Source: Patescibacteria group bacterium (GTDB taxonomy: Bacteria > Patescibacteriota > Kazan-3B-28). From it: a stretch of DNA of 64,000 nt. The translations under genes and the position numbers were made by a program. Below, piece by piece: positions 1 to 64,000 of this stretch; positions within the stretch are counted from its first letter, which is position 1, and the number at the start of each line of letters is the position of its first letter. Below the pieces are notes generated by a model, which worked only from the letters and a program-made list of their open reading frames with translations, searched no databases and was not told the origin of the DNA. Location of the stretch: contig JBAZNQ010000002.1 of NCBI GenBank assembly GCA_041649135.1, forward strand, positions 41,238 to 105,237. Direction: 5' to 3'.

Positions 1-1115
1 TCGGCACTGCTCAAGCTGCCGGCATTGGCACATACACCGAAGAGCTAGTCGGGAATCTTTTGAAAGTCGATCCAGAGGATCACTACACCGTCTTTGTTAC
101 TCACGCTACTGCGGCCGTGTTCCCCTTTTATGGTCCCAACCTTACTAAGCAAGCAGTTCCGTATCGGCACTATACTTACTCTGAACAATTTTTCTACCCT
201 CGGCTGTTAAAGTCTGCCAAGCTCGACCTCATCCATTACACCAATTTTAATACTCCCGTTTTCTTCCGCTCGATTAAAAGCATCGTTACAATTCACGATT
301 TAACTTTATGGTTTTACCCCGGTCGGAAACATCGCAGCCCATTTAAGCGGTGGCTCTATCGCTATGTGATCGCCCAATCTTGCCGCAACGCCGAACGGAT
401 CATTGCCGTATCTCAAGGTACAAAACAGGACATCATCAAATATCTTAATATTCCTGCTGACAAAATTGATGTGATCTACGAAGGTGTCCCCCCACGGTTG
501 AAAACGGTGTCTACTCCCAAGCGGATGGAGATGATCAAGTCCAAATACAACATCACCTCTCCCTTCTTTTTATATGTCGGTCAATGGCGGGCCCACAAAA
601 ATCTTGAGCGATTAATTCGAGGTTTCGCCATTTTTCGCCGCCGCTACAATCTTGATTACCAATTGGTCATTGTCGGCAAACAAGATCCTCTAGCCCCCGA
701 AGTCCCCGCCACTATCAAACAGCTTGGGTTGCAGGACGCGATTGTCACTACTGGCTATATCGCCGATTCTGATTTGGCAGATTTTTATAATGCCGCCGAA
801 GCATTCGTCTTCCCCTCACTTTATGAGGGGTTTGGCATCCCCCCGCTCGAGGCAATGGGCCAAGGTACTCCCGTTATTTCATCCAACGTTTCAGTCATGC
901 CCGAGGTGTTGGGTGATGCCGCGCTTTATTTTGACCCCTTGAATCTTGAGGACATTGCCGCTAAGCTGTATCAGTTCGCGACTAGTTTTCGAGTGCGACA
1001 GGAGTTAAAAGAGCGGGGGCTGGCTCAAGCTCGCAAGTACTCATTTGGTCGGATGGCCAAAGAGACTCTGGCGGTCTATCAAAAAGTCTTAAACCCTCCG
1101 CCTCCGCCGAAGTAA
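1..1115 (+). CDS. Glycosyltransferase family 4 (GT-B fold), 5'-partial; frame is open back to the window start
   Basis: C-terminal [20 protein letters not shown] / ALYFDP motif typical of GT4 retaining glycosyltransferases. Upstream in-frame sequence ([10 protein letters not shown]) has no stop, so the gene begins before the window. Confidence 0.8.
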
Positions 1116-1162
1116 AATAAAGATTGTTATACCTCAAGTTTTATTAGTTAAAAAGTCTAATT

Positions 1163-3172
1163 ATGAATTCAATTGATCTAGTGCTGACTACAGCTTTGAT
1201 CGCTGGCGGGGTAGCGGTGGTATATGCTCTTATCTTGGTTGGCTGGGTGATGAAGCAACCAACTGGTAATGCCAAAATGGTCGAGATCGCCCACGCAATT
1301 CAAACAGGAGCGGCGGCGTATCTCAAACGCCAGTACTTAACTATCGCTCTGGTCGCGATCATTCTAGCTATTATTTTATATTTTGCACTAGGTCTTATGA
1401 CCGCTCTTGGATTTTTGGTTGGAGCAATTCTTTCTGGTGTCGCCGGCTTTGTTGGGATGAATGTTTCGGTTCGGGCTAATGTTAGAACCGCCGCCGCCGC
1501 CAGTCGTGGGATCGCCCCTGCTCTCGACCTTGCCTTCAGAGGTGGTGCAGTTACCGGCCTATTTGTAGTCGGTTTGGGATTGCTGGGAGTAACTGGATTT
1601 TATTTGTTAACTCGGGATGTTAATGCGCTGATCGGATTAGGTTTTGGTGGTAGTTTAATTTCTATTTTTGCTCGGCTTGGTGGCGGCATCTTTACCAAAG
1701 GGGCTGATGTTGGTGCTGACCTAGTCGGGAAAATCGAAGCTGGGATCCCCGAGGATGATCCCCGCAATCCTGCCGTCATCGCCGACAATGTCGGTGACAA
1801 TGTCGGTGATTGTGCCGGAATGGCCGCTGACTTATTTGAGACCTACGCCGTTACGGCTGTCGCTACAATGGTTCTGGCCGCGTTATTATTTGCCGGCAAT
1901 CCCCTGTTGATCACCTTCCCGCTAGCGATTGGGGCGGTTTCGATAGTTGCTTCGATCTTGGGTACTCTGTTTGTCCGACTGGGTAAAGGTAAAAATATTA
2001 TGGGCGCGATGTATAAAGGAATTATCGCCAGCGCTGTATTGGCTGCCGGCGGATTTTACTTTATTACCCGCTATCTTCTGTCGAACGTTACTGGAATTAA
2101 TTATCTGAACATCTTTTACGCTCTATTGATCGGGTTGGTTGTTACCGGCTTGATCATCTGGATTACCGAATACTATACTTCCACTCGGTTCGCGCCAGTT
2201 CGGTCAATTGCCAAAGCTTCTGAAACCGGCCACGGTACTAATATCATTACTGGTCTGGCGGTCGGAATGAAATCTACTACTCTACCGATCCTAGTTATTG
2301 TTGCTGCGATTTGGGGTTCCTATTATTTTGCTGGTCTCTTTGGCGTTGCAATGGCTGCCATGAGCATGCTCTCGCTGGTTGGGATCGTTGTGGCAGTTGA
2401 CGCGTATGGCCCGATTACTGATAACGCTGGTGGTATTGCGGAGATGTCTAATTTACCAGAATCAGTTCGCCAAGTTACCGATCCACTCGATGCGGTCGGT
2501 AACACTACCAAAGCCGTTACTAAGGGGTATGCTATCGGCTCCGCCGCATTAGCTACGATCGTGTTGTTTGCCGCATATACCGAAGAATTAAAAAACATTA
2601 CTGGTGCCGTGCCCCAGTTTTTACTTGGCGATCCGAAAGTTTTGATCGGTTTGTTTATTGGCGGTCTGCTTCCCTACCTGTTTGCCGCGTTGTCGATGGA
2701 GACTGTCAGTAAAGCGGCCATGGCCGTTGTCAAAGAAGTGCGTCATCAATTTGCGACGATCCAGGGGATCATGGAAGGTACGGCTAAACCCGACTATGCT
2801 CGGGCGGTTGATATTGTTACTCGTGCCGCAATTCGGGAAATGATCATACCGGCTCTTTTGCCAGTCGTCGTCCCGATCTTGGTTGGTTGGTTGCTAGGCC
2901 CCATTGCTCTGGGCGGCGTTTTGGTTGGAAGCATTATTACTGGCTTGTTCGTGGCCGTTTCTATGACTACTGGTGGCGCGGCATGGGATAACGCCAAAAA
3001 ATATATTGAAGAAGGACATTTAGGAGGCAAGGGCTCTGCTGCCCACGCCGCCGCTGTTACGGGTGATACCGTGGGCGACCCCTACAAAGATACTGCTGGT
3101 CCAGCCATCAACCCGATGATCAAGATCATTAATATCGTGGCTATTCTAGTGGTGAGTTTCTTATTACGGTAA
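1163..3172 (+). CDS. hppA: Membrane-bound proton/sodium-translocating pyrophosphatase (V-type H+-PPase)
   Basis: 669 aa polytopic protein with signature motifs [27 protein letters not shown] and [18 protein letters not shown]. Confidence 0.95.
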
Positions 3173-3180
3173 CTAAATTT

Positions 3181-3396
3181 ATGGGGGCAGAAGAGATTGC
3201 TTTACCAGCCCAGCTTGTCCGAACCACCTCGGGAGATGAGGTTCATCTCAATGATGGTCAGATTTTAAAACTGTCTGCTCCCCTTGGTTGTGCCGATCAT
3301 CAGGAATTGGTGGTCGTAGTCTTGGCTAAACCGTATTACCAAACCAACAAGCAGGAGCTAGCCAAACAGTTACTTCAGGAAATAATTAAGGGATAA
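3181..3396 (+). CDS. Small hypothetical protein
   Basis: 71 aa ORF sitting between hppA and the VanW-family gene; no recognisable motif. Confidence 0.3.
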   Translation: MGAEEIALPAQLVRTTSGDEVHLNDGQILKLSAPLGCADHQELVVVVLAKPYYQTNKQELAKQLLQEIIKG

Positions 3397-3403
3397 TTAA
3401 GGT

Positions 3404-4852
3404 ATGCGCGCTATTTCAGCTCATCTTCGGATCAGCCTCATCTCTGCGCTGGTCCTTGTTGGCATAATTGGCTCCGGAATTTGGTGGACGCCAAATTGGG
3501 TTTATCCCGATCATGTCTTAGCGGGGGTCAGTCTGATGGATATCCAATTAGGCAAATCTACCCAAACCCAAGCCGCGGTGTTACTTAGCAATTTAAGCGA
3601 TCGGGCTAAAATTGATCCGATCGAATTACAATTTGAAGGACAGGTCTGGCAGATCAACCCCGCCAACTTTGACCTTCGAGTTGAGCCAGATCAATTGGCT
3701 GAAGTTGCTTTTTCGGTTGGGCGTCGAGGCGGTTTCAACCAACGCTTACGAGAAAATTGGAGCGCTGTTTTGGGTTTGCGCCAGTCCCTCTCGATCGAAG
3801 ATGAATCACTCTATAGTTTTGATCGTCCAGCCCTTACCACTGCACTCGCCGAAGTTAGCTCGGCTATTGATCAAGTGCGACGCAACGCAGTATTAAAAAT
3901 GAAAGACGATCGGGTAACTGAATTCTCCCCCGCTCAAGATGGTCGCGAGCTGGATGTTGATAAGACCATCGATTTAATTGCCGGCAGTATTTTGAGTAAC
4001 GATCGGAAGATCGATCTACCAGTCAAAATTATTCCCGCTACTACCAATTTGGCTGGCACCAATACTTTGGGGATTAATACTCTACTGGGTCACGGTGAGT
4101 CAGATTTTTCTGGAAGTCCGAGCAATCGGCGGCACAATATTAGTGTCGGCGCCGATAAGTTTGACGGAGTGATCGTGGAGCCCAATGAGACTTTTTCTTT
4201 TATCCAACATCTCGGTGAGGTGAATCGCGCTACCGGCTTTTTGCCAGAGCTGGTGATCAAGGGCGACGAAACTGTCCCTGAATTTGGCGGCGGCCTTTGC
4301 CAAGTTTCCACTACCGCCTTTCGTGGCATTCTGCGAGCTGGTTTACCAATAGTTGAACGGCGGAACCATTCTTATCGGGTGGTCTATTACGAACCAGCTG
4401 GTAGCGATGCGACCATCTATCAACCCTACCCCGATCTAAAATTTACCAACGATACTTCCGGCCACGTTTTAATTGACACTTATATCATCGGCACCAAACT
4501 CTATTTTGATTTTTATGGGACTGATACTGGTCGAACAGTTGAAATGGAAGGCCCGTATATTTTTAACGTTACCGCTTACCCCGAACCGATCTATATTGAT
4601 ACCTCTACTTTGCCCGTTGGTGAAACCAAACGGATCGATACCGCTCATCGCGGTGCTGATGCGGTGCTGTATCGCAAAGTCTTCCAAAATGGCAAATTAG
4701 TTAAAACCGATACCTTCACCAGTCACTATGTCCCTTGGCCAGCCAAGTATTTACGTGGAGCCGAGGACGCGACTAAAGTAGAGACAGATCCCAGCAACAT
4801 CTCTCCTCCAGTTTCAGAAACGGATCCCAGTTTATCCCCCAGTATTCTATGA
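3404..4852 (+). CDS. VanW-family protein (N-terminal TM anchor)
   Basis: Motif GGGLCQVSTTAFRGILRAGLPIVERRNHSYRVVYYEPAGSDATI matches the VanW/YoaR domain signature (G-GGG-CQ-S-T...); N-terminal hydrophobic helix. Confidence 0.75.
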   Translation: MRAISAHLRISLISALVLVGIIGSGIWWTPNWVYPDHVLAGVSLMDIQLGKSTQTQAAVLLSNLSDRAKIDPIELQFEGQVWQINPANFDLRVEPDQLAEVAFSVGRRGGFNQRLRENWSAVLGLRQSLSIEDESLYSFDRPALTTALAEVSSAIDQVRRNAVLKMKDDRVTEFSPAQDGRELDVDKTIDLIAGSILSNDRKIDLPVKIIPATTNLAGTNTLGINTLLGHGESDFSGSPSNRRHNISVGADKFDGVIVEPNETFSFIQHLGEVNRATGFLPELVIKGDETVPEFGGGLCQVSTTAFRGILRAGLPIVERRNHSYRVVYYEPAGSDATIYQPYPDLKFTNDTSGHVLIDTYIIGTKLYFDFYGTDTGRTVEMEGPYIFNVTAYPEPIYIDTSTLPVGETKRIDTAHRGADAVLYRKVFQNGKLVKTDTFTSHYVPWPAKYLRGAEDATKVETDPSNISPPVSETDPSLSPSIL

Positions 4853-5799
4853 TCCATTTTATTTTTGGTGCTGATACCTATCGGGTTAAAGCCCGCCTCA
4901 CTAGTTTGAAGGAGGAGTTTTTAACTACCGCGTCGGATTTTAATTTTCATCATCAATTGGCCGACGAACTTACTCTTGCTGATCTGCCTCAATTGTTTCA
5001 GGGAGCAACTTTACTGGGGGGGAATCGGCTGGTTATTCTAGAAGATATTTTTTCTGCCTCTAGTGAGATCAAAGAAGCTTTGGCAATGAGATTTAAAGCT
5101 GGCTTGCCAGAAGATCTGACTGTGGTAGTCGCATCACATGCCGACTTCGACAAACGGCAGAGCTTGTATAAGTGGCTATCTAAATCTGCCCAAGTTGAAA
5201 TGTTCGAGTTGTTGGCTGGCCAGCCATTATTGGATTACGTCACCAAGTTAACTACTCAACATCAGCTGACTCTGGCACCGATCCAATTACGCCAGCTCAT
5301 TGATCTTGCTGGCAACGATCTTTGGCAATTAGATAACGAACTTGCCAAGCTCGCCGCCTATTCTCGCTCCCATCCCATTACCGACGTAGTCATTAGTGAG
5401 TTAGTCGCCCGCGATCCCCAAGACGACATTTTTGCGATTATGGCAGCCCTAGCTGATCACCAACTGGCTCGTGCCAATCACCTAGTTGCCGATCTAATTC
5501 AGCGCGGCGAAGATCCAATTGGAATTCTGGCCGTCCTAACCTTCCAAGTTCGCACCTTGCTGCGAGTTTCAACTCTCGCCCAGCAACGCAAATCGTCAGC
5601 CGTGATTGTTCAAATCACCGGTTTACATCCCTACGCGGTTACTCGCTCTCTCGAACAAAGCCGGCAGTTTTCATTCTCCCGCTTGGCATCTATCTACCAA
5701 CTACTAGTGAAACTGGATTGGAAAATCAAACAAGGCGACCTCGCTTCCGATGACGCTCTTGATTGGCTAGTGGCTACCCTTGCGGGTGTAGCTACCTAG
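4849..5799 (+). CDS. holA: DNA polymerase III delta subunit
   Basis: 316 aa. N-terminus MIHFIFGADTYRVKARL resembles HolA (IYLLYGED...). 4-nt ATGA overlap with the upstream gene. Confidence 0.6.
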   Translation: MIHFIFGADTYRVKARLTSLKEEFLTTASDFNFHHQLADELTLADLPQLFQGATLLGGNRLVILEDIFSASSEIKEALAMRFKAGLPEDLTVVVASHADFDKRQSLYKWLSKSAQVEMFELLAGQPLLDYVTKLTTQHQLTLAPIQLRQLIDLAGNDLWQLDNELAKLAAYSRSHPITDVVISELVARDPQDDIFAIMAALADHQLARANHLVADLIQRGEDPIGILAVLTFQVRTLLRVSTLAQQRKSSAVIVQITGLHPYAVTRSLEQSRQFSFSRLASIYQLLVKLDWKIKQGDLASDDALDWLVATLAGVAT

Positions 5800-6035
5800 G
5801 CCGACTTTAATTTGCGAGCCAGCCTCGACTTTAGTCTTGCGGCTTTATTGCGATGGATCGTATTCCGACCAGCGGCTTTATCCAACGCCTTTTGGGCAGC
5901 TTTTAAAGTCTCCGCCGTTGGCTGGTCATTGGCTGCCCGCAAAGATGTTTTGACTGCCTTCCGACAATCCAAGTTCATCTTTCGTTTGCGCGCCGAACTT
6001 CGCATCTGTTTTTTGGCTGATTTGATAATTGGCAT
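5796..6035 (-). CDS. rpsT: 30S ribosomal protein S20
   Basis: 79 aa basic protein MPIIKSAKKQMRSSARKRKMN...RNKAARLKSRLARKLK, a classical S20 sequence. Confidence 0.9.
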   Translation of the reverse strand: MPIIKSAKKQMRSSARKRKMNLDCRKAVKTSLRAANDQPTAETLKAAQKALDKAAGRNTIHRNKAARLKSRLARKLKSA

Positions 6036-6251
6036 AACTTTACCTTAATCTTAACATCTCCCAACTTAAGCGTAATTGTGTGAGCTGTAAAGGATTTTTC
6101 TCACCAATCCCCAATTTGACAGCTCGTCTGCTTCGAGGTAAGCTGGCCTATCCGAGTCTCGTACTTGTCCCGTTAGAAATTTAGAAAACGGGCAACCTAG
6201 ATCGGGCTGAATCAGGATAATAGACTATAGCAAGCTAAAATTTCTAACGGG

Positions 6252-7463
6252 ATGGAACCAACCCCCAAACAACAAGCCGTTTCTTTTATCAACCGCGCGC
6301 AGCGGATTTTGGTAGTTCCCGGTCGTCCCGACGCTGATTCAATTGGTTCGGCTTTGGCATTGCAATTAGCGCTTCGGAAACTGAATAAAGAGGTCAGTAT
6401 CACCACTCTTGACCCAATCAATGCGCAATTAAACTTTTTGCCAGAATTAAACACCATCGCCAGTACCCTAACCGGCAGTCAGGATTTTGTCATTTCCCTC
6501 GCTAATGCCGATACCGAACCAGAGAGCTTGAACTACACTTTTGAAAACGGAACTTTAAATATTATCGTTACTCCCAAACACGGCGTTTACTCATCCGAGC
6601 AAGTTAGTTTTAGTCAGGGCGGATATAAATATGACCTGATCCTTACCGTTGATGCCGCCGATTTGACGCAACTGGGCGTAATCTATGAGCAATACCCGGC
6701 CCTCTTCCGCGAAGTGTCAGTGATCAATATCGATCACCATGCCACCAATAGTTATTTTGGCGCAGTCAATTTGGTTGATATGACGGCTACTTCCGCCGGC
6801 GAGATTTTGGTTGGATTGCTTGAGGCTCTCAATGTTGAGATCGATGCTGATATTGCCACCTGTCTGCTGACTGGCATTATTTCTGATACTGGTTCTTTCC
6901 AACACAGCAACACTACTCCAAAATCTTTGACCGTCGCGGCTCAAATGGTTGGCTTTGGTGGCCGTCAGCAAGACATCATTAAGTCATTATTTAAAACCAA
7001 AGACTACAGTACGCTTAAACTCTGGGGTCAGGTTTTGGCCAATCTCGAGTTTGACCCCACTCATCGTTTAGTTTGGGCGACCGCTGGCTATCGCGATATT
7101 GAGGCGGTCGGTGCGACTGCCGAATCCTTCACCGGTCTAATTGATGAGTTAATGACTAGTGTCCCCGGCGCAGAAGTGGTGATGTTGATCACCGAGCGCG
7201 AACCCAAAATAGTCTCGGGCAGTATTCGAACTTCACGGGGGGTTAGCTCGACCGAGATCGCAGAGTTGCTGGGTGGTGGCGGTCATCTTGGTGCAGCCGG
7301 ATTTAGGCTGATGGATATGACTCTTACCGAAGCAGTACCCTTAATTTTGAGTAAAGTTCGTCAGTATCAGATTGATCGGTTGGGACTAAACATCGCTCCT
7401 CCCTCCCCCACTCCTCCAGCAGAAATCGCTCCGGAAGCTCAAAATACTCTTCAGGAGGCTTGA
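6252..7463 (+). CDS. nrnA: DHH/DHHA1 phosphoesterase (NrnA-like bifunctional oligoribonuclease/pAp phosphatase)
   Basis: DHH motif (NIDHHATNSYFG) and DHHA1 motif (GGGGHLGAAGF). Confidence 0.85.
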   Translation: MEPTPKQQAVSFINRAQRILVVPGRPDADSIGSALALQLALRKLNKEVSITTLDPINAQLNFLPELNTIASTLTGSQDFVISLANADTEPESLNYTFENGTLNIIVTPKHGVYSSEQVSFSQGGYKYDLILTVDAADLTQLGVIYEQYPALFREVSVINIDHHATNSYFGAVNLVDMTATSAGEILVGLLEALNVEIDADIATCLLTGIISDTGSFQHSNTTPKSLTVAAQMVGFGGRQQDIIKSLFKTKDYSTLKLWGQVLANLEFDPTHRLVWATAGYRDIEAVGATAESFTGLIDELMTSVPGAEVVMLITEREPKIVSGSIRTSRGVSSTEIAELLGGGGHLGAAGFRLMDMTLTEAVPLILSKVRQYQIDRLGLNIAPPSPTPPAEIAPEAQNTLQEA

Positions 7464-7488
7464 TTATTTCTGACCGGTAGGGTATGCT
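7460..7488 (+). promoter_or_regulatory. Putative sigma70-type promoter of rpsO (TTGATT-17-TATGCT)
   Basis: TTGATT at 7460-7465, a 17-nt spacer, and TATGCT at 7483-7488, about 30 nt upstream of the rpsO ATG. Confidence 0.45.
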
Positions 7489-7517
7489 AGAAACCGTTTT
7501 TCAATTATAATCAACCC

Positions 7518-7787
7518 ATGACCAACAAGGCCGAAAAGAAAACTAAAATTATTGGTGAGAATCGCCGACATGACCGTGATACGGGCTCGGTTGAGGTTCA
7601 GGTAGCCCTTTTGACTACCAAGATCAACGATCTGACCGCCCATCTCAAAACCCACGACAAGGATTTTCATTCTCGTCAGGGGCTATTCAAGATGGTTGGC
7701 AACCGCCGCCGCCTACTGGCCTATCTCGAAAAAACCAATTTGACCGCCTATAACAATCTAATTAAGAAGTTGAAGATCAGAAAATAG
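7518..7787 (+). CDS. rpsO: 30S ribosomal protein S15
   Basis: 89 aa; [48 protein letters not shown] is a canonical S15 sequence. Confidence 0.95.
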
Positions 7788-7798
7788 CAGCTTCGGGC

Positions 7799-7869
7799 AG
7801 TCAAGAGGTTGTCAGAAGTGAATCCAGGTTGATCGCTAATGTGTATTCACTCCTGACCTAGCTCTTGTC
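7799..7869 (+). promoter_or_regulatory. Long interrupted stem-loop in the rpsO-pnp intergenic leader (candidate RNase III processing/autoregulatory hairpin)
   Basis: Three stem segments are complementary: GTCAAGAG/CTCTTG, GTCAG/CTGAC and GTGAAT/ATTCAC (~17 bp total). The position is analogous to the E. coli pnp leader hairpin. Confidence 0.5.
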
Positions 7870-7904
7870 TCTCGACTGGCTCCTGATTTCGACAGAAAGG
7901 TCCT

Positions 7905-10055
7905 ATGTCTCAACAATTTTCTACTCAACTTGGGGATTCCAAGTTGATTCTCGAAACCGGAAAGATCGCTCAACTGGCCAACGGGTCAGTTACTTTGCGG
8001 TCAGGCGACACGGTCGTGTTAGCTACTGCTGTTGTCTCCCCGACTCCCCGCGAAGGGATCGACTTCTTTCCCTTACTCATTGATTTCGAAGAAAAATTTT
8101 ACGCTACCGGCAAGATCTCTGGTAGTCGGTTTATCAAACGGGAAGGTCGGCCTAGTGAGGATGCCATTCTCTCGGCTCGATTAATTGACCGACCATTGCG
8201 CCCCCTCTTCCCCAAAGGTTTCTATAACGATGTTCAAGTTGTGATCACAGTACTGTCAGCCGATTTAGTTAACGATCCCGACATTCTCGGCATCATCGCC
8301 GCTTCCTCTGCCGTTATGCAAACCGGAGTCCCATTCAAGGGCCCAGTCGCCGGTGTGCGAGTTGGTCGGGTTAACGGTCAAATGGTAGCTAACCCAACTT
8401 ATGAACAACGTGAAAGTAGTGATCTCGATTTAGTTATCGCTGGGACTGCCGATGCCGTCATGATGGTGGAAGCCGGCGCGAGCGAAGTTTCCGAAGAGGT
8501 TATGCTACAAGCAATTGAATTTGGCCATCAAGCTATTCAGCCAGCCATCAAGCTTCAACAGGAAATGGCTCAAGCCTTGAGTGTCCAAGCTATTGGGTTT
8601 ACTTCTGCCGAAACCTCGGCCGACCTTAAAACCAAGATCTTTGGCAAGGTTCAGCCGCAATTGCAAGACGTAATTTATCATCCAGAAAAGACGGTTCGCA
8701 ACGCCAAACTGGAAGCTCTTCGTCAAGAAATTTGGAGCGAGTTTGTTAGCGAAGAAAATCCCGAACTGGTAGTGTCAGACATTTTTAATAAAGCTATCAA
8801 TGAAGAGATCCGACGCAATATTTTAGTCGAGGGTCGTCGTCCTGATGGGCGCAAACTCGACCAAATTCGTCCCCTCTCGATTGAAGTCGGTCTCTTACCT
8901 CGGCCGCATGGTTCAGCCCTTTTCACTCGTGGCGAAACCCAAGCTCTTTCCACCGTTACCCTTGGTTCCCTTGATGACGAACAACTTTTGGACACGATGG
9001 AGTTTGAAACCACCAAGCGGTATATGCACCATTACAACTTCCCACCATTTGCTACCGGTGAGGCTAAACCTCTCCGTCAGGCCGGTCGTCGGGAAATTGG
9101 TCATGGGGCTCTTGCCGAACGCGCGCTTTTGCCAGTCATCCCCAACCGCGAAGCCTTCCCTTACACCATTCGAGTAGTCTCGGAAATTATGGCTAGCAAC
9201 GGCAGTAGCTCGATGGCCTCGGTTTGTGGTAGCACCCTATCTCTGATGGATGCTGGTGTACCGATCACCAAACCAGTTGCTGGTGTGGCGATGGGTCTGA
9301 TCGCTGATGGTGCCAACTACAAGATCCTTACCGACATCGCTGGGATCGAAGACTTTAATGGCGATATGGATTTCAAAGTCGCCGGTACCAAAGACGGTAT
9401 TACCGCTCTGCAGATGGACATCAAAGTCGCCGGTATCACGATCGCCGTTATGAAAGATGCCCTGTCCCAAGCCAACGTTGGTCGGATGTTTTTGCTCGGT
9501 AAAATGGCAGAAGTTATTGCCGAACCTCGCAAAGAACTATCTCCCTACGCCCCTCGCGTGATGGTGGTTAAGATACCCCAAGATCGCATTGGTGAAGTTA
9601 TTGGGCCGGGTGGCCGTGTAATTAATGACATTATTGATAAGGCCGGTGGTAAACAAGTTACCAACATTAATATTGAAGAAGACGGCAACGTCTACATTAC
9701 TTCTACTGACGCCAAGCTTGGCGAACAAGCCGCCGATACGATTCGCAATATGATGCGAGAAGTTGAAGTTGGCGAACAATTTACTGGTCGGGTTACTCGC
9801 CTGATGGACTTTGGCGCCTTTGTTGAGATCCTCCCCGGTAAGGAAGGTTTAGTTCACATCTCTGAACTCGCCAACCAACGGGTGGAAAAAGTAGAAGATG
9901 TGGTGAAGGTCGGTGATCCGTTAGAAGTTATCGTCACGGAAATTGATAACCTCAATCGGATTAACCTATCCCACAAAGCGGTGCTTAATGGCGGTAAGAT
10001 CACTCCCCGTCCGCCTCGTCCAGAACGAAATGACCATCGCCCCCCTCGTCGCTAA
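7905..10055 (+). CDS. pnp: Polynucleotide phosphorylase (PNPase), with Arg/Pro-rich C-terminal tail
   Basis: Two RNase PH domains (FETTKRYMHHYNFPPFATGE), then KH and S1 domains. The C-terminus GGKITPRPPRPERNDHRPPRR is an unusual basic tail. Confidence 0.97.
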   Translation: MSQQFSTQLGDSKLILETGKIAQLANGSVTLRSGDTVVLATAVVSPTPREGIDFFPLLIDFEEKFYATGKISGSRFIKREGRPSEDAILSARLIDRPLRPLFPKGFYNDVQVVITVLSADLVNDPDILGIIAASSAVMQTGVPFKGPVAGVRVGRVNGQMVANPTYEQRESSDLDLVIAGTADAVMMVEAGASEVSEEVMLQAIEFGHQAIQPAIKLQQEMAQALSVQAIGFTSAETSADLKTKIFGKVQPQLQDVIYHPEKTVRNAKLEALRQEIWSEFVSEENPELVVSDIFNKAINEEIRRNILVEGRRPDGRKLDQIRPLSIEVGLLPRPHGSALFTRGETQALSTVTLGSLDDEQLLDTMEFETTKRYMHHYNFPPFATGEAKPLRQAGRREIGHGALAERALLPVIPNREAFPYTIRVVSEIMASNGSSSMASVCGSTLSLMDAGVPITKPVAGVAMGLIADGANYKILTDIAGIEDFNGDMDFKVAGTKDGITALQMDIKVAGITIAVMKDALSQANVGRMFLLGKMAEVIAEPRKELSPYAPRVMVVKIPQDRIGEVIGPGGRVINDIIDKAGGKQVTNINIEEDGNVYITSTDAKLGEQAADTIRNMMREVEVGEQFTGRVTRLMDFGAFVEILPGKEGLVHISELANQRVEKVEDVVKVGDPLEVIVTEIDNLNRINLSHKAVLNGGKITPRPPRPERNDHRPPRR

Positions 10056-10056
10056 C

Positions 10057-10326
10057 ATGAGCAAGTTCATCTGCCATAATTGTGGAACTGGGAACTCTCC
10101 TGAATCCCTCTTTTGTGGTAAGTGTGCTACTTCACTCAAACGCGATCAACTCAAACGTCAGCGTCATTTGCACGTGCTCACTCCCCCACAAGATTTGGTC
10201 GATCGTCCCAGTTTTGCCCCGTCTACTCCAACCCCAACTTTTGCCTCTGCTGGTACCCTGATGATTGGTATGATAGTAGTAGTTACGATCATCATCGGGT
10301 GGATCTATCTCATGGCGTTTCGTTAG
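10057..10326 (+). CDS. Small zinc-ribbon protein with C-terminal TM helix
   Basis: CHNCG...CGKC zinc-ribbon motif at the N-terminus and a hydrophobic C-terminus (LMIGMIVVVTIIIGWIYLMAF). ATG at 10057 lies right after the pnp stop; the ORF-track start at 9943 would overlap pnp. Confidence 0.5.
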   Translation: MSKFICHNCGTGNSPESLFCGKCATSLKRDQLKRQRHLHVLTPPQDLVDRPSFAPSTPTPTFASAGTLMIGMIVVVTIIIGWIYLMAFR

Positions 10327-10373
10327 ACGTTCGGATCGTCAAGCAGTTGAGCAAAAGATATCCAATAATTCTT

Positions 10374-11006
10374 ATGGCACAAATCTTTCAGGGGGCAGAT
10401 AAACAGACCCAGTTTCAGGCTTTGGTGGATGATATCAAACACCACCACTGTTCTCTTCGAGACGGCTGCACTCAAGCTGTCCCCGGAGATGGCAACATCA
10501 ATAGTCAAGTCGTCTTTATTGGTGAAGGCCCCGGCAAAGTTGAAGACCAACTCGGGCGTCCCTTTGTTGGCCCAGCTGGTAAACTGCTCGAAGAAGGCTT
10601 GGAACAAATTGGTTTAAAGAGAGAAGATGTTTATATTACTAATGTAGTTAAGTGTCGTCCGCCCAATAATCGCGATCCTTTGCCCACCGAGGTTGAGGAA
10701 CACAAACCGTTTCTGGAACGTGAGCTTGCCCTCATTCAACCGAAACTCATTGTTCTCTTAGGCCGTCATGCCCTTCATTGGTTTTTGCCCTCCCTCTCTA
10801 TTTCTCAAGCTCATGGTAGCGCTAAACGTTCAGGTAATCGGGTGTTCTTCCCTATCTATCACCCAGCCGCTGCCCTCTATGACCCTCGTCTGCGCAATAC
10901 CTTTTTAACCGATATTAAAAAAATTCCTCTTATCTTACAAAAAATTGATGAGCTGGACGCTGAACCTTCAGTCTCCGTCCCCTCGTCTCAACCCACTATC
11001 TTTTAA
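10374..11006 (+). CDS. Uracil-DNA glycosylase, family 4
   Basis: Family 4 UDG motifs GEGPGKVEDQLGRPFVGPAGKLL, VYITNVVKCRPP and HPAAALY. Start chosen at the internal ATG (MAQIFQG) to avoid overlapping the upstream gene. Confidence 0.85.
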   Translation: MAQIFQGADKQTQFQALVDDIKHHHCSLRDGCTQAVPGDGNINSQVVFIGEGPGKVEDQLGRPFVGPAGKLLEEGLEQIGLKREDVYITNVVKCRPPNNRDPLPTEVEEHKPFLERELALIQPKLIVLLGRHALHWFLPSLSISQAHGSAKRSGNRVFFPIYHPAAALYDPRLRNTFLTDIKKIPLILQKIDELDAEPSVSVPSSQPTIF

Positions 11007-11014
11007 TCACGTTT

Positions 11015-12838
11015 ATGAAAAATTCTCGTTCTTCTTCGCGGGGTCAATCTCGCCCTCAACCCAACTCTCAATCCCACAACCCTCAAGCTACGAACCCAAG
11101 ACGACGTCCACCTTCACGGTCGTCTCGTCCACCGCAACCATCCCACCATTCTCCCAAGCCTCAAGATTTTGGTTCTAGTAAACCAACCAAGGTAGTCCGA
11201 GTTATTCCGTTGGGCGGAGTTGGCGACATGGGTAAAAATATGATCGCGATCGAGTACGGTAATGATATGGTTGTTCTCGATTGCGGGATGATGATGCCCG
11301 ACGAAACGATGCTTGGCATCGACTATGTGATCCCTGATCCTGCCTATCTCGAAAAGAACCGGAAAAAACTTCGGGGCATCTTCATCACTCACGGCCACGA
11401 GGATCACATCGGTGCCATTCAGCACATTGTACCCAAGCTTGGTGTGCCAGTTTATGCTCCCCGCCTCGCCGCCGCTCTGATCAAAGTGAATTTGGAAGAA
11501 TATTCCGATGCTCGCAATGTTCGGGTAATTACTTACAGTGCTGATGACAAGATCCGAGCCGGAGTCTTTACGGTTTCTTTTGTTCGGATCAACCACAGCA
11601 TCCCGGATGCCTTTTGTATCGTAGTAGATACTCCCGAGGGCAAAATTATGTACACCGGTGATTTTAAATTTGATCCGACTCCCCCCGACGGCATCAAGGT
11701 TGAGTATCACAAATTGGAAGCATTAGGACGGGAACGGCTATTATTGTTACTTTCCGAAAGCACCAATGCTCATACCCCCGGCCGTACCGATTCCGAACAA
11801 GTGATCGTTGATGCCTTCATGAAGATTTTTGCCGAAACCCGCGGTCGGCTGATCGTTGCTTCATTTGCCTCTCGGATTGACCGGATGCAACATGTCGTAG
11901 CCGCCGCTATTAAATATAAGAAGAAGGTCGCCATTGCTGGCCGCAGTATGATCAAATATTTTCAAGTTGCTTCCGACCTAGGCTACATTAAAACCCCCAA
12001 GGATCTGTTAGTGCCACTTCATGCTATTAAAAAAATCCCTGATAGCCAGTTGGTGATCTTGAGTACCGGCAGTCAGGGGCAGGAAGGTTCCGCGCTACAA
12101 CGGATGGCCTTTGGCGAACACAAACAAGTTAAGATTAAGGCCGGTGACACAGTTGTGTTATCCTCCTCGGCCATCCCCGGCAACGAGCGGTCGATCAATG
12201 CGGTGATCAACAATCTTTATCGCGCCGGCGCCAACGTGATTTTTGATAAAAAGATGCAGATCCATGTTACGGGTCACTGCTATCAGGAAGAAATGAAAGA
12301 AATGATCAAGCTTACCCGTCCGCGCTGGTTTATCCCAGTCCATGGTGACTACCATATGCTGATCGCCCACAAAGAGTTAGCCGAAGCTGTTGGTATCCCT
12401 ACTTCCAATATTATGGTGATCGAGGATGGTGATACAGTTGAGTTCCGCGGTGGCAAAGCAGTTCGAGGCAAGAAAGTTCCGGTTGGTGGGATCATGGTAG
12501 ACGGTCTCGGAGTTGGCGATGTTAAAGAAGTCGTTCTGCGTGATCGTCAGGCAATGGCCAAGGAAGGGATGATCGTTCTGATCGCCGTCGTTGATAAAAA
12601 GGGCAAACTGATTGGTAGCCCCGATATCATTTCCCGCGGGTTTGTGTATATGCGGGAAAAGGGTGACCTAATGGACAAAACTCGTCAGCAGGTCAAAAAG
12701 ATTTTTGCGCAACATGCAGGCAAGGTGCCGGACGATTGGTCTAATATCAAAACCAAGCTGCGTGAGCAGATTGGTGAGTTTCTTTTCCGTGAGATTGAAC
12801 GCCGACCATTGGTCCTACCGGTCGTCATCGAGGTCTAA
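11015..12838 (+). CDS. rnj: Ribonuclease J (MBL/beta-CASP RNase) with ~58-aa Ser/Arg/Pro-rich N-terminal extension
   Basis: HGHEDHIG motif, beta-CASP region, and conserved RNase J N-terminal block VIPLGGVGDMGKN. An upstream low-complexity extension precedes it. Confidence 0.9.
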   Translation: MKNSRSSSRGQSRPQPNSQSHNPQATNPRRRPPSRSSRPPQPSHHSPKPQDFGSSKPTKVVRVIPLGGVGDMGKNMIAIEYGNDMVVLDCGMMMPDETMLGIDYVIPDPAYLEKNRKKLRGIFITHGHEDHIGAIQHIVPKLGVPVYAPRLAAALIKVNLEEYSDARNVRVITYSADDKIRAGVFTVSFVRINHSIPDAFCIVVDTPEGKIMYTGDFKFDPTPPDGIKVEYHKLEALGRERLLLLLSESTNAHTPGRTDSEQVIVDAFMKIFAETRGRLIVASFASRIDRMQHVVAAAIKYKKKVAIAGRSMIKYFQVASDLGYIKTPKDLLVPLHAIKKIPDSQLVILSTGSQGQEGSALQRMAFGEHKQVKIKAGDTVVLSSSAIPGNERSINAVINNLYRAGANVIFDKKMQIHVTGHCYQEEMKEMIKLTRPRWFIPVHGDYHMLIAHKELAEAVGIPTSNIMVIEDGDTVEFRGGKAVRGKKVPVGGIMVDGLGVGDVKEVVLRDRQAMAKEGMIVLIAVVDKKGKLIGSPDIISRGFVYMREKGDLMDKTRQQVKKIFAQHAGKVPDDWSNIKTKLREQIGEFLFREIERRPLVLPVVIEV

Positions 12839-15090
12839 GCCGCTCCTCGCTTATCATCATCTCGTCGTAACCTTTTACGCTCACCCATTCTTTCTACGAT
12901 CTTTTTTTCTTGGGTAATCAATGCTTCACGGAGTGCGACCATCGCCTTGCTCAACCGTCTTCCTCCTTCAGTAGGACTTATGCCAAACCCTACTCCCTTT
13001 AAGTCCCAAGCCGCCCCACACAACAGCGGCCATAATTTCCCTGCGATCTCCCGATAGGCCTGTTGATGGTCTGGATCTTTAGGGTCTACAAACGCCCGCA
13101 AGATCTTGGCATCAACCTCTTCGAACAATGCATGACCTTGGACTCCCGTAACAAAGCCGGTGTCCCTATCTCTGGTAACTTCCTTATTAGCTATTGAAGC
13201 AGCGTAAGTGTCGGCGTATAGCCAATAACTATCTTGATCTTCGGCTTTGCTTTTGTCGCTCGGTACCACCACCCCCACCATCAGCAAAGGTAGGCTGTCT
13301 AGCTCTCGTTGTAGCTGCTGTTTCTGTTCAGCCGCTACAAAGTCGAGTGGTTTTTTGACTGCCTTACTCTCTTGTAGAGCAGCTGCCAGTAGCTTATGAG
13401 GGTTCAGTAAGTCTGGATGAATTCTCCCTCTTGTGCTCATTATGGTTGTGCCATAAGCTTCCAACAGTTTGCTTAGCTGGCTTGTACCTATGCCGCCTTT
13501 TTTATCCAGAATTTCTCCTATTCTAAACGACGGCTTTGATAAAGCACTAGTTGCCGCAAAAACTTTTTGGTTGGTCCAGTTTATTGCCGCCAACCAAGCT
13601 TTTCTCCAACCACTCTGTTTGGCCAGCAAGTCCAGCTGCTCGTGGATGTACCTTTCGTATCTAGCTCGGTTTTCTTTTTCCTCTGGGTCTGTTTCCGCAT
13701 GAATGATTATTCTTTCCGAGTCTTGGTATGCCGCGTCAATTACCTCTCGAGTTCTATGAGCATCTAAGGACAGTTCCAGCACTCGCTTTTTTGTCTCCAA
13801 GTACAACGGTGAATTAACAAGTTCACCATATTTGAAATCCAAGATACTATCATCTGATAATGGGTTTCTTATTACCCCTTTCCCCTTGTTAACAAAAATG
13901 GTCTCATCCGCTGACTTCAACGTCTCGAGCAACTGATAATGTTTTTTCAGTTTAGCTCGGGTAAGTTTGTATAAATCATTGGTTGATAACCGGGGATGGT
14001 CAGTCTTAATTTTTGTCGCCTCGTCTTTGATGATTTCTTCTAATACTTCAGCCGAGGAGGCATCATCTAAATTGATATTATGAACTTCAGCAAACTTTTG
14101 AAGATTACGTAAGTGTGCCTCGTCAACTAGACGTCTATTTTCATTCTGGGCCTCACCCAACTTATCTCGTTCTAGTTTGACAATTTCCATCAACTCTTCA
14201 ATTGTAGAGATCTTGTCTAGGTCGATATCGTGAGTTTTGGCAAAATCACGTAACTTTTCCTCCTCCTTATACAATGTAAGTATATTTTCCTTGTACGTAG
14301 GGCTTGCATCTTTATCTTGGCTAAGATGTTCTAACCCCAGTAACTCCTCACTGATTTTCTTCAACCGCAATCGCCCCGTTTTCAGTTGCTCATGTAAACT
14401 CTTAGTCTCGGGGCTCTCTTTCAATCTTCCGATCATTATCTGATACCCGACTACTACACCATTTTCACCTTCTGACACAAAGGCTTGCCCCACCTCTTTG
14501 AGTTTGCCTAACCGCCTCTCAACCGGCTCTTGATTAATACCAGGATATCTAGGGTTCCTATCGGGATTTTCGGCATCCTCTTCGCCAACCAAAGCTTCTG
14601 CGAGCAAATCGTCAGCCGATTTTTGCCATGCTTCCTCATACTTTTTTCGCAACCAATGCGGAGAACCGTCGGGTATAGGATAACGTGCCTGTTGAGCCGC
14701 GTAAGCCAGTTGGTACAGCTCGGTTTCCCGAATTTTAGTTGAGGCCAACAGCTTTTCGTGCCCCTTCCTGTCGCTAGCCAATTTTTTCAAGAGAATTGAT
14801 GTTCTTTTTCGTTCAGCTCTCTCTTTGGTGACCTCCTCTTTTCTATTCAGCTTTCTGGAGACTCCCTCGTCGACCCAACCACGTAATGTAGCAGGAACTG
14901 CTACGTCCTCTCGCGCATAGTCTATAAATCTCCGCGCATGTTTTTTAAGCTCCTCCAACCCTCCCTTCTTTGTAGTAGGTTGGTTGTTTGCATCTAGCCC
15001 GTCCGATGATGTCTCTGGTTGGTCACTGCCTGCTGAAGTGTCTGACCCATCGTCTGGAGATGGAGGGTTATTTTCTAAATTAGTCATCAT
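12835..15090 (-). CDS. Large hypothetical protein (751 aa): acidic disordered N-terminus, extensive predicted coiled coil
   Basis: Long uninterrupted ORF with a Ser/Asp-rich N-terminus and many heptad-like Lys/Glu-rich stretches. No recognisable catalytic motif, TM segment or signal peptide. Confidence 0.6.
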   Translation of the reverse strand: MMTNLENNPPSPDDGSDTSAGSDQPETSSDGLDANNQPTTKKGGLEELKKHARRFIDYAREDVAVPATLRGWVDEGVSRKLNRKEEVTKERAERKRTSILLKKLASDRKGHEKLLASTKIRETELYQLAYAAQQARYPIPDGSPHWLRKKYEEAWQKSADDLLAEALVGEEDAENPDRNPRYPGINQEPVERRLGKLKEVGQAFVSEGENGVVVGYQIMIGRLKESPETKSLHEQLKTGRLRLKKISEELLGLEHLSQDKDASPTYKENILTLYKEEEKLRDFAKTHDIDLDKISTIEELMEIVKLERDKLGEAQNENRRLVDEAHLRNLQKFAEVHNINLDDASSAEVLEEIIKDEATKIKTDHPRLSTNDLYKLTRAKLKKHYQLLETLKSADETIFVNKGKGVIRNPLSDDSILDFKYGELVNSPLYLETKKRVLELSLDAHRTREVIDAAYQDSERIIIHAETDPEEKENRARYERYIHEQLDLLAKQSGWRKAWLAAINWTNQKVFAATSALSKPSFRIGEILDKKGGIGTSQLSKLLEAYGTTIMSTRGRIHPDLLNPHKLLAAALQESKAVKKPLDFVAAEQKQQLQRELDSLPLLMVGVVVPSDKSKAEDQDSYWLYADTYAASIANKEVTRDRDTGFVTGVQGHALFEEVDAKILRAFVDPKDPDHQQAYREIAGKLWPLLCGAAWDLKGVGFGISPTEGGRRLSKAMVALREALITQEKKIVERMGERKRLRRDDDKRGAA

Positions 15091-15225
15091 TTTATTCTAA
15101 CATAATTCATTTGTTTTGTCAAATATCATTTTAGCAAAAGAAAAACAGCGTGTGCGGGGTTGAACCGCTGTGACCACAAATTGGTCACATCACGCTGTTG
15201 TGCTGGTGTGGCATGTGTAGGAAGG

Positions 15226-15687
15226 TTAGTAACAGGTATCGATAGGGGCCGAGATGAGATTGACGAGATCGCAATTGGTAATCTCGCCGTATTTTCCGAT
15301 CTTCAGCCTGCTCATCGCAGCTCTCGCACTCACGCTAATTCGTTCTTCCCTCTTCCATGGGTTGAGCGACTGTGCTCTTACAGAGCGGCAGCTTTGCGAA
15401 GGCACGAAGGCTACAAAAATTAGCCTTCCACTACGCCACTCCATTGTTGGGGCTGGTACTTTAGCCCCTTTTGGCACCAAGTCCCACCGCTGGTAAATGT
15501 TGTTGAAATTAACCTCAACAACATCCCCCCGCGCGATGGCGACGTTGATCACTCGATTATTGATCACTACGGCAGACTCAACTGCCTGCCCGACCGAGGC
15601 CGCAGCTTTCTGGTGTGGCGAGATTACCATAAACCAGCTGACCACAATGATGGCGACAAGCGCCACCCAAATATACCATCTTTTCAT
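15226..15687 (-). CDS. Hypothetical membrane-anchored protein (possible SAF/CpaB-like domain)
   Basis: N-terminal TM helix MKRWYIWVALVAIIVVSWFMVI, followed by a beta-rich segment VVINNRVINVAIARGDVVEVNF. The domain assignment is weak. Confidence 0.35.
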   Translation of the reverse strand: MKRWYIWVALVAIIVVSWFMVISPHQKAAASVGQAVESAVVINNRVINVAIARGDVVEVNFNNIYQRWDLVPKGAKVPAPTMEWRSGRLIFVAFVPSQSCRSVRAQSLNPWKREERISVSARAAMSRLKIGKYGEITNCDLVNLISAPIDTCY

Positions 15688-15905
15688 CGGTTGCCTCCCG
15701 ACAACTCACGGGTGCATTTGAAATGCTCCCGTGGGAATTATTCTACGTTTTTCAGGTTCACCGAGGTAGTCCCCCAGCTCCCCAAGATATTCCGAAAGTA
15801 CTTCTAATTTGCTGTAATGTCAATGATTTTCTCAATCCCAGAGCCACTTTTTAGCTAGTTATAGGAGGCCAACTCCTATGCTATAATTACTTCGTAAAGA
15901 TATCT

Positions 15906-18116
15906 ATGGCAAGACGGAGACGCAAAACTGGGCGGAGATATAAATATCGCTCCTATAAAAACTCTAATTTTTTCAAAGATTGGAATTTTGATTTAGAGCT
16001 CGATCCCGAGGTTACGCGGGAGATTTTAGCGATCGTTCTGGCCGGTTTAGGTCTTTTTACCCTCTTGGCGATCTTGGGCCTGGCGGGCAATCTCGGGCAC
16101 ATTTTTTATACTGGCTTGCGGCTGACTTTCGGCTGGACAAGCTTCGTCTTCCCTATTCTGTTGATCATCTCGGGCATCGGATTATTTTTCCCTGCCCAGT
16201 TTAAATTTAAACTCGCCAATGTTATCGGCCTGATCCTGTTTGTTGTCTCATTGTCCGCCCTGATGCACGTTTTCACTGGTTCAGAAATGGGTATGGAGCT
16301 TGCTCAAACTGGCGGCGCTGGTGGCTACCTCGGGTTCTTCATCAGCCGCTTTTTAATTAGTGTCATCGACTTCTGGGCATCTTTCCTCATTATCGTGGTT
16401 GCCTTTGCCGTCTCGATCCTTTTTGCTTTTGGTCTACCACTTAGAGACTTATATCTAAAAACCAAGTTTTCGCTCCCCGCTCTGCCCACCCTGCCGGATA
16501 TTAGAATTAACGACAACCTACCCAAGGGTAAGGCTGGCAAAATCGTGGACGACGATGACGAGGACGAGCCGACCAAAGGTCCACCCAAAACCGTTGTTAA
16601 CGGAGTGCGGGGCAAGGACACTGACTTTGTTCCCCGCTTCATTCCCAGTAGCGATTGGACGCCACCATCACTTGATTTGTTAAGCGACGTCAGCACCAAA
16701 GTTGATAGCGGTAATATTACCAATAATGTTTCCATTATTCGTAGTACCCTCGAAGACTTTGGTATCCCTGTTGAGATGCACGAAGTGAACGTTGGCCCGA
16801 CCGTTACCCAATACACCCTCAAACCAGCTGCTGGGATCAAGCTCTCTCGGATCTCTAATCTTTCCAACGACTTGGCTCTGGCTCTTGCCGCCCATCCTAT
16901 TCGAATTGAAGCTCCCATCCCCGGCCGGTCCTTAGTCGGTGTCGAGGTGCCTAACAAAAAGACGGCCATTGTCCGTCTGCGAGAAGTCATGGAGTCAGAG
17001 GAATTTCACAACACTAAATCCCCCCTTCGTTTGCCGTTGGGTCGGGATGTTGCTGGTGCGCCAATGGCAACCGATTTGCTACGTATGCCTCATTTACTCA
17101 TTGCCGGTGCTACTGGCGCGGGCAAAAGCGTTTTCTTAAATGATATCTTGATCAGTTTGTTGTATCAGAATTCACCAGCTGATCTTCGGCTGATCCTAGT
17201 TGATCCAAAACGAGTAGAGTTTACTAATTACAACGATATTCCCCACCTACTTTCGCCAGTCATCGTTGATCCCCACAAGACCATCAATGCGCTCAAATGG
17301 CTAGTCGCCGAAATGGAGCGCCGCTATCGGATATTGTCAGAAGTCAAAGTGCGTGAAATTGTCAGTTTTAATAAACAGGCTGGTGAAGAAAGTAAGCTGC
17401 CATACATCGTTTTGGTCATTGATGAGTTGGCCGATCTAATGGCCGTCTCGGCTCGTGATGTGGAAGCTTACATTTGTCGCTTGGCACAAATGTCGCGAGC
17501 AGTTGGTATCCATTTGGTCTTAGCCACCCAACGGCCTTCGGTTGATGTTATTACCGGTTTGATTAAAGCCAACTTCCCTTCTCGGATTGCCTTTGCCGTT
17601 ACTAGCGGGACTGACTCACGAACGATTTTGGATACCGTGGGTGCCGACAAACTACTGGGTAATGGAGACATGTTGTTTATGCCTTCCGATGCCGCCAAGC
17701 CAAAACGTATTCAGGCCTGCTTCATTGGTGATAAGGAAATCAAAGGGGTTACGGAAGCGCTTAAAAATATTGATACGCCACAATACATTCCCGAAGTTCT
17801 TCAAGACGCCAAACGAGGTGCCGGTGCTTTTGGTGGTGATGACAACGATGACGATTCATTAACCACCGAAGCTATGGAGCTAGTCGTTAAAACTGGCAAA
17901 GCGTCGGCTTCTTATCTTCAGCGTCGCTTCCGCGTGGGCTACGCTCGAGCTGCTCGGTTGTTAGATATTCTTGAAGAAAAAGGCGTTATTGGCCCCGGCG
18001 AAGGTGCGAAACCTCGTGAGATCCTGATGAAGCGGGAAGACTTAGCCACTCTGACCGGTGTTACTGATGTTGATGAAGATAGTGGAGAAAAGTTCACTGA
18101 AGGCGATGACTACTAA
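15906..18116 (+). CDS. ftsK: DNA translocase FtsK/SpoIIIE
   Basis: N-terminal TM segments and an acidic linker. Motor domain has Walker A GATGAGKSVFLNDIL and Walker B VLVIDELADLM. C-terminal winged-helix gamma domain (YLQRRFRVGYARAARLLDILEEKGVIG). Confidence 0.95.
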   Translation: MARRRRKTGRRYKYRSYKNSNFFKDWNFDLELDPEVTREILAIVLAGLGLFTLLAILGLAGNLGHIFYTGLRLTFGWTSFVFPILLIISGIGLFFPAQFKFKLANVIGLILFVVSLSALMHVFTGSEMGMELAQTGGAGGYLGFFISRFLISVIDFWASFLIIVVAFAVSILFAFGLPLRDLYLKTKFSLPALPTLPDIRINDNLPKGKAGKIVDDDDEDEPTKGPPKTVVNGVRGKDTDFVPRFIPSSDWTPPSLDLLSDVSTKVDSGNITNNVSIIRSTLEDFGIPVEMHEVNVGPTVTQYTLKPAAGIKLSRISNLSNDLALALAAHPIRIEAPIPGRSLVGVEVPNKKTAIVRLREVMESEEFHNTKSPLRLPLGRDVAGAPMATDLLRMPHLLIAGATGAGKSVFLNDILISLLYQNSPADLRLILVDPKRVEFTNYNDIPHLLSPVIVDPHKTINALKWLVAEMERRYRILSEVKVREIVSFNKQAGEESKLPYIVLVIDELADLMAVSARDVEAYICRLAQMSRAVGIHLVLATQRPSVDVITGLIKANFPSRIAFAVTSGTDSRTILDTVGADKLLGNGDMLFMPSDAAKPKRIQACFIGDKEIKGVTEALKNIDTPQYIPEVLQDAKRGAGAFGGDDNDDDSLTTEAMELVVKTGKASASYLQRRFRVGYARAARLLDILEEKGVIGPGEGAKPREILMKREDLATLTGVTDVDEDSGEKFTEGDDY

Positions 18117-18184
18117 AAAGTCAAAAGTTAATAGTGGAGAGTGAAACACGAACTGCCCGTTACCTAAATTCTTAATTTTTAATT

Positions 18185-18673
18185 ATGGCCGATCATTCTT
18201 TTGATATTGTTTCCGAGATCGATAATCAGGAGTTGGTGAACGCGCTGGATCAGACTCGCAAAGAGCTAGCCGTCCGCTACGATTTCAAAGACACACCGGT
18301 CGAGATCAAACATGAAGCCAGCCAACTAATTATTACCACCGCCGATGAGTATAAATTAAAAGCGGTTCGGGATATTCTTGATGGCAAGTTATTGCGTCGG
18401 GGTTTGAGTTTAAAAATTTTGGGTGAATCTAAAAATGAACCGGCCACCTTGGGGCAGATTCGATCTACTATCCCCCTTGTTGCCGGTGTCTCGTCAGAAA
18501 AAGCTAAAGTCATCAATAAACTAGTTCGAGATTCTTATCCTAAAGTTAAAACCACTATTCAGGGCGACACCATTCGGGTTGTTAGTCCCAGTCTTGATAC
18601 CCTACAAGCCGTCATGGACCTGCTGAAAAACGCCGCTCTTGATCTTCCCCTTCAATTTACTAATTATCGTTAA
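18185..18673 (+). CDS. yajQ: YajQ-family (UPF0234) nucleotide-binding protein
   Basis: MADHSFDIVSEIDNQELVNALDQTRKELAVRYDFKD matches the YajQ N-terminal consensus; length 162 aa. Confidence 0.9.
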   Translation: MADHSFDIVSEIDNQELVNALDQTRKELAVRYDFKDTPVEIKHEASQLIITTADEYKLKAVRDILDGKLLRRGLSLKILGESKNEPATLGQIRSTIPLVAGVSSEKAKVINKLVRDSYPKVKTTIQGDTIRVVSPSLDTLQAVMDLLKNAALDLPLQFTNYR

Positions 18674-18692
18674 TTAAATAAAGGACATCACT

Positions 18693-19694
18693 ATGAACAA
18701 GACTCCAATTTCTGCTCCCGTCAACTCACTCGATATCGCCCTCCAAGCTATTCACAAAGACTTCGGCGAAGGTTCGATCATGCGATTGGGTGACACCAAA
18801 CAATTAGATGTTGAAGTTACCCCAACGGGCTCCCTTGGGCTTGATATTGCTCTTGGGGTCGGCGGTGTGCCTAAGGGTCGGGTTATCGAAATTTTTGGCC
18901 CCGAATCTTCAGGCAAAACCACTTTGGCTCTCAATATTGTTGCTCAAGCTCAAAGGAATGGTGAAGTGGCTGCCTTTGTTGATGCTGAACATGCTCTCGA
19001 CCCAGAATATGCTAAGCGGATCGGTGTGGACACCAAAGAACTCTTGATCTCTCAACCTGATACCGGCGAGCAAGCTCTGGGGATCGTGGAAGCGCTTATT
19101 CGTTCCAACGCAGTCGGGATTATCGTCGTCGATTCAGTCGCCGCACTCACCCCCAAGGCCGAGATCGAAGGCGACATGGGTGATTCTCATATGGGGTTGC
19201 AGGCTCGATTGATGAGTCAGGCACTCCGCAAGATTACTGCCGTCGCTTCACACTCAAAAACAACTATCGTTTTCATCAATCAGATCCGCATGAAGATTGG
19301 GGTGATGTTCGGCAACCCCGAAACTACTACTGGCGGCAACGCTCTCAAGTTTTATTCTTCTATTCGAATGGATATCCGTCGAGTCGAAACGCTCAAAGAT
19401 GGCGATAGTCCGATCGGCAACCATGTTCGGGTTAAGGTAGTCAAAAATAAGGTCGCTTCCCCATTCCGTCAGGCCGAATTCGACATTATGTTCAACGAAG
19501 GTATCTCCAAAGCGGGCGAGATCATTGATCTCGGTGTTCAAGCTGACCTGATCAATAAAGCCGGAGCTTGGTACGAATACAACGGCGAAAAGATCGGGCA
19601 AGGGCGTGAAGCTGCTAAACAATATTTGATCGACAACCCCAAAGTTGCCAAAGAGTTGGAGTCTGCCATTCGCAAACTCCATCACGTCAAATAG
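18693..19694 (+). CDS. recA: Recombinase RecA
   Basis: Walker [14 protein letters not shown]1/L2 loops and conserved [28 protein letters not shown]. Confidence 0.98.
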
Positions 19695-19706
19695 GGCGGA
19701 TACCAA

Positions 19707-20648
19707 TTAAACGACTTGTACTGGTGTCCCGTTGGGGGCCCAGTTATAAATGACACCAGATTCTCGGATGCCCCATCTCACGCAACCATGGGAAACGGCT
19801 CTACCTAGATGGGAGTAACCTTCATACAGCCGGCCTTGAGTATATAACCGACCGCCAGGATAAATCTCGCCTTCGGTGTATTTACTAGAACTTACCTTCC
19901 AGTACGGTAGTGAATGCATGCCATATCCGACAAAACCAGTTCGTTCATTGCTTAATCCCATCCAATTAGGCATCCACAAGGCATACTTACTCGAATAAGC
20001 ATTAGCGATGTGGTTATAGATGGTGTATTTACCAGCTGGCGTAGTATATCCTGCCCGACCAGATGAAATCGGCAAAGTCGCCACAATATAACCGTGTTCG
20101 ATCAGCTCCCCTTGTTGGGCGTTACGGTAGATCCGGATCTCTTTATCAACCGTACTCTGAATTTCCACTCCGTCTCCTACCTGTATCTGAATGACAATTG
20201 GATCACCGGGTAACCAGTAATTATTGATCACTGGCTGGAGATACTCTCGGTACCAACCAGCTCTTGCCGGAGCTTTGATCGTAAAATTAAAGGTTGCTAC
20301 ATTTCCAGCTCCCACCCAAGTCGTTGTATCTCGCAACCCGATCCGAGTCTCTGACAGCCACTGGCTGGTGGACCAAGCGCTCGGCCGGTCCTTCTCACCA
20401 GTCGAAAAGATCGTCCCAAGCTGAATTTGGGTATTGTCCCAACCGATCTCACTGACATTTTTGATTGGCACGATTACCGACACGATCGCGCCGGGTTGGG
20501 TCACCACATCGATTTTTTGGCTGGCCAAAATGTAATCAACTGTGTATTCCGCTTGGGCTGATGCGCTGTAAATATTCCAAAAACCCATTACCGCAACGAC
20601 GGCAATTCCTGCCCCCCTTGCAAGCTGGATCCACAACTGATTCCGCAT
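19707..20648 (-). CDS. L,D-transpeptidase (YkuD domain) with signal peptide
   Basis: C-terminal catalytic motif GRAVSHGCVRW (His/Cys dyad) and an N-terminal signal/TM segment. Confidence 0.8.
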   Translation of the reverse strand: MRNQLWIQLARGAGIAVVAVMGFWNIYSASAQAEYTVDYILASQKIDVVTQPGAIVSVIVPIKNVSEIGWDNTQIQLGTIFSTGEKDRPSAWSTSQWLSETRIGLRDTTTWVGAGNVATFNFTIKAPARAGWYREYLQPVINNYWLPGDPIVIQIQVGDGVEIQSTVDKEIRIYRNAQQGELIEHGYIVATLPISSGRAGYTTPAGKYTIYNHIANAYSSKYALWMPNWMGLSNERTGFVGYGMHSLPYWKVSSSKYTEGEIYPGGRLYTQGRLYEGYSHLGRAVSHGCVRWGIRESGVIYNWAPNGTPVQVV

Positions 20649-20736
20649 TAATTTTTAATTTTGGTTTTGAATATTAAATTAGTATAACAAAAAAACCGCT
20701 TCCAGTCAAGGGTTTAGCTCATTTTCTAGCGGATGA

Positions 20737-20964
20737 TCAGCTAAATAGGAACGGTAGATAGGCTTGAATACTGCTGTTGTCGGCCAAACTTTGCCAAATA
20801 ATGCTACCGATTAACCCCACTAACGATAGCGCCACCAGCCAAAGCATCCAATGTGGTGTCGTTTCCAGCTCTTCCGGCATATCAATAATTGCCAACCGCT
20901 TTTTCGCGTTTGCCTGTGTCAGGATTTGTCGGAGTCTTGATTTTACATTTTTCTTTTCCGCCAC
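20737..20964 (-). CDS. Small membrane protein (hypothetical)
   Basis: 75 aa with one clear TM helix (HWMLWLVALSLVGLIGSIIW). Confidence 0.3.
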   Translation of the reverse strand: MAEKKNVKSRLRQILTQANAKKRLAIIDMPEELETTPHWMLWLVALSLVGLIGSIIWQSLADNSSIQAYLPFLFS

Positions 20965-20971
20965 GACTTGA

Positions 20972-21637
20972 TTATAAATCAGGTTTGATAATTACTACAA
21001 CTTCGCCTTTGGGCGGATGAGCTAAAAAATGTTTTATCATTAGTCCGACCGGTAAGCTGATCACTTCCTCGTAGATCTTCGTCAGTTCCCGACCGACGAT
21101 CACCCCTCGTTCCCCCACCGTCGTCTGGATCTCCTGAAGTGTTTTTGCTAATCGGTTTGGCGATTCAAATAATACAATTGGTACATCCAACTCTGCCAAT
21201 TCTTTCATTAGGGTCTGCCGCCCCTTTTTCTTCGGCAAAAACCCAACGAACATAAAACTATCAGCGGGAATCCCCGCCACACTTAATAACGCTGTTACGG
21301 CACTCGGTCCCGGAATGGGCACTATTTTTGCTCCCGCTTCCCGGGCCAGTTCTACTAATCTTCCTCCTGGGTCAGCGATCGTCGGTGTTCCTGCATCGCT
21401 GACATACGCTACCGTCAGATTCTGCTGTAGATATCCGACGACTCGCTCCAACTCATCTGCTCGGCTATGCTGATGTATCCTCACTACGGGCGTTTTGATC
21501 TCATATTTAGTTAACAATTTTTTGGTTTGAGCGACATTCTCTGCCGCCACCCAATCAGCTTCTCTCAATACTCGTATCGCCCGTAAGGTGATATCTTCCA
21601 GATTTCCGATTGGCGTTCCAACCACAAATAAGGTCAT
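20972..21637 (-). CDS. rsmI: 16S rRNA (cytidine1402-2'-O)-methyltransferase
   Basis: Tetrapyrrole-methylase fold; N-terminus MTLFVVGTPIGNLEDITLRAIRVLREADWVAAE is the RsmI signature. Confidence 0.9.
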   Translation of the reverse strand: MTLFVVGTPIGNLEDITLRAIRVLREADWVAAENVAQTKKLLTKYEIKTPVVRIHQHSRADELERVVGYLQQNLTVAYVSDAGTPTIADPGGRLVELAREAGAKIVPIPGPSAVTALLSVAGIPADSFMFVGFLPKKKGRQTLMKELAELDVPIVLFESPNRLAKTLQEIQTTVGERGVIVGRELTKIYEEVISLPVGLMIKHFLAHPPKGEVVVIIKPDL

Positions 21638-22512
21638 TTCACCAATTGTTTAAGCCGATGATAAATCTTTGCCCACTCACTCAAACTTAAGTCCTGTGGC
21701 CTCATTTTTGGGTCAACCCCGATTTCCTCCAACAATTCTTGAACCGCTGTATCATCCAACCATAACCCGCCAGAGAGTGAATTGTGGAGTTGTTTCCGTT
21801 TCTCTCCGAAGCCAGCTTTTACGATTCTGAAAAATAGTTTGATGTTGTCGATGTCGTAAGGCGGTTGTTTAAACGGTCGGATCCGAATAATTGCCGAAGT
21901 TACTTCTGGCTTCGGCCAGAAAGAGGTTCTTGGGACCAAACTAATCAATTCCGGCTTGCCAAAAAACTGCACCGAAATGCCCAACAAGCTCAACTCTCCC
22001 GGTTCGGCAACAATTCGCTCGGCCACTTCCTTCTGCACCATTACCACGATTAAATCTGGTGGCAGATCAGTCTCCAAAAATAACTTCAGGATGGCCGAAG
22101 TGATGTAGTAAGGTAGATTAGAAACCAACTTATAGCTGGTCTTCCCCTGCTTCACTTTTGCCCAAGTCTTGTATCGGTCATGGATATACCGGCTGTCCAG
22201 TTTTAAAATATTTGATGGCAAAATATCCAAATTAGAATATCCGCTTCCCAACGCCTTGAGGATCTCTAGCACTTTCTTGTCAGTTTCTACGGCCAGCACC
22301 CGACCAGCTAAATCGGCCATCGGGAGAGTCATCACTCCAAACCCCGGTCCGATTTCTACCACAAAGTCTCCCTTTGACAATTCCGCCGCCGCTAGCATTT
22401 TGTCCAATATCTCCGGATCGATCAAAAAATGCTGACCCAAATTTTTCTGGGCTGACACATTGTAATAGGTCAGCAAACTCTTAATTGTTTTGAGATCAGT
22501 TAGGTCGATCAT
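21634..22512 (-). CDS. rsmA: 16S rRNA (adenine1518/1519-N6)-dimethyltransferase
   Basis: LGQHFLIDPEILDKM and an SAM-binding VVEIGPGFG motif; 4-nt overlap with rsmI. Confidence 0.92.
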   Translation of the reverse strand: MIDLTDLKTIKSLLTYYNVSAQKNLGQHFLIDPEILDKMLAAAELSKGDFVVEIGPGFGVMTLPMADLAGRVLAVETDKKVLEILKALGSGYSNLDILPSNILKLDSRYIHDRYKTWAKVKQGKTSYKLVSNLPYYITSAILKLFLETDLPPDLIVVMVQKEVAERIVAEPGELSLLGISVQFFGKPELISLVPRTSFWPKPEVTSAIIRIRPFKQPPYDIDNIKLFFRIVKAGFGEKRKQLHNSLSGGLWLDDTAVQELLEEIGVDPKMRPQDLSLSEWAKIYHRLKQLVK

Positions 22513-22608
22513 TTGGAATAATTAAGAATTAAGAATGAATAATGAAGAATGACGGAGGTCGCCTGCGGCGACTACTTTAATTTTTCACTTTTAACTATTC
22601 ACTATTAA

Positions 22609-23214
22609 CTAGATCTTGTAGTATTTTACTTTTATTTTTCCCGCTCCCAGCGGAGCGATAGCCGCAAATGCCGGTTCGTTCAAATCCAAATCAATTCCAG
22701 TAAACGCGCTTGGACCGTAATCATTGATCACTACATCTACGCTTTTGCCAGAATTAACCGCTACTACTCGCAACTTCGTACCCTTTGGATATTTTCGACT
22801 TGCCGCTGTTAGTTTATCACCAAATCGGTACCAAGTGGCCAATCCGGAATGAAGCTCACTTAATTTCGGTTTTGGAGGAGTTGCTACGGTCGCCAACGCT
22901 GTCTGCTGGATTTTGTAATTCTTGGCTACTGTTGCATCCAGTTTTGTCAAAGTGGCATCTTGGATCCACACAGTCATCATCGTGGCAAGTTGAGTGTCGG
23001 GAAGAGGATCAACCTGAAGCGTTTCGTAACTACCAAAATATTCTACTAACAATTCCGCCACATCCGTGGCAGCTGTAGTTGCGGTCCAACTTAAACCGTT
23101 ATAGTCCATGGTGATCAATCGGCTAGCTTGCACCGGTTGTTCGAATTGTCCTACTACTAATGTCGCGATTGCTAGTGTCCCAACTTGGATTAATACCTTC
23201 GGCCACTTACTCAT
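22609..23214 (-). CDS. RlpA-like double-psi beta-barrel (DPBB) lipoprotein
   Basis: N-terminal signal peptide and C-terminal GLATWYRFGDKLTAASRKYPKGTKLRVVAVNSGKSVDVVINDYGP matching the RlpA DPBB consensus. Confidence 0.75.
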   Translation of the reverse strand: MSKWPKVLIQVGTLAIATLVVGQFEQPVQASRLITMDYNGLSWTATTAATDVAELLVEYFGSYETLQVDPLPDTQLATMMTVWIQDATLTKLDATVAKNYKIQQTALATVATPPKPKLSELHSGLATWYRFGDKLTAASRKYPKGTKLRVVAVNSGKSVDVVINDYGPSAFTGIDLDLNEPAFAAIAPLGAGKIKVKYYKI

Positions 23215-25316
23215 TTACGTAGCTTTAATTTAGCGAGCTCTGCCGCCAATGTCTTAATCCCCGATTTCACAAATGCTACTGTCACAATATCGGCCGTTCG
23301 GCTAATCACCACCCCCTGACCAAATTGACTATGGTCGACTTTTGCTCCCGGCTTCAGACTATCCGAATAATGGATCTTCACCACTGTCGGTTGGTGAGTG
23401 TGAGCTGAAATTGTCTCCAACAATTCCGGTGGCAGATCGCTAATAAACCGTGAAGGCTGGTTTAACTGCAAACTGCCATAAATCAATCGTTCTCGAGCAT
23501 GAATCAGATAAACTTTCTTGCGGGCTCGAGTGATTCCGACATAGCACAATCGCCGTTCCTCCTCTAGTTCTTGACTATCAAATAAACTTCGACTGTGTGG
23601 GAAAAGGTTCTCCTCCATGCCGGCAATAAATACGTAGTCAAATTCTAGCCCCTTCGCCGAATGGAGTGTCATTAAAGTAATCGCATCCTCCGTTGGCTGA
23701 TAGTTGTCAATGTCGGCAATTAAAGTTACCTCCTCCAAAAATATTTCCAACGCTTCGGCTGTTTTGAGGTGGTCGTATTTTTCCATTACCGATTTCAACT
23801 CGTAGATGTTTTCTATTCGTGTTTGTCCCTCAATCCCAGTATCGGCCAACATCTTTTTGTAGCCGGTTTCCACCAAAATCACGTCCAACAATTTACTCAA
23901 ACTTACCGTCTGGCTTTTACTGACTAATCGTTTCAGAAGTTTGCCGAAAGTCTGCAGAACTGGCTGTAGGTTTGAATCTTGGAGCAGCAATTCCCCTGCA
24001 CTTATGCCGGTTTCAGCTACCTTCGCCATAAAGTCTTCCCACGTCTTTTTCCCAATCCCCCGCACCGGCACATTGATAATTCTCGCTAGTGCCAAAGTAT
24101 TGTTGGGGTTAGCCAGTACTCCTAAATACGCCAAGATGTCTTTTATCTCTTTCCGTTCGTAGAATCGGACTCCCCCAATTACCCGATATGGCAATCCAGC
24201 CCGTAGCAAAGATTCTTCAATACTGCGCGACTGGGCGTTGGTTCGATACAGGACCACCATGTCATTCAACTGAATTCGATGCTTGGCTCTTAATCGTTCC
24301 GCCTCCATTACAATAAACTCACCCTCTGCTTTTTCGGTGTTCGCTTCAAATATCGTCACCAACTCCCCTGCCGCTTGTTCGGTCCACAGCTTCTTTTCAC
24401 TCCGGTTCCGGTTATGGACGATCACCGAATGGGCGGCATCTAAAATATTTTGGCTCGAGCGGTAATTCTGCTCCAGTTTAATTACCATCGCTTTGGGGTA
24501 GTCACGATGAAAATTCAAAATGTTCTGGTAGTTCGCCCCTCGCCACGAATAAATCGACTGCCAGTCATCTCCTACCACAAACAAATTCTGATGCTTCTTT
24601 GCCAGTAACTTCACCAGTTCATATTGGGCTGTGTTGGTATCTTGATATTCATCTACCAAGATATATTCAAACTGTTTTTGGTATTTCTCCAATATCTTCG
24701 GTTCTTGGCGGAAAAGTTCCACCGTCTTCATAATTAAATCATCAAAATCTAACGACTGATTTTTGCGTAAGATATTTTGATAAGCTTCGTACACTCGGGC
24801 TACCGTCTGTTGAAAACTTCCCTGTGCTATTCCCCGATAACCAGCCACATCCACTAGCTCATTTTTCGCGCTGGAAATGTGTGACCGGACTGCCTCGGGA
24901 TGAATGTGTTTGGTATCAATCGATAATTCTTCCATGGCTCTTTTCACGGCTGTCAATTGGTCGTCGCCATCCAAAATCGTGAACTTCTGGCTGTAACCGA
25001 AATGTTTCGCTTCTATTCTCAACAGACGGGCGCAGAAGGAATGAAAGGTACTGATGAAAGTTGGTCGGGTGCTTCTTAAACCTAATAATCTTTGGACCCG
25101 CTCGCTCATTTCCCCTGCCGCTTTGTTGGTGAAAGTAATTGCTAAGATATTCGACAATGGGACTTTATGTTCTTGGTGCAGGTATGCAATCCGATGAGTT
25201 AACGCTTTAGTCTTTCCCGAACCAGCCCCCGCCAACACTAAAACTGGTCCTTTGATGACCTTAGTTGCTCTTACCTGTTCATTGTTTAATCCCGCCAAAA
25301 TGTCTTGCATACCCAC
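23211..25316 (-). CDS. pcrA: ATP-dependent DNA helicase PcrA/UvrD (SF1)
   Basis: Walker A AGAGSGKT, motifs FTNKAAGEM, VDEYQDTN and TLHSAKGLEFDYVF. Confidence 0.95.
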   Translation of the reverse strand: MGMQDILAGLNNEQVRATKVIKGPVLVLAGAGSGKTKALTHRIAYLHQEHKVPLSNILAITFTNKAAGEMSERVQRLLGLRSTRPTFISTFHSFCARLLRIEAKHFGYSQKFTILDGDDQLTAVKRAMEELSIDTKHIHPEAVRSHISSAKNELVDVAGYRGIAQGSFQQTVARVYEAYQNILRKNQSLDFDDLIMKTVELFRQEPKILEKYQKQFEYILVDEYQDTNTAQYELVKLLAKKHQNLFVVGDDWQSIYSWRGANYQNILNFHRDYPKAMVIKLEQNYRSSQNILDAAHSVIVHNRNRSEKKLWTEQAAGELVTIFEANTEKAEGEFIVMEAERLRAKHRIQLNDMVVLYRTNAQSRSIEESLLRAGLPYRVIGGVRFYERKEIKDILAYLGVLANPNNTLALARIINVPVRGIGKKTWEDFMAKVAETGISAGELLLQDSNLQPVLQTFGKLLKRLVSKSQTVSLSKLLDVILVETGYKKMLADTGIEGQTRIENIYELKSVMEKYDHLKTAEALEIFLEEVTLIADIDNYQPTEDAITLMTLHSAKGLEFDYVFIAGMEENLFPHSRSLFDSQELEEERRLCYVGITRARKKVYLIHARERLIYGSLQLNQPSRFISDLPPELLETISAHTHQPTVVKIHYSDSLKPGAKVDHSQFGQGVVISRTADIVTVAFVKSGIKTLAAELAKLKLRK

Positions 25317-25343
25317 ATATTATATACACTTGACCGCATAGCA

Positions 25344-25363
25344 ACTTAGAGTATTCTCTAAGT
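25344..25363 (+). promoter_or_regulatory. Perfect palindrome ACTTAGAG-TATT-CTCTAAGT in the divergent pcrA/biotinyl-protein promoter region (candidate operator)
   Basis: 8-bp arms with a 4-nt spacer, read directly from the sequence; an imperfect second inverted repeat TGCATACA...TGTGTGCA lies at 25364-25386. Confidence 0.4.
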
Positions 25364-25568
25364 GCATACATCTCAACTGTGTGCATTGCAGGTTCTGGGA
25401 GATGGGAATGACCAAGGTCGGCGAGGTTCGTTAACCTCCTCCTCGCATGCACGGCCTGCCCTTCGGGGTTCGAGTCGGAACCATCTCCCCCTTTTTAGTC
25501 CCAGAGCCGACTTGATTTTCTGCCATCACGAGTAGACAATAGCTCTATCTTGTCCCGAGGAGGATTTA

Positions 25569-25862
25569 ATGGGTTCAGGCGAAATGTTTCTGCTGGCTCC
25601 CCAATCAGGCAAAATCATTCAGTTTCTGGTGGAGGTTGGGCAGGACGTAGCAGAGGGGCAGACAGTCTTCGTCTTGGAGTATATGAAGATGCAGAATGAC
25701 ATCCCCTCCCCCAAGACCGGTCAGGTAGCCAAAATCTACTTCAAGCCGGAGGATATCGTCCAGCGGGACCAGCCAGTACTATTACTAACTGGTATAACCG
25801 AGGACTTGCCCCAATCCGAGACCCAGCCCATGTCAACCGACGACGAGGTATACCCCTATTAG
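25569..25862 (+). CDS. Biotin/lipoyl attachment (biotin carboxyl carrier-like) domain protein
   Basis: VLEYMKMQNDIPSPKTGQVAKIYFKPEDIVQRDQPVLLL closely resembles the BCCP core EAMKMMN...G-V..I.V..G..V....PL. Confidence 0.6.
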   Translation: MGSGEMFLLAPQSGKIIQFLVEVGQDVAEGQTVFVLEYMKMQNDIPSPKTGQVAKIYFKPEDIVQRDQPVLLLTGITEDLPQSETQPMSTDDEVYPY

Positions 25863-25883
25863 GACGCCTCGTCGTCCTTTTTC
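25861..25883 (+). terminator. Rho-independent terminator after the biotinyl-domain gene
   Basis: AGGACG-cctcgt-CGTCCT followed by TTTTT, overlapping the stop codon. Confidence 0.6.
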
Positions 25884-25984
25884 GGTATACTAAGAGTACT
25901 TGCCCCGTTAGAAATCTAAAAAACGGGCAGGACCGAGAGAGCAAAATAACAAGTTGGGCATAGCAAGCTAAGATTTCTAACAGG

Positions 25985-26728
25985 ATGTCAGGACACTCCA
26001 AGTGGTCTACTATCAAGCGGAAAAAAGGCGCCCTCGATGCCAAGAAGGGTGCCGAATTTACTAAGCTTGCCCGTTTAATCGAGGTTGCGGCCAAGTCGGG
26101 CGCCGATCCCAACATGAACTTCCGGCTTAAATTGGCTATTCAAAAAGCTAAGTCTGCCAATATGCCTTCTGCCAACATCGACAAAGCTGTCCGCAAAGGC
26201 GCTGGGCTAGATAAAGACAAAAGTAGCATTGAAGAAATTATGTACGAAGGTCTCGGACCGGGCAACGTGGCCGTCATGATCCAAGCCCTGACTGACAACA
26301 AAAACCGAACCGTCTCTGACTTGCGTAATCTTTTTACTAAAGCCGGTGGCAGTTTGGGAAACGCTGGTTCAGTCGCTTGGCAATTTGTCAGCAAAGGGAT
26401 TTTAATTGTTCCCCAAGGTGACCCCGACCTAGAATTAAAAGCTATTGAAGCCGGTGTGGAAGATATTCAGGATCAGGGCGACATTTGGGAGCTTCACACT
26501 CAACCTGCCCAACTTAATCAAGTTAAACAGGCGCTCATCACCGCTGGTGTTGCTATCTCGGAAGATAAGTTGGCTTTAGTTCCCACTAATTTAGTTAAAA
26601 TTACTGACCCAACTTTAGCCCAAAGGGTCATTCAATTTATGGAAACGCTCGAAGATAACGAAGACGTGGCAGAAGTTTTCAGCAATTTTGATATCGACGA
26701 CAGTGTTCTCTCCCAAATAGTAGACTAG
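25985..26728 (+). CDS. yebC: YebC/PmpR-family DNA-binding transcriptional regulator
   Basis: MSGHSKWSTIKRKKGALDAKKG...NKNRTVSDLR is the canonical YebC sequence. Confidence 0.95.
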   Translation: MSGHSKWSTIKRKKGALDAKKGAEFTKLARLIEVAAKSGADPNMNFRLKLAIQKAKSANMPSANIDKAVRKGAGLDKDKSSIEEIMYEGLGPGNVAVMIQALTDNKNRTVSDLRNLFTKAGGSLGNAGSVAWQFVSKGILIVPQGDPDLELKAIEAGVEDIQDQGDIWELHTQPAQLNQVKQALITAGVAISEDKLALVPTNLVKITDPTLAQRVIQFMETLEDNEDVAEVFSNFDIDDSVLSQIVD

Positions 26729-26929
26729 GTGCAACTGACGACCACACGTCATCCTGGTTCCCCCCTCGTCATTCCCGCGCAGGCGGGAATCCAGAAAAGA
26801 ATATTTTCTTTTTCTGTCTGGATCCTCGGGTCAAGGAACGTCTGACGTTCCAAGCCCGAGGATGACAAAATAAAATTGTGCCATAGGCAACGCCGCAATT
26901 ATTAACTATTCACTTTTAACTTTTCACTC

Positions 26930-27430
26930 ATGTCTCAAATTATTCTCGGTCTTGATCCCGGTACTGCCACCATTGGCTATGGTGTGATAGTGGCTGACAA
27001 AGCCGATGTCAAACACATTGCCCACGGCTGTATCATCACTTCAAAAACCGAAACCATGCCGACCCGATTAAACCAAATCGCTAAAGAGCTACGGATTTTA
27101 TTACGCAAATTCCAACCGGATTTAGTCGCAATTGAACAGCTCTACTTCGCTAAAAACGTAACTACCGCTATGACCGTTGCCCAAGCTCGTGGAGTGCTGA
27201 TCCAGACCGTTGCTAACCTCAATATCCCCGTCGAGCACTACACTCCCCTGCAGGTCAAACAAGCTCTGACTGGTTATGGCAAGGCGGACAAAACTCAAAT
27301 GCAGAAAATGGTTAAAGCCTTATTGGGACTGGCGGATATCCCCAAGCCGGATGATGCCGCCGATGCGCTGGCCGTCGCTGTCACTTGTGCCGCTTCCTCA
27401 AAACTGGCAAGTTTAAGTAAAGAACTATGA
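26930..27430 (+). CDS. ruvC: Crossover junction endodeoxyribonuclease RuvC
   Basis: ILGLDPGTATIGYGVI, with acidic catalytic residues and the motif DAADALAVA. Confidence 0.95.
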   Translation: MSQIILGLDPGTATIGYGVIVADKADVKHIAHGCIITSKTETMPTRLNQIAKELRILLRKFQPDLVAIEQLYFAKNVTTAMTVAQARGVLIQTVANLNIPVEHYTPLQVKQALTGYGKADKTQMQKMVKALLGLADIPKPDDAADALAVAVTCAASSKLASLSKEL

Positions 27431-27993
27431 TTGGAAACATCCACGGACAAGTTATCAGTAAGGGGCTGGACTGGGTACTCGTCGATACTACCGGCGGGGT
27501 TGGGTATAAAGTTTCTGTTACTCATTCAGTCTTGTCGAGTGCAGTCATCAACGAGCCCATCAGTCTGTTAACTCATTTAATTGTCCGCGAAGACCAATTG
27601 ACTCTCTATGGTTTTACCGCTCAAGCCGAGTTAGAGTTTTTTGTTCAGCTTATTTCTATTAGCGGGGTTGGCCCTCGGCTGGCTTTGAGTGTCCTCAATG
27701 CTGGCTCGGTTAATGAACTTAAAACTGCCATCGTCAGCAACAATCTTGCCATGCTCACCATGATCTCTGGTATTGGTAAAAAGACTGCTGAACGCATTAT
27801 GGTTGAATTAAAAAACCGCTTGGATGTAATCGGCATGCCGATCTCTGCTGACACTGAAGATTTGCTGTCGGCGCTTACCGGACTGGGGTATAATACTTAT
27901 GAAGTCCGCAAAATTTTGACTACATTACCAGCCAATCTCGCTTCTACTGAAGAAAAACTCAAATACGCACTTCAACTTTTGGGCAAGCAATAA
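27427..27993 (+). CDS. ruvA: Holliday junction branch-migration protein RuvA
   Basis: MIGNIHGQV...GVGYKV, HhH motifs ISGVGPRLAL / ISGIGKKTAERI, and a C-terminal RuvB-interaction domain; overlaps ruvC by 4 nt. Confidence 0.95.
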   Translation: MIGNIHGQVISKGLDWVLVDTTGGVGYKVSVTHSVLSSAVINEPISLLTHLIVREDQLTLYGFTAQAELEFFVQLISISGVGPRLALSVLNAGSVNELKTAIVSNNLAMLTMISGIGKKTAERIMVELKNRLDVIGMPISADTEDLLSALTGLGYNTYEVRKILTTLPANLASTEEKLKYALQLLGKQ

Positions 27994-28020
27994 ATTTATA
28001 TTGGCATAATCTAAGGAATC

Positions 28021-28199
28021 ATGAAGGGCAACAATCACTTTCTGTTCGGCGCCATGGATCTCTTTGATCAGATTCTTCTCCTCTTGGTCGGTGTCACAGT
28101 TTTGTTGATCAATCTTGGTCTTATCCCGTACTACTGGCTGGCTTACTGGCCAATTCTCTTGATCGCAGTCGCACTCAAGGAAATGCTACAGAATAATTA
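28021..28199 (+). CDS. Small hydrophobic protein (59 aa; below the ORF-track length cutoff)
   Basis: ATG at 28021; MKGNNHFLFGAMDLFDQILLLLVGVTVLLINLGLIPYYWLAYWPILLIAVALKEMLQNN has two TM helices; stop at 28197-28199. Confidence 0.3.
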
Positions 28200-28202
28200 A
28201 AA

Positions 28203-29201
28203 TTGGCACCGTTGAAACAAAACAAAGTTATTCTTACTACGGTAATTTTAGGTGGCCTAGCAGTTGTACTGCTAGGCACCTATTTTTGGTTGTTCGCGCC
28301 TGCGAATTATCGCGGTAAAGAGTATCTCTTTACCGTGCCGTCTGGTCAGTCAGTCGCTCAAATTATTGAAGGTTTACACAGCCAAGGCTTTGTTCGCTCA
28401 ATGTTTGGGACTCGCCTAGCCTTTGTCATCAGCGGTGGGCAGATTGTCCAAGCTGGCACTTACAACATTTCTCCGCGGATGGATGTTTGGCAGATCGCAC
28501 AAATTATGACTTCCGGCGATACCGCCGTTGCTGGCGTTACCATTCCCGAAGGCTATACGGTTGCCCAAATCGCCGCGACCTTAGACCAAAAAGGTGTTAT
28601 CGGCCAAGCTGTCTTTATCCAAGCGGTCAGTAGTTATCCAGCCAACGAAGACTTTCTTAAATCTCGCACTAAAACTGATTCTCTCGAAGGCTATCTCTTT
28701 CCTGATACTTATCAAATTAATAAAGGCACTCCCGCCAACGACATCATCAGTTTGATGCTAAATAATTTCCAGCGTCGGCTGGCTCCCCTCCAAACCCAAA
28801 TTGATAAATCGGGCCGCTCGTTGAACGAAATTATTATTCTTGCCTCATTAGTCGAAGATGAAGCCCGTACCGAAACCAACCGCAAGCTGGTTGCCCAAGT
28901 TTTATTGAACCGGCTAGCCAAGCCGATGCGACTAGATGTTGATGCCACCGTGCGATACATCACCGGCAATTGGACCGAACCAATTACCAAAGCGGACCTT
29001 GCTAGCAACTCACCTTACAATACCCGCAAATTTACTGGTCTGCCGCCAACTGCCATTTGTAACCCGAGCCTAATGTCGATTAAAGCTGTTCTTCTTCCCT
29101 CTCCTACCGATGCGCTGTACTACCTTACCGACAAGGACGGCGTGATGCATTACGCTAAGACTCTTGCCGAACACAACCAAAATAAAGCTAAATATCTGTA
29201 A
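28203..29201 (+). CDS. mltG: Endolytic murein transglycosylase MltG (YceG-like)
   Basis: N-terminal TM helix, YceG motifs GVTIPEGYTVAQIA, SLVEDEA and PYNTRKFTGLPPTAICNPS. Confidence 0.85.
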   Translation: MAPLKQNKVILTTVILGGLAVVLLGTYFWLFAPANYRGKEYLFTVPSGQSVAQIIEGLHSQGFVRSMFGTRLAFVISGGQIVQAGTYNISPRMDVWQIAQIMTSGDTAVAGVTIPEGYTVAQIAATLDQKGVIGQAVFIQAVSSYPANEDFLKSRTKTDSLEGYLFPDTYQINKGTPANDIISLMLNNFQRRLAPLQTQIDKSGRSLNEIIILASLVEDEARTETNRKLVAQVLLNRLAKPMRLDVDATVRYITGNWTEPITKADLASNSPYNTRKFTGLPPTAICNPSLMSIKAVLLPSPTDALYYLTDKDGVMHYAKTLAEHNQNKAKYL

Positions 29202-29204
29202 GAG

Positions 29205-30650
29205 ATGCGTCCGCACCAGTTTGTTTTGGTTTGTAGTATCGGGATCTTAATTGGTGTTGCATTTAGCTCTAAACTCGCTCTCGCATCGGTTGCTGTCATC
29301 ATCTCCGCTAGCCTATTCGGGTTAGTGGCAATTTTGCGACCGAAACCAATCGCGCTAGCCACCTCAATTTTTTGTTTAGCAATTTTGCTGGGTTGGTGGC
29401 GAGGGCAATCAGTCATCTTCCACAGGCCATTAGTCAGTGACCTCGACAGCCGGACTGCGATTATCACGGGGCAAGTAGTGAGTGACCCAGATGTCATCGG
29501 TAATCAGCAACGGTTACATCTTAATGTCACTTCAATCGATGAAGAGCCTCGCTCGGTAAAAATTATGTTAACTACATGGCATCTCCCAGCACTTCAATAC
29601 GCCGATCAATTCAACGGGAAAATAAAATTTACTCTCCCCCAAAATACCGATGAATTTCAATATTCCAATTATCTCGCTAAAGACGGTATTTATCTGACTG
29701 CTACGCAGGCCGGAGAATTCACCCAGATACCCAATTCGCGCCGTACTATTTTGGGCACACTATATGGGGTAAAGCATTGGGTCAACAAGGTCATCCATCA
29801 ATTTCTCCCCGAACCACACGGTGCTCTCTTGGGTGGATTACTACTTGGCATCAAAACTGATTTACCAGACGATTTCCGGATTGCCTTAAAAAATTCCGGT
29901 ACTTCTCATATCGTGGCCCTGTCTGGTGCTAACTTGACCATTATTATTACCTTCATGTTGTTTATGCTTCAGCGGCTACCTCGTCGGTTGGTTTGGCTAA
30001 TTTCCGGTGTTGCAATTTTAGGTTTCGTGATTATGACCGGAGCCGCCAGCTCCGTTGTCCGAGCCGCCATTATGGGTTGGATTTTATTATTAGCTGGATT
30101 ATGGGGCAGACATCGTTCCGCCTGTAATGCCATTCTTCTCGCTACTGCTACCATGGTATTAATTCATCCTCTAATTTTGTTTTACGATATCGGTTTTCAG
30201 CTCTCGATCGCCGCTACTATTGGACTAATGTATGGAGCGTCATTATTTTCCCGCTGGCCCAAATGGTTACCGAGTTTCATCACCCAGCCCTTGTCCGCCA
30301 CCGTTGGCGCCACCATTTTTACCCTGCCTTTGATCGCCCTATATTTCGGTGGTGTGTCTTGGGTGACCCTGGGTGCTAATCTTTTGATCGTCCCCCTAGT
30401 TCCCTACGTCATGTTAGTTGGCTGTGTCGGACTGGCGATCTTCCTAATCGCGCCCCAGTTAATTTGGGTTAATGTCTTAGTCTGGCCATTATCCGCTCTC
30501 ATGTTTGGCATCATTAACTGGTTTGGTCACCTGCCTTCAGCTTTTGTTGAACTGCCGCCTATTCCCATTTGGATGCCGATCCTATATTATCTGCTTTTAT
30601 CTATCGGAGTAATTTATGCCCAACATCGTCGATCGCCACAACTGGTTTAA
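29205..30650 (+). CDS. comEC: ComEC/Rec2 competence protein, membrane (DUF4131 + competence) domains
   Basis: Polytopic protein with the ComEC channel-domain pattern (HIVALSGANLTII...). Confidence 0.8.
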   Translation: MRPHQFVLVCSIGILIGVAFSSKLALASVAVIISASLFGLVAILRPKPIALATSIFCLAILLGWWRGQSVIFHRPLVSDLDSRTAIITGQVVSDPDVIGNQQRLHLNVTSIDEEPRSVKIMLTTWHLPALQYADQFNGKIKFTLPQNTDEFQYSNYLAKDGIYLTATQAGEFTQIPNSRRTILGTLYGVKHWVNKVIHQFLPEPHGALLGGLLLGIKTDLPDDFRIALKNSGTSHIVALSGANLTIIITFMLFMLQRLPRRLVWLISGVAILGFVIMTGAASSVVRAAIMGWILLLAGLWGRHRSACNAILLATATMVLIHPLILFYDIGFQLSIAATIGLMYGASLFSRWPKWLPSFITQPLSATVGATIFTLPLIALYFGGVSWVTLGANLLIVPLVPYVMLVGCVGLAIFLIAPQLIWVNVLVWPLSALMFGIINWFGHLPSAFVELPPIPIWMPILYYLLLSIGVIYAQHRRSPQLV

Positions 30651-31473
30651 GTGGATTTTGCTTGGTCTGTTAATTATTAACATTGGTCTTGGAGTTGTCC
30701 TCTATTTTCGCCCAGACGATCTGGAACACATTTATTTTTTTGATGTTGGCCAAGGCGATGCGTCATTGATCAAAACATCTGAAAATCGGTACATTCTCAT
30801 TGATGGTGGGCCAGACGAACGTATTATACCCGCGTTAGATAGCGTGATGCCGATGTGGCACAGACAATTGGATCTGGTGATTCTCACTCATCCTCACTCG
30901 GATCATGCTACTGGGTTGCTTAAGGTATTGGATCGCTATCAGGTAAAAGAATTTTGGTACACCGGTACGACTTACGATTCGGAAACCTATAAAACGTTAG
31001 TTGCCAAGATTACGGCTAGCAAAATTCCCATTCAACTTGCCAACCAAGGCGATAATTATTTAACCGGCAACACCCACCTTCGCGTTGTATTTCCTCCCAA
31101 CGAACAGCCCACCGCTAATGACCCTAACGAAACTTCGGTAGTTAGCTTGTTACAGTATCAAAATTTTGAAGTTTTGTTTACCGGTGATGCTAGTGTTGGT
31201 AACGAAACCAGTTACGCTACCCAGCTTCCCGACGTTGATGTCATTAAAGTTCCCCACCATGGCAGTAAAACTGCCTCCAGTCAGCTACTACTTTCCCAAT
31301 CGCGTCCGGAAATTGGTGTTATTAGTGTTGGCGCCCAAAACTCTTTTGGTCATCCTAGCCCGGAAACTCTCGCCCGCTACGAATCGGCTGGTACTAAACT
31401 ATATCGCACCGATACTAATAGAACGATTGAAATTATTACTGACGGCCAGCGCTATCGGATCAGGGCTAGTTGA
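30616..31473 (+). CDS. ComEC-type metallo-beta-lactamase domain protein, as a separate ORF overlapping comEC by 35 nt
   Basis: MBL motif LDLVILTHPHSDHATGL with further His/Asp ligands (HHGSK). This domain is normally fused to the ComEC C-terminus, so it is either a genuine split gene or a frameshift. Confidence 0.75.
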   Translation: MPNIVDRHNWFKWILLGLLIINIGLGVVLYFRPDDLEHIYFFDVGQGDASLIKTSENRYILIDGGPDERIIPALDSVMPMWHRQLDLVILTHPHSDHATGLLKVLDRYQVKEFWYTGTTYDSETYKTLVAKITASKIPIQLANQGDNYLTGNTHLRVVFPPNEQPTANDPNETSVVSLLQYQNFEVLFTGDASVGNETSYATQLPDVDVIKVPHHGSKTASSQLLLSQSRPEIGVISVGAQNSFGHPSPETLARYESAGTKLYRTDTNRTIEIITDGQRYRIRAS

Positions 31474-31814
31474 CTTTTTCCGCTCCCAGACTCTATAATA
31501 GGTCAGTTCAATTTTGGAGGTGTACCTTGGGTTGTGCAAAAGGCTCCCTCTCCGACGGGAATAGCAACCCGTCAGTTGCAAGTTCCAGCTGGTGTGTGTC
31601 AGCCATTGAGATTTATATACTGGGCATGGACGACCACCCCCCCGATCGCTCGTGTCGCCATCACTGGCGGAAAAGGCGTTGTTGCCGAGGTCGCTCAAAC
31701 GCTGTGTGATAATCCCCCAGAAGGAACCAAGTGTAAAGTTTACAGAGAGGGGGATAAACCCATGAGCTGAACTGTCTAGCAGTTGCCCAGCTCTCCCGTA
31801 GACAGACTTTATCT

Positions 31815-31846
31815 AGCGCCAGTCAACTGACTGGCGCTGATTCTTA
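31815..31846 (+). terminator. Strong hairpin AGCGCCAGTC-AACT-GACTGGCGCT followed by a T-rich tract
   Basis: 10-bp perfect stem read from the sequence, downstream of an SD-led 78-aa ORF (31528/31534..31770) in a GC-rich intergenic region. Confidence 0.45.
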
Positions 31847-32023
31847 TACAATAGAACTATACCTCGCAAAAATTGACGAACTTGCGAAGCGATCTACTTA
31901 TTGTTCGTCATCTCGCCTGCCCGTTGCGTTGCCACGGTACGCGGCCAGGGAGCCTGCCCGCCGGTCAGCGGGCCTACCGAGGAATCTCCCCTATAACAAG
32001 ACAGGCTCGTGATCTAATAGACA

Positions 32024-32320
32024 ATGAAAAATTTTATTAGAAAAGTTGAAGACTTCATCTGTGAGCACTGTGGTGCGCTGGTCAAAGGTACCGGCTACAC
32101 CAACCACTGTCCCGAGTGTCTTTGGAGCAAACATGTTGATGATCTTCCCGGTGACCGCTCCCACCCTTGTGGTGGCTTGATGGAGCCTATTGGGCTAGAG
32201 CTTCGTGGTGACAAACGCCAAATCATCCATCGTTGCCAGAAATGCGGGATAATAAAGAAGAACAAGGTTGCCGATAACGACAATCCCGATACCATCCTTG
32301 GGCTAGTAGAAAATAAGTAA
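32024..32320 (+). CDS. RNHCP-domain zinc-ribbon protein
   Basis: CEHCG...GYTNHCPECLWSKHVD...CQKCG matches the RNHCP domain (N-H-C-P) with flanking CxxC pairs. Confidence 0.6.
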   Translation: MKNFIRKVEDFICEHCGALVKGTGYTNHCPECLWSKHVDDLPGDRSHPCGGLMEPIGLELRGDKRQIIHRCQKCGIIKKNKVADNDNPDTILGLVENK

Positions 32321-32432
32321 ACTAGTAAAAGCCGCTAGTAACGGCAAATGATGAATGCCAAATAACCAATGATCGAATTTCCGGCTTTGCCGGAATACCA
32401 GAACTTTTCACTTTTAACTTTTCACTTTCCTC

Positions 32433-33452
32433 ATGCATTTAATTCCCATCCCTTGGACACTTCTTTTAACGGCCTTTGGCATTGCGTTTTTAATTACTCT
32501 CTTGGCAACGCCTTGGGTGACTAGTTTGGCTAAGCGTTACCGACTATTCGATTTGCCATCAGCTCGTCGGGTTCACACTAGTCCCATCCCCCGCATCGGC
32601 GGGCTAGCTTTATTTTTGGGATTTTTTATTGCGCTACTTGTTGTCTTCGGTTTCGACCCGCGTATTCTTGGTCTCGCGCTCTGCGCTATTTTAATTTTCG
32701 GGCTGGGTTTGTTGGATGATATTTATAGTCTTCCGCCAATCCTCAAATTTACTGGTCAGCTGGTAGTTGCCTCACTCGCAGTCTTTTTTGGGATTACTAT
32801 CGGCAACATTACCAATCCTTTCGGCGGGACAATTTTACTCTCCCCCATTTTTGACGTCAGTTTAACGATCGTGTGGATGCTATTGATGATCAATACCGTT
32901 AATTTTTTGGATGGATTGGATGGGCTAGCTACCGGCGTTACCGCTATCGTTTCCGTCGTGTTGGTAGTGTTAAGTTTATTTACGATTGTGGATCAACCCC
33001 AAACTGCTGCTCTTGCCGCGATGATTTGCGGCACGGCTCTGGGCTTCCTTTATTACAATTGGCACCCAGCTAAAATTTTTATGGGTGATGGAGGTTCTCA
33101 TTTGCTTGGCTTTATGTTGGCGGCTATTTCGATCATTAGTGGCGGGAAAATTGCCACGGCTGTTTTGGCTCTCGGTCTACCGGTCTTGGATTTGGTCTGG
33201 GCAATTGTCCGTCGGTTGAAAACCGGCAAAGCGCCATGGTCAGCCGACAAACTCCATCTCCACCACTTATTACTCTCCGCCGGCCTCGGCCAACGGACAG
33301 TGGTAACTATTTTTTATGTCTTTACTCTTGGCTTTGGTACAGTTGCGCTTCTTTCCGGAACTTGGAGCAAGTTGGTTGGTTTATTAATTGTCGGTTTGCT
33401 AATGGCGGGAATTGTGAGAGTAGCACTGTATTTTCGTCCGCAACAGAGGTAA
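32433..33452 (+). CDS. Polyprenyl-phosphate sugar-1-phosphate transferase (MraY/WecA family)
   Basis: About 10 TM helices, DD motif (LLDDIYSL) and family signature NTVNFLDGLDGLATG. Confidence 0.85.
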   Translation: MHLIPIPWTLLLTAFGIAFLITLLATPWVTSLAKRYRLFDLPSARRVHTSPIPRIGGLALFLGFFIALLVVFGFDPRILGLALCAILIFGLGLLDDIYSLPPILKFTGQLVVASLAVFFGITIGNITNPFGGTILLSPIFDVSLTIVWMLLMINTVNFLDGLDGLATGVTAIVSVVLVVLSLFTIVDQPQTAALAAMICGTALGFLYYNWHPAKIFMGDGGSHLLGFMLAAISIISGGKIATAVLALGLPVLDLVWAIVRRLKTGKAPWSADKLHLHHLLLSAGLGQRTVVTIFYVFTLGFGTVALLSGTWSKLVGLLIVGLLMAGIVRVALYFRPQQR

Positions 33453-33457
33453 ACATC

Positions 33458-33486
33458 TTGACAGAAAGGAGATTTTATTGTATGAT
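33458..33486 (+). promoter_or_regulatory. Canonical sigma70 promoter TTGACA-17-TATGAT
   Basis: TTGACA at 33458-33463, a 17-nt spacer, TATGAT at 33481-33486, about 40 nt upstream of the 33527 ORF start. Confidence 0.6.
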
Positions 33487-33526
33487 GAAGTAATTTGGAT
33501 TGCCAAATTAAAAAACCAAAACCAAC

Positions 33527-33982
33527 ATGAACAACCAACAGTTCGAACGTCTGGTAGAGAACCTACAAGACATTATGCGTTGCCCCCATTGTTCGGCGCG
33601 CTACACCTTGGCAGATATCCATTATCTAGGACAACTCGACTCAATGACATTTCTTCATATGCGCTGTGACTCTTGCCACACGCCGGTTTTTGCTAGTGTA
33701 GCGATGGCCAATACCGATGGCGAAATCCTTCCCTCCGATCTAACGGTGGACGATATTGCCGTTACCGACAATAGCGCCCAAATGGAAGATGACCTGTTGG
33801 AGCTTGGCTTTGAACGTCATACCTCCCCTACCCTAGAAGCTGAAGACGTACAAATTCCAATTGAAGATGTCTCTGCCGAGACTATCCTTCGTTCACTAAA
33901 CCCAATTGCTTATGATGATGTGCTCGATATCCACACCTATCTGACTGACTTTACCGGAGACTTTGAACATATTTTCTCTTGA
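33527..33982 (+). CDS. Hypothetical zinc-ribbon protein with acidic C-terminus
   Basis: CPHCSARY...CDSCHTP four-Cys motif; C-terminal half rich in Asp/Glu. Confidence 0.5.
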   Translation: MNNQQFERLVENLQDIMRCPHCSARYTLADIHYLGQLDSMTFLHMRCDSCHTPVFASVAMANTDGEILPSDLTVDDIAVTDNSAQMEDDLLELGFERHTSPTLEAEDVQIPIEDVSAETILRSLNPIAYDDVLDIHTYLTDFTGDFEHIFS

Positions 33983-34073
33983 ATAAGTCCCCCTATTCCC
34001 TAACCCCTAATCCCTAGTCCCTAGCATTAACCCTTTGACTTCCAGAGGGTTTTTGGTTAGTCTAGGGTTTGTT

Positions 34074-34739
34074 ATGGGTATAGCTGAATATACACTCAAT
34101 CTGGAAATCAGGGACGCGGCCACTAAGGCCGATGTTCTGCGTCGCCAAGGCAAGCTGCCTTTGGCACTTTATGGCAAAGGAGTCGATCCTGTACTTTTGG
34201 TCGGCGACACTCTAAATATCACCAAAACGCTCAAGCGAGCTGGTGAAAGTTCTCTGGTGAATATCAAAATCCAAGGCGGTGAAGATCGGATTGTCTTATT
34301 CAAAGAACCACAGTACGATCCGACCAACGGTGCGGTTATGCACGTCGATCTCTACCAAGTCAACTTGAAAGAAAAGATTCGTGCCGAAGTCCCATTGAGT
34401 TTTATTGGCGAAGCTCCGGCTATTGAAGCGGTTGAGGGTGTATTGGTTACCAATCGTGACAAAATTGAGGTTGAGTGTTTGCCGAACGACTTGCCTCACG
34501 AAATTCCAGTCGATCTGACTGGCTTACACAATATTGACGACGAAATTAAGGTTAAGGACTTGAAGTTACCAACCGGAGTTGAAGTTTTGGATGATCCGGA
34601 AGAATTAATCGTCATCATTACCAAACAACGTGAAGAAGAAGTGGTAGAGGCGCCAGTTACTGAAGAAGAAGCTGTTGCTCAAGTTGAAGTTACCTCTGAA
34701 AAGGACGAAACATCCGCCAACGAAGCGTCTGCCGAATAA
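34074..34739 (+). CDS. rplY: 50S ribosomal protein L25 / general stress protein Ctc
   Basis: LNLEIRDAATKADVLRRQGKLPLALYGKGVDPVLLVG is the L25/Ctc N-domain, with an acidic C-terminal tail. Start set at ATG 34074 because the longer ORF-track start at 34035 overlaps an upstream hairpin. Confidence 0.88.
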   Translation: MGIAEYTLNLEIRDAATKADVLRRQGKLPLALYGKGVDPVLLVGDTLNITKTLKRAGESSLVNIKIQGGEDRIVLFKEPQYDPTNGAVMHVDLYQVNLKEKIRAEVPLSFIGEAPAIEAVEGVLVTNRDKIEVECLPNDLPHEIPVDLTGLHNIDDEIKVKDLKLPTGVEVLDDPEELIVIITKQREEEVVEAPVTEEEAVAQVEVTSEKDETSANEASAE

Positions 34740-34764
34740 ACTTGTAAAATATTTAAACTTTCAA

Positions 34765-34796
34765 TCACCCGCGATTATCCGCGGGTGATTTTTATT
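34765..34796 (+). terminator. Rho-independent terminator after rplY
   Basis: TCACCCGCG-attatc-CGCGGGTGA followed by TTTTTATT. Confidence 0.7.
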
Positions 34797-34947
34797 CCAA
34801 GTGTGTTTTTGGTTTAGTCAAATTTAAAAAATAAAGTTACTCTTGTATTGTTTTTTAAAAAGTGTTCTTCTATAATTTAATTGACAAGTTGTTGCGCGTT
34901 ACCTTCGCATAATAACTTTGTTCGAACATTGTTATATCAGTTAAGTC

Positions 34948-35169
34948 ATGGGGGTTCTCATGCCAGTGCGCAGAAGAAGAAAGGCTGCTGCTAAACCAGC
35001 CGCCAAGAAAACTGTTCGTCGTCGTAAGGCGGCGAAGAAGACAACAGTCAAAAAGACTGTCCGTCGTCGCAAAGCGAAGAAGACAACAGCCAAGAAAAAG
35101 GTTGTCCGTCGTCGCAAAGCGAAGAAGACCACAACCAAGAAACGGGTTGTGCATCGTCGCAAAAAATAG
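34948..35169 (+). CDS. Small Lys/Arg-rich tandem-repeat protein (histone H1/Hc1-like nucleoid protein candidate)
   Basis: 73 aa with ~17-aa repeats KKT(T/V)xKK(T/K)VVRRRKAKK encoded by ~51-nt DNA repeats. The real start may be the second ATG at 34960 (MPVRRRRK), which is preceded by a GGGGG SD-like tract. Confidence 0.55.
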   Translation: MGVLMPVRRRRKAAAKPAAKKTVRRRKAAKKTTVKKTVRRRKAKKTTAKKKVVRRRKAKKTTTKKRVVHRRKK

Positions 35170-35186
35170 TGCAGTTAATGCATTAT

Positions 35187-35216
35187 AAAAGACACTTCCT
35201 GGGGGGAGTGTCTTTT
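35187..35216. terminator. Bidirectional terminator hairpin between the convergent basic-protein gene and the iscS-like gene
   Basis: AAAAGACACT-tcctgggggg-AGTGTCTTTT, with a T-run on both strands. Confidence 0.55.
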
Positions 35217-35277
35217 ATATGGCTATATAAAAGTAACGCAGGGAGTGTCTTTTATATGGCTATATAAAAGTAACGCG
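35204..35277. repeat. Two tandem 37-bp direct repeats, each containing the palindrome CTTTTATAT-GGCT-ATATAAAAG
   Basis: GGGAGTGTCTTTTATATGGCTATATAAAAGTAACGC(A/G) occurs twice back to back; the first unit overlaps the terminator's 3' arm. Confidence 0.8.
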
Positions 35278-35287
35278 AGGGTGTTCT

Positions 35288-36430
35288 TTAATTTGCGGCT
35301 AGTTGTTTTAGCTCTTTGGCCAGTTTCACCAAATCTGGTTTTTTCGTGAGATAGCCAAGTGTAATTCGTACACTTGAGTTAGCTCTGGTTGCGTTCAATC
35401 CCATTGCCAACAACACATACGAAGGTTCCACACTGCCAGCCGCACAAGCCGATGCCGCCGATACCGCTATCCCCCGCCGATCCAACCCGATCACCAACTC
35501 ATCACTAGTTTTCCCCTTCACACTAAAATTAAGATTATTCACTAGTCGGCTGGTCAAAGAACCATTAAATTCAATTTGCGGGAGTTTTCTTAATTCTTTA
35601 ATTAGATATTTTTGTAGTTCACTCAAGCGCTTAGTTTCTGCCGGTTTTTGTCGTTGCACCATTTCCAAAGCAGTCGCCAATCCAACGATTCCGGGCACGT
35701 TTAAACTGCCAGACCGCAAACCTCGTTCCTGCCCACCGCCATATATAATTGGTTGAAGTGGTACGCCATCCCGAACATATAACAGTCCAACTCCCTTCGG
35801 CCCGCCGAGTTTGTGGCCGGACAATGTTAGCATGTCGGTATGTAAAATTTGAGTGTCTAATGATAGCAGATTCCCAGCCTGCACCGCATCAGTATGAAAA
35901 TAGATCGGCTGTTTCCGTTTCTGGTTTTCTCGCTTTAACATCAACCCGATTTCTCGAATCGGCTGGATTGTTCCCACTTCGTTGTTGGCATACATGATTG
36001 ACACCAAAAAAGTTTTTGGAGTTATCGCCTTGGTGATCTGCTCTACTGATACTATCCCCTCCTGATTTGGTTTGATGTAAGTTACTTTCAAGCCTGTTTG
36101 TCCCAACGCTCGGCAAGTTTCTAGCGCCGCCTTGTGTTCGATCGTAGTCGTAATGATATGACCATCGGGATAATTTTTTGCCAACCCGTAGATCGCTAAA
36201 TTATCCGCCTCGGTGCCGGAACTAGTAAAAATTATTTCCAATGGTTTGCAGTTTAAAATCTCCGCAACTTTTCGACGAGCCTCATCGGTTGCTTTTTGGG
36301 CTTGCTGGCCAAACCGATGGATGCTCGCAGCATTCCCAAATCTCTCCGAAAAGTACGGTTTCATCACCTTCACGACTTCCGGCCGAACCGGAGCCGTTGC
36401 GGCATAGTCTAAATAAATTCGTTTTTCCAT
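35288..36430 (-). CDS. iscS: Cysteine desulfurase (IscS/NifS family, PLP-dependent)
   Basis: MEKRIYLDYAATAPV N-terminus, PLP-lysine motif SGHKLGGPKGVGLLYV, class V aminotransferase fold. Confidence 0.92.
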   Translation of the reverse strand: MEKRIYLDYAATAPVRPEVVKVMKPYFSERFGNAASIHRFGQQAQKATDEARRKVAEILNCKPLEIIFTSSGTEADNLAIYGLAKNYPDGHIITTTIEHKAALETCRALGQTGLKVTYIKPNQEGIVSVEQITKAITPKTFLVSIMYANNEVGTIQPIREIGLMLKRENQKRKQPIYFHTDAVQAGNLLSLDTQILHTDMLTLSGHKLGGPKGVGLLYVRDGVPLQPIIYGGGQERGLRSGSLNVPGIVGLATALEMVQRQKPAETKRLSELQKYLIKELRKLPQIEFNGSLTSRLVNNLNFSVKGKTSDELVIGLDRRGIAVSAASACAAGSVEPSYVLLAMGLNATRANSSVRITLGYLTKKPDLVKLAKELKQLAAN

Positions 36431-36925
36431 GTACCCTACCTATAACCATATCTTAATCCCAAGCCCATCACGGGGCGCCACCATCGTAACCGAAGAGGCT
36501 GTCTATAGAAAGGGAGGCCCCTAGAAACTAGGGGCCGAGGTGGTAGCAGAGTTGTCGGACAATAGTCCGAGCTCTACCATTACAATCTCCGTCGATGAGA
36601 CGGAGGTGGTGCTCTGGGAGAAGACCCCCAGCTGGACTAGGACTGCGATAAAGAAACACAGCAGTCCCGTCACAATTCCTACGGGAATCCAGCTACCCAC
36701 AGTACACCTCCAAGGTGCAACTCTGTGAACCCACAGGTGAGGAACTGATCGAGATTGACCAATTAGGTCATTATAGCAAAAAACTCGCTCCCAGTCAATG
36801 TTTTTCCCATTTTCCCTCCTATGAGAGTTATCACCCAGATCCACCCAACTCACCTATTTTCAGGTATATTGATAAATGTTCTCCCCAACTTTTAACTATT
36901 CACTTTTAACTCTTCACTTTCTTCT

Positions 36926-38638
36926 ATGACCCACCAAGAACTTCGAGTCAAATTTGTCCGGTTTTTTGAGTCCAGAGGGCACAAGCTTGTTCCCTCTGCT
37001 TCCCTTCTACCCAAGGACGACCCCTCGGTGCTTTTAACTGTTGCGGGAATGCAACAATTTAAACCGTACTTTATTGGTCAAAAGGACCCGATGGCCGACT
37101 TTGGCTCTCGCAATGTAATTTCCACCCAAAAATGTTTTCGGACCGCTGATATTGATGAAGTGGGTGATGACACTCATCTCACCTTTTTTGAAATGCTTGG
37201 CCACTTTTCTTTTGGTGGTTATTTCAAAGCAGAAGCTCTTGCCTACGCTTGGGAATTTTTGACTAGTCCAGATTGGCTCGGAATTGAACCAACTCGAATC
37301 TCGGCTACCTATTACAATGGTGACCGATCCGGTACTACAGAGGACAATGATTCAAAAAAGATTTTGTCCGAACTGGATGGGCTAAAAGACATTACTGGCC
37401 ATGGGGCGGTAGACAATTTCTGGGGGCCTACTGGTGCTGAAGGTCCCTGTGGCCCCAACGTAGAATTTTATGTTGACGGTGTAGAAGTCTGGAATGCTGT
37501 CTTTAATGAGTATTACTCTCACACCGACCAATCCCTCACTCCTCTTAAGACCCAAGGTGTTGATATGGGCAGCGGATTTGAACGAATGTTAGTTGCGGTT
37601 AATCGTCTCAACAATCTTTTTGAAACCGATGTGCTTACCCCACTCATGGAAAAATTAACTCCCCTGCCGGAACATTCCCAGCGAATCGTTGCTGACCATA
37701 TTCGCGGAACAGTTTTTCTACTCTGTGACCACGTCCTACCGTCAAACAAAGAAGAGGGCTATATCCTTCGTCGAATTCTCCGTCGTCTGTTGTTACATCT
37801 TAGAAACAGCGGCGTGACACTAGAAGATTTAATCGACATCGTGATTGGTATCTTTAAAGTCGCCTATCCGGATTTGGTTATCGAACAGACTTTTATCAAA
37901 CAAATCGCTCGAGAAGAAGCCGACAAATTTAGTCGCACCATTGATGTCGGCGAACGGGAGTTAACCAAGATTCTGGATACCGGTGCCACGACCATCTCGG
38001 GGACAGAAGCATTTAAATTATTTGCCTCTTATGGCTTACCGATTGATTTCATTAAAGAAAAGATTAGCGTAGACGAGACTGAATTCAACGCCGAATTTGC
38101 TAAGCATCAGGAAATCTCTCGGGCTGGTGTAGAAAATAAATTTGGTGGGCACGGACTGGCCGCTGGTGCCAGCGTGAGCGACGAAGACAGACAAAAGATC
38201 ACCCGTCTACATACTGCCACCCATTTACTGCACGAAGCCCTGCGGGCAACTCTGGGCGATACTGTTCATCAAGCTGGTTCGGACATCAACCCCGAGCGCG
38301 CTCGGTTTGATTTCGCCTTTCCCCGCAAATTAACTCCTGAAGAAATCTTCCAAATTGAAGACTGGGTTAACCAAAAAATTTCCGCTGGTTTTACTGTTAC
38401 TAAACAGACTCTCCCCTATCAAACCGCTATCGACCAAGGTGCGTTAGCATTTTTCAAAGAAAAATATCCAGCCGAAGTAGATGTCTATACTATTGTGGCT
38501 AGTGATGGCACTGCCATCAGCCAAGAACTCTGTGGCGGCCCACATATCACCACTAGCCAAGAGTTGGGACACTTCAAAATCATCAAAGAAGAAAGCAGTA
38601 GCGCTGGAGTTCGTCGGATTAAAGCAGTTTTGGAGTAA
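36926..38638 (+). CDS. alaS: Alanine--tRNA ligase, compact form (catalytic + editing domains only, 570 aa)
   Basis: AlaRS class II N-terminus (FVRFFESRGHKLVPSASLLP..DPSVLLTVAGMQQFKP), editing-domain HxxxH (HTATHLLHEAL) and CGGPH motifs. No C-Ala domain. Confidence 0.85.
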   Translation: MTHQELRVKFVRFFESRGHKLVPSASLLPKDDPSVLLTVAGMQQFKPYFIGQKDPMADFGSRNVISTQKCFRTADIDEVGDDTHLTFFEMLGHFSFGGYFKAEALAYAWEFLTSPDWLGIEPTRISATYYNGDRSGTTEDNDSKKILSELDGLKDITGHGAVDNFWGPTGAEGPCGPNVEFYVDGVEVWNAVFNEYYSHTDQSLTPLKTQGVDMGSGFERMLVAVNRLNNLFETDVLTPLMEKLTPLPEHSQRIVADHIRGTVFLLCDHVLPSNKEEGYILRRILRRLLLHLRNSGVTLEDLIDIVIGIFKVAYPDLVIEQTFIKQIAREEADKFSRTIDVGERELTKILDTGATTISGTEAFKLFASYGLPIDFIKEKISVDETEFNAEFAKHQEISRAGVENKFGGHGLAAGASVSDEDRQKITRLHTATHLLHEALRATLGDTVHQAGSDINPERARFDFAFPRKLTPEEIFQIEDWVNQKISAGFTVTKQTLPYQTAIDQGALAFFKEKYPAEVDVYTIVASDGTAISQELCGGPHITTSQELGHFKIIKEESSSAGVRRIKAVLE

Positions 38639-38780
38639 ACTGAAATTATTAAGGGGGTCTCCGAAATGGTCTCATTCTGACAAAACGAAGGAATGAACAT
38701 TTTGGGGAGAGGAGTAATCCTTCAGCCCCACAAGGCGAGCAGTCAATGCGCCTCGCCGATAAAGCGAAAGGATTTAGACG

Positions 38781-40034
38781 ATGATGTGGGGGCGAAAAAC
38801 TAGTCCCAAACCCCAACCCCAGCTTATCCTTGATCTCGGCACCAGCACGGTCAAGGCTATCCTTGTCTATGTTGAAGACAACGAAGTGCATGTGGTTGGC
38901 CGAGCTTATGTTAAATATCAACCCAATTCGCTTCGTGGCGGAGTGATTGTGGATTTGAATAATGTCGCTCAAGCTTGTCGGGAAGCCATTGACCTTGTCA
39001 GCCAGCAAGCCAAACATCAGCCCAAGGCTACCATCATTGGGGTGAGTGGTCAGCTGGTTGAAAGTGTCACTACTACTGTTCACTACGATCGAGCGAACCC
39101 CGAACAGGCTCTTGATGCCACCGAGCTTAAAAACATTATTTATAAAATCCAACAACGCTCAATTGAGCGGCTCCGGACAGTTCTGCGGGAAAAATTTACC
39201 GATGCTCACCCTGATGTCGAATTAATCCATGCCGCTGTTGTCGATGTTCAGCTTGACGGCTACACCGTAGCTAACCCCATCGGGTTTCAGGGCAAACGAC
39301 TCACACTCACCATTTTTAATGCGTACATCCCCTTGGTTTATGCCAGTATGCTACAGGAGCTCACTCGTCAACTTGGTTTGCAGTTAATCAGTATCGCCGC
39401 CCAACCATACGGCATGTCTAAAATCTTGGTTAAAAAAACTCTGCAGGATTATCAGGGTATATTTATTGACGTTGGTCATACCACCACCGATGTGGTAGTA
39501 GTCAAACACGGTAGTGTCGAAGGGATGCAGAATTTTGCTTTTGGTGGGCAGGCATTTTCTCGGGCAATCCAAAAGGCGCTTAAAACTACTCCGGAACGAG
39601 CAGAAAAAATTAAACTTGATCATAGCGGTAGCAAATTAAATAAAAAATCTGCTGACCAAGTTAGCGAAGCTCTATTAACCGATGCTCGGATTTGGTTAGC
39701 TGGCGTCGAGTTGGCCCTGAAAGAATTTTCCGATTTAAAACTTTTACCGTCACGGATTTATCTGACTGGTGGTAGCGCTACTATTCCAGAACTACGTCGG
39801 GTTTTGCTGACCAAAGATTGGACTACTGAATTGCCGTTTAGTAGCAAACCGTATCCAGAAGTTATCGCACCCGATACTGTAGATGATGCGCTGGATGAAA
39901 TCGGTGTCACTTGGAGTCCACAAGATCTGCCAACTCTTGGGTTAGCCAAACTTCTGCTCGATCTTACTCCTGACGATGATATTGTCACGGCGATGTTACA
40001 AAGCATCGTTCGGTCAATGAAAGGTTTGTCGTAA
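38781..40034 (+). CDS. FtsA/PilM-family actin-like ATPase
   Basis: LILDLGTSTVKAIL phosphate-1 motif, RGGVIVDLNNVAQACREAIDLV, GIFIDVGHTTTDVVVVKHG phosphate-2 motif and IYLTGGSATIPELRRVL adenosine motif. Confidence 0.7.
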   Translation: MMWGRKTSPKPQPQLILDLGTSTVKAILVYVEDNEVHVVGRAYVKYQPNSLRGGVIVDLNNVAQACREAIDLVSQQAKHQPKATIIGVSGQLVESVTTTVHYDRANPEQALDATELKNIIYKIQQRSIERLRTVLREKFTDAHPDVELIHAAVVDVQLDGYTVANPIGFQGKRLTLTIFNAYIPLVYASMLQELTRQLGLQLISIAAQPYGMSKILVKKTLQDYQGIFIDVGHTTTDVVVVKHGSVEGMQNFAFGGQAFSRAIQKALKTTPERAEKIKLDHSGSKLNKKSADQVSEALLTDARIWLAGVELALKEFSDLKLLPSRIYLTGGSATIPELRRVLLTKDWTTELPFSSKPYPEVIAPDTVDDALDEIGVTWSPQDLPTLGLAKLLLDLTPDDDIVTAMLQSIVRSMKGLS

Positions 40035-41671
40035 TGGAACAACCCCGCCCTACAATTTATCTCGAAGCCAACGATGACCTAAGTCAGGTGATCCTAAAAA
40101 TCAATCGGATCAAGGCCGAGCGGTTCGTTTTGGTTATCCCCCGCGGAGCGCTCTTACTACATAGTCCGTTGAATCTCAAAGTTTTGAAACGGTATCTTGA
40201 TGATCAACAACGGACAGCCCATATCGCAATCGCTGATAAAGTTGGGGAAACTTTTGCCGAACAGGCTGGTTTTAGTTTGGCATCAACCACTCCCTCTGAC
40301 GTCGTTGAACCATCACCGATATTAGGGGCCGCCCACATTAACCGTTTTGACGATAACTTGCCTGACTCTTCGGAAATTGAGGAAGATGTTGAATTAGAAA
40401 CCGATGATATCGAGCTGGCTGATATTTCGGCCGCCCCGCTTCCTGTGCCACGCGGACTAGGCAAGCCCCGAGTTGATTTCAGCACACTAATGCGTCCACC
40501 CCAGTTGACTAAAGTTCGGCTTCAATTGACTCGTCAGCACAAAATTACCCTTGGTTTGGTTGGCCTCGGGTTGATTATTCTCGGCAGTGTCAGCTACTTT
40601 ATTGTGCCACGCGCCAATATCAAGTTAGAAGTTCAGTCCGAACCATTCGCCAAACAATTTGCTCTCATCTTGGCTGACGAACAAGATTTACAAGCCGCTG
40701 GCTCCAATATCTTAGCTGGTCGTTTTTTGGAAGTTACGCAAGAGAACGTTACTACTTTTCCTGCTACGGGCGAAAAAAATAATGGCCAAAAAGCCGAAGG
40801 TAAAATTACCGTCGTTAATCATACTGGTTCGATCGCCGGACTGCTGGCCAACACTCGATTCCAAGCTGACAATGGTCTAGTCTTTCGGATTAAAACCGAA
40901 ATCCTCGTTCCCGCTGCTCGCAACAATAGTCCCGGCCGTGCCACAGTTGATGCTATCTCTGACGAGGGTGGCACAAAGTACAACGTTACCCCTAGTCTAA
41001 AATTGTCGATTCCGGGGCTGGCCGGTAATGCTCAAGCACTAGTTTATGGCGAAGTTGCTACTCAATTTGCTGGTGCTACTGATGAAATTACCAAAATTGT
41101 TTCGCAAGAAGATATTGATAAAGCCAAAGAAGAAGCCGCCAAAAATGTTTTTGCCGCTACTGAAGCTGAACTGAATAAACAGCTCAAGCGTAACGAAGAA
41201 ATTTTGCCGGCCTTCATCCAAAATGATGTGGTTGATGCGATCCCCAGTGTCATTGCTGGTGCCATCAAAGATACTTTCGAAGTGCGAGTGCAATCACGCA
41301 GTTGGGTCGTGGCAATTCACAAAGGTGATCTAAATTCAGCCATTGCTAATGCGGCCGCCTTTGAAGTGCCAGAAGGAAAACAAATTACTGCGCGAACTGT
41401 TGAAACTGCTGAAGTTGCCACGGTCGAAGGTAATTTCTTAACCCACCGCATCAATCTTCTGGTTTCGGTTGATGGCCGAATCGGTCCCCAAATCGATGCC
41501 GATACAATTATCACTCATCTCGCCAATCAGACTCCGGAAGCTGCCAAAGATTATCTTCAGAGTTTGCCCAATCTCGCTTCCAGTTCAGTTACTATTTGGC
41601 CGTCCTTTGTCCCCCGCCTGCCGTTGATCCGCAACAATCTAAAACTCGAGATCATCTATCTCGGCGAATAA
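40034..41671 (+). CDS. Hypothetical bitopic membrane protein (165-aa cytoplasmic N-domain, one TM, ~355-aa extracytoplasmic domain)
   Basis: Single hydrophobic helix HKITLGLVGLGLIILGSVSYFIV; start codon overlaps the FtsA/PilM-like gene stop (coupled). Confidence 0.5.
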   Translation: MEQPRPTIYLEANDDLSQVILKINRIKAERFVLVIPRGALLLHSPLNLKVLKRYLDDQQRTAHIAIADKVGETFAEQAGFSLASTTPSDVVEPSPILGAAHINRFDDNLPDSSEIEEDVELETDDIELADISAAPLPVPRGLGKPRVDFSTLMRPPQLTKVRLQLTRQHKITLGLVGLGLIILGSVSYFIVPRANIKLEVQSEPFAKQFALILADEQDLQAAGSNILAGRFLEVTQENVTTFPATGEKNNGQKAEGKITVVNHTGSIAGLLANTRFQADNGLVFRIKTEILVPAARNNSPGRATVDAISDEGGTKYNVTPSLKLSIPGLAGNAQALVYGEVATQFAGATDEITKIVSQEDIDKAKEEAAKNVFAATEAELNKQLKRNEEILPAFIQNDVVDAIPSVIAGAIKDTFEVRVQSRSWVVAIHKGDLNSAIANAAAFEVPEGKQITARTVETAEVATVEGNFLTHRINLLVSVDGRIGPQIDADTIITHLANQTPEAAKDYLQSLPNLASSSVTIWPSFVPRLPLIRNNLKLEIIYLGE

Positions 41672-41750
41672 GGTGATTATCCCTTGACAACAAGTATCAC
41701 CTATGAGACGATGTAGGCGTAAATAGGGAAACCCTAACTGATCAAAACAT

Positions 41751-41915
41751 ATGAAAAAAGTAATTTGGGTTGGTGCTGCGTATCTTATAGTTCCCATTTA
41801 TATTCTTGGAATTCTTTTCATTCCGAAAGTTTTTATGTCTACTCCAGTTGTCATAGTCGGAGCAAGTTTTATGATTTTCTATACTTTTGTAGTCCCATTT
41901 ATATCTAAAGACTAG
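41751..41915 (+). CDS. Small hydrophobic peptide (54 aa), AT-rich, immediately upstream of the IS transposase
   Basis: MKKVIWVGAAYLIVPIYILGILFIPKVFMSTPVVIVGASFMIFYTFVVPFISKD; stop at 41913-41915. Confidence 0.3.
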   Translation: MKKVIWVGAAYLIVPIYILGILFIPKVFMSTPVVIVGASFMIFYTFVVPFISKD

Positions 41916-41916
41916 T

Positions 41917-42738
41917 ATGAAATACACTATTCGTCAGTTCAGAGCAGACTTTCCTGATGAGGATACCTGCCTAGAATATGTCTTTAAGAAGCGGTTTCCC
42001 GAAGCCGAGCAGTATTATCGGGTAAAGGGTCGGAAATGTTGGGCTAACCCTGCTGGTGAGCAGATACACCCTTTGGCTGGGACTATCTTTGCGAAGTCCA
42101 GTACCCCTCTAACCCTATGGTTCTATGCGATCTATATGTTCGCTCAAAGCAAAAATGGAGTAGCGGCTAAAGAGCTGGAGAGACAGTTAGGGGTTACTTA
42201 TAAATGTGCTTGGCGTATGGCGAGACAGATTCGCAAACTAATGTCTGATGACGGAGAGCCACTTACCGGAGAAGTTGAGGTAGATGAAACCTACATTGGT
42301 GGTAAAGCTCTCAACAATATGCGGAAGAAGAATATAACCATCAAAGACAAGGAGGTTTTGTTCGGTATGGTGGAACGAGGCGGTCGGGTAAAAGCTAAGC
42401 ACCTGATTAGCAACGGTTCTCGTCTAATCATTCCCCAGATTAAAAAGAACATCGAACCTAAGAGTACGATCTACAGCGATTCCTACAGAGCTTATGACAC
42501 CTTAACTCGGCGTGGGTATTCCCACAGTTCGGTAAATCATCAAGAACATTTTGTAGTTGAACTCACCCACACCAATACGATTGAAGGTTTTTGGTCGCAG
42601 TTAAAGCGGAGCATTAACGGGACTTATCATCATGTTTCGGCAAAACATCTTCAGCTTTACGCTGATGAGTTTGCTTTCCGCTATTCTTGGCGGAAGTCTT
42701 CTCCGGCGATGTTTGATCTGCTGTTGGCGAGGGTGTAA
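41917..42738 (+). CDS. IS1595-family (ISXO2-like) DDE transposase
   Basis: N-terminal transposase zinc-ribbon (CLEY...C), ISXO2-like core with TIEGFWSQLKRSINGTYHHVSAKHLQLYADEF. Confidence 0.9.
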   Translation: MKYTIRQFRADFPDEDTCLEYVFKKRFPEAEQYYRVKGRKCWANPAGEQIHPLAGTIFAKSSTPLTLWFYAIYMFAQSKNGVAAKELERQLGVTYKCAWRMARQIRKLMSDDGEPLTGEVEVDETYIGGKALNNMRKKNITIKDKEVLFGMVERGGRVKAKHLISNGSRLIIPQIKKNIEPKSTIYSDSYRAYDTLTRRGYSHSSVNHQEHFVVELTHTNTIEGFWSQLKRSINGTYHHVSAKHLQLYADEFAFRYSWRKSSPAMFDLLLARV

Positions 42739-42770
42739 TCGCTCGGCCTAGAAGAGAGAGGAATCTATCC

Positions 42771-43094
42771 TTGTCATCCATAATCAGCTATAATTGTACT
42801 ACAATGGCGATTAAGTTTACCGAAAGTAATAGTGCTGACGACAAAGCCATCGGAACCATTATCGTGGATAATGGCGATTTGATGGCTTTAAAGTCGGTGC
42901 TGGAGGAATATGGTTTTGTGAATGTCGAAGCCCTTTTTAGATATGCTTTGGTGGCATTACTAAACTCCTCTGACAACAAGCTTTATATTAAAAGAGGTGA
43001 TGGCAATATCCTGGCCATGAGAATTGCTGATGAATTGATTAGAAAGAATGAAGCAAATCCACCTACCCCGACCGAACCAGAAGCTGGTGAATAA
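42771..43094 (+). CDS. Hypothetical protein (AT-rich accessory block)
   Basis: 107 aa ORF with no recognisable motif; low GC compared with flanking core genes. Confidence 0.4.
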   Translation: MSSIISYNCTTMAIKFTESNSADDKAIGTIIVDNGDLMALKSVLEEYGFVNVEALFRYALVALLNSSDNKLYIKRGDGNILAMRIADELIRKNEANPPTPTEPEAGE

Positions 43095-43105
43095 CCTGTA
43101 CTGAT

Positions 43106-43366
43106 ATGGCCAATAAAAGAGGTTCAATTCCAGCCGAGCTTCAGGGTGTAGCGTATGAAGAAGATGTAAACGCAATCCAAGAGCAAGTAGAGAAATGTTA
43201 CTCCAAAGATAGGTACGAAGAGTTTTTGGAAGCAGTAGAAAAAATTATCGGTAGATATCTCAAAGCCAATGTCGGTTGGGTGATAGTCGTGTGGCTTATC
43301 ACAATAATAGGGGGTATGTTGGCACAAAAATTTTTAAATATTTTAGGATCCACCCCCACCAAGTAA
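43106..43366 (+). CDS. Hypothetical protein with C-terminal TM helix
   Basis: 86 aa with a hydrophobic C-terminus (VGWVIVVWLITIIGGMLA). Confidence 0.35.
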   Translation: MANKRGSIPAELQGVAYEEDVNAIQEQVEKCYSKDRYEEFLEAVEKIIGRYLKANVGWVIVVWLITIIGGMLAQKFLNILGSTPTK

Positions 43367-43376
43367 GGAATGTCCT

Positions 43377-43748
43377 ATGGATATTGAGGAATCACAGTCA
43401 GAGTTTGTTAAAGGATACATAGCCGATATGAATAAGCGGGGCTTTTTCCTTCAGATTCTAGTTATCACTCTCGCTTATGCTGGTATAACCTACTGGCTAA
43501 ACGCCATTAGAGCTGATGCCTCACTATGGTTGGTCTGGCCTTTGATTATTGTCCAACTTGGCTTATATATAGCCATCTTTTTTGAAAGCTACAAAAGAGC
43601 CCAAGAGCTTAGAGTGAAGTGGGCTAATTGGATAGTATTTGTTGTCCTGGGATTGCTGGGGAGGGTTAATGATTGGGAGATTATTGTTATTCCTATTACG
43701 GTTATAACCATGTTGATATTATCTGGTCGCAGAATAGCAAAAAACTAG
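43377..43748 (+). CDS. Hypothetical polytopic membrane protein
   Basis: 123 aa with 3-4 predicted TM helices. Confidence 0.4.
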   Translation: MDIEESQSEFVKGYIADMNKRGFFLQILVITLAYAGITYWLNAIRADASLWLVWPLIIVQLGLYIAIFFESYKRAQELRVKWANWIVFVVLGLLGRVNDWEIIVIPITVITMLILSGRRIAKN

Positions 43749-43879
43749 CCTCCAGATAGGACTATTGACCTCCAGGGCATTATGATGTATCGTGAACTTG
43801 TGCCTATGAACCGCAAGGTTTATCTCGGCTAACAGCAATTGCTCCAAGCCGAAAGTAGGCACATCAGAGTGGCCATCCT

Positions 43880-44290
43880 TTATGGGTGGCCGTTTTGAAT
43901 TTTACACCTATTCTTCATGATGCTATGAAACGTGAGGTTTCCAGTCCCTACTTTTCTGAGAATAACAGTTACAGTAGTTTGCTGTTTACCGACCACCTCC
44001 CTCAATGCCCAGTAGTGAACATATTTACCTATATTTTTCGAATACTCGTTGCTGTAATGGTAAATCTTGCTGGCATTTTTGATTACAGGTATTGCCAAGG
44101 GCAATAGACCCATTTTGTACATCTGTTCCCTAATATGGCGAATCGTACCAGTCCCGTCATACCGCATATGATAAAAACCTTTAGAGTTGAAGACCACGCT
44201 TGACTGTAAGCAGGGGCAATAGACCTTTCCGATAGTCTTGTACCAAGCCTCTCGTTTATTCCTTAACTCTAAATAATTCTCTTTTGACAT
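43880..44290 (-). CDS. Hypothetical protein
   Basis: 136 aa ORF on the opposite strand within the AT-rich block; no motif recognised. Confidence 0.4.
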   Translation of the reverse strand: MSKENYLELRNKREAWYKTIGKVYCPCLQSSVVFNSKGFYHMRYDGTGTIRHIREQMYKMGLLPLAIPVIKNASKIYHYSNEYSKNIGKYVHYWALREVVGKQQTTVTVILRKVGTGNLTFHSIMKNRCKIQNGHP

Positions 44291-44390
44291 ACAGACCAGT
44301 ATACACCTACGCTGTTCTACTTGTTGTCATGGTATCATCGCCGCGAATAATGGTTGACGTCCTGCTCCAGTCTGTCATAAATGTAGGCGC

Positions 44391-44795
44391 ATGGCTGACG
44401 CGAATATTATTCTAGGGCTTGATATCGGTGATCGTCACATTGGTGTAGCGATCGGCAATTTAATTACTCGGACAGCTTCCCCCCTGTCTGATCTAGACAA
44501 TAACCGGTCTCTGCCCGATGCCATTTTGAAGTTGTATCACCAATATAGTTTTTCTAAAGTTGTGATCGGCCTGCCTGTTACTGCTACCGGTCAACATGGC
44601 AGTCAGGCTCATAAAGTTAAAGATTTAGTTAATGAATTAACTGATCAAATACCCAGCGAAATTATTTTTGAAGATGAACGTTTTACCACCCGATCGGCCG
44701 AGAAAATTTTGCGAGCACAACCCCATACAGAGCACACCATTGATGGTATTTCTGCCCAACTGATTTTGGAAAGCTGGCTTGCCCGCCAACCCTAG
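44391..44795 (+). CDS. ruvX: Putative pre-16S rRNA nuclease / Holliday-junction-resolvase-like YqgF (RuvX)
   Basis: ILGLDIGDRHIGVAIGN, VIGLP and ERFTT motifs of the RNase H-like YqgF family. Confidence 0.85.
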   Translation: MADANIILGLDIGDRHIGVAIGNLITRTASPLSDLDNNRSLPDAILKLYHQYSFSKVVIGLPVTATGQHGSQAHKVKDLVNELTDQIPSEIIFEDERFTTRSAEKILRAQPHTEHTIDGISAQLILESWLARQP

Positions 44796-44896
44796 AGGGC
44801 TTGCCCGCCAGTAGTCCCTCAAAAAAAGTATTTGACAGAGTGGGCGCAGTTTTTTACAATAGGGTCGATATTAGGTATGACCCATCGGGAGGTGGA

Positions 44897-45169
44897 ATGA
44901 ATAAGTCGCAATTAATCGAGATGATCGCCAATAAGGCCAACTTGTCCAAAAAGTCGGCTACTCGGGCTGTAGATCTCTTTGTCGACAGCATTAAGGACAA
45001 TCTGGTGAAGGGTAAGAAAGTTACCATCACCGGTTTTGGGACTTTCTCCGTGAGCTCTCGGGCTTCACGCAACGGAGTCAACCCACAGACTGGCAAGGCG
45101 ATTAAAATCCCAGCCAGTAAGGTTCCTCGGTTCAAGGCTGGCAAAGATCTTCGCAAGCTGATTGGCTAA
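44897..45169 (+). CDS. hup: DNA-binding protein HU
   Basis: MNKSQLIEMIANKANLSKKSATRAVDLFVDSI...GFGTFSVSSRASRNGVNPQTGKAIKIPASKVPRFKAGKDLR is canonical HU. SD GGGAGGTGG is present, and the start is set at ATG 44897 rather than the longer ORF-track start. Confidence 0.9.
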   Translation: MNKSQLIEMIANKANLSKKSATRAVDLFVDSIKDNLVKGKKVTITGFGTFSVSSRASRNGVNPQTGKAIKIPASKVPRFKAGKDLRKLIG

Positions 45170-45197
45170 ACTCGTATTTATCATTTTTAAATAATAA

Positions 45198-45228
45198 ACT
45201 CTTGCCTATGGGGCAAGAGTTTTGGTTT
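45198..45228 (+). terminator. Rho-independent terminator after hup
   Basis: ACTCTTGCC-tatgg-GGCAAGAGT followed by TTTGGTTT. Confidence 0.6.
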
Positions 45229-45393
45229 ATAATATGTCTGTTGTTTTCTTGGGTTTAGTGGAGGTTCAAAATACGCAAAGCACCAAGCCCACCATTAAAG
45301 GTTAAACCTCTAGACCCCAAAAATCCTGATTCTTCCGACCGACTTGTAATTTTAGAGTTTCGTATTTGTTTAGAGTTTAGGATTTAACATTCT

Positions 45394-45467
45394 GCGGGTA
45401 TAGTTTAATGGTAGAATATCTCTTTTCCAAAGAGAATATACGGGTTCGATTCCCGTTACCCGCTCCA
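45394..45467 (+). tRNA. tRNA-Gly (anticodon UCC), CCA encoded
   Basis: Manual fold: acceptor GCGGGTA/TACCCGC, D-loop AATGGTAG, anticodon stem TCTCT/AGAGA with loop TTTCCAA (U33, anticodon TCC, A37), T-arm ACGGG-TTCGATT-CCCGT, discriminator T, then CCA. Confidence 0.85.
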
Positions 45468-46967
45468 GTCTGAACACAAGGCGCGCTCCGCGAGGAGCGC
45501 GTAAGGCGGAATCCAGTCCCAGAGCACTTTCCGAGAATTCAGAATCAGGTTCGAGCCAACCTCCGCGACAAAGTCGCGTAGTTCCAAGAGATCACCACCC
45601 GCAGCCGGGAGATTGCTCTCCCTGACTGCGTTAATCAGCTCCCGAAGAGGTTCGAGCCAGTACATCACCCCCTGACGGGCGATCTTGCCGAATTGGGTCT
45701 CAAGAGCTATCTTCGCATTCACCAACTTTCGCTTGCGGGCGGCATACTCCGCCCGATCAATTTCTCCATCTACATGCAAGTCATTCAATCTGCGCAGCTT
45801 CGCTGCGATCCCGGCAATTTCAATTTCAAGCTTGAGCGCTGGCGCATTCTCATTGGTTACGGCTTCAGCTTCCCAGTCGTCTAGCTGGCGGAGCATCGGG
45901 AAAACCCACTCCTCCGATTCTGGTAAGGCGATAGTCTTAAGCCGTTCCCACATCCTTGCTAATAAATCCTCTTCGCGCATAAACGGCTGGGAACATTTTA
46001 AAGTCCCGCCTTTTTTGGTGCAGCGATAGTAGCGCCAGACATGGTGGTTGCCGTTCTGCTGCGTCCTGACGTGTGTCTCGGCGGTAATCGAAGCTCCGCA
46101 TTCCCCACAGCGTATCAGCCCTAAGAATGGAAACTCTCTCTTGTAATGCGCTTGGGCTCTTCCTCGCTGAGCAAATACACGTTGCACCTTGTCCCAAAGT
46201 GCTTTGCTTACAACCGGTTCATGGCAACCCCTGTAAAGCTCGCCTTTCCACAAAATCGCCCCGTAGTAGAACGGATCAACCAGTATGCCCGACATGCTGG
46301 CTTTAGGGATCAAGGTCTCGTAGTAGCCCTTAAGCCCGTGTCCGTACATTACTTTCGCTAAGGCAAGCATTGAGTACTGGCCGGTGGCGTACAGCTCAAA
46401 CATCCGCTTGATTAACGGAAATCTGACAGGATCAGGAATAATCTCATGTGTTTTAGGATGATTGAGGTAGCCTAGTTTCGCTTTGCCGGGGTAGATGCCC
46501 TTCGCTAACTTAGATGCTAGACCACGGTGGACTAGCTCGCTCAGGTTATCAGTGTAGCGCTTGCTTTCGGCGAAAAAGAACGCCAGCATGAACTTGTCAG
46601 TACTCGTATTTTTGAAGGTAGAAGTAGCAGTCACAATCTGGTGCAATTGACCGGAATCGAGAAGCTCAATGATCCGCGCTCCATCCATAGCATTGCGGGC
46701 GATTCGTGAAGCATCATAAGCTAGCAGCGCGTTGGCTTTGCCCTGGCTGATGGAAGCAAGAACAGCATCAAACTGTGGCCTTCCTGGTTTCCTCGCACTC
46801 ATCGATTCCTCATACTGCTCTTCAAGACGCATTTGAAGGCTGCTAGCAGCTTTCAAAGCCCATTCGCGCTGGTCCGGGATGCTTTGTACTTGTCGCTCGT
46901 CGCTTTCAGTAGATTTACGGTAGTAAGCGACATATCTCAATTTGGTGTGCTGTAGTTTATTGCTCAT
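45456..46967 (-). CDS. Large serine recombinase (integrase), C-terminus overlapping the tRNA-Gly 3' end
   Basis: Resolvase/invertase N-domain with the catalytic serine region YYRKSTESDERQVQSIPDQ, a recombinase domain and a zinc ribbon (CGECGASI...C..C). The stop codon lies inside the tRNA acceptor stem. Confidence 0.9.
   Translation of the reverse strand: MSNKLQHTKLRYVAYYRKSTESDERQVQSIPDQREWALKAASSLQMRLEEQYEESMSARKPGRPQFDAVLASISQGKANALLAYDASRIARNAMDGARIIELLDSGQLHQIVTATSTFKNTSTDKFMLAFFFAESKRYTDNLSELVHRGLASKLAKGIYPGKAKLGYLNHPKTHEIIPDPVRFPLIKRMFELYATGQYSMLALAKVMYGHGLKGYYETLIPKASMSGILVDPFYYGAILWKGELYRGCHEPVVSKALWDKVQRVFAQRGRAQAHYKREFPFLGLIRCGECGASITAETHVRTQQNGNHHVWRYYRCTKKGGTLKCSQPFMREEDLLARMWERLKTIALPESEEWVFPMLRQLDDWEAEAVTNENAPALKLEIEIAGIAAKLRRLNDLHVDGEIDRAEYAARKRKLVNAKIALETQFGKIARQGVMYWLEPLRELINAVRESNLPAAGGDLLELRDFVAEVGSNLILNSRKVLWDWIPPYALLAERALCSDWSG
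45461..45539. repeat. Left copy of a perfect 79-bp inverted repeat (pairs with 47884..47962)
   Basis: CGCTCCAGTCTGAACACAAGGCGCGCTCCGCGAGGAGCGCGTAAGGCGGAATCCAGTCCCAGAGCACTTTCCGAGAATT is the exact reverse complement of 47884..47962. Its first 7 nt are the tRNA-Gly 3' end. Confidence 0.85.
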
Positions 46968-46969
46968 GG

Positions 46970-47830
46970 TTAACTCGGATTACTTGATGTACGATTTGCT
47001 GACTGACCACTTCGCGAAGTGGACACTTCCCATTTACCACCTTGAGCAACCACGCGGATACGACCGTCTCCACGGGTGGTAAGTACTCTACGGAATGTTC
47101 CGTCTTCGAGCTTTACACCGCGAGCGTGATCGCGGTACGGCGCGCGCTTGGTGAGTTGCCGTCCTTTGGCTTGCTCCTTGTCCGAGATCACGATGAGCTT
47201 AGGCGATAAGTACTGGAACGCTTCTTCGAGATAGCCGGTCGGCCTGCCGTGGTGTGAAGCTACCAGTAGGTTGGTCTCACGCAGCCAGTACTGGAACGCC
47301 TTGTTCTGTATGTGCAATCGCCAGCCACGAGCATTCAGGTCGCCAGGCAGACAGACGGTGAAGCCGTCCTCAGTGATAAACGAAACGAGCGACAGGTCGT
47401 TCACATCGCGAACACTGCCAAGCGGGAGATAGAACTGGTGTAACTCCATCGTCCTGAATTGGCGCGATGCTTCCATCGGCTGAAGCTCGGCGATGGTCTT
47501 GCTCTGCGACAAGTACGCTTTCTGCGCCTTGCTTAGCGTGTCCTTCAACTCGGACAATGTCTTCATAAACAACTGCGGGTGCTGCCAGACATGAACCGGC
47601 TGAAGCTTTTCAAGCACATTCGGCAAGTCAGCCAAGTGGTCTTGGTCTGGGTGGGTTAGTATCAGGTGGTGAAGTCTCCGGCGAGAACCGAAGCCCTGCT
47701 TAGCCAGCCCATCCGACGGCCGCCAGCCGGTCGTTGTGTTGTATCCGCAGTCTACTAGAACGGCTTCATTCTGCGCACTCAAGATGAGGACGCAGTCGCC
47801 ATGCTCAACATCGTAAATGCGGATTTCCAT
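46970..47830 (-). CDS. MBL-fold metallo-hydrolase
   Basis: HxHxDH motif (LTHPDQDHLADL) with additional His/Asp ligands; co-directional and tightly linked with the serine recombinase. Confidence 0.7.
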   Translation of the reverse strand: MEIRIYDVEHGDCVLILSAQNEAVLVDCGYNTTTGWRPSDGLAKQGFGSRRRLHHLILTHPDQDHLADLPNVLEKLQPVHVWQHPQLFMKTLSELKDTLSKAQKAYLSQSKTIAELQPMEASRQFRTMELHQFYLPLGSVRDVNDLSLVSFITEDGFTVCLPGDLNARGWRLHIQNKAFQYWLRETNLLVASHHGRPTGYLEEAFQYLSPKLIVISDKEQAKGRQLTKRAPYRDHARGVKLEDGTFRRVLTTRGDGRIRVVAQGGKWEVSTSRSGQSANRTSSNPS

Positions 47831-47883
47831 AACTCACACATTATCCGCCGGACACAAGGGCGGCGCAATCATTCCCTTCGCTC

Positions 47884-47962
47884 AATTCTCGGAAAGTGCT
47901 CTGGGACTGGATTCCGCCTTACGCGCTCCTCGCGGAGCGCGCCTTGTGTTCAGACTGGAGCG
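47884..47962. repeat. Right copy of the perfect 79-bp inverted repeat
   Basis: Exact reverse complement of 45461..45539 (checked base by base). Confidence 0.85.
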
Positions 47963-48254
47963 ATCTGCTCTCCAGGCTCCGAACTTACTTCGAGCATAAC
48001 ACATCGGAGAGGTAGGGATTCGAACTACCCCTATTTAAGCCCCTATGTACCGGTAAAAAGGGGTAACTCATAACGTCAACCCGCTTCCAGTCTAGGTTTC
48101 TCCTACATCGGAGATGTAGCTCTTGTAGCTGACACCGCCCCTGCCGCCGCTCGGAGAGCTGCGGGCGGGTCGGCGCATTCATATTCGACTGTGCGCGGGA
48201 ATTCAACATACTCAATAACAGGAACCAAAACACCTTCATCCGCATGATGAAAAC

Positions 48255-48290
48255 GGGCCGGAGAAGCGCGCTCCTCCGGCCGATGACGAT
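48255..48290 (-). terminator. Putative terminator of the minus-strand ZnR-membrane/GNAT/small-peptide operon
   Basis: Near-palindrome CCGGAGAAGCGCGCTCCTCCGG, followed on the minus strand by CCCGTTTTCAT. Confidence 0.4.
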
Positions 48291-48309
48291 GAGACACAAT
48301 CGCACTGCG

Positions 48310-48498
48310 CTAGAAGTGCCCGGACTCCTTCAACTGGCTCTCGCCGGTCTCAGTGTCGATCTCGTAGACCGTGTGGTAGGGCATTCCCAGCGCTGAGCTG
48401 TCGTGCCGTACTTCCACCGTGCCGCTACCCGTATTTGTCACGGTATCGCCAGCACTACTCGCGCTACCGTAGTCGCCTCCGGAGCTGCCGCCTGACAT
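48310..48498 (-). CDS. Small Gly/Ser-rich protein (62 aa), translationally coupled to the upstream GNAT gene
   Basis: Strong SD GGAGGTGA 6 nt before the ATG. MSGGSSGGDYGSASSAGDTVTNTGSGTVEVRHDSSALGMPYHTVYEIDTETGESQLKESGHF has no known motif. Confidence 0.4.
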   Translation of the reverse strand: MSGGSSGGDYGSASSAGDTVTNTGSGTVEVRHDSSALGMPYHTVYEIDTETGESQLKESGHF

Positions 48499-48504
48499 TC
48501 GCTT

Positions 48505-49116
48505 TCACCTCCCTTCCCGCAGATTGCTGTGAATGCTCGCTGCCGCCAGCTCGGGCCGGGCAGTGGTGTCGAGTGACCGTTGCGTTTCGTCGAACTGCTC
48601 CCGGCTGACGGCATAGAGCAGCAGGTCGTGGTAGCCGCCCCGCCAGTACAGGTGCTCGCGCAGCACCGCTTCCGGACGGATACCCGCCGCCTGCAAGGTG
48701 GCGTTGGATTCTTGGTTGAAGCCATATACCTCGGCATATAGCTTGCGCAGGGGGTAGTTATCGAAAAGCCAAGCCGCGAAGCTCCGGGCGGCCCAGCTGC
48801 CCAGGCCACGCCGGCGGTTGGCCGCTTCGATGAACACCGCCAGGTACGCCCAGCCATGCAGTGAGTTGTAGTTGTAGGAGTAGACCGTGCCCACGGCTTT
48901 GCCTTCCGCACGCACCATGAAGCGGACGTGAGTGGACGCCTCGGTTTCCTGGAACTCCCGTGCGAACTGCTCGGGATTGCGCGGCGCGCGACGGGGGTAC
49001 CAAAGCGATAACGTTGCCAGATCGTTGCGCCAAGCATGCAGCACTGGCCGGTCGGCTTCACACATCGGACACAGCTCCGCTGGCGTGGGGCTGTTAGGTT
49101 GGGGGCTGCTACTCAT
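48505..49116 (-). CDS. GNAT-family N-acetyltransferase (RimJ/RimL-like)
   Basis: Acetyl-CoA-binding motif RRRGLGSWAARSF within a GNAT fold of ~200 aa. Confidence 0.85.
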   Translation of the reverse strand: MSSSPQPNSPTPAELCPMCEADRPVLHAWRNDLATLSLWYPRRAPRNPEQFAREFQETEASTHVRFMVRAEGKAVGTVYSYNYNSLHGWAYLAVFIEAANRRRGLGSWAARSFAAWLFDNYPLRKLYAEVYGFNQESNATLQAAGIRPEAVLREHLYWRGGYHDLLLYAVSREQFDETQRSLDTTARPELAAASIHSNLREGR

Positions 49117-49623
49117 TTAGTTCAGCTCCCGCAGACGCTTGATGTCCATGATGATGTTGATGGGCAGGATGATGAACGCGAACGGCGCGACGAGTACTAT
49201 GCCGCAGATGAAGATGATGATCCAGTTGTTGACTGTGGTGAAGTACATCAGGCCGGTGATATCCGACAGCTTGTCCATCAGCTTGCGGAAGTTGACGAAT
49301 GACCAGATGATGGTTGGAATGACCAGCAGGCTGATGAAGGCCGCTCCGTGCGGCGGCTCTCCGGTGCTGGCACTGGCGACGGCCACTAGGGCGATGATGC
49401 CGATGAGTAACGTCCCCAGCACGCTGCCACTAATGACCAGCTGGCGGATGATCGCCCCGCGCTCCGTCGCCAGCGCGTCCTGGTATTCACCGGCCATGGT
49501 GGTATAGCAGTGTTCGCAGATCGGCTGGCCGAAACGCTCGCTGCACTCGCGGCATAGCCCGCGTCCGCAGCCTTGGCTGCACATACCAACAGCCCGCTCC
49601 AGCGAATGCTTGTAGCAGTTCAT
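49117..49623 (-). CDS. Zinc-ribbon membrane protein (hypothetical)
   Basis: N-terminal Cys cluster (CSQGCGRGLCRECSERFGQPICEHC) followed by 3-4 TM helices. First gene of a three-gene minus-strand operon. Confidence 0.5.
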   Translation of the reverse strand: MNCYKHSLERAVGMCSQGCGRGLCRECSERFGQPICEHCYTTMAGEYQDALATERGAIIRQLVISGSVLGTLLIGIIALVAVASASTGEPPHGAAFISLLVIPTIIWSFVNFRKLMDKLSDITGLMYFTTVNNWIIIFICGIVLVAPFAFIILPINIIMDIKRLRELN

Positions 49624-49719
49624 GTAGCACTCCCTAGTTGTTGCTGCGCATATTATAACATGCGTTTAGCAATATGTGCTGTACTTACTGCATGCTCCGT
49701 TTCCTGATACCTATTAACT

Positions 49720-49962
49720 GTGGAGCTGGCTCAGCAAGTAGGGATGAACATCCGCGTTCTACGGGTACGGCGCAGGCTGTCGCAAGAGAAGCTGGCCGAG
49801 CGGATGGGCATCGAGCGGCAGCAGGTCAGCGACATCGAGTTGGGCAAGCGCAATCTGACACTGCTGACCGTTACGCGAATCTGCCAAGCCTTAAACTGCC
49901 AGCCATCTGAGTTGTTCGCGGACACGTCGATAGAGCTAAGTCAGGGAAAGCGTAGTCGATAG
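49720..49962 (+). CDS. XRE-family helix-turn-helix transcriptional regulator
   Basis: LRVRRRLSQEKLAERMGIERQQVSDIELGKRNLTLLTVTRICQALNCQPSELF is a Cro/C1-type HTH; divergent from the GNAT operon. Confidence 0.8.
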   Translation: MELAQQVGMNIRVLRVRRRLSQEKLAERMGIERQQVSDIELGKRNLTLLTVTRICQALNCQPSELFADTSIELSQGKRSR

Positions 49963-49985
49963 ATTTCGGCAGTAGCCGTATATCA

Positions 49986-51653
49986 GTGGGGGATCTTGTG
50001 TTTGAGCATTCACCTTCTGTGTGGGATGTAGTAAGTGCTATCGCCAGCAGCCTGATGCTGTGGGCTTTGGTGATTCTGCTGCTGCTGGCCGTGCGCCTTT
50101 GGTTGACCAAGTTCATCTACTACATGCAGGACTACACCACCGGCTTTCTCAAAGTACGTGGCTTGGTAGCTGCCGCACAGCGTGAAGACGCATGGAAACT
50201 CAGCGAGCATCGTCCCGTTGGCAAGTATGCCGACTGCTCACTGACGCTCGGACTAACAGAGAGCAGCGGCTACTCACAGCCATTTGTGGTTCCCGGCGAT
50301 TACCGCACTACTCATATGTATGTGGTGGGCGCTTCCGGCTCCGGCAAGTCGTCGTTGCTGAAGAACCTGATCCATCAGGACATCCGCAGCGGGATGGGAC
50401 TGTGTGTGATCGACCCGCACGGCGATCTGATCTATGACACGGTGGCGCAGCTGGGCAAGCGAGCGGAGCAAACCGTGATGCTGGACTTGGCGGATACGGA
50501 ACACATGCTCGCGTACAATCCGCTTGAGCGCAGGCAAGGTGTGCTGGTTGCCGAGCAGGTGGCGAAGCTGATACTGGCGTTTCAGCGGATTTGGTCTGAC
50601 AGCTGGGGGTCTAGGATGGAAGACATCCTGCGCCATACGCTGACGCTGCTTGTCGAGCAGGGATACACGCTGGCGGAGTTCGAGCGCGTGCTGACCGACG
50701 CGGACTTCCGCGAGATGTTGGTTGAAGCATCGATGATTGACCAAACGCGCGAGTACTTCCTTGGACGCTACAACACATGGAACAGCAAGGAACGCCAGCT
50801 CTTCAGCGAGTCCTCTCTTAACAAGGTCTCGGCGTTCATGGCCGATCCTCGCATTGGCGTGAGACTCGGCCAGACTAAGTCCGGCTTCAACCTAAAGGAC
50901 ATCATGGACACCGGTGGGATACTGCTGGCGAATCTCGCGAAAGGCAAGCTGGCGGGTAACGCAGACCTATTCGGCGCGCTGCTGATGGCTGACATTGAAA
51001 TGAGCTTCCTTTCCCGCCCGCCAAACCAGCGCAGTCCGTTCGCGCTGTATGTCGATGAGTTTCAGAACATCGCAACGGAGAGTTTCGAGACGGTGCTGGC
51101 GGAAGCGCGCAAGTTTGGCCTGTGCTTAACGATGGCGCACCAATCCCTGAAGCAGGTTGATGACACGCTGGCTTCGCTCATCCTCGGCAACGCGCAGACG
51201 CAGGTGTACTTCCGTGTTGGCAGGCAAGATGCGGAGCGGTTGGCGAAAGAGTCTGCCAACATTATCGCGCAGCTGATCGAGCAAGAGGAAGAGCCGCAAT
51301 TGATGCAGGAACGGGAGCGGAAGTTCTCCATGTCCGAGTTATGGGAAGCGGCTTTTCACCAGCTTGTCCGGCTTGAGCCGCGCCGGGCTTATGTGATGGT
51401 CAAGGGCGCGATGGAGCATCCGGAGCTGGTTCGCACGATAGATAATCCTGTGGTCAAGAGCGTGAAGTTCCCTTACAGCGCAGCCTACGCCAAGCTGGAA
51501 GTGTTTGAGGCGGCGCTGAAACAGCGGGCGAAAGACATCATGCATGCAGTGGATGAGTACGTGAAGCAGAGGCAAGCGAAACAAGGCAAGCCAATTGAAG
51601 CCAGTCCTGGCGCGGATGAGGAAGTACCGGCAGCATTGGACTTCTTGAAGTAG
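49986..51653 (+). CDS. Type IV coupling-protein-like ATPase (TraD/TraG/VirD4 family; TraM-recognition/DUF87-like)
   Basis: N-terminal TM helix, Walker A VVGASGSGKSSLL, Walker B ALYVDEFQNI and a C-terminal TraD/TraG-like region (KFGLCLTMAHQSLKQV). Confidence 0.7.
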   Translation: MGDLVFEHSPSVWDVVSAIASSLMLWALVILLLLAVRLWLTKFIYYMQDYTTGFLKVRGLVAAAQREDAWKLSEHRPVGKYADCSLTLGLTESSGYSQPFVVPGDYRTTHMYVVGASGSGKSSLLKNLIHQDIRSGMGLCVIDPHGDLIYDTVAQLGKRAEQTVMLDLADTEHMLAYNPLERRQGVLVAEQVAKLILAFQRIWSDSWGSRMEDILRHTLTLLVEQGYTLAEFERVLTDADFREMLVEASMIDQTREYFLGRYNTWNSKERQLFSESSLNKVSAFMADPRIGVRLGQTKSGFNLKDIMDTGGILLANLAKGKLAGNADLFGALLMADIEMSFLSRPPNQRSPFALYVDEFQNIATESFETVLAEARKFGLCLTMAHQSLKQVDDTLASLILGNAQTQVYFRVGRQDAERLAKESANIIAQLIEQEEEPQLMQERERKFSMSELWEAAFHQLVRLEPRRAYVMVKGAMEHPELVRTIDNPVVKSVKFPYSAAYAKLEVFEAALKQRAKDIMHAVDEYVKQRQAKQGKPIEASPGADEEVPAALDFLK

Positions 51654-51686
51654 GTTAGAAGCTGTACAGTAAAAGCAGCTTTATGT

Positions 51687-52004
51687 ATGAACCGCAAGCA
51701 GTTCAACCAACACATCAATAGCACATTGAAGGCTCTCCGCGAAGTAGAAAGCCGTGATTGGTATAGCCTACTGCTTGCCTCTGCCAACCCGATTGATGAA
51801 GTTGGCGAAGCGGTGAAGCTGATTAAGGTTGCTGCGGGATACAAGCAGTTCGTGCGGGAATGCCCAGATACCGGTAGTGAGACAAGACGCGAAGCCTACC
51901 TGCTTCTGCGCGCCGCTTACGATGGCGGAGTTTTCCCGCCGCGCCAGCATGTGAGCAAGGCGCAGTTTAAACGCCTGCTCGACATGCACCTATCGCGGCT
52001 CTAG
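51687..52004 (+). CDS. Hypothetical protein
   Basis: 105 aa, high GC, co-directional with the island genes. Confidence 0.4.
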   Translation: MNRKQFNQHINSTLKALREVESRDWYSLLLASANPIDEVGEAVKLIKVAAGYKQFVRECPDTGSETRREAYLLLRAAYDGGVFPPRQHVSKAQFKRLLDMHLSRL

Positions 52005-52320
52005 ATGAGTTCGCGCTCTGCCAGAACTCAACCTAATTCACCGTGAAAGGCGAAAGGTGCAAGAGCGCCCAAAGACGAGTCCTACTAGCGTAAGTAGGAC
52101 AGGGTTTGAACATGACGCCCCCACGTCCATCTTGTGTTTCGGCCGCTAGACCACCTGAGACGGCTACACGCGGTAGCTTCTAGACGGGTGGGCATATTCC
52201 CTTGCTCCCCGCGCCCGGCAGAGCGTAGCTCAAGCATACGCTCTGTTGACAGTTTCGCGAAAACGCTAGATCCAAAACAGACGGCTTAAGTTTCTATCCA
52301 CATGATAGACTAGCAGCGCT

Positions 52321-53247
52321 GTGAATGTATACAAAGCAAAGGCTGGGCGCTTCCTGTTGTATCTCGATATTCTAGGGTTCAAGCAACTAATCCGGCACCG
52401 CAGCCCTGAAGAGGTCTACGCCACAGTAGATCAGATGTTGAGAGAGACCGCTGAGCGAGAACGCGGTATACCGGATTTCACAACGTTATATTTCTCAGAC
52501 ACGATTGTCTTTTTTCAAAAGTCGGTCGGATACGGATCTTGGGCCTTTGGAGACATTTATTCATTAACTGCAATGATCTGGTCAGCACTGGCAGCCAGAA
52601 AAATACCGACTCGCGGAGCAATCGCCTTTGGAGACTTCCATGCCGAGCCAGATTCCCGTGGGCAGCACACGGTATTCTTCGGTGAGGCGTTGATAGAAGC
52701 TTACGAAACTGAAAAACTGGAAAACTGGATCGGAGTAACTCTATGTCCAAGCGCTGTGGAAATCGTTAATTACGTAGAGCCTAATCGACTTACGCAAATG
52801 CTAAATGAGCCAGGCGCTTTCGATTACGTGGATCAGATTGAGAAAGAGCACGCAGCCTATACTCCGGCTGTCTTTGTCGAGTATTTTAAGAAGGCACAGC
52901 CAACAGTACTGCATAGAACTGCTTGCCGTCGAGTGCTCCTCAATCCACTGTACTTTCTGCATCAAACTTGGTTCGCAGATGTCTACGATGAGGGAGTAGT
53001 GAGTTACCCCCTTCATCATGATAGTGTGCATTTCGCTCATGATATTCTCTCCCTGAAGTTCATCCTACAAACCGCAGAGGAACCAGATGGAGCTGATCCA
53101 GAGCGGAACAAAGTCCTCGCCAAGTATAGAAATACAGCAGCGCTCCTCCGCCAGATGTTTCCGTCAGAGTGTATCGAGTGGGCCTTGAAGCTCTATGAAA
53201 CTTTCCCGGACCAGGCAGACGAAGGGTGGGGCGACTGGAAGAAATGA
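52321..53247 (+). CDS. Class III nucleotidyl cyclase-like (AC/GC/GGDEF palm) domain protein with unknown C-terminal domain
   Basis: LYLDILGF matches the FADIVGFT metal-binding motif; FSDTIVFF lies 43 residues later, matching the second metal Asp (GDxxxxF); RGAIAFGDF matches the RIGIHxG arginine. GTG start. The assignment rests on motifs only. Confidence 0.45.
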   Translation: MNVYKAKAGRFLLYLDILGFKQLIRHRSPEEVYATVDQMLRETAERERGIPDFTTLYFSDTIVFFQKSVGYGSWAFGDIYSLTAMIWSALAARKIPTRGAIAFGDFHAEPDSRGQHTVFFGEALIEAYETEKLENWIGVTLCPSAVEIVNYVEPNRLTQMLNEPGAFDYVDQIEKEHAAYTPAVFVEYFKKAQPTVLHRTACRRVLLNPLYFLHQTWFADVYDEGVVSYPLHHDSVHFAHDILSLKFILQTAEEPDGADPERNKVLAKYRNTAALLRQMFPSECIEWALKLYETFPDQADEGWGDWKK

Positions 53248-53416
53248 TTAGCCTACTAATGACTGTGGACAATTTCACGGAAACGGTAGAACTACAATAG
53301 AAAGCACCGGTTTCTATCCACAACGAGCATACTAGGTAGGCAGAATCCTCTTCGCTCATTAACAACGTTAACTTCAACTCCCCGATGCGCGCAATACCGC
53401 CGGAGGCGGCACTGCG

Positions 53417-53761
53417 TTGCGCATCAAGGACATCAAGAGTCTTGTTTGGCTCTATCGCTGGTACAACGGACGTTCCCAGCGTCTTCAAGAAACCCATCAA
53501 GTTCATCTTGCCGCTGTTTCGCAACTAGTCGTTGATGAGCTTGGCGGCACACCGCAGGGCAGCACGGAAGTCTGCCTGTGCGGATTTTCTCTTATCGTAA
53601 AGGCCAGCCCTGACGGGCTGGCGATTGAGTCCATTACCCCGCCTACATTTATCAACGGCGTTCAGCTGATGTTGTTTGACGCCGATTTGGATGATGACTA
53701 CCTGGCGGGCCAGTACTGTGAATCCACTGAAGAGGTGCAACGTGAAGTTGCTTACCGATGA
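53417..53761 (+). CDS. Hypothetical protein
   Basis: 114 aa ORF in the island; no motif recognised. Confidence 0.35.
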   Translation: MRIKDIKSLVWLYRWYNGRSQRLQETHQVHLAAVSQLVVDELGGTPQGSTEVCLCGFSLIVKASPDGLAIESITPPTFINGVQLMLFDADLDDDYLAGQYCESTEEVQREVAYR

Positions 53762-54095
53762 GCTTCTGAAGAAGCTAGAAGCTCAAGATCCCTATGGTCC
53801 GACTGGACCAGGACGGGAACTCACCAAAGAAGAAGAGCAGGTCGTCTGCAAGTTCTTCACGCCGGATGCTAACTGGACGTGGTACGCGGTTTCCGCGTCC
53901 CGCGATCCTGAAACCGGCGATGTGCAGTTCTTCGGTTTGGTTGACGGTCTCGAACTGGAACTCGGCTACTTCTGGTTATCCGAGTTGACTAAGGTTCGGG
54001 GCATACTCGGCTTGCCGGTGGAGCGCGATCTCTACTGGCAGCCGCAGCCGCTCTTCAAGCTGATGGAGGAACTGGAACATGCAGCAGTCAGCTGA
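53742..54095 (+). CDS. DUF2958-family protein (common on conjugative elements)
   Basis: KLLTDELLKKLE...PDANWTWYAVSASRDPETGDVQFFGLVDGLELELGYFWLSELTKVRGILGLPVERDLYW matches the DUF2958 consensus. GTG start with SD GAGGTG 5 nt upstream. Confidence 0.6.
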   Translation: MKLLTDELLKKLEAQDPYGPTGPGRELTKEEEQVVCKFFTPDANWTWYAVSASRDPETGDVQFFGLVDGLELELGYFWLSELTKVRGILGLPVERDLYWQPQPLFKLMEELEHAAVS

Positions 54096-54588
54096 AGGAG
54101 CCGTAAGAATCGCGATCCTGAGTGAACCGAGTGCCTTTGGTCTCTCCCTTGCTGACGTCAATCCGATGCTCCTATACCAGCTCCGCAAAGACGATCCAGA
54201 ATACAGCGAGCACGGAACGACGGAGCTGTGGGAGCTCTGCTTTGATGCGGTGAATGAGTTGCTGCACGCTAAGGTCATCGAAGTATTTGCTGGCGCGAAC
54301 CGGCGCAAGGATGAGCTGGTGCAGCAAGTAGCTGTGGCTGAAACTCAGCCGAAAGAGCAACCTGCACCGGCAAAGCCTAACGGCAAGGCCAAGAGTAGCG
54401 GCAAAGAAGCTGAAGCCAGCAATGGTAATAGCAACCGTGGCGGTAAGCTGACGGTAAAGCAGCTGCGCTATCTCGGTTTCCTGCATCGGAAAGTCGGCGA
54501 AGAGCCGGACTACATTGTCATCTCAGCCCTGACGCAGAGTCAGGCCACAATGCGTATCAAGGAGTTGGAGCAACGCGTTAATGGGTGA
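54079..54588 (+). CDS. Hypothetical protein with Lys/Ala/Pro-rich linker
   Basis: 169 aa; central low-complexity segment QPKEQPAPAKPNGKAKSSGKEAEASNGNSN. Confidence 0.4.
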   Translation: MQQSAEGAVRIAILSEPSAFGLSLADVNPMLLYQLRKDDPEYSEHGTTELWELCFDAVNELLHAKVIEVFAGANRRKDELVQQVAVAETQPKEQPAPAKPNGKAKSSGKEAEASNGNSNRGGKLTVKQLRYLGFLHRKVGEEPDYIVISALTQSQATMRIKELEQRVNG

Positions 54589-54998
54589 TGCGCCCTCTGC
54601 CATTCCCGCAGACGGGTTAGATTTCCCAAGGGATTTCTGCAAGCTAACCGGCACGTCGTTCCCGCGACGGGCTGGCTTGGCTTGGGAACGACTAATAAAT
54701 AACAATAGCGTGATTGGGTTACTTGTGGTATGCTTTACTCGTGGATAACTTGTTGATAATCCACACAATTGCGTCCCGACGAGATTCTGCTGCGCCTGAC
54801 GACGCTCGTATGTGTTATACTTTGTACCCAGCTCAGCGGATGAATGAGCTGGGGGAGAATGGCGGAAAAGCTGAATACATGGGGCGTAGCTCATGCGAGT
54901 CTGGTGGAATCTCGCGGATGCTACAAAGGCACCTTGGCAAAGGCAAAAAGCACCCCCGCTCGTTAAAACAAGCGGGGGCCATTGCACGGTAGGTTACC

Positions 54999-55100
54999 CT
55001 ACCGTTTCCGTTTATTCAGTCCTTGCCATACCAGAATGATCTGGCAGGCTAGACCGATAACGGCAACGATGAGTCTTATCCACTCAAAGTGGCCGTTCAT
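54999..55100 (-). CDS. Candidate 31-aa hydrophobic peptide (type I toxin-like); unannotated short ORF
   Basis: SD GGAGGT 7 nt upstream of the ATG; MNGHFEWIRLIVAVIGLACQIILVWQGLNKRKR has a TM helix and a basic tail. A hairpin ACGGTAGG-ttac-CCTACCGT lies immediately downstream. Confidence 0.3.
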   Translation of the reverse strand: MNGHFEWIRLIVAVIGLACQIILVWQGLNKRKR

Positions 55101-55375
55101 GACGGTACCTCCTTTTGTGGCTCTACCACGAGGCCCACAGGGGGTACCGTCCCCATTTATTTGTTTTAAAAAACCCGCTCGTGCGGGTTGTTCTGTTTAT
55201 CTACTCGGGGGAAACTGCAAGTGTTTGAGCTTCACTAGCTTAAGCCACCGTTCAGCTTCACGTATACTCATACAGCCTCCACCGTTGAAAGTATACCACA
55301 CTTTTGGTCGAGGGCAAGATCGGGGGAACTGGTTCATAGCTAAAACCCGCGCTGAATAGCATCTCGCTTCCCGGG

Positions 55376-56377
55376 ATGGATCAGCATGGCTTATGTACAA
55401 TGGTACTGAGACCAAACCATATGAGTCCACGTAAACCAAAGACAGACCAGAAACGGCTACCGCGAACAAAGCGAGCCAAGCACCCGCCTGCTTTTCGGAT
55501 TACCAAGCGCGATGTAGAGCTGGTGCGCGCTATCCTGAATTACCGCTTCCTCTACACTAAGCACGTGTTCTGGCTGTTGCCGAAAGCCAGCCAGCAGAAC
55601 CTGACCGTGCGGTTGCGGCACCTATACCATCATGGCTACTTGAATCGCGTTTTGCTTCCTGACTCCAGTACCAATGAGCAGCTGGTCTACGCGCCGACCG
55701 AAAAGGGCGCGGTGATGGTTGCGGATGCGGACGGTATCAGCCGAGATGAAGTTGAATGGCACCGCTACATGAACATCGTCTCGCCCTCGCATATCCGCCA
55801 CCTGCTCTCAATCAACGACGTGCTGGTGTCTTATGAGATTGCGCTAGGGCAAGCTAAGGCTCAAGGCAAGATAGCGGATTACAAGGTAGTGCGCGGGGAG
55901 CCGCGCAAACACAAGCTACCGGTGCTGCTTAGAGACAAGGACGGCAAACGGCGTGAGGTTGCCAATGTGCCGGACGCTTATCTTGCGGTAGTGTTTGACA
56001 GCCACAATTACGGCGTGTTCTTTGTGGAAGTGGACAGGGCGACGATGGGGTCGTCGCGCTGGGCAGAGAAGATCGAGGTCTATCGCGAGTACCCGCGCAC
56101 CCAGCACTTCAAGGACAAGTTTAAGGCGCAATGGTGTATAGTGTTAACCGTCGCGCCGAGCGAAAAGCGGGTCATGTCGCTAGCGGAGAAAACCGCCGGC
56201 ATGGGGGGTCAGCGGGGATTCTGGTATGCGCTCGCTGACCAGCTAACACCGGATACCGCTTGCGGACCCGTTTGGATCAGAGCGTCGGACTTATTTGGTG
56301 TTCGTAATGAAAGGGTGGTCAAGCTGAGCGAAATCAGCAGGGCTATCAGATCGGGATTGCCCGATGCGCTAAGGTAG
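55376..56377 (+). CDS. Replication-relaxation family protein (plasmid/ICE replication initiator-like, winged helix)
   Basis: ITKRDVELVRAILNYRFLYTKHVFWLL...QNLTVRLRHLYHHGYLNRV matches the N-terminal wHTH of the replication-relaxation family. The true start may be an internal Met (MSPRKPK). Confidence 0.6.
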   Translation: MDQHGLCTMVLRPNHMSPRKPKTDQKRLPRTKRAKHPPAFRITKRDVELVRAILNYRFLYTKHVFWLLPKASQQNLTVRLRHLYHHGYLNRVLLPDSSTNEQLVYAPTEKGAVMVADADGISRDEVEWHRYMNIVSPSHIRHLLSINDVLVSYEIALGQAKAQGKIADYKVVRGEPRKHKLPVLLRDKDGKRREVANVPDAYLAVVFDSHNYGVFFVEVDRATMGSSRWAEKIEVYREYPRTQHFKDKFKAQWCIVLTVAPSEKRVMSLAEKTAGMGGQRGFWYALADQLTPDTACGPVWIRASDLFGVRNERVVKLSEISRAIRSGLPDALR

Positions 56378-56395
56378 CGCAACGCGGGAGGCAGT

Positions 56396-56737
56396 ATGGC
56401 TGAGCCATTGGAGCACCTGAAAGGTGCCAGCGATAGCAAGCGTGGTTTCTGGAACTGGGCTGTGTACTGGTGGGGAGAGCTCGTCAATTCGCGCTTCTTC
56501 CTCTACCTCTACGACTACACCTGCATGCGCATTCCCTTGACCAAGCGCTACCGAGAGCTGACGCTGGATCAGCTGACATGCCGGTTCTGTGGGAATAGCA
56601 TTGACCTGCTGGGCGCTTGGCGCTGCGAGTGCGGCTACTCCCGCCCTGGCAACTACTTCGGGCGCTGCCCGAAGTGCCTGAACTACCCGCGCTACATTGA
56701 CTGCCCAGCTTGCAGGTTTACTATGGACGTGAGGTGA
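56396..56737 (+). CDS. Cys-rich zinc-finger protein (hypothetical)
   Basis: CRFCG...CECG...CPKC...CPACRF gives four CxxC pairs. Confidence 0.4.
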   Translation: MAEPLEHLKGASDSKRGFWNWAVYWWGELVNSRFFLYLYDYTCMRIPLTKRYRELTLDQLTCRFCGNSIDLLGAWRCECGYSRPGNYFGRCPKCLNYPRYIDCPACRFTMDVR

Positions 56738-56744
56738 ATTTGTA

Positions 56745-59015
56745 ATGATTACTCAGATATCCATAAGCAAGACGGCCATTTATGGCGATACGCCAGTTGT
56801 GTTAGACGAATTGCTTCAATTCAACTATGTTTTCGGTGCTAATGGTTCAGGCAAAACGACAGTAAGTCGTTTTCTCAATGACACTTTAAATCCAGAGTAT
56901 TCAAATTGCTCAGTTACGTATCAAGGAATTTCTCGACCTAATATTCTCGTCTACAACAAGGATTTTGTTGACGACAAGCTAAATGTATCAACAGCGATAC
57001 CAGGCATTTTTACTTTCGCTGATGAAAATGAACCAGCAAGGGCGAAAATCAAAGAACTAGCTGATACTTGCGCTGGCTATACTAAGACCCTTGAAGGACT
57101 CAACATCACCTTGAATGGAGGAGATGGCAAACCGGGTGAATTAGGCAAATTGCAAGTACTAGACGCTGACTTTCGCGGAAGATGTTGGCGACAAAAGCTC
57201 AAATACGACGCTGACTTCAAGAGCGCCTTCTCCGGATTTCGCCGGAACTCTGCCGATTTTATGAAGAAGGTTCTCCTTGAATACGCTGAGAATAAAGCCA
57301 CATTACTAAACATAGATACTCTGAAGAGCAAAGCAGGCTCCATCTTCACCGATACCCAGACAAGTGAGCCATCTTTTGAAATTATCGACTTCAGCAGAAT
57401 CCTCACCTATGAATCGAGCCTCCTGTTAAAGAAAGTGGTGGTTGGCAAACAGGATGTTGATATCGCCAGCATGATTAAGAAGTTGGGAAACAGCGATTGG
57501 GTGAAGACAGGGCGCCCATACTACGACATCAACGACATGTACTGTCCATTCTGTCAGCAACTTACTACAGAGCAGTTCGCCAAGGAACTGAATGAGTATT
57601 TCGATTTATCATTTGAATCTGATATGAAAGATTTACAGCAACTATACCAAGACTATGATGCTGAATCACAAGCAATCGAAGACAAGCTTAACACTATAGC
57701 AAGCCGTTCCTCGGTTTTCGTTGATATGAATCAACTAATAGCCGAAAGAGACACTCTCTTCGCTTTACTAAAAGCGAATACAGCCATTATCGAACAGAAA
57801 GTGAAAGAGCCAAGTCGGATATTTAGTCTTCAACCGCTAAATGAAGTAGTTAGTAGAATTAGCAATTTGTTGAATACAGCCAATGACAAGATTGACGAAC
57901 ACAACAAGCTAGTAGCGAACATTGCCGCTGAGCGTAAACTATTAACTGCCCAAGTATGGAGATTCATTATTGATTCAGAGTTGAAGGACGAGATTGAGAA
58001 GTACTTAGATGAGAAGAACAAAATTGAGAAAGCAATAACCGGCATCAACGCTAGAATTACCAAAACAAGTACGGAGCTGGAGAATGCCCAGAATGAAAGC
58101 AGTGCGCTTAGTAGGCAGATGACTAGCATTGAACCTACGGTACGACGCATTAATGATATTCTGCGTTCGTTCGGTTTCCTGAGTTTTCACTTAAAGGTTG
58201 CCGAAGATAGAACTTCTTACAAGATTGTACGCAGCAACGGAAGTGATGCTCGGCAGACCCTGAGCGAGGGTGAGCGCGCTTTTATTTCATTTCTCTATTT
58301 TTTCAGTATGATTTCCGGAAGCGTAGATGCGGACGGTTTAGCCGGAGACAGAATTGTCGTTTTTGATGATCCAGTATCTAGTTTAGATAGCGACGTTTTG
58401 TTTATTGTTAGCTCACTCATCAAGCAGACTATTAAACACTCGCGCGAGAAGATTAGCAGAGTCAGACAGATTTTCGTTTTTACACATAATGTATTTTTCC
58501 ATCGTGAGGTTACATTTGATATTAATAGAAGAGGACCAAAAAGGAATGATGAAACATTCTGGGTATTGCGGAAGATTAATAATAGGCCTCTTGCTAAATC
58601 GCATGAGGAGAATCCTATCACTACTTCCTATGAGCTGCTTTGGAGTCAGTTAAGAGACGATATGTCTAGCTCCTCAACGTTAGCAAATGTAATGCGACGG
58701 ATTCTGGAGCATTACTTCAAACTGCTTGGAGGAATGAAAGACGAGGACATATTTCAAAGGTTTGAAGGTGACGAGCAGCTAATATGCCGTTCGTTATTTT
58801 CATGGATGAACTATGGCTCGCATTGCTCGGATGACGATCTATATGTTGCAGTGGACGAGTCTATGGTGGAGAAGTACAAATCAGTATTCAAGAAGATATT
58901 CGTTGACACTGGACATGAGAAACATTTCGAGATGATGATGAAGGGGTTTGAATTTCCCGAAAAGGAAGCGCCATTAGAAGCTCCAGAGCCAGTCGAGGAA
59001 GCTGTTGTGGGTTAG
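56745..59015 (+). CDS. RloC-like AAA_13 ATPase (restriction-linked; putative wobble-nucleotide-excising anticodon nuclease)
   Basis: N-terminal Walker A FGANGSGKTT, long coiled coil containing a CxxC zinc-hook-like motif (YCPFCQQ), Walker B/D-loop VVFDDPVSSLDSD and a ~200-aa C-terminal domain. Located directly upstream of a Type III R-M pair. Confidence 0.6.
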   Translation: MITQISISKTAIYGDTPVVLDELLQFNYVFGANGSGKTTVSRFLNDTLNPEYSNCSVTYQGISRPNILVYNKDFVDDKLNVSTAIPGIFTFADENEPARAKIKELADTCAGYTKTLEGLNITLNGGDGKPGELGKLQVLDADFRGRCWRQKLKYDADFKSAFSGFRRNSADFMKKVLLEYAENKATLLNIDTLKSKAGSIFTDTQTSEPSFEIIDFSRILTYESSLLLKKVVVGKQDVDIASMIKKLGNSDWVKTGRPYYDINDMYCPFCQQLTTEQFAKELNEYFDLSFESDMKDLQQLYQDYDAESQAIEDKLNTIASRSSVFVDMNQLIAERDTLFALLKANTAIIEQKVKEPSRIFSLQPLNEVVSRISNLLNTANDKIDEHNKLVANIAAERKLLTAQVWRFIIDSELKDEIEKYLDEKNKIEKAITGINARITKTSTELENAQNESSALSRQMTSIEPTVRRINDILRSFGFLSFHLKVAEDRTSYKIVRSNGSDARQTLSEGERAFISFLYFFSMISGSVDADGLAGDRIVVFDDPVSSLDSDVLFIVSSLIKQTIKHSREKISRVRQIFVFTHNVFFHREVTFDINRRGPKRNDETFWVLRKINNRPLAKSHEENPITTSYELLWSQLRDDMSSSSTLANVMRRILEHYFKLLGGMKDEDIFQRFEGDEQLICRSLFSWMNYGSHCSDDDLYVAVDESMVEKYKSVFKKIFVDTGHEKHFEMMMKGFEFPEKEAPLEAPEPVEEAVVG

Positions 59016-59083
59016 GTGGCACGGTGTCGGAGAGCGTTAATCGTAATTGGCAGTCGCCTGTTCGTCCGGCATAATGGAGTCGT

Positions 59084-60958
59084 ATGAAAGAGCCAGACAA
59101 GAAGCATGGAGTCGAACACGTCACGCGGGAAGCAGGGCTGGACATGAATGAGCGCGTGGAGTTTCTGCGCGAGCTGTTCCCGGAAGCCGTTGCTGAGGGC
59201 AGGGTGGACTGGGACAAGCTGCGTGCGGCGCTGGGCGAAGCGGTGGAAGGGAGCGCGGAGCGGTACAGTTTCTCATGGGCTGGCAAGCGCGACGCGATAA
59301 GGTTGGTACAGATGCCGAGCCGCGCAACGTTGAACCCCGCGCAGGATGAGTCCGTGGATTGGGACACGACCAGGAACGCCTTCATCGAGGGCGACAACCT
59401 TGAGGTGCTGAAGCTTCTGCTAAAGGCGTACTACGGGCGAGTGAAGATGATCTACATCGACCCGCCTTATAACACCGGCAATGACTTCGTTTATCCTGAC
59501 AATTACGCCGATCCGCTAGACACCTACCTCAAGCTGTCTGGTCAGAAAGACGCGGATGGCAACTTGCTGACTACTAACGCCAACACAAGCGGGCGCTATC
59601 ACTCGGTTTGGCTGTCAATGATGTACCCGCGCCTCTTCCTCGCCAAGCAAATGCTTCGAGAGGACGGAGTGATATTCGTAAGCATTGATGATAACGAAGT
59701 TCATAATTTGCGTCTGATAATGAACGAGATATTTGGCGAGGAAAACTTTATTGCACAATTCGTTTGGGAGAAGATGTATACAACCAAGAATGATGCTGCG
59801 CAGGTGTCCATATGTCACGAGTACGTTATTTGCTACGCGCACAATAGCAATGAATCGATGATTCAGTTACTCCCACGAACTGACGAAATGGATGCTAGAT
59901 ACACTAATCCGGACAATGATCCTCGCGGACAGTGGAAAGCGATTCCCTTGTACGCTGACGGAGAAAGGAAGAATGGCAGATTTCCAATAGCAAGTTCCAC
60001 AGGTAAAGTGACTGAGTTGGGGCCAAACAAGCATTGGCGATACCGATCTGAGGATGTTCAAGCACTTATTGCAGATAGCCGTATCTACTTCGGCAAAGAT
60101 GGGAATGGACAGCCTGTCTTGAAACGTTTCTTATCGGAAGTTCAGAGCGGGTTAAAAACAAAGACCTTATGGTCACACTCTGAGGTTGGGAGCAACGATT
60201 CAGCTAAACGGCAGCTCAGGCAGCTTTTTCCTGAGGCTACTGACGCTTTCAGTTTTCCTAAGCCCAGCACGCTAGTACAACACATGCTACGGCTTATCAC
60301 TACTCAAGCAGAAGAACTTGTGATGGATTTTTTTGCGGGAACCTGCACCACGGCTGAAGCCGTGCTTGAACTCAACCACACTGACTCGGGTAAACGAAGA
60401 TTCATTATGGTCCAGCTTCCCGAACTGACGGGACTCGCGAAGTGGGCAACTATCGCTGAGATCGGGAAGGAGCGTATCCGTCGCGTTATCGAAAAACTTA
60501 AAGCAGACCAGCAAGACAAGTTGAAGCTGGCAGAGCGCAACGAACCTGAAGACCTGGGCTTCCGCGTGTACAAGCTGGCAGAATCCAATTATAAGCTGTG
60601 GACAGGCGTCGCGGACAATGACCCCGACAAGTACGCGGCAGAACTGGAGCTGTTCGCCGATCCGCTATACGATGGCTGGCTACCTGAAAGCGTGATATAC
60701 GAAGTCGCAGTGAAAGAGGGCTACGGGCTGGGCTTGAGCATCGCAAAGGTAGACGGCGTCAAGAAGAACGAGGTTTACCGTGTGAGCGATGCGGGCAAGG
60801 GGCAGAGCTTCATCATCTGCCTGGACAGCAAACTCGACCCGCAAACGCCGCGCGAGCTGGAACTAAAGAAAGATGATCTATTTGTTTGCCGCGACATCGC
60901 GCTGACGGATGAACTGGCGGCTAACCTTGCTCTGCAATGCAGGCTGAAGACGGTGTAG
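59084..60958 (+). CDS. mod: Type III restriction-modification system methyltransferase (Mod), N6-adenine
   Basis: KMIYIDPPYNTGNDFVYPDNY (DPPY motif IV) and an SAM-binding FxGxG region; size and order match Type III Mod. Confidence 0.85.
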   Translation: MKEPDKKHGVEHVTREAGLDMNERVEFLRELFPEAVAEGRVDWDKLRAALGEAVEGSAERYSFSWAGKRDAIRLVQMPSRATLNPAQDESVDWDTTRNAFIEGDNLEVLKLLLKAYYGRVKMIYIDPPYNTGNDFVYPDNYADPLDTYLKLSGQKDADGNLLTTNANTSGRYHSVWLSMMYPRLFLAKQMLREDGVIFVSIDDNEVHNLRLIMNEIFGEENFIAQFVWEKMYTTKNDAAQVSICHEYVICYAHNSNESMIQLLPRTDEMDARYTNPDNDPRGQWKAIPLYADGERKNGRFPIASSTGKVTELGPNKHWRYRSEDVQALIADSRIYFGKDGNGQPVLKRFLSEVQSGLKTKTLWSHSEVGSNDSAKRQLRQLFPEATDAFSFPKPSTLVQHMLRLITTQAEELVMDFFAGTCTTAEAVLELNHTDSGKRRFIMVQLPELTGLAKWATIAEIGKERIRRVIEKLKADQQDKLKLAERNEPEDLGFRVYKLAESNYKLWTGVADNDPDKYAAELELFADPLYDGWLPESVIYEVAVKEGYGLGLSIAKVDGVKKNEVYRVSDAGKGQSFIICLDSKLDPQTPRELELKKDDLFVCRDIALTDELAANLALQCRLKTV

Positions 60959-60968
60959 GGCTAGCGCT

Positions 60969-63725
60969 ATGGAATTTAAGTTTGACGCTAATCAGGAGTA
61001 CCAGCTTACGGCGATAGATGCCGTGGTCAGCCTGTTCAACGGCCAGCCGCATATGGAAGCCGTGATCACGTTTGGCACTGAGGTGATACTCCCAGAGCAC
61101 GCATATCAGACCGATCTGCCGCTGCCGGCTGACAGACCTAAGCAGATGGCTTTGTCAGCGGGACTTGCCGCAGTGCCGAACCAGATTGAGCTAACACCAG
61201 AGGAAATCCTGCGCAACCTGCGCGATTTGCAAGAAGCGAATGGCATAGAACCGGACGCGGAGCTGAAGTACATCGCGGGCGAAATCGAGACGGCTGAAGG
61301 CAAGGCGGAAGCGCGCTTCCCCAATTTCTCCGTGGAGATGGAGACCGGCACGGGCAAGACCTACGTGTACATTCGCACCGTGCTTGAGCTGTACCAGCGT
61401 TATGGGATGCGTAAGTTTATCGTGGTCGTGCCGTCTATCGCTGTACGTGAGGGCGTGCTGAAGTCGCTGAAGGTCACGTCGCGGCACTTGAAAGAGCTGT
61501 ATAGCAATCCGACCTATCGCTTCTATGTCTACGACTCAGCCAGCCTGAGCCAGGTCCGTGGTTTCGCCACTTCGAGCGGCGTCGAGATCATGGTGATGAC
61601 GCTGGACTCGTTTAACAAGGCGGTAAAAGAAGACGGCGCAGGTGGCAACGTGATTTTCAAGAGCACGGACAAGCTGTCCGGCGAAAAGCCGATCCACCTG
61701 ATTCAGAACACGCGCCCGATTCTCATTCTCGATGAACCGCAGAACATGGAGAGCGAGAAAAGCGTGGAAGCGCTCAAGGTGCTGAACCCGCTATGCGCCT
61801 TGCGCTACAGCGCGACGCACCGCAATCCGTACAATGTCGTCTACCGGCTGTCGCCGTTCGATGCCTACCGGCAGAACATCGTGAAGCGAATCGAAGTGGC
61901 GTCGGTCGTTAAAACCGATGACGCCAACCAAGCGTTCATGCGGCTGGAAAGCGTGAAGACGCTGAAGAACACCATCACGGCAAAGCTGACGGCGCACAAG
62001 CTGATGAAAGACGGCACTGTCAAGGAAACGAGCTTCACGCTGAAACCTGATAGCGACCTGGCTGAACTAACGAACTTGCCGCAGTATGCTGGCTTGACGG
62101 TTGAAGAGATTGACGTGGTGGGGCAACGTGTCCTATTCACCAATGGCGTCGAATTAACTGCTGGCGAAGCACAGGGCGCGGACAAGGACGCAATCTTCGA
62201 GGCGCAGATTCGCTACACCGTGGAAGAGCATATGCGTAAGGCGAAGCGCTTCCGCGATGCGGGAATCAAGGTGCTGTCGCTCTTCTTCATTGACCATGTC
62301 GATAACTATGTGCTTGAAGACGGGCTTATCAAGAAGCTTTTCGATAAGGCGTACTTAGCGCTTCGCGATAAGCATCCTGAATGGAAGCAGTGGGAGCCAG
62401 ATGAAGTGCGCGCTGCGTACTTTGCCCAGCGCAAGGTGAAGGGCACAACGGAAGCCGTGGACACCACGGGCAAGAGCGCGGCGGACGCCTACGCTTACGA
62501 CCTGATTATGAAAGACAAGGAACGCCTGCTGTCGTTCGAGTCGCCGGTGGCGTTCATCTTCTCTCACTCGGCGCTACGTGAAGGTTGGGACAATCCGAAC
62601 GTATTTCAGATTTGCACGCTGAACCAGACGGCATCGGAAATCAAGAAGCGCCAAGAAGTCGGGCGCGGTATCCGGCTGGCGGTGAACCAGACCGGCGAAC
62701 GTGTCCACGAGGAAGCGGTGAACGTGCTGACCGTCGTGGCGAATGAGAGCTATGAGCAATATGTCGCTTCACTACAAAGCGAGATTGAAGCGGAGTACGG
62801 AGCTTCCGGCGTGCCGCCTAAGCCGCCGCGCGCCGAACGTGTAACCGTCCGGCTGAACAAGAAGTACCTGCTCAGCGATGACTTCAAGAACCTTTGGGAG
62901 AAGATTAAGCACAAGACTCGTTACTCGGTGAAGATTGATACGGACAAGCTGGTCGGTGATGTGCTGGCGGAGTTGGACAAAGCGGTAATCAGCAAGCCAC
63001 GCGTGGAAATTCGCAAGGCAGATGTAACCGTAGACAAAGAGGAAGCGTTCAAGGCACTGCTAAAGACCGGCGCAAAGACGCTGATTGACCTGTCCGGCAA
63101 GTACCCCTTGCCTAACCTAGTCGAACTGCTGCTGCACCAGCTTGAGCACACCAGCCCGCCGGTGCGACTGACGCGGGCAACGCTGGCGCGGATCGTGCGC
63201 GAGACCAAGCGCAAAGCTGACGCGGCGCTGAATCCGCAAGAGTTCGTGCGGGTCGCGACCGACATCCTCAAAGACAAACTGGCTGAAAGCCTGATTGACG
63301 GGATTGAGTACGAGAAGATGAATGCTTGGTACGAGATGAGCCAGTTCGAAGATTTCGAAAGCTGGCGAGAACACCTTGTACCGGCGAAACACTCGGTCTA
63401 TGACGCGACGCCATTCGACTCCGAGATTGAGCAGAAATTCGCTGAAGGGCTGGAAGCGCGCGAAGATGTGCGCCTATACGTCAAACTGCCAAGCTGGTTC
63501 ACCGTGCCAACGCCTGTGGGAGAGTATAATCCTGATTGGGCCATTGTGATGAACAGCGAAGACGAGGGCAAGCCGGTGTTGTATTTGGTGCGGGAAACCA
63601 AAGGAACCACCAATCCGTGCGACCTGCGCCCCGACGAGAAGCGTAAAATCATCTGTGGTAAAAAGCATTTCAAGGATGCTCTAGCTATCGATTACAAGGT
63701 TGTTGCGAAAGCATCCGAGGTTTAG
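60969..63725 (+). CDS. res: Type III restriction enzyme Res subunit (SF2 helicase + endonuclease)
   Basis: N-terminus MEFKFDANQEYQLTAIDAVVSLFNGQ is typical of Res. Walker A METGTGKTYV, DEPQN box and a C-terminal PD-(D/E)xK-like region. Confidence 0.9.
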   Translation: MEFKFDANQEYQLTAIDAVVSLFNGQPHMEAVITFGTEVILPEHAYQTDLPLPADRPKQMALSAGLAAVPNQIELTPEEILRNLRDLQEANGIEPDAELKYIAGEIETAEGKAEARFPNFSVEMETGTGKTYVYIRTVLELYQRYGMRKFIVVVPSIAVREGVLKSLKVTSRHLKELYSNPTYRFYVYDSASLSQVRGFATSSGVEIMVMTLDSFNKAVKEDGAGGNVIFKSTDKLSGEKPIHLIQNTRPILILDEPQNMESEKSVEALKVLNPLCALRYSATHRNPYNVVYRLSPFDAYRQNIVKRIEVASVVKTDDANQAFMRLESVKTLKNTITAKLTAHKLMKDGTVKETSFTLKPDSDLAELTNLPQYAGLTVEEIDVVGQRVLFTNGVELTAGEAQGADKDAIFEAQIRYTVEEHMRKAKRFRDAGIKVLSLFFIDHVDNYVLEDGLIKKLFDKAYLALRDKHPEWKQWEPDEVRAAYFAQRKVKGTTEAVDTTGKSAADAYAYDLIMKDKERLLSFESPVAFIFSHSALREGWDNPNVFQICTLNQTASEIKKRQEVGRGIRLAVNQTGERVHEEAVNVLTVVANESYEQYVASLQSEIEAEYGASGVPPKPPRAERVTVRLNKKYLLSDDFKNLWEKIKHKTRYSVKIDTDKLVGDVLAELDKAVISKPRVEIRKADVTVDKEEAFKALLKTGAKTLIDLSGKYPLPNLVELLLHQLEHTSPPVRLTRATLARIVRETKRKADAALNPQEFVRVATDILKDKLAESLIDGIEYEKMNAWYEMSQFEDFESWREHLVPAKHSVYDATPFDSEIEQKFAEGLEAREDVRLYVKLPSWFTVPTPVGEYNPDWAIVMNSEDEGKPVLYLVRETKGTTNPCDLRPDEKRKIICGKKHFKDALAIDYKVVAKASEV

Positions 63726-63773
63726 CGTCTCTAGCCACAAGTATGTAAGAAGGAGGGCTTACTTACAATAGAA

Positions 63774-64000
63774 ATGATTAAGTATATTAAGAAAGGACTA
63801 ACATCATTTTGGCGTCTTGTGCCAGGACACATGCAATGGTGGTGTCTTTGGTTAGGACATAGCAAGTATAATGTTGGAGTTTCCGGCATAGTGTCTGACT
63901 CAAACGGAAAGGTACTGCTAATCAACCATGTTTTTAGAAGTCGGTTTTCTTGGGGATTCCCATCGGGTTGGATGAAGTCTGGCGAAACATTTGAGGATAC
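63774..64000 (+). CDS. NUDIX hydrolase, 3'-partial (runs off the window end)
   Basis: ATG at 63774; MIKYIKKGL...VGVSGIVSDSNGKVLLINHV...SWGFPSGWMKSGETFEDT begins a Nudix fold (GX5EX7REUXEEXGU box just starting). AT-rich, like the core genome. Confidence 0.5.
   Translation, partial: MIKYIKKGLTSFWRLVPGHMQWWCLWLGHSKYNVGVSGIVSDSNGKVLLINHVFRSRFSWGFPSGWMKSGETFED

Follow-up and report, generated by a model that had tools for sequence, protein, structure and literature searches.

The 495-bp spacer between an iscS-like gene and alaS probably harbors, to judge from its sequence, an unannotated and strain-variable gene on the minus strand, which would encode a small membrane peptide from a heavily folded mRNA with masked SD and start codon. 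In the model proposed here, a conserved promoter (36798..36770) would initiate a minus-strand transcript of ∼250 nt at about position 36764. This transcript would open with a 5' stem-loop, followed by GGAGGUG and a GUG codon buried in a local hairpin; the ORF would yield a 59-residue peptide with a single N-terminal transmembrane (TM) helix, and a GC-rich hairpin (36536..36516) would close the unit 86 nt ahead of the iscS-like gene, terminating or attenuating transcription. By occluding the SD and start codon, the fold of the mRNA may restrict translation, and/or it may stabilize the short message. The distal 5'UTR, the ORF and the hairpin would together constitute a cassette exchanged among closely related strains, with one promoter and 5' stem-loop common to all lineages and an ORFan small membrane peptide that differs from lineage to lineage.

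The spacer (36431..36925) was correctly delimited in the original prediction, as were its strong helices, the three named ones being found at 36542-36578, 36587-36605 and 36516-36536, and the region as a whole has fold z scores of -4 to -5. The window, meaning the whole 64-kb stretch of DNA analyzed, is matched by an identical ENA contig (L001), and a JGI contig (L002) represents a near-identical strain with an AlaRS identical to that of the window. Identity of the AlaRS reaches 76–81% with the closest MAGs and 68% with Kazan MAGs, and by these AlaRS relatives the bacterium belongs to the Patescibacteria/CPR, near candidate division Kazan. The enzyme is ∼570 aa long in the window (36926..38638) and in all retrieved CPR relatives (loci L003–L162), with no domain matched past tRNA_SAD, and its short form looks like a clade-wide truncation. 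The features of the region are collected in Table 1.

Table 1. Features of the spacer between the iscS-like gene and alaS, with its neighbors and the small ORFs of the equivalent slot in relatives.
Feature	Position	Strand	Details
Aminotran_5 (IscS/NifS-like) gene, class-V aminotransferase	35288..36430	-	380 aa
Spacer between iscS-like gene and alaS	36431..36925		495 bp, divergent genes on either side
Strain-variable cassette	36444..36739		296 bp; structured core: distal 5'UTR, ORF, hairpin and spacer
-10-like TAAGAT	36455..36450	-	putative promoter; purine-rich GGTAGGG precedes the iscS-like ATG
Spacer from hairpin to iscS-like start	36515..36431	-	86 nt before ATG
GC-rich hairpin GGCCCCUAG-UUU-CUAGGGGCC, then UCCCUUUCUAU	36536..36516	-	9 bp, -18.1 kcal/mol, z -4.4
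Candidate ORF MGSWIPVGIVTGLLCFFIAVLVQLGVFSQSTTSVSSTEIVMVELGLLSDNSATTSAPSF	36700..36521	-	59 codons + TAG, GTG start
RBS GGAGGUG and GUG start	36711..36705 and 36700..36698	-	spacing GGAGG, 6 nt, GTG
Predicted SD/start-occluding hairpin	36727..36698	-	-13.4 kcal/mol, z -2.85
5' stem-loop AAUUGGUC-AAUCUC-GAUCAGUU	36764..36743	-	8-bp stem, -6 kcal/mol, z -3.3
Sigma-70-type promoter TTGACT-17-(TGc)TATAAT	36798..36770	-	11/12 consensus positions, extended -10
alaS-proximal part	36856..36925	+	conserved block TTTTCAGGTATATTGATAA, then unstructured pyrimidine-rich 5'UTR
alaS, short	36926..38638	+	AlaRS of 570 aa, tRNA-synt_2c + tRNA_SAD
Small ORF in L004			48 aa; ATG at the position of the window GTG relative to GTTGCACC..GGAGGTGT
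Small ORF in L083			58 aa; MTYSYSGVAFVGAFVLLLLIFG...
Small ORF in L002			73 aa; MDWFKSVAVAIMVTLFLVVGYVF...

The divergent promoter is directed leftwards, away from alaS, with a predicted transcription start at ∼36764 (-). As judged by alignment, its block AAAAAnnTTGACTGGGAGCGGnTTTTTGnTATAAT is kept in five genomes (the window, L002, L003, L004 and L083), whose AlaRS are 79–100% identical. Hairpins equivalent to the 5' stem-loop occur in L004 and L083; in the alignment of the three distinct sequences 22 of 22 cells pair, with one pair altered on both sides and two on one side, wobble and compensatory changes included, three sequences being too few for significance. Stabilizing stem-loops are known from the 5' ends of bacterial mRNAs, the hairpin of the ompA 5'UTR being an example. 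The stem-loop of the window resembles this type in that it begins at, or 1–2 nt from, the predicted start and has a structure conserved in relatives, and differs from it in that both the transcription start and a stabilizing role are presumptive in the window. The same hairpin accounts for the heptamer AATTAGG, which had been placed ∼100 nt before alaS: it lies at 36761-36767, ∼160 nt from alaS, and is not a T-box remnant but complementary to the bases with which the 5' hairpin of the minus-strand transcript begins.

Promoters of the same type, consisting of TTGACTGG(G/A)AGC(G/T)(G/A), a T-rich spacer and an extended -10 box, were also found at 20709 (-) of the window, at 1386 (+) in L015, L016 and L098 and at 1696 (+) in L091. 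These recurrences are located at other genes and, beyond the window, in other Kazan-group genomes. Their conserved spacer, GGGAGCGG, could represent a binding site or a promoter element specific to the lineage.

The region had been described as devoid of any plausible ORF, which does not hold for the minus strand, where an ORF of 59 codons (36700..36521) lies behind GGAGGTG. The encoded peptide has an N-terminal hydrophobic helix, predicted to be transmembrane, followed by a polar acidic tail, and contains neither Lys nor Arg. Its best 19-residue Kyte-Doolittle mean (2.56) is N-terminal and falls within the top 0.26% of 765 random window ORFs of similar length (P=0.0026). The start context, GTTGCACC..GGAGGTGT plus 3 nt plus start codon, is common to the window (GTG) and L004 (ATG), with the same position and the same spacing. 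An SD-like motif is found upstream of just 9 of the 43 long ORFs of the window; since the lineage rarely uses SD sequences, the perfect GGAGG is noteworthy, though its use is not guaranteed.

Coding statistics are less favorable to this ORF. Its codon score is -0.019, compared with 0.239±0.135 for real genes, which corresponds to the level of spurious ORFs and is as low in only 3% of real 59-codon segments, and the antisense frames score as well as its own. The opposite strand also has an ORF of comparable size (62 aa). The 59-codon ORF is not called among the genes of the identical ENA contig, and a word-indexed search and an exhaustive HMMER search, covering 5.8 billion clusters and 1.84 billion representatives, recovered no homologs of the peptide. 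Two HMMER matches, in proteins of 331 and 919 aa, were multi-stretch and were discarded as low-complexity. Comparison with Pfam, NCBIfam and PADLOC gave no match, toxin and defence families included.

Replacement of the cassette is observed directly in the near-identical strain. In L002 the 296 bp of the window are swapped for 345 unrelated bp, between flanks with an identity of 97.4% toward the iscS-like gene and 99.5% toward alaS, the 186 nt upstream of alaS being 100% identical. At the borders of the cassette the sequence is ...CAGTTCCT| and |GGTAGGG. An identical cassette is present in the only other contigs found with the window allele (L001/L163 and L164), and searches through the window, 162 related loci and the phage, plasmid and viral-contig collections turned up no further copy.

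L004, L083 and L002 share one layout, with the conserved promoter, a homologous 5'UTR, an SD at 6–7 nt and a small ORF with a hydrophobic start (N-terminal hydropathy 2.6–3.0), followed by a GC hairpin with a T-rich tail and then by the iscS-like gene. The codon scores of these three ORFs are gene-like (L004 0.23, L083 0.21 and L002 0.32, against 0.24±0.14 for real genes), and the proposed frame is clearly the best in each. Those of L002 and L004 are called as genes in the JGI data, and those of L004 and L083 are each flanked by a predicted promoter and terminator. Each of the four slot peptides is a singleton in protein collections, and no mutual similarity beyond composition was detectable among them, so that occupation of the same slot is no proof of being the same gene. 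An alignment of the window peptide with that of L083 (48 aa, 27% identity) suggested kinship, which was rejected as compositional because segment-preserving shuffles were not beaten (P=0.59).

The slot also accommodates other cargo, with a different gene in L003, L084 and L085 and only a 125-nt spacer in L008. The occurrence of quite different cargo behind the same promoter points to a general hot spot for variable genes. The ORF of L003 (1..490, -) appears HTH-like by eye and would be driven by the same alaS-adjacent divergent promoter, and the 1740-3000 interval of L084 and L085 contains proteins of 158 and 192 aa together with a convergent ORF of 140–176 aa. An integron cassette with attC was also considered and rejected, since no integrase is present, the neighbors being alaS and the iscS-like gene, and the borders lack a GTTRRRY core.

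Predicted structure in the region exceeds expectation. On the plus strand z is -4.10 for the full 495 nt, and on the minus strand it is -4.96 for positions 36431-36770, none of 100 dinucleotide shuffles being as stable in either case; the minus-strand region is predicted to form seven consecutive hairpins. In a scan of the 64 kb with 1274 overlapping 300-nt segments on both strands, in which MFE was regressed on base composition, only two segments have a composition-corrected MFE more negative than that of 36501-36800(-) (-4.2 residual sd, n=1274). The minus strand is ∼11 kcal/mol more stable than the plus strand, suggesting that it is the relevant RNA, and the 141 nt adjoining alaS (36800-36940, +) have no structure beyond chance (z -0.06). 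The many helices of the spacer would be explained by the folding of the mRNA of a small gene and not by a leader of alaS.

In three of the four loci the structure goes beyond that of synonymous recodings. When synonymous codons were permuted within each ORF, with protein and codon content kept, the native transcripts of the window, L004 and L002 were more stable than the permutations (z -4.5, -4.2 and -3.0, respectively; 0 of 60 as stable), unlike that of L083, whose stability did not go beyond its permutations. Shuffle z scores of the cassettes in the relatives are -6.23 for L004 and -5.78 for L002, and only -0.98 for L083. Extra mRNA structure beyond the needs of the protein in three of the four loci hints, as far as fold predictions allow, at a regulated or restrained translation. 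In partition-function folds of the full transcripts, pairing probabilities of the SD and the start codon are 0.8–1.0 for the window, L004 and L083, and the SD of L002 is open. The partner in L004 is an anti-SD, CACCUCGG, at the 3' end just ahead of the terminator, and the window has an anti-SD-like CCACCUCGG at the equivalent place, just upstream of its terminal hairpin.

No Rfam family, the T-box included, was matched inside the region at the gathering score, or when positions 36300-37050 were scanned on both strands with permissive filters (E≤10). Covariance models of RNase P, tmRNA, 6S, SRP, riboswitches and other curated families gave no score near threshold, and the sole match at E≤10, to gltS (19 bits; gathering score 47.5), is inside the alaS coding sequence.

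On the iscS-like side, the GC-rich hairpin looks like a terminator or attenuator and, according to its predicted fold, would terminate or attenuate transcription ahead of the iscS-like gene. Its tail, UCCCUUUC, has only 4 U in 8, and the hairpin was missed by the terminator scan because this U-tract is too weak; the equivalent hairpins of L004 and L083 were called as terminators by the same scan. No consensus promoter was found by the promoter scan between the hairpin and the iscS-like gene of the window. A TAAGAT/TAATAT box 6–19 nt before the iscS-like start occurs also in L004, L008, L083 and L002.

These features bear on a reading that is compatible with a small gene and has an appreciable, though minor, chance of being correct, namely that the iscS-like gene has the cassette as its long translated leader or attenuator. 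Transcripts from the conserved promoter would then continue past the weak hairpin into the iscS-like gene, to an extent modulated by translation of the small ORF. The lack of a proper U-tract and of a consensus promoter in the window would fit such a role, as would the position of the stop codon, which falls within the hairpin in both the window (3' arm) and L004 (loop). Also, the hairpin is separated from the iscS-like start by just 26–45 nt in L083, L002 and L004, leaving little space for a promoter, and a purine-rich SD-like box precedes the start. However, the terminators of L004 and L083 are canonical, and the stop codon is ∼28–30 nt upstream of the hairpin in L083 and L002, so that the coupling of stop codon and hairpin is not conserved. 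The TAAGAT/TAATAT box is near the iscS-like gene even in L008, which has no cassette, other genes intervene in L084 and L085, and cassette contents that are unrelated among strains would be odd for a dedicated regulator.

An independent sRNA was among the possibilities raised originally. Part of this idea survives, since an independent structured transcript of ∼250 nt is probable, but it would come from the opposite strand and would most likely be the mRNA of a small membrane peptide. That the transcript from this promoter is instead a non-coding structured sRNA, with the ORF being fortuitous or the decayed remnant of a small gene like those of the relatives, is rather doubtful. Such an RNA would be in agreement with codon usage that is indistinguishable from spurious ORFs, in a frame that does not surpass the antisense frames, with the lack of protein homologs and gene calls, with the comparable 62-aa ORF on the other strand, and with the extreme helix density. 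It is harder to reconcile with a strong SD at optimal spacing and a start at the position used in L004, with an N-terminal TM segment that is improbable by chance, and with the presence in the same slot of three relatives of TM small ORFs with good coding statistics, two of them equally structured. In addition, no Rfam family was matched, and no related sequence was found that could display covariation.

Hydrophobic peptides silenced by SD occlusion are typical of type I toxin mRNAs such as hok, aapA1, tisB and fst, and the small membrane-peptide gene proposed here shares with them a small hydrophobic product (<60 aa, with a single TM helix), a compact folded mRNA with structure above the requirement of the protein, a predicted anti-SD occlusion and a strain-variable, ORFan content reminiscent of the exchange of toxin-antitoxin loci. 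Predicted pairing masks the SD and start codon of the window, L004 and L083, in L004 through a 3'-end anti-SD that the window also carries before its hairpin, and a second, more classical-looking TM ORF of 33 aa with a buried SD is found at 55100..54999. Nevertheless, a toxin-like module of this type is improbable at the spacer. A consensus scan, which non-canonical promoters could escape, revealed no plus-strand promoter or terminator-like site over the cassette in the window, L004, L083 or L002, and the window locus thus differs from the known systems in having no antisense RNA signals. The peptide also has a long acidic polar tail in place of a charged or basic motif and matches no toxin or defence family; moreover, the SD of L002 is predicted to be open and the mRNA fold of L083 is ordinary.

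The 33-codon ORF at 55100..54999 (-), MNGHFEWIRLIVAVIGLACQIILVWQGLNKRKR, encodes a single TM helix and a C-terminus with basic residues. Its SD, AAGGAGG, is contained in a long hairpin formed by GACGGTACC...GGTACCGTC, and downstream of the ORF there is a clean terminator; by these sequence features it looks like a classical type I toxin (surroundings 54523..55240). Segment 54901-55200(-) is the second most structured of the scan, and the 460 nt downstream of the ORF (54523-54980) have no convincing ORF and no Rfam match.

The other proposal of the original prediction, that alaS has a cis-regulatory leader on the plus strand (T-box, riboswitch or AlaRS autoregulatory site), can practically be dismissed: other phyla have aaRS genes with structured leaders, alaS lies downstream on the plus strand, the AATTAGG heptamer is present, and the spacer resembles T-box leaders (RF00230) in adjoining an aaRS gene and in having helices and a hairpin followed by pyrimidines, but the structured part is on the wrong strand, the plus strand folding worse than the minus, and lies >185 nt upstream of alaS, past a conserved divergent promoter, the proximal 141 nt lack structure, neither a T-box sequence nor a match to RF00230 or any other Rfam family at E≤10 was found in the region, the core is not conserved with alaS, being swapped in L002 beside an identical alaS and absent upstream of alaS in L003, L084, L085 and L008, and the -10 box of the L004 alaS is just 9 nt from the ATG.

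The part of the spacer next to alaS has features of its own. The TTTTCAGGTATATTGATAA block is kept in five genomes, with a probable -10 box, TATATT, at 36865-36870, and in L004 the scan located TTGAGC-18-TATATT just ahead of the alaS ATG. As far as sequence can tell, this suggests leaderless mRNAs or very short leaders in the lineage. The 5'UTR of alaS also contains an 18-mer, AACTATTCACTTTTAACT, at 36894-36911. With up to 3 mismatches it has 6 occurrences in the window, compared with 0.08 expected (sites 36894-36911, 32402-32419, 26904-26921, 22579-22610 and 18119-18136), and it is positioned 8–15 nt upstream of the ATG of alaS, of a gene for an MraY-like glycosyltransferase and of an ORF of 166 aa that begins with MSQIILGLDPGTATIGYG and by eye resembles RuvC. 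The Kazan loci L006 and L007 contain similar copies. The motif may serve several genes as a common element of the 5'UTR or of translation, or be the site of a regulator. The regions upstream of most housekeeping genes are A/T-rich and devoid of SD sequences.

The kind of element proposed for the spacer is most likely a known one, a gene for a small ORFan membrane peptide. Similar to small single-pass membrane proteins (<60–70 aa), the 59-aa peptide has an N-terminal TM helix, a promoter of its own, an SD and a terminator-like hairpin, and its gene is lineage-specific, sits in an ‘intergenic’ gap and is missed by gene callers. Unlike them, the window ORF has atypical codon usage and no basic residues, its mRNA is far more structured, and the coding part is exchanged for unrelated ORFans in near-identical strains with the promoter and 5' stem-loop kept. 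What is less ordinary is most likely this combination of a fixed socket with swapped and independently structured cassettes. A broader interpretation, in which the promoter and 5' stem-loop beside alaS would form a fixed ‘expression socket’ of Kazan-like CPR bacteria for swapped ORFan peptides with independently selected, folded and RBS-masked mRNAs, is speculative and on balance unlikely. If it were true, the socket peptides would be conditionally translated (toxin-like or stress-released) small membrane peptides of ultra-small episymbiotic bacteria.

With regard to annotation, the 495-bp ‘intergenic’ gap of this CPR genome most likely conceals a small gene, and since the signal taken for an ncRNA or aaRS leader would be explained by the fold of an mRNA, the spacer should not be entered as a candidate riboswitch. 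The presence of different peptides behind one promoter and 5' stem-loop in near-identical strains would mark the site as a hot spot of recombination at which ORFan peptides of the surface or membrane are exchanged, in organisms that are thought to depend on cell-cell contact.

Other small and structured loci were observed in the window. The most structured segment of the scan, 35001-35300 (+), holds the region of a 73-aa Lys/Arg-rich repeat protein (34948..35169, +), in which …KKTVRRRKAKKTT… is repeated, and the gene is followed at 35204-35289 by a 37-bp tandem duplication with a terminator-like hairpin. Two candidate small membrane-protein ORFs with two hydrophobic segments each, of 59 aa at 28021-28200 (+) and 54 aa at 41751-41915 (+), lie in gaps between long ORFs, and the locus at 28.1 kb is among the more structured segments of the scan.

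What the first reader, a model, noticed from the sequence alone, without database searches (positions are those of the whole stretch)
45461..63730. GC-rich ~18-kb island inserted at the 3' end of tRNA-Gly, with conjugation-type genes and stacked defence cargo
The G+C and codon style change abruptly exactly at the tRNA-Gly 3' end (45461) and drop back near 63.73 kb, where an AT-rich NUDIX gene starts. The island carries a large serine recombinase, a TraD/VirD4-like coupling ATPase, a replication-relaxation protein and DUF2958, which are hallmarks of actinomycete-type integrative conjugative/mobilisable elements. It also carries an RloC-like ATPase, a Type III R-M pair, a cyclase-like gene and a GNAT operon. 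The compositional contrast suggests acquisition from a high-GC donor. If this is an episymbiotic CPR/Saccharibacteria-like organism, the host actinobacterium is an obvious candidate donor, but that is speculative.
Basis: partly seen in the sequence, partly recalled or inferred. Interest (0 to 1): 0.75.

Follow-up and report, generated by a model that had tools for sequence, protein, structure and literature searches.

The report
Mobile defence island at tRNA-Gly
A mobile DNA island carrying transfer and anti-phage genes sits at the end of a tRNA-Gly gene in a Patescibacteria genome, and it belongs to a large family that always keeps a spare, flipped copy of its own docking site next to the integrase gene, a layout I could not find described.

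Summary
There is a real insertion. The left edge is exact: homology to related genomes that lack the island stops at 45461-45471, the 3' end of tRNA-Gly(TCC). The right edge at 63.73 kb is wrong. That point is only a compositional change inside the element. GC-rich DNA resumes about 2.9 kb past the window end, and overlapping metagenome contigs place an attR-type repeat at about 67,982-68,177. The element is therefore about 22.7 kb.

It is an integrative mobilizable element (IME), not a conjugative or actinomycete-type one. It carries a large serine recombinase (LSR), an MBL-fold protein, a coupling ATPase, DUF2958 and a Replic_Relax nicking-type protein, but no mating-pore genes. Its cargo is an AAA_13/PrrC-like ATPase, a Type III R-M pair, a NUDIX-GSCFA-MurA-like block and a ThsB-like TIR gene.

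The same backbone (77-92% amino-acid identity, about 55% GC) occurs in hosts of 66-68% GC. The element has its own composition and does not look like a recent copy of a high-GC donor.

The unexpected result concerns the att sites. LSR+MBL is flanked by an 82-nt, 99% identical inverted repeat. One arm is attL. The other is a complete, inverted attP-type site whose outer arm recurs at the far end. All but one of the 72 family loci with enough flanking sequence share this layout, always in the same orientation. None of 39 outgroup LSR loci does.

The parts
45394..45467 (+). tRNA-Gly(TCC), the integration target. Its T-loop and acceptor 3' strand form the attB-type left half-site (t).
   Evidence: ARAGORN and Rfam, 72 bits. 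Relatives carry the same tRNA with nothing inserted.
45461..45542 (.). Site A, an attL-type junction. Core O is CGCTCCAG at 45461-45468 (last 7 nt of the tRNA plus G). Arm p follows at 45469-45542 and also encodes the last 27 codons of the LSR.
   Evidence: Left arm of the 82-nt, 99% inverted repeat. Homology to empty sites ends at 45471.
45456..46967 (-). Large serine recombinase, 503 aa. Its stop codon lies inside the tRNA 3' end.
   Evidence: Pfam Resolvase + Recombinase + Zn_ribbon_recom. Distant match to the A118 and SPbeta integrases in PDB. R17 and S19 are invariant in alignment A2.
46970..47830 (-). MBL-fold metallo-hydrolase co-oriented with the LSR inside the inverted repeat. Possible recombination or DNA-processing accessory protein; function not shown.
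   Evidence: Pfam Lactamase_B. PADLOC PDC-M48B 2e-43. Partial match to the ComEC MBL domain. 84-92% identical in L009 and L010.
47881..48150 (.). Site B, a complete attP-type site in inverted orientation. It consists of p' 47881-47954, O' 47955-47962 and z' 47963-48150. It lies just upstream of the MBL-LSR operon.
   Evidence: p'+O' form the right arm of the inverted repeat. O'+z' recur, inverted, about 20 kb downstream. z carries a T-loop-like GTTCGG motif 5 nt further from O than the real T-loop.
48505..49623 (-). GNAT acetyltransferase (48505-49116) and a 168-aa zinc-ribbon membrane protein (49117-49623). This is the most GC-rich cargo.
   Evidence: Pfam Acetyltransf_3. GC3 0.77-0.83. Absent from relative L009.
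49986..51653 (+). Type IV coupling protein (TraD/VirD4-like ATPase).
   Evidence: Pfam TrwB_AAD_bind, TraG-D_C, T4SS-DNA_transf. NCBIfam VirD4-like/TraD, below cut-offs. 76-82% identical in L009-L011.
52243..53322 (+). Inserted cassette: a 308-aa gene of unknown function (52321-53247) between two 60-nt copies, 75% alike, of a conserved palindromic intergenic element.
   Evidence: Direct repeat D1. The cassette is missing from variant L005. The element is single-copy in L005 and L009. No family assignment.
53417..54588 (+). Conserved backbone genes: a 114-aa protein, DUF2958 and a 169-aa protein.
   Evidence: Pfam DUF2958 1e-13. 77-83% identical, in the same order, in L009.
55376..56377 (+). 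Replic_Relax protein, the putative nicking enzyme (relaxase or replication initiator).
   Evidence: Pfam PF13814 8e-17. PHROG 'replication initiation by nicking' 4e-11. 77% identical in L009.
56396..59015 (+). Defence cargo 1: a 113-aa zinc-ribbon protein and an AAA_13 ATPase (RloC/PrrC-like). This is a low-GC block.
   Evidence: Pfam AAA_13 1e-166. PADLOC PDC-S06 2e-259 and PrrC 4e-14 over the C-terminal part. GC 0.42.
59084..63725 (+). Defence cargo 2: a Type III restriction-modification pair, Mod (59084-60958) and Res (60969-63725).
   Evidence: PADLOC MTase_III 3e-188 and REase_III 2e-252. Pfam N6_N4_Mtase, ResIII and RE_endonuc.
63775..64000 (+). 5' part of a NUDIX gene, the first gene of a low-GC NUDIX-GSCFA-MurA-like block. 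The block continues past the window. It is followed by a GC-rich ThsB-like TIR gene and by site C (z-O) at about 67,982-68,177.
   Evidence: Contigs L004, L005 and L006 extend the window at 99-100% identity. Composition. MurA-like: best other hit 41%. TIR: PADLOC ThsB 1e-73.

Best explanation
The region is the first 18.5 kb of an integrative mobilizable element (IME) of about 22.7 kb. It is inserted at the 3' end of tRNA-Gly(TCC) in a Patescibacteria chromosome.

Integration (inferred). A large serine recombinase joined an element attP (arms z and p around the core CGCTCCAG) to the tRNA gene. The tRNA's T-loop serves as the distal recognition motif of the attB left half-site. The element's z arm carries a T-loop mimic 5 bp further out, as expected for an attP half-site. 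This left attL at 45461 (tRNA-core-p, regenerating the tRNA end). It left attR (z-core-host) at about 68.18 kb, outside the window.

Transfer (inferred). The backbone is MBL protein, coupling ATPase, DUF2958 and a Replic_Relax nicking protein. It has no mating-pore genes, so the element would have to use another element's conjugation apparatus.

Cargo. The cargo is a mosaic of anti-phage genes from several compositional sources.

The third site (shown). The integrated element also keeps a complete, inverted attP-type site (B, 47881-48150) directly upstream of the MBL-LSR operon. Its arms stay nearly identical to those of attL and attR. This is a constant feature of the whole LSR family, always in the same orientation.

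What B does (my leading guess, about 40%, not shown). It acts as a self-updating operator through which the recombinase controls its own operon, and DNA-level gene conversion keeps it matched to the active sites.
For: Insertion and left end. Relatives (RuvX 59-67% identical) keep the order L25-AlaRS-FtsA-53x aa-RuvX-HU-tRNA-Gly. After the tRNA they carry a tRNA cluster and trxB, with no LSR and no island. Homology stops at 45471. An independent 89-kb MEGAHIT contig links host DNA, A, LSR, MBL and B.

Right end. ENA contig k141_2812476 starts at window 48010 and ends with the reverse complement of 48010-48150. The other ENA contig ends at 48095. With k=141 this defines a 196-nt repeat, 47955-48150, that diverges from B exactly at the core/p boundary. 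The JGI contig also ends inside the inverted copy.

GC and tetranucleotide usage show backbone-like DNA right up to that copy.

attP/attB logic. In 35 of 39 loci the z arm has a GTTC motif exactly 5 nt further from the core than the tRNA T-loop. This matches the ZD-motif shift described for serine integrases (PMC3783163).

Family layout. 72 of 83 loci have the inverted repeat, and only one locus with adequate flanks lacks it. Clean A/B/C trios occur in at least 14 loci. The target 3' end overlaps the arm at the LSR 3' end in 37 loci and the upstream arm in none. None of 39 outgroup LSR loci has the repeat.

Backbone. MBL, T4CP, DUF2958 and Replic_Relax are 76-92% identical in L009-L011. L009 keeps all of them in the same order.

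Element GC is about 0.55 in hosts of 0.47, 0.66 and 0.68.

Other family members also carry defence cargo.

Homogenisation. Arm mismatches show no G:T bias (37 against 40 A:C).
Against: The host side of site C was never seen, because the source contig beyond 64 kb is not readable here. attR is therefore inferred from contig ends and from family analogy.

The join of the 20-kb cargo segment to the host contig passes through a 196-nt repeat. Its orientation cannot be checked from short-read contigs.

The NUDIX-GSCFA-MurA-like block has low GC, and MurA is normally a housekeeping gene. A captured or rearranged piece of host-lineage DNA is not excluded.

No excised form (attB or a circular junction) was detected. 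No oriT was identified. Replic_Relax is not an established relaxase family.

No sigma-70-like promoter was found in or near B, and nothing here tests binding or repression. The proposed role of B is a guess.
Confidence: 0.75

Rival explanations
1. One reading: the island is 18 kb and ends at 63.73 kb. NUDIX, GSCFA and MurA are host genes, and the GC-rich TIR block with the z copy beyond them is a separate remnant.
For: GC falls to 0.40-0.45 exactly after the Res stop codon. MurA is usually an essential chromosomal gene.
Against: Relatives with perfectly conserved upstream synteny have a tRNA cluster and trxB after tRNA-Gly, not NUDIX-MurA. The block's tetranucleotide usage is unlike host DNA (r=0.19 against 0.83-0.88) and its GC3 lies 3.2-3.5 sd below host. 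The MurA-like protein has no homologue above 41% although RuvX relatives at 59-67% are in the same database. There is no core or z sequence at 63.7 kb. In the family, attR is always the z-core copy.
Confidence: 0.12
2. Assembly or binning artefact. The GC-rich 48.1-68 kb segment belongs to another organism's copy of a related element and was joined to the Patescibacteria contig through the shared 196-nt repeat.
For: Two short-read assemblies break exactly at this repeat. Close backbone relatives live in hosts of 66-68% GC.
Against: The LSR-MBL module is unambiguously inside the host contig, and it has the same composition as the segment (r=0.80). In L009 the same MBL gene lies next to the same T4CP gene across the same kind of site. 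Three samples give the same segment at 99-100% identity. The layout matches at least 14 other loci assembled without a break.
Confidence: 0.06
3. The 2.5-kb LSR-MBL unit with its 82-nt terminal inverted repeats is an invertible switch or an IS-like element of its own, unrelated to the cargo segment.
For: A recombinase gene enclosed by perfect inverted repeats is the classic layout of Hin/Gin-type invertible segments. LSR identity to relatives (44-51%) is far lower than backbone identity (76-92%), which suggests module exchange.
Against: Orientation is fixed: 37 loci have the target 3' end at the LSR 3' end and none shows the flipped state. The outer flank of the second arm is always the element-specific z arm with attP-type spacing, not host DNA. 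z recurs at the far end of the cargo.
Confidence: 0.08
4. Site B is needed for recombination itself and is not a regulatory site. One version: it acts as an accessory site that bridges attL and attR and replaces a directionality factor. Another version: the two inverted attP copies pair in a single-stranded transfer form.
For: Most family members carry no conserved candidate directionality factor; between the repeat arms there is only the LSR, and the cargo varies. Multi-site synapses are normal for serine resolvases (established knowledge of Tn3/gamma-delta res). B is a complete attP by spacing rules.
Against: Canonical LSRs do not pair attP with attL or attR (PMC3783163). Arm mismatches show no wobble bias, so there is no sign of selection on a folded single strand. 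A double-stranded circle with two equal attPs should integrate in both orientations, which is not seen.
Confidence: 0.25

Closest known systems
Integrative and mobilizable elements (IMEs) with serine integrases, as reviewed for streptococci and others (PMC5704250)
   Same: Site-specific integration. Carries its own coupling protein and a putative nicking protein but no mating pore. Modular cargo.
   Different: The integrase targets a tRNA 3' end. The nicking protein is of the Replic_Relax type, not a classified MOB relaxase. The host is a Patescibacteria MAG. The integrated element contains an extra inverted attP.
Phage-type large serine integrases (A118/LI, Bxb1, phiC31, SPbeta)
   Same: Resolvase, recombinase and zinc-ribbon domain order. 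A short shared core. The distal motif lies 5 bp further out in attP than in attB.
   Different: Only remote sequence similarity (PDB E about 1e-7). The targets are tRNA and tmRNA genes, read through the T-loop. The P' arm lies inside the integrase's own coding end. A second attP copy is kept upstream of the gene.
tRNA/tmRNA-integrating genomic islands of the Islander type (tyrosine integrases, PMC4383910)
   Same: The same target class and the same 3'-end sublocation. The element restores the tRNA end.
   Different: A serine integrase, not a tyrosine integrase. Only 3-11 nt are shared, with no long displaced tRNA fragment, so repeat-based island finders would miss the far end.
Integrase autoregulation at an att site (KplE1 intS, PMC2951348) and resolvase repression at res
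   Same: A recombinase binding site overlaps or precedes the recombinase gene's control region. This is the model for my leading guess about site B.
   Different: In those systems the operator is the working att or res site itself. Here it is an additional, inverted, full copy. Regulation is untested.
Invertible segments (Hin/Gin) and the yeast 2-micron plasmid
   Same: The recombinase gene lies between inverted repeats that contain its sites.
   Different: No orientation polymorphism was found (0 of 37). The repeats are att-type hybrids sharing arms with the element ends.

Membership tests
Large serine recombinase (serine integrase) | N-terminal resolvase catalytic domain with the catalytic serine, then a recombinase domain and a zinc-ribbon domain | tested here: met
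   Pfam PF00239, PF07508 and PF13408 in order. R17 and S19 are invariant in 22 homologues. RD/ZD region matches the A118 integrase.
Large serine recombinase (serine integrase) | attP and attB share only a short core, and the distal (ZD) motif lies 5 bp closer to the centre in attB | tested here: met
   Core of 3-11 nt in the trios. A +5 nt offset in 35 of 39 loci, including the window. The rule comes from PMC3783163.
Large serine recombinase (serine integrase) | Catalyses attP x attB integration; excision needs a directionality factor | not testable with these tools
   No activity data. No excised junction was recovered.
Integrative mobilizable element (IME) | Integrase plus its own relaxase and/or coupling protein, without a type IV secretion pore | tested here: met
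   LSR, T4CP and Replic_Relax are present. Every ORF of 100 aa or more in 45.4-64 kb and every called gene to 68 kb was scanned. None is VirB4-, VirB6- or TraB-like.
Integrative mobilizable element (IME) | A functional relaxase and oriT | tested here: inconclusive
   Replic_Relax (PF13814) and the PHROG 'replication initiation by nicking' match suggest nicking, but this is not a classified MOB family. A conserved palindromic intergenic element is only a candidate oriT.
Integrative conjugative element (ICE) | Self-encoded mating-pair formation system (VirB4-type ATPase and others) | tested here: not met
   No such gene in the element. The only hit, to the CD1110 VirB4-like family, is 1e-4 within the T4CP itself.
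Actinomycete ICE (AICE) | FtsK-like TraB translocase, a Rep protein and usually a tyrosine integrase; actinobacterial affinity | tested here: not met
   The FtsK_SpoIIIE hit is marginal (0.003) inside a TrwB/TraD-type protein. The integrase is a serine recombinase. Plasmid hits are about 30% identical and taxonomically mixed.
Type III restriction-modification | Adjacent Mod methyltransferase and Res helicase-nuclease genes | tested here: met
   PADLOC MTase_III 3e-188 and REase_III 2e-252. The genes are 10 nt apart.
RloC/PrrC anticodon nucleases | ABC/AAA_13-type ATPase fused to a C-terminal anticodon-nuclease domain | tested here: inconclusive
   AAA_13 matches over its full length (1e-166). 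PrrC matches only at 4e-14 over residues 466-731. The best family is the uncharacterised PDC-S06.
Thoeris | ThsB TIR protein together with a ThsA effector | tested here: not met
   A ThsB-like TIR gene (1e-73) lies just beyond the window. No ThsA-like gene is called within the element.
Invertible DNA switch | Both orientations of the segment occur | tested here: not met
   37 loci in one orientation and 0 in the other. The ENA contig passes both arms without branching at them.

The most novel reading that the evidence does not exclude
A large, previously unrecognised family of serine integrases targets tRNA and tmRNA 3' ends by reading the T-loop, which makes them easy to retarget to any tRNA. 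Their elements, mostly small defence islets, obligatorily keep a third, inverted, intact attP next to the integrase gene. That site would be a cis-acting control element, either a self-updating operator or a built-in substitute for a directionality factor. If so, it is a new principle for how serine integrases are regulated.
Probability: 0.35. Interest if true: 0.85.

Novelty: new variant of a known kind. Interest (0 to 1): 0.7.

Why it matters
For this genome, the result shows that a Patescibacteria cell carries a mobilizable element. Its backbone is 76-92% identical at protein level to copies in unrelated hosts of 66-68% GC. That is direct evidence of recent gene flow across very distant lineages into a group thought to have few mobile elements.

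More generally, the integrase family has three notable properties:
- It uses at least 13 different tRNA species plus tmRNA as targets.
- It recognises them through the universal T-loop, with the textbook 5-bp attP/attB offset.
- It mostly carries anti-phage cargo.

Repeat-based island finders would miss these elements, because only 3-11 nt are shared at the ends.

The constant inverted attP copy is not predicted by the current model of serine-integrase directionality. It is cheap to test. If it controls expression or excision, it would matter for using these enzymes as genome-engineering tools.

Tried and rejected
Searches that found nothing:
- An exact search of GTDB genomes for the z-core junction found nothing.
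- A RuvX-based scan of GTDB confirmed no relatives. No organism names for relatives were obtained this way.
- A degenerate 49-nt pattern matching both tRNA-core and z-core found nothing in JGI metagenomes. Neither the host side of attR nor an excised junction was recovered.
- The source contig itself is never returned by the contig look-ups, so the sequence beyond 64 kb comes only from overlapping contigs.
- A direct repeat of the tRNA 3' end is absent from the window.

Ideas tested and dropped:
- A tRNA- or tmRNA-like gene in 47.96-48.15 kb: ARAGORN and Rfam found nothing, although a T-arm-like stretch is there.
- A small ORF re-using the LSR tail across site B: no credible start codon.
- A promoter in z: the consensus scan found none. 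The TTGAAA-N17-TAAAAT-like pattern in AT-rich members is only a lead.
- Selection for RNA or single-stranded DNA pairing of the arms: there is no G:T excess.
- A double-stranded circle with two equivalent attPs integrating through either one: this is contradicted by the 37:0 orientation bias.
- Phage origin: IMG/VR holds only distant LSRs, with no repeat and no tRNA adjacency.
- Actinobacterial origin: not supported by the plasmid hits.
- The 'cyclase-like' label for the 308-aa gene: no support in Pfam, NCBIfam, PHROGs or PDB.
- Cluster names for the LSR homologues gave no organism names.
Full report
**1. What is at the coordinates**

ARAGORN and Rfam place one tRNA, Gly(TCC), at 45394-45467. 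A 503-aa ORF on the minus strand (45456-46967) has the domain order of a large serine recombinase, or LSR: Resolvase, Recombinase, Zn_ribbon_recom. Its stop codon lies inside the tRNA's acceptor 3' strand.

The following genes come next:
- an MBL-fold protein
- a GNAT acetyltransferase and a zinc-ribbon membrane protein
- a TraD/VirD4-type coupling ATPase (T4CP)
- DUF2958
- a Replic_Relax protein
- an AAA_13 ATPase
- a Type III Mod/Res pair
- from 63775, a NUDIX gene cut by the window end

The gene inventory in the finding is therefore right, except for the 'cyclase-like' gene. That gene matches nothing informative.

**2. Composition**

Twenty-nine host genes have GC3 of 0.465 +/- 0.038. Most island genes lie 3-10 sd above this. 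The 308-aa gene and the AAA_13 gene do not.

Tetranucleotide usage separates three classes:
- Host DNA: control windows correlate with the rest of the host at r=0.83-0.88.
- Island backbone: the LSR-MBL module (r=0.80 to backbone) and the block beyond the window that carries a TIR gene (r=0.71).
- A low-GC class, the NUDIX-GSCFA-MurA-like block: r=0.19 to host and -0.15 to backbone.

So the drop at 63.73 kb is real, but it is not a return to host DNA.

**3. Empty sites in relatives fix the left end**

NCBI names the LSR's source a Patescibacteria-group MAG, on a contig of 218 kb. RuvX, 600 nt upstream of the tRNA, has homologues of 59-67% identity on long contigs.

Five such loci keep the order L25-aminotransferase-AlaRS-FtsA-like-53x aa-RuvX-HU-tRNA-Gly(TCC). 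They continue with tRNA-Arg/His/Arg/Lys/Glu and thioredoxin reductase. They have no recombinase and no island.

Aligned to the window, homology runs through the tRNA and stops after CGCTCCAGTCT, at 45471.

**4. The right end lies outside the window**

An 82-nt, 99% identical inverted repeat has arms at 45461-45542 and 47881-47962, enclosing LSR+MBL. The first arm begins with the last 7 nt of the tRNA.

Contigs from three other samples carry the island at 99-100% identity:
- One MEGAHIT k141 contig runs from host DNA through both arms and stops at 48095.
- A second starts at 48010 and runs through the whole island and 4 kb past the window. It ends with the reverse complement of 48010-48150.
- A JGI contig ends the same way.

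With k=141, these ends define a 196-nt repeat, 47955-48150. Its second copy is inverted and sits at about 67,982-68,177. It departs from the first copy exactly where the 82-nt repeat begins.

Three sites thus share the 8-nt core O (CGCTCCAG):
- A = tRNA-O-p
- B = z-O-p, inverted
- C = z-O-?

In integrase terms these are attL, an intact attP, and attR.

Between 64 and 68 kb lie GSCFA, a MurA-like gene (best other homologue 41%) and a ThsB-like TIR gene in 0.6-GC DNA. I could not read the host side of C.

**5. The same layout holds throughout the LSR family**

The closest LSR homologues on long contigs (44-56% identity) each show a repeat of about 80 nt around the LSR. One arm overlaps the 3' end of tRNA-Pro, tRNA-Met or tRNA-Ser.

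A profile search of JGI metagenomes returned 80 more loci, with LSR identity of 34-44%. The counts over all 83 loci are:
- 72 of the 83 loci have the repeat. Median arm length is 105 nt and median identity 98.8%. Only one locus with enough flanking sequence lacks it.
- The target is a tRNA of at least 13 species, or tmRNA. Its 3' end overlaps the arm at the LSR 3' end in 37 loci and never the upstream arm.
- In at least 16 loci, the sequence just outside the upstream arm recurs, inverted, 0.7-8 kb further on. In 7 more, the contig starts inside such a copy.
- At least 14 loci give clean A/B/C trios with cores of 3-8 nt, for example CGGAGCCA, CCGCCA, CGACCA and CACCAT.
- None of 39 more distant LSR loci from IMG/VR has a flanking repeat or an abutting tRNA.

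This is not an assembly artefact and not a general LSR property.

**6. Site B obeys serine-integrase site rules**

Serine integrases bind a distal motif that lies 5 bp closer to the crossover in attB than in attP (PMC3783163).

In 35 of 39 loci, including the window, the z arm carries a T-loop-like GTTC motif. It sits exactly 5 nt further from the core than the true T-loop in the tRNA arm; three more loci show +4. In the window, the motif GTTCGG starts 22 nt before O, while the tRNA's GTTCGA starts 17 nt before it.

So the tRNA supplies an attB-type half-site, z is an attP-type half-site that mimics it, and B is a complete attP. The p arm lies inside the conserved C-terminal coding sequence of the LSR (...KVLWDW..PYALLAER).

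**7. What kind of element it is**

No gene in the element resembles a mating-pore component. With an integrase, a coupling protein and a nicking-type protein (Replic_Relax, plus the PHROG 'replication initiation by nicking' match), it fits an integrative mobilizable element. It does not fit an ICE or an actinomycete AICE.

T4CP hits on plasmids are about 30% identical and come from mixed phyla. Replic_Relax hits one Herpetosiphon plasmid at 25%.

The backbone itself is shared closely with L009, L010 and L011, although their LSRs are only 44-51% identical and use other tRNAs:

| Protein | Identity to L009-L011 |
|---|---|
| MBL | 71-92% |
| T4CP | 76-82% |
| DUF2958 | 83% |
| 169-aa protein | 77% |
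| Replic_Relax | 77% |

Element GC is 0.55-0.57 in all of them, while the flanking hosts are 0.47, 0.66 and 0.68. The 'GC-rich' look is the element's own composition seen against a low-GC host.

In other family members, the segment between B and C carries Shedu, R-M systems, OLD-type and ABC ATPases, a deaminase or a helicase-nuclease. It often starts with a small XRE regulator next to B.

**8. What site B might do**

This step is inferred. The observations that bear on it are:
- B is universal in the family and complete.
- It is inverted relative to A and C.
- It sits 50-300 nt upstream of the LSR operon.
- Its arms are kept about 98% identical to the arms of A and C, far beyond the roughly 25 bp a half-site needs.
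- Orientation is fixed, which argues against a switch. It also argues against a free circle whose two attPs are used equally.
- Mismatches between the arms show no G:T excess (37 against 40 A:C), with many transversions and indels. This argues against selection on a folded RNA or single-stranded DNA, and for homogenisation at the DNA level.

I therefore favour, at about 40%, an operator through which the LSR limits its own expression. Gene conversion from the working sites would keep it matched when the element changes target. Known analogies are integrase repression at attL in KplE1 (PMC2951348) and resolvase repression at res.

An accessory role in excision gets about 25%. No promoter was detected by the consensus scan.

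I found no description of this layout in four literature searches. The library is incomplete, so I cannot claim it is undescribed.

**9. Verdict**

- The island is real and the left end is exact.
- The right end and the size are wrong.
- 'Conjugative/actinomycete-type' should read 'mobilizable, broad host range'.
- The most interesting feature, the three-site architecture of a T-loop-reading serine integrase family, was not in the original finding.

Noticed in passing
window 41672-44390: A block of about 2.7 kb lies between the 545-aa gene and RuvX: an IS1595-family DDE transposase (41917-42738), three small ORFs and an LPD3-domain protein (43880-44290, minus strand). In relatives these two genes are adjacent, so this is a second, separate insertion. 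Its GC is 0.40-0.45.
   Followed up: partly
window 52243-53322: The 308-aa gene of unknown function sits between two 60-nt copies (75% alike) of a palindromic element, CTGTGGACA...TATCCACA. That element is single-copy and conserved upstream of the DUF2958 operon in L005 and L009. This looks like a cassette insertion into a candidate oriT or regulatory site. The cassette is absent from the 98.9%-identical JGI variant L005.
   Followed up: partly
window 47963-48150 (minus strand): The z arm contains a T-arm-like stretch (GGGGTAGTTCGAATCCCTACC) in addition to the GTTCGG motif near the core. ARAGORN and Rfam call no tRNA or tmRNA there. It may be a relic of an earlier tRNA target.
   Followed up: partly
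window 56745-59015: The AAA_13/PDC-S06 gene has GC 0.42 inside a 0.55-GC element. Its tetranucleotide correlation with the host is r=0.48, higher than for any other island part. It may have been acquired separately, or have resided longer in low-GC genomes.
   Followed up: no
L004 12807-15527 (about 63.8-66.5 kb in window numbering): A NUDIX-GSCFA-MurA-like operon lies inside the element. The MurA-like protein has no homologue above 41% identity among 5.8 billion proteins. NUDIX proteins act as transfer-immunity factors (Pif) in actinomycete elements, from my own knowledge. The block's role here is unknown.
   Followed up: partly
L086 5890-6399: One family member is integrated into the 3' end of a tmRNA gene, not a tRNA, with core CCACCA.
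   Followed up: no
L072 1654-1850 and L042 1656-1880: In these two loci, the flank at the LSR 3' end is not a tRNA. It is a second, different z-type arm with attP-type spacing. These may be free or nested forms of the element. They do not fit the simple attL reading.
   Followed up: partly
L065 94-251 / 1723-1880: Here the upstream repeat arm includes about 30 nt of the tRNA's T-arm and acceptor strand at tRNA-type spacing. Site B looks like a copy of attL, not attP. This may be a gene-conversion tract that ran past the core.
   Followed up: no
L068 1508-3007 vs 10022-11520: Two LSR genes, 81% identical, lie in opposite orientation 7 kb apart on one contig. Two related elements appear to sit head to head.
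   Followed up: no
window 35204-35289: A short tandem duplication (about 37-nt period, 94% identity) showed up as self-hits when the ENA contig was aligned to the window.
   Followed up: no
window 45482-45501 and 47922-47941: Each repeat arm contains a GC-rich perfect hairpin, CGCGCTCC-TCGC-GGAGCGCG. It coincides with the conserved ALLAER motif at the LSR C-terminus. Comparable hairpins occur in the p arm of other family members, one followed by a T-run (L064).
   Followed up: no

What the first reader, a model, noticed from the sequence alone, without database searches (positions are those of the whole stretch)
45456..47962. Serine recombinase + MBL hydrolase cassette enclosed by perfect 79-bp inverted repeats abutting the tRNA
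The 45461..45539 and 47884..47962 segments are exact reverse complements over 79 bp, read directly from the sequence. They enclose only two co-directional genes, a large serine recombinase and an MBL-fold protein. The recombinase's last ~26 codons are encoded inside the left repeat and run through the tRNA acceptor/CCA. Large serine recombinases normally act on short att sites without long terminal repeats, so a 2.5-kb unit with long perfect repeats is atypical. It could be an invertible segment, a serine-recombinase-driven transposon-like unit, or a recent duplication-inversion. The perfect identity implies recent formation or active homogenisation.
Basis: seen in the sequence. Interest (0 to 1): 0.7.

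Follow-up and report, generated by a model that had tools for sequence, protein, structure and literature searches.

The report
Recombinase island with mirrored attachment site
The 79-bp inverted repeat is real, but it is not a small transposon: it is half of a mirror-image internal copy of the attachment site of a ~23-kb serine-recombinase island inserted at the 3' end of a tRNA gene, and I found this layout, with no published description, in about 70 related islands, mostly in Patescibacteria.

Summary
The repeat is confirmed: 45461-45539 and 47884-47962 are exact reverse complements (82 nt with one mismatch). It encloses a large serine recombinase (LSR) gene and a ComEC-type MBL gene and overlaps the last 7 nt of tRNA-Gly.

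It is not an autonomous cassette, a one-off duplication or an assembly artefact. The outer arm is the tRNA-proximal end of a roughly 22.7-kb mobilisable island. The inner arm, together with the adjacent 47963-48150, is a second repeat whose partner lies about 4 kb beyond the window. Together they form an inverted copy (R*) of the junction that the island's two ends would make on excision (attP).

Of 83 loci encoding related LSRs, 70 have the same repeat (median 99 nt, median identity 100%). In 49 of 62 assessable loci it abuts a convergent tRNA 3' end, and 23 of 29 loci with 8-10 kb of upstream flank have the second repeat. Only 1 of 59 more distant LSR loci has a repeat.

Arms evolve in concert: 98-100% identical within an element, 55-94% between elements. 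No flipped isomer was seen.

The function of R* is inferred, not shown. Most likely it is a cis-acting LSR-binding and expression platform.

The parts
45394..45467 (+). tRNA-Gly(TCC), the integration target (attB right half). Its last 7 nt (45461-45467) lie inside the repeat arm and are supplied by the island.
   Evidence: ARAGORN; Rfam RF00005, 72.4 bits. The T-loop TCGAAC motif sits 5 nt closer to the junction than the matching motif in IR2-in.
45461..45542 (.). IR1 outer arm ('a'): the tRNA-proximal end of the island (attR-type junction, P' side). It also encodes the last ~27 codons of the LSR.
   Evidence: The homologous arm abuts a convergent tRNA 3' end in 49 of 62 assessable related loci.
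45456..46967 (-). Large serine recombinase gene (503 aa). Catalytic motif Y15-x-R17-K18-S19. The invariant Trp501 codon TGG is the complement of the tRNA CCA end.
   Evidence: Pfam PF00239 1e-19, PF07508 2.6e-10, PF13408 6.9e-12. Invariant columns in alignment A1. PDB relatives: A118 and SPbeta integrases.
46970..47830 (-). Stand-alone ComEC/Rec2-type MBL-fold (probable nuclease) gene, 2 nt upstream of the LSR start codon. Motif THPDQDH.
   Evidence: Pfam Lactamase_B 3.6e-9. TIGR00361 ComEC_Rec2 6e-10, below its cut-off. PDB 9ic4 'Competence protein' 2.5e-5 and ComEC 30bt. PADLOC PDC-M48B 2e-43.
47881..47962 (.). IR1 inner arm ('a-prime'): inverted copy of the island's tRNA-proximal end, including the 7 nt complementary to the tRNA 3' end.
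47963..48150 (.). IR2 inner arm ('b-prime'): inverted copy of the island's far end. It carries the P-type half-site motif CCGAAC at 47980-47985. Together with 47881-47962 it forms R*, the internal inverted attP-type copy.
   Evidence: Contigs that are 100% identical to window 50969-64000 end in an inverted copy of 48010-48150 (L083 17014-17154; L084 15619-15698). Motif spacing. The block is conserved in L001 and L002.
45482..45501 (-). GC-rich hairpin (CGCGCTCC-TCGC-GGAGCGCG) followed by a T-rich tail, inside the arm. It is a terminator-like element at the end of the LSR gene. The mirror copy lies at 47922-47941 on the + strand.
   Evidence: The hairpin is kept by different, complementary sequence in L004 (arm sequences).
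48256..48281 (-). Strong terminator-like hairpin ending the GNAT-side cargo transcript just before R*. The MBL-LSR promoter should therefore lie between 47831 and 48255.
   Evidence: 11-bp stem, 8 G-C pairs, T-tail. The promoter placement is inference.
48151..64000 (.). Cargo of the island, which runs on ~4 kb past the window end. Genes: GNAT 48505-49116(-); 168-aa membrane protein 49117-49623(-); HTH 49720-49962; T4 coupling protein 49986-51653; DUF2958 53676-54095; Replic_Relax relaxase 55376-56377; PDC-S06/AAA_13 56745-59015; type III Mod 59084-60958 and Res 60969-63725. Beyond the window: NUDIX, GSCFA, EPSP synthase, ThsB-like TIR, and the IR2 far arm.
   Evidence: Pfam; gene tables of identical contigs; NCBIfam; PADLOC. 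GC is 0.50-0.61 here against 0.42-0.50 in the host DNA to the left.

Best explanation
The repeat belongs to a ~22.7-kb integrative, mobilisable island. The island entered the 3' end of tRNA-Gly by ordinary LSR attP x attB recombination.

Outer arm. The arm at 45461-45542 is the island's tRNA-proximal end. It replaces the last 7 nt of the tRNA and encodes the LSR C-terminus and its terminator hairpin.

Inner arm. The arm at 47881-47962 is fused to a second repeat arm (47963-48150), whose partner is the island's far end. Together they are R*, an internal, inverted, near-perfect copy of the junction (attP) that the two island ends form on excision. The island is therefore: tRNA | a - LSR - MBL - a'.b' - cargo - b | host.

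This layout is the hallmark of a whole clade of tRNA-3'-end-targeting LSR elements.

Shown here: the anatomy, its conservation, its restriction to this clade, the B-type versus P-type half-site spacing, concerted evolution of the arms, and a fixed orientation.

Inferred, about 40% for this part:
- R* is not a flip switch. It is a second, always-intact LSR-binding attP-type site.
- It sits at the head of the recombinase operon and of the cargo, and serves as operator/promoter platform and possibly as an architectural site that holds the two ends.
- It stays identical to the real ends by gene conversion centred on the crossover core.
- It probably cannot recombine with the real ends, because LSRs synapse two attP sites only non-productively.
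For: Anatomy in the window.

Far arm of the second repeat. Contigs identical to the cargo end in an inverted copy of 48010-48150. I predicted this before looking (note; confirmed).

Family survey.
- 70 of 83 related loci have the LSR-flanking repeat: median 99 nt, 36 pairs at 100% identity, 54 at 98% or more.
- 49 of 62 assessable loci have a convergent tRNA whose 3' end overlaps the arm by a median of 6 nt, across 11 named tRNA amino-acid families.
- 'Repeat-less' loci mostly have decayed arms (L007 84%, L040 85%, L081 87%).

Second repeat abutting the first: about 23 of 29 loci with 8-10 kb of upstream flank.

Junction logic: the reverse complement of J2 equals the left half of J3, plus the core, plus the right half of J1.

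Half-site rule. The YNGAAY motif in the IR2 arm lies exactly 5 nt farther from the core than the tRNA T-loop TCGAAC in 16 of 17 loci, and in the window. This is the published attP/attB DBD2 offset (PMC11722253).

Tandem array. In L058 a second element integrated, with the same polarity, into the a.c.tRNA junction of the first.

Outgroup. Only 1 of 59 more distant LSR loci has a flanking repeat.

Concerted evolution. Mismatches are confined to the inner ends; only 5 of 75 IR1 mismatches lie within 30 nt of the core.

The shortest arms (31-36 nt) still span one half-site.

Platform role. In one subfamily a sigma-70-type promoter (TTGACA-17-TATAAT-like) spans the core of R* and points into the cargo in 9 of 34 loci, against 1.8 expected. 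A conserved leader follows, ending at the cargo ATG.

Non-productive attP-attP synapsis by SPbeta integrase: PMC11722253.
Against: - No function of R* was tested.
- No sigma-70-like promoter was found in the window's own R*.
- The far junction (J1) of the window's island was not seen. The contigs stop inside the repeat, and the 218-kb source contig could not be read.
- An operator needs only ~50 bp, so arms of 75-435 nt need a separate explanation. I invoke gene conversion.
- An excised circle would carry two identical attP copies in opposite orientation, so integration should yield flipped isomers half the time. None was seen in 49 loci, and this model does not explain that without extra assumptions (selection or occlusion).
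- No excised circular form was observed anywhere.
- The survey rests on consensus assemblies and MAGs.
Confidence: 0.6

Rival explanations
1. Invertible module (flip-flop). The LSR, or homologous recombination across the arms, inverts the LSR-MBL segment and/or the cargo segment. This would resemble Hin/Gin/Cin segments or the two isomers of the yeast 2-micron plasmid, switching expression or, in the excised circle, amplifying copy number.
For: - Long perfect inverted repeats with the crossover core at their outer edges, and cores in inverted orientation.
- Many assemblies break at the arms.
- One 3.5-kb JGI contig (L087) joins the LSR module to a 90%-identical homologue of the DNA next to the far arm. 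This is as expected if the cargo were flipped.
- Concerted evolution needs recombination between the arms.
Against: - 0 flipped LSR orientations among 49 loci with an identified tRNA. The one candidate, L080, is an ordinary tRNA followed by a terminator and a promoter.
- About 70 contigs run through both arms in one orientation.
- Three independent assemblies of this element agree, although the 79-nt arm is shorter than the k-mer of 141 that the contig names imply.
- Cargo genes mostly keep one orientation.
- L087 may be a chimera at a 188-nt repeat.
- LSRs do not normally recombine attP with attP or attR (PMC11722253).
- The minimal elements carry no replication genes for a 2-micron-type role.
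Confidence: 0.13
2. Single-strand splint. When the island travels as linear single-stranded DNA (natural transformation or relaxase-driven transfer), both ends anneal side by side onto R*. This recreates a nicked duplex attP, so flap trimming (perhaps by the ComEC-like MBL nuclease) and ligation could circularise the element without an excision factor.
For: - R* is exactly the reverse complement of the two ends joined, and the polarity is right for ligation.
- Identity is near-perfect over 75-435 nt.
- The hosts are Patescibacteria.
- A ComEC-type nuclease domain is co-transcribed with the LSR in this subfamily.
- The minimal elements carry no obvious directionality factor.
Against: - Wholly inferential.
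- Mismatches between arms show no bias toward G.T pairs on either strand (26 vs 30, p=0.69).
- Arms as short as 31-36 nt exist.
- The MBL gene is present in only 4 of 83 loci.
- It does not explain the fixed orientation either.
Confidence: 0.1
3. The 2.5-kb LSR+MBL segment with 79-bp terminal inverted repeats is itself the mobile unit, and the cargo is a separate unit with its own terminal repeats. In that reading each unit would have a palindromic attachment site.
For: - Each compartment is bounded by its own perfect inverted repeat.
- Cargo is highly variable between elements that share nearly identical arms and framework.
- The outermost dinucleotide of the arm is the palindrome CG in the window, L001 and L002.
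Against: - Only two copies of the arm in 64 kb.
- The junction next to the inner arm always carries the b-type arm; an LSR unit with host DNA on both sides was never seen.
- The outer junctions J1 and J3 share the core in direct orientation, as expected for one element.
- The tandem array shows whole composites integrating.
- MBL-LSR synteny with the T4CP/relaxase cargo recurs in five further loci (L001 and L002, the no-DNA contigs, and the same element in L086).
Confidence: 0.06
4. Static accident or artefact: a recent local duplication-inversion, or a mis-assembly at a shared k-mer, with no function.
For: Perfect identity is what a very recent event or a collapsed repeat would give.
Against: - The same structure appears in three independent assemblies.
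- It appears in 70 of 83 loci from many phyla, with arm length conserved within subfamilies and arm sequence co-varying with the target tRNA.
- It is essentially absent from the outgroup.
Confidence: 0.01

Closest known systems
Large serine recombinase integrative elements (phage A118/SPbeta/phiC31-type integrases; SCCmec CcrAB; Tn4451 TnpX; fdxN-element XisF)
   Same: The three-domain recombinase (Resolvase + Recombinase + Zn ribbon) with a Ser nucleophile. Site-specific insertion. Half-site motifs offset by 5 bp between the target and the element site. The recombinase gene sits next to the attachment site. The best sequence matches are CcrB/CcrA/XisF (all below their family cut-offs) and the A118 and SPbeta structures.
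   Different: As far as I know, and in the searched literature, none of these carries a long, perfect, inverted internal copy of its own attP. The target here is the extreme 3' end of many different tRNA genes, with the recombinase ORF ending in the complement of CCA. No directionality factor was identified.
Serine-invertase segments (Salmonella Hin/hix, Mu Gin/gix, P1 Cin/cix with 0.6-kb inverted repeats)
   Same: A serine recombinase gene lies inside or beside a segment bounded by inverted repeats, with the crossover sites at the outer edges of the repeats.
   Different: Those enzymes are small (~190 aa) invertases acting on 26-bp sites with an enhancer, and both orientations coexist. Here the enzyme is a 503-aa integrase-type LSR, the arms are 79-188 nt, and only one orientation is seen.
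Yeast 2-micron plasmid (FLP/FRT inside 599-bp inverted repeats)
   Same: If the island excises, the circle would have two long inverted repeats, each holding the recombinase target, separating a recombinase compartment from a second compartment (inferred).
   Different: FLP is a tyrosine recombinase that recombines identical sites freely and gives two equimolar isomers. No circle, no isomers and, in the minimal elements, no replication genes were seen here.
tRNA-gene genomic islands and cargo shuttles (Islander-type tDNA islands; tycheposons of Prochlorococcus)
   Same: Site-specific insertion at tRNA genes with restoration of the tRNA end, tandem accretion, and highly variable cargo (PMC4383910; bioRxiv 10.1101/2020.12.28.424599).
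   Different: Those use tyrosine integrases almost exclusively and are bounded by direct repeats of the tRNA 3' part. They are not described with internal inverted attP copies.
Integrons (layout analogy only)
   Same: In the L022-like subfamily the recombinase gene, an adjacent attachment-type site and an outward promoter with a conserved leader feed a slot that holds unrelated single genes.
   Different: IntI is a tyrosine recombinase. Integron cassettes carry attC sites and form arrays. Nothing here shows cassette capture at R*.

Membership tests
Large serine recombinase (integrase-type) family | N-terminal resolvase catalytic domain with a conserved Ser nucleophile | tested here: met
   PF00239 1e-19 over residues 13-157. 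Y15, R17, K18 and S19 are invariant in 26 relatives.
Large serine recombinase (integrase-type) family | C-terminal recombinase domain plus zinc-ribbon domain | tested here: met
   PF07508 2.6e-10 (184-268) and PF13408 6.9e-12 (280-344). Matches the A118 integrase C-terminal domain structure 4KIS/6DNW.
Large serine recombinase (integrase-type) family | Coiled-coil motif inserted in the zinc-ribbon domain, which controls directionality | tested here: inconclusive
   Only a weak SHOCT-like match at 390-415. No structure was predicted.
Large serine recombinase (integrase-type) family | attB and attP half-sites differ by a ~5-bp shift of the outer (DBD2) motif | tested here: met
   A 5-nt offset between the tRNA T-loop motif and the IR2-arm motif in 16 of 17 loci and in the window. 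The rule is as stated in PMC11722253.
Large serine recombinase (integrase-type) family | Catalysis of attP x attB recombination with a 2-bp crossover; excision needs a directionality factor | not testable with these tools
   Junction cores of 2-9 nt are shared by J1, J2 and J3 (L051 core = GG). No factor was identified.
Integrative mobilisable element at a tRNA gene | Inserted between a tRNA 3' end and host DNA, with the tRNA end restored and composition differing from the host | tested here: met
   The tRNA-Gly is intact. There is a GC step at ~45.5 kb. The far junction was seen only in relatives and not for the window.
Integrative mobilisable element at a tRNA gene | Relaxase and coupling protein but no mating-pair apparatus | tested here: met
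   TrwB/TraG-type T4CP at 49986-51653. Replic_Relax relaxase at 55376-56377. No T4SS genes appear in the gene tables.
Serine-invertase invertible segment (Hin/Gin/Cin type) | Small invertase with a C-terminal HTH acting on ~26-bp inverted sites | tested here: not met
   The enzyme is a 503-aa LSR and the arms are 79-162 nt.
Serine-invertase invertible segment (Hin/Gin/Cin type) | Both orientations present in populations or among relatives | tested here: not met
   0 flipped among 49 loci with a tRNA, and three assemblies of this element agree. Read-level data were not available.
Transposon/IS bounded by terminal inverted repeats | Both repeat ends border target (host) DNA, and the unit recurs at other sites | tested here: not met
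   The inner arm borders IR2 and the cargo of the same island. Only two arm copies occur in the window.
2-micron-type inverted-repeat plasmid | Circular replicon with two recombinase-target repeats and two equimolar isomers | not tested
   No circular form was found: no terminal overlaps in any contig. The topology is inferred only.

The most novel reading that the evidence does not exclude
R* is a DNA-encoded partner of the recombinase rather than a passive copy. It would be an intact attP kept inside the integrated island that does one or more of three things:
(a) substitutes for a protein directionality factor by bridging the two locked ends, or splints single-stranded ends for circularisation;
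(b) traps incoming sister elements in dead-end attP-attP synapses (immunity);
(c) serves as the fixed promoter/attachment platform of an integron-like, LSR-based gene-cargo system spread through Patescibacteria and neighbouring phyla.
Probability: 0.2. Interest if true: 0.85.

Novelty: new variant of a known kind. Interest (0 to 1): 0.68.

Why it matters
Large serine recombinases are prized genome-engineering tools. Their appeal is that they need only two short sites and, for reversal, one protein factor.

This clade differs. Hundreds of natural elements keep a long, perfectly homogenised, inverted copy of their own attP next to the recombinase gene. That points to an unrecognised layer of control (regulation, directionality, immunity or single-strand circularisation) that can be tested with a few plasmids.

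The result also matters for three practical reasons.
- It defines an abundant class of small cargo-carrying islands in Patescibacteria, a group whose routes of gene exchange are poorly known.
- It explains a recurrent cause of contig breaks next to tRNA genes in their assemblies.
- It offers natural LSRs aimed at the conserved T-arm/CCA end of many different tRNA genes.

Tried and rejected
1. A degenerate 19-mer from the IR2 arm, scanned against metagenome contigs, gave 32 hits.
2. L080 looked like a flipped isomer because a tRNA lies upstream of the LSR start. I rejected it: the tRNA is followed by its own terminator and a promoter, with no arm.
3. I tested whether the arms act as an RNA or single-strand stem. 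There is no G.T versus A.C strand bias (26 vs 30) and transversions are common. Rfam finds nothing but the tRNA.
4. No sigma-70 promoter was found in the window's R*. The core-spanning promoter is confined to another subfamily.
5. The 14-nt direct repeat at 44361-44374 / 45459-45472 appears to be a chance match on inspection.
6. I could not reach the island's far junction. The 218-kb source contig was never returned. 10-kb flanks for L001 and L002 (L182, L183) did not reach a far arm.
7. A search with the C-terminal 75 aa to size the clade gave only 52 hits, many of them gene fragments, so it is not a usable census.
8. PADLOC: the LSR matches nothing, and no partner for the MBL's PDC-M48B model was found among the window ORFs.
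9. No contig showed the terminal overlaps of a circular form.
10. Six literature searches found no description of this architecture.
Full report
OBSERVATION

The two segments are exact reverse complements over 79 nt (45461-45539 and 47884-47962), extending to 82 nt with one mismatch. A 48-nt stretch of the arm occurs only at these two places in the window, and never in 100 shuffles.

tRNA-Gly(TCC) occupies 45394-45467, so the outer arm contains the last 7 nt of the tRNA.

Between the arms lie two co-directional genes on the - strand.
- A 503-aa large serine recombinase (LSR) at 45456-46967, with Resolvase, Recombinase and Zn_ribbon_recom domains.
- A 286-aa MBL-fold protein at 46970-47830, 2 nt upstream of the LSR start.

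About 27 LSR codons lie in the outer arm. The last codon and the stop lie in the tRNA.

The identical arrangement is present in two other assemblies, ENA ERZ27247363 and JGI 3300037067.

SURROUNDINGS

To the right of the tRNA the GC content rises from 0.42-0.50 to 0.50-0.61. The genes there are those of a mobilisable island:
- GNAT, an HTH regulator, a TrwB/TraG-type coupling protein and DUF2958;
- a Replic_Relax relaxase;
- a PDC-S06/AAA_13 protein and a type III restriction-modification pair.

No T4SS genes are present. The source organism is a Patescibacteria MAG (name attached to P0001).

RELATIVES

LSRs only ~51% identical to this one (L001, L002) have the same ~78-81-nt, 99-100% identical repeat around MBL+LSR. 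The outer arm again overlaps the 3' end of a convergent tRNA, here tRNA-Pro.

I then collected 80 loci from one genome per species and searched each for inverted repeats. With the window, L001 and L002 this makes 83 loci.
- 70 of 83 have a repeat with one arm just upstream of the LSR (or of genes preceding it) and the other over the LSR 3' end. Median arm length is 99 nt (range 36-162). Identity is 100% in 36 pairs and 98% or more in 54.
- Of the 13 without a repeat, three have decayed arms of 84-87% identity, one has a partial arm cut by the contig end, and seven are cut by a contig end too close to the gene or lack the flank needed to judge. Only two (L014, L079) have enough flank and no repeat.
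- In 49 of 62 loci with enough flank, a convergent tRNA 3' end overlaps the arm by a median of 6 nt, across 11 named tRNA amino-acid families.
- As a control, 59 loci of more distant LSRs from viral contigs, similar only over residues ~10-350, have a flanking repeat once. That one is the only locus with a full-length match and an identity (35%) in the clade's range.

The repeat is therefore a clade-specific, ancient and maintained feature.

THE SECOND REPEAT AND WHAT THE PAIR MEANS

In about 23 of 29 loci with 8-10 kb of upstream flank, a second repeat pair (31-435 nt) abuts the first and shares 0-9 nt with it.

Call the outer arm of the first pair 'a', the arm of the second pair 'b', and the shared bases 'c'. 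The three junctions then read:
- J1 = host | c.b
- J2 = b'.c'.a'
- J3 = a.c | tRNA

The reverse complement of J2 is a.c.b. This is exactly the site that joining the two ends would create, i.e. attP. Each element therefore carries an internal inverted copy (R*) of its own attP region.

For the window, this predicted that 47963 onward would recur, inverted, at the far end of the cargo. I wrote the prediction down. It was confirmed: contigs 100% identical to window 50969-64000 end in an inverted copy of 48010-48150 (L083 17014-17154; L084). That places the far arm near 68.0-68.2 kb on the window's scale.

The contigs stop inside the arm, so the last ~47 nt and the host junction were not seen. By arithmetic, the 20,113-nt k141 contig has 141 nt of this repeat at each end; this is inference.

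WHICH SITE IS WHICH

The b arm carries a YNGAAY motif exactly 5 nt farther from the core than the T-loop TCGAAC of the tRNA, in 16 of 17 loci (the remaining one is 4 nt). In the window, TCGAAC starts at +14 from the terminal CG on the tRNA side, and CCGAAC at +19 in 47963-48150.

This matches the published rule that the outer (DBD2) motif lies 5 bp closer to the centre in attB than in attP half-sites (PMC11722253). The tRNA is therefore the B-type half, and the b arm, and so R*, is P-type.

L058 shows a second element integrated, with the same polarity, into the a.c.tRNA junction of a first element. The junction beside the LSR always carries a b-type arm, and never host DNA.

Together these support ordinary attP x attB integration of the whole composite. 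They argue against two independent repeat-bounded units.

HOMOGENISATION

Arms are 98-100% identical within an element. Between elements identity is 55-94%, with a median of 69% in one subfamily and 87% in the MBL subfamily. Both arms change together with the target tRNA...ACTGGAGCG in the window versus ...GGTCG in L001 and L002.

Across 98 repeat pairs (11,109 columns) there are 117 mismatches and 19 gaps. They pile up at the inner ends. For the first repeat, 64 of 75 mismatches lie in the inner third and 5 within 30 nt of the core. Identity is therefore best where the recombinase binds.

A hairpin inside the arm is preserved by different, complementary sequence in L004.

NOT A SWITCH, AS FAR AS ASSEMBLIES CAN SHOW

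No locus has the LSR start facing the tRNA. The one candidate, L080, fails on inspection. About 70 contigs pass through both arms in one orientation. Three assemblies of this element agree.

The only hint of an alternative arrangement is L087. There the unchanged LSR module continues into a 90%-identical homologue of the DNA next to the far arm. This is either a flipped cargo in a related variant or a chimera at a 188-nt repeat.

WHAT R* DOES

This part is inference.

In one subfamility-level comparison, the L022-like subfamily, the core of R* is spanned by a TTGACA-17-TATAAT-like promoter pointing into the cargo. It is found in 9 of 34 loci at one fixed position, against 1.8 expected anywhere. 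A conserved ~85-nt leader follows, ending at the cargo ATG, while the ORF itself is unrelated between elements. In that subfamily R* is therefore an expression platform that integration cannot split.

The window's R* shows no sigma-70 match. However, it lies between a strong terminator at 48256-48281 and the MBL start, where the operon's promoter must be.

I take as most likely (about 40%) that R* is a cis-acting LSR-bound site combining operator/promoter and perhaps architectural roles, kept identical to the ends by gene conversion. SPbeta integrase is reported to synapse two attP sites without recombining them. That would make R* inert for exchange yet able to bind.

Rivals are a flip-flop or 2-micron-like role, a splint for single-stranded circularisation, and independent transposon-like units. 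They are listed with their evidence in the rival explanations.

UNEXPLAINED

An excised circle would hold two identical attP copies in opposite orientation. Flipped integrants are nevertheless absent.

THE MBL GENE

It is a stand-alone ComEC/Rec2-type MBL domain with motif THPDQDH. The supporting matches are TIGR00361 at 6e-10 (below its cut-off), PDB 9ic4 and 30bt, and PADLOC candidate PDC-M48B at 2e-43.

It occurs in 4 of the 83 loci, and also on two JGI contigs for which only gene tables were available. It is better conserved (70-92% identity) than the LSR beside it (43-51%).

Other subfamilies carry other genes in the same compartment: a type II R-M system in L123, and five small genes in L057. 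The MBL gene may therefore be cargo rather than a recombination cofactor.

COMPARISON AND NOVELTY

The enzyme and the integration chemistry are those of known LSR elements. The conserved internal inverted attP copy with concerted evolution was not found in six literature searches, and I know of no description.

I file it as a new variant of a known kind.

Noticed in passing
L022, L024, L036, L038, L042, L053, L058, L060 (e.g. L053 8701-9884): Elements that share nearly identical IR2 arms also share a conserved ~85-nt leader (ending ...TTTTTTAATCA(T)ATG) on the R* side and a conserved ~30-nt block (GACAATTTCAAGTTTTTCTTTGGCGGCAA) on the far side. The single ORF between them is unrelated from element to element (methyltransferase, oxidoreductase, secreted proteins). 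This looks like a fixed cargo 'slot' driven by a promoter across the attachment core, an integron-like layout.
   Followed up: partly
L058 5607-6796: Tandem array. The first element's LSR-side arm is joined through the core to a different b-type arm. An HTH gene follows, then another b'.c'.a' junction and the start of a second LSR gene. The tRNA-side junction of one element can therefore serve as the target for another.
   Followed up: partly
L087 1-693 versus L083 16853-17013: In JGI sample 3300037067 an LSR/MBL/IR1/IR2 block 99.97% identical to the window continues into a 90%-identical homologue of the DNA that lies next to the far arm in the window's island. This is either a cargo inversion or exchange in a close variant, or a chimeric join at the 188-nt repeat.
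   Followed up: partly
window 45459-45467; alignment A1: The invariant Trp501 codon TGG of the LSR is the complement of the tRNA CCA end. The LSR reading frame ends in tRNA-derived bases when integrated (…WSG*). By translation of 47954 onward, it would end 17 residues later (…WSDLLSRLRTYFEHNTSER*) when the ends are joined. The extreme C-terminus of the recombinase therefore depends on the state of the island. A cited paper title (Abe 2021, in PMC11722253) links the extreme C-terminus of SprA to directionality.
   Followed up: no
L006, L015-L018, L020, L026-L029, L032, L033, L035, L041, L048, L050, L064, L078, L082, L083, L084, L086: Many public contigs begin or end at, or within ~50-140 nt of, the repeat arms. 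The C-terminal-tail search returned many short protein fragments. These islands are a systematic cause of assembly breaks next to tRNA genes in Patescibacteria MAGs.
   Followed up: partly
window 56745-63725; L083 13284-16389: The cargo is rich in defence-type genes: PDC-S06 (AAA_13/PrrC-like, 2e-259), type III Mod and Res and, beyond the window, a ThsB-like TIR protein (1e-73). It also includes apparent housekeeping-type genes (NUDIX, GSCFA, EPSP synthase) inside the island boundaries.
   Followed up: partly
window 52243-52302 and 53263-53322: A 60-nt direct repeat (75% identical; CTGTTGACAGTTTCGCGAAAACG...TTTCTATCCACA) brackets the 308-aa ORF 52321-53247, which has no family match. It lies between the coupling-protein and relaxase genes. 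It could be a regulatory or transfer-origin element.
   Followed up: no
window 41917-42738: An IS1595-family (DDE_Tnp_IS1595) transposase gene lies in the host DNA 2.7 kb left of the tRNA. It is unrelated to the island.
   Followed up: no
window 45482-45501 / 47922-47941; L004 arms: The hairpin inside the arm overlaps the conserved peptide PY(A/E)(L/I)LA(E/S)R. It is kept as a stem by different sequence in L004 (AAATCCTCGC-TTC-GCGAGGAGGATTT). This suggests selection on the structure (a terminator or a binding site) as well as on the peptide.
   Followed up: partly
L183 (=L002 locus) 1891-8342: In this relative, ~8 kb of RHS/DUF6531/YD-shell toxin-like genes lie between R* and the coupling-protein gene, and the MBL ORF is called shorter (209 aa). 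The cargo compartment next to R* therefore accepts large insertions.
   Followed up: no
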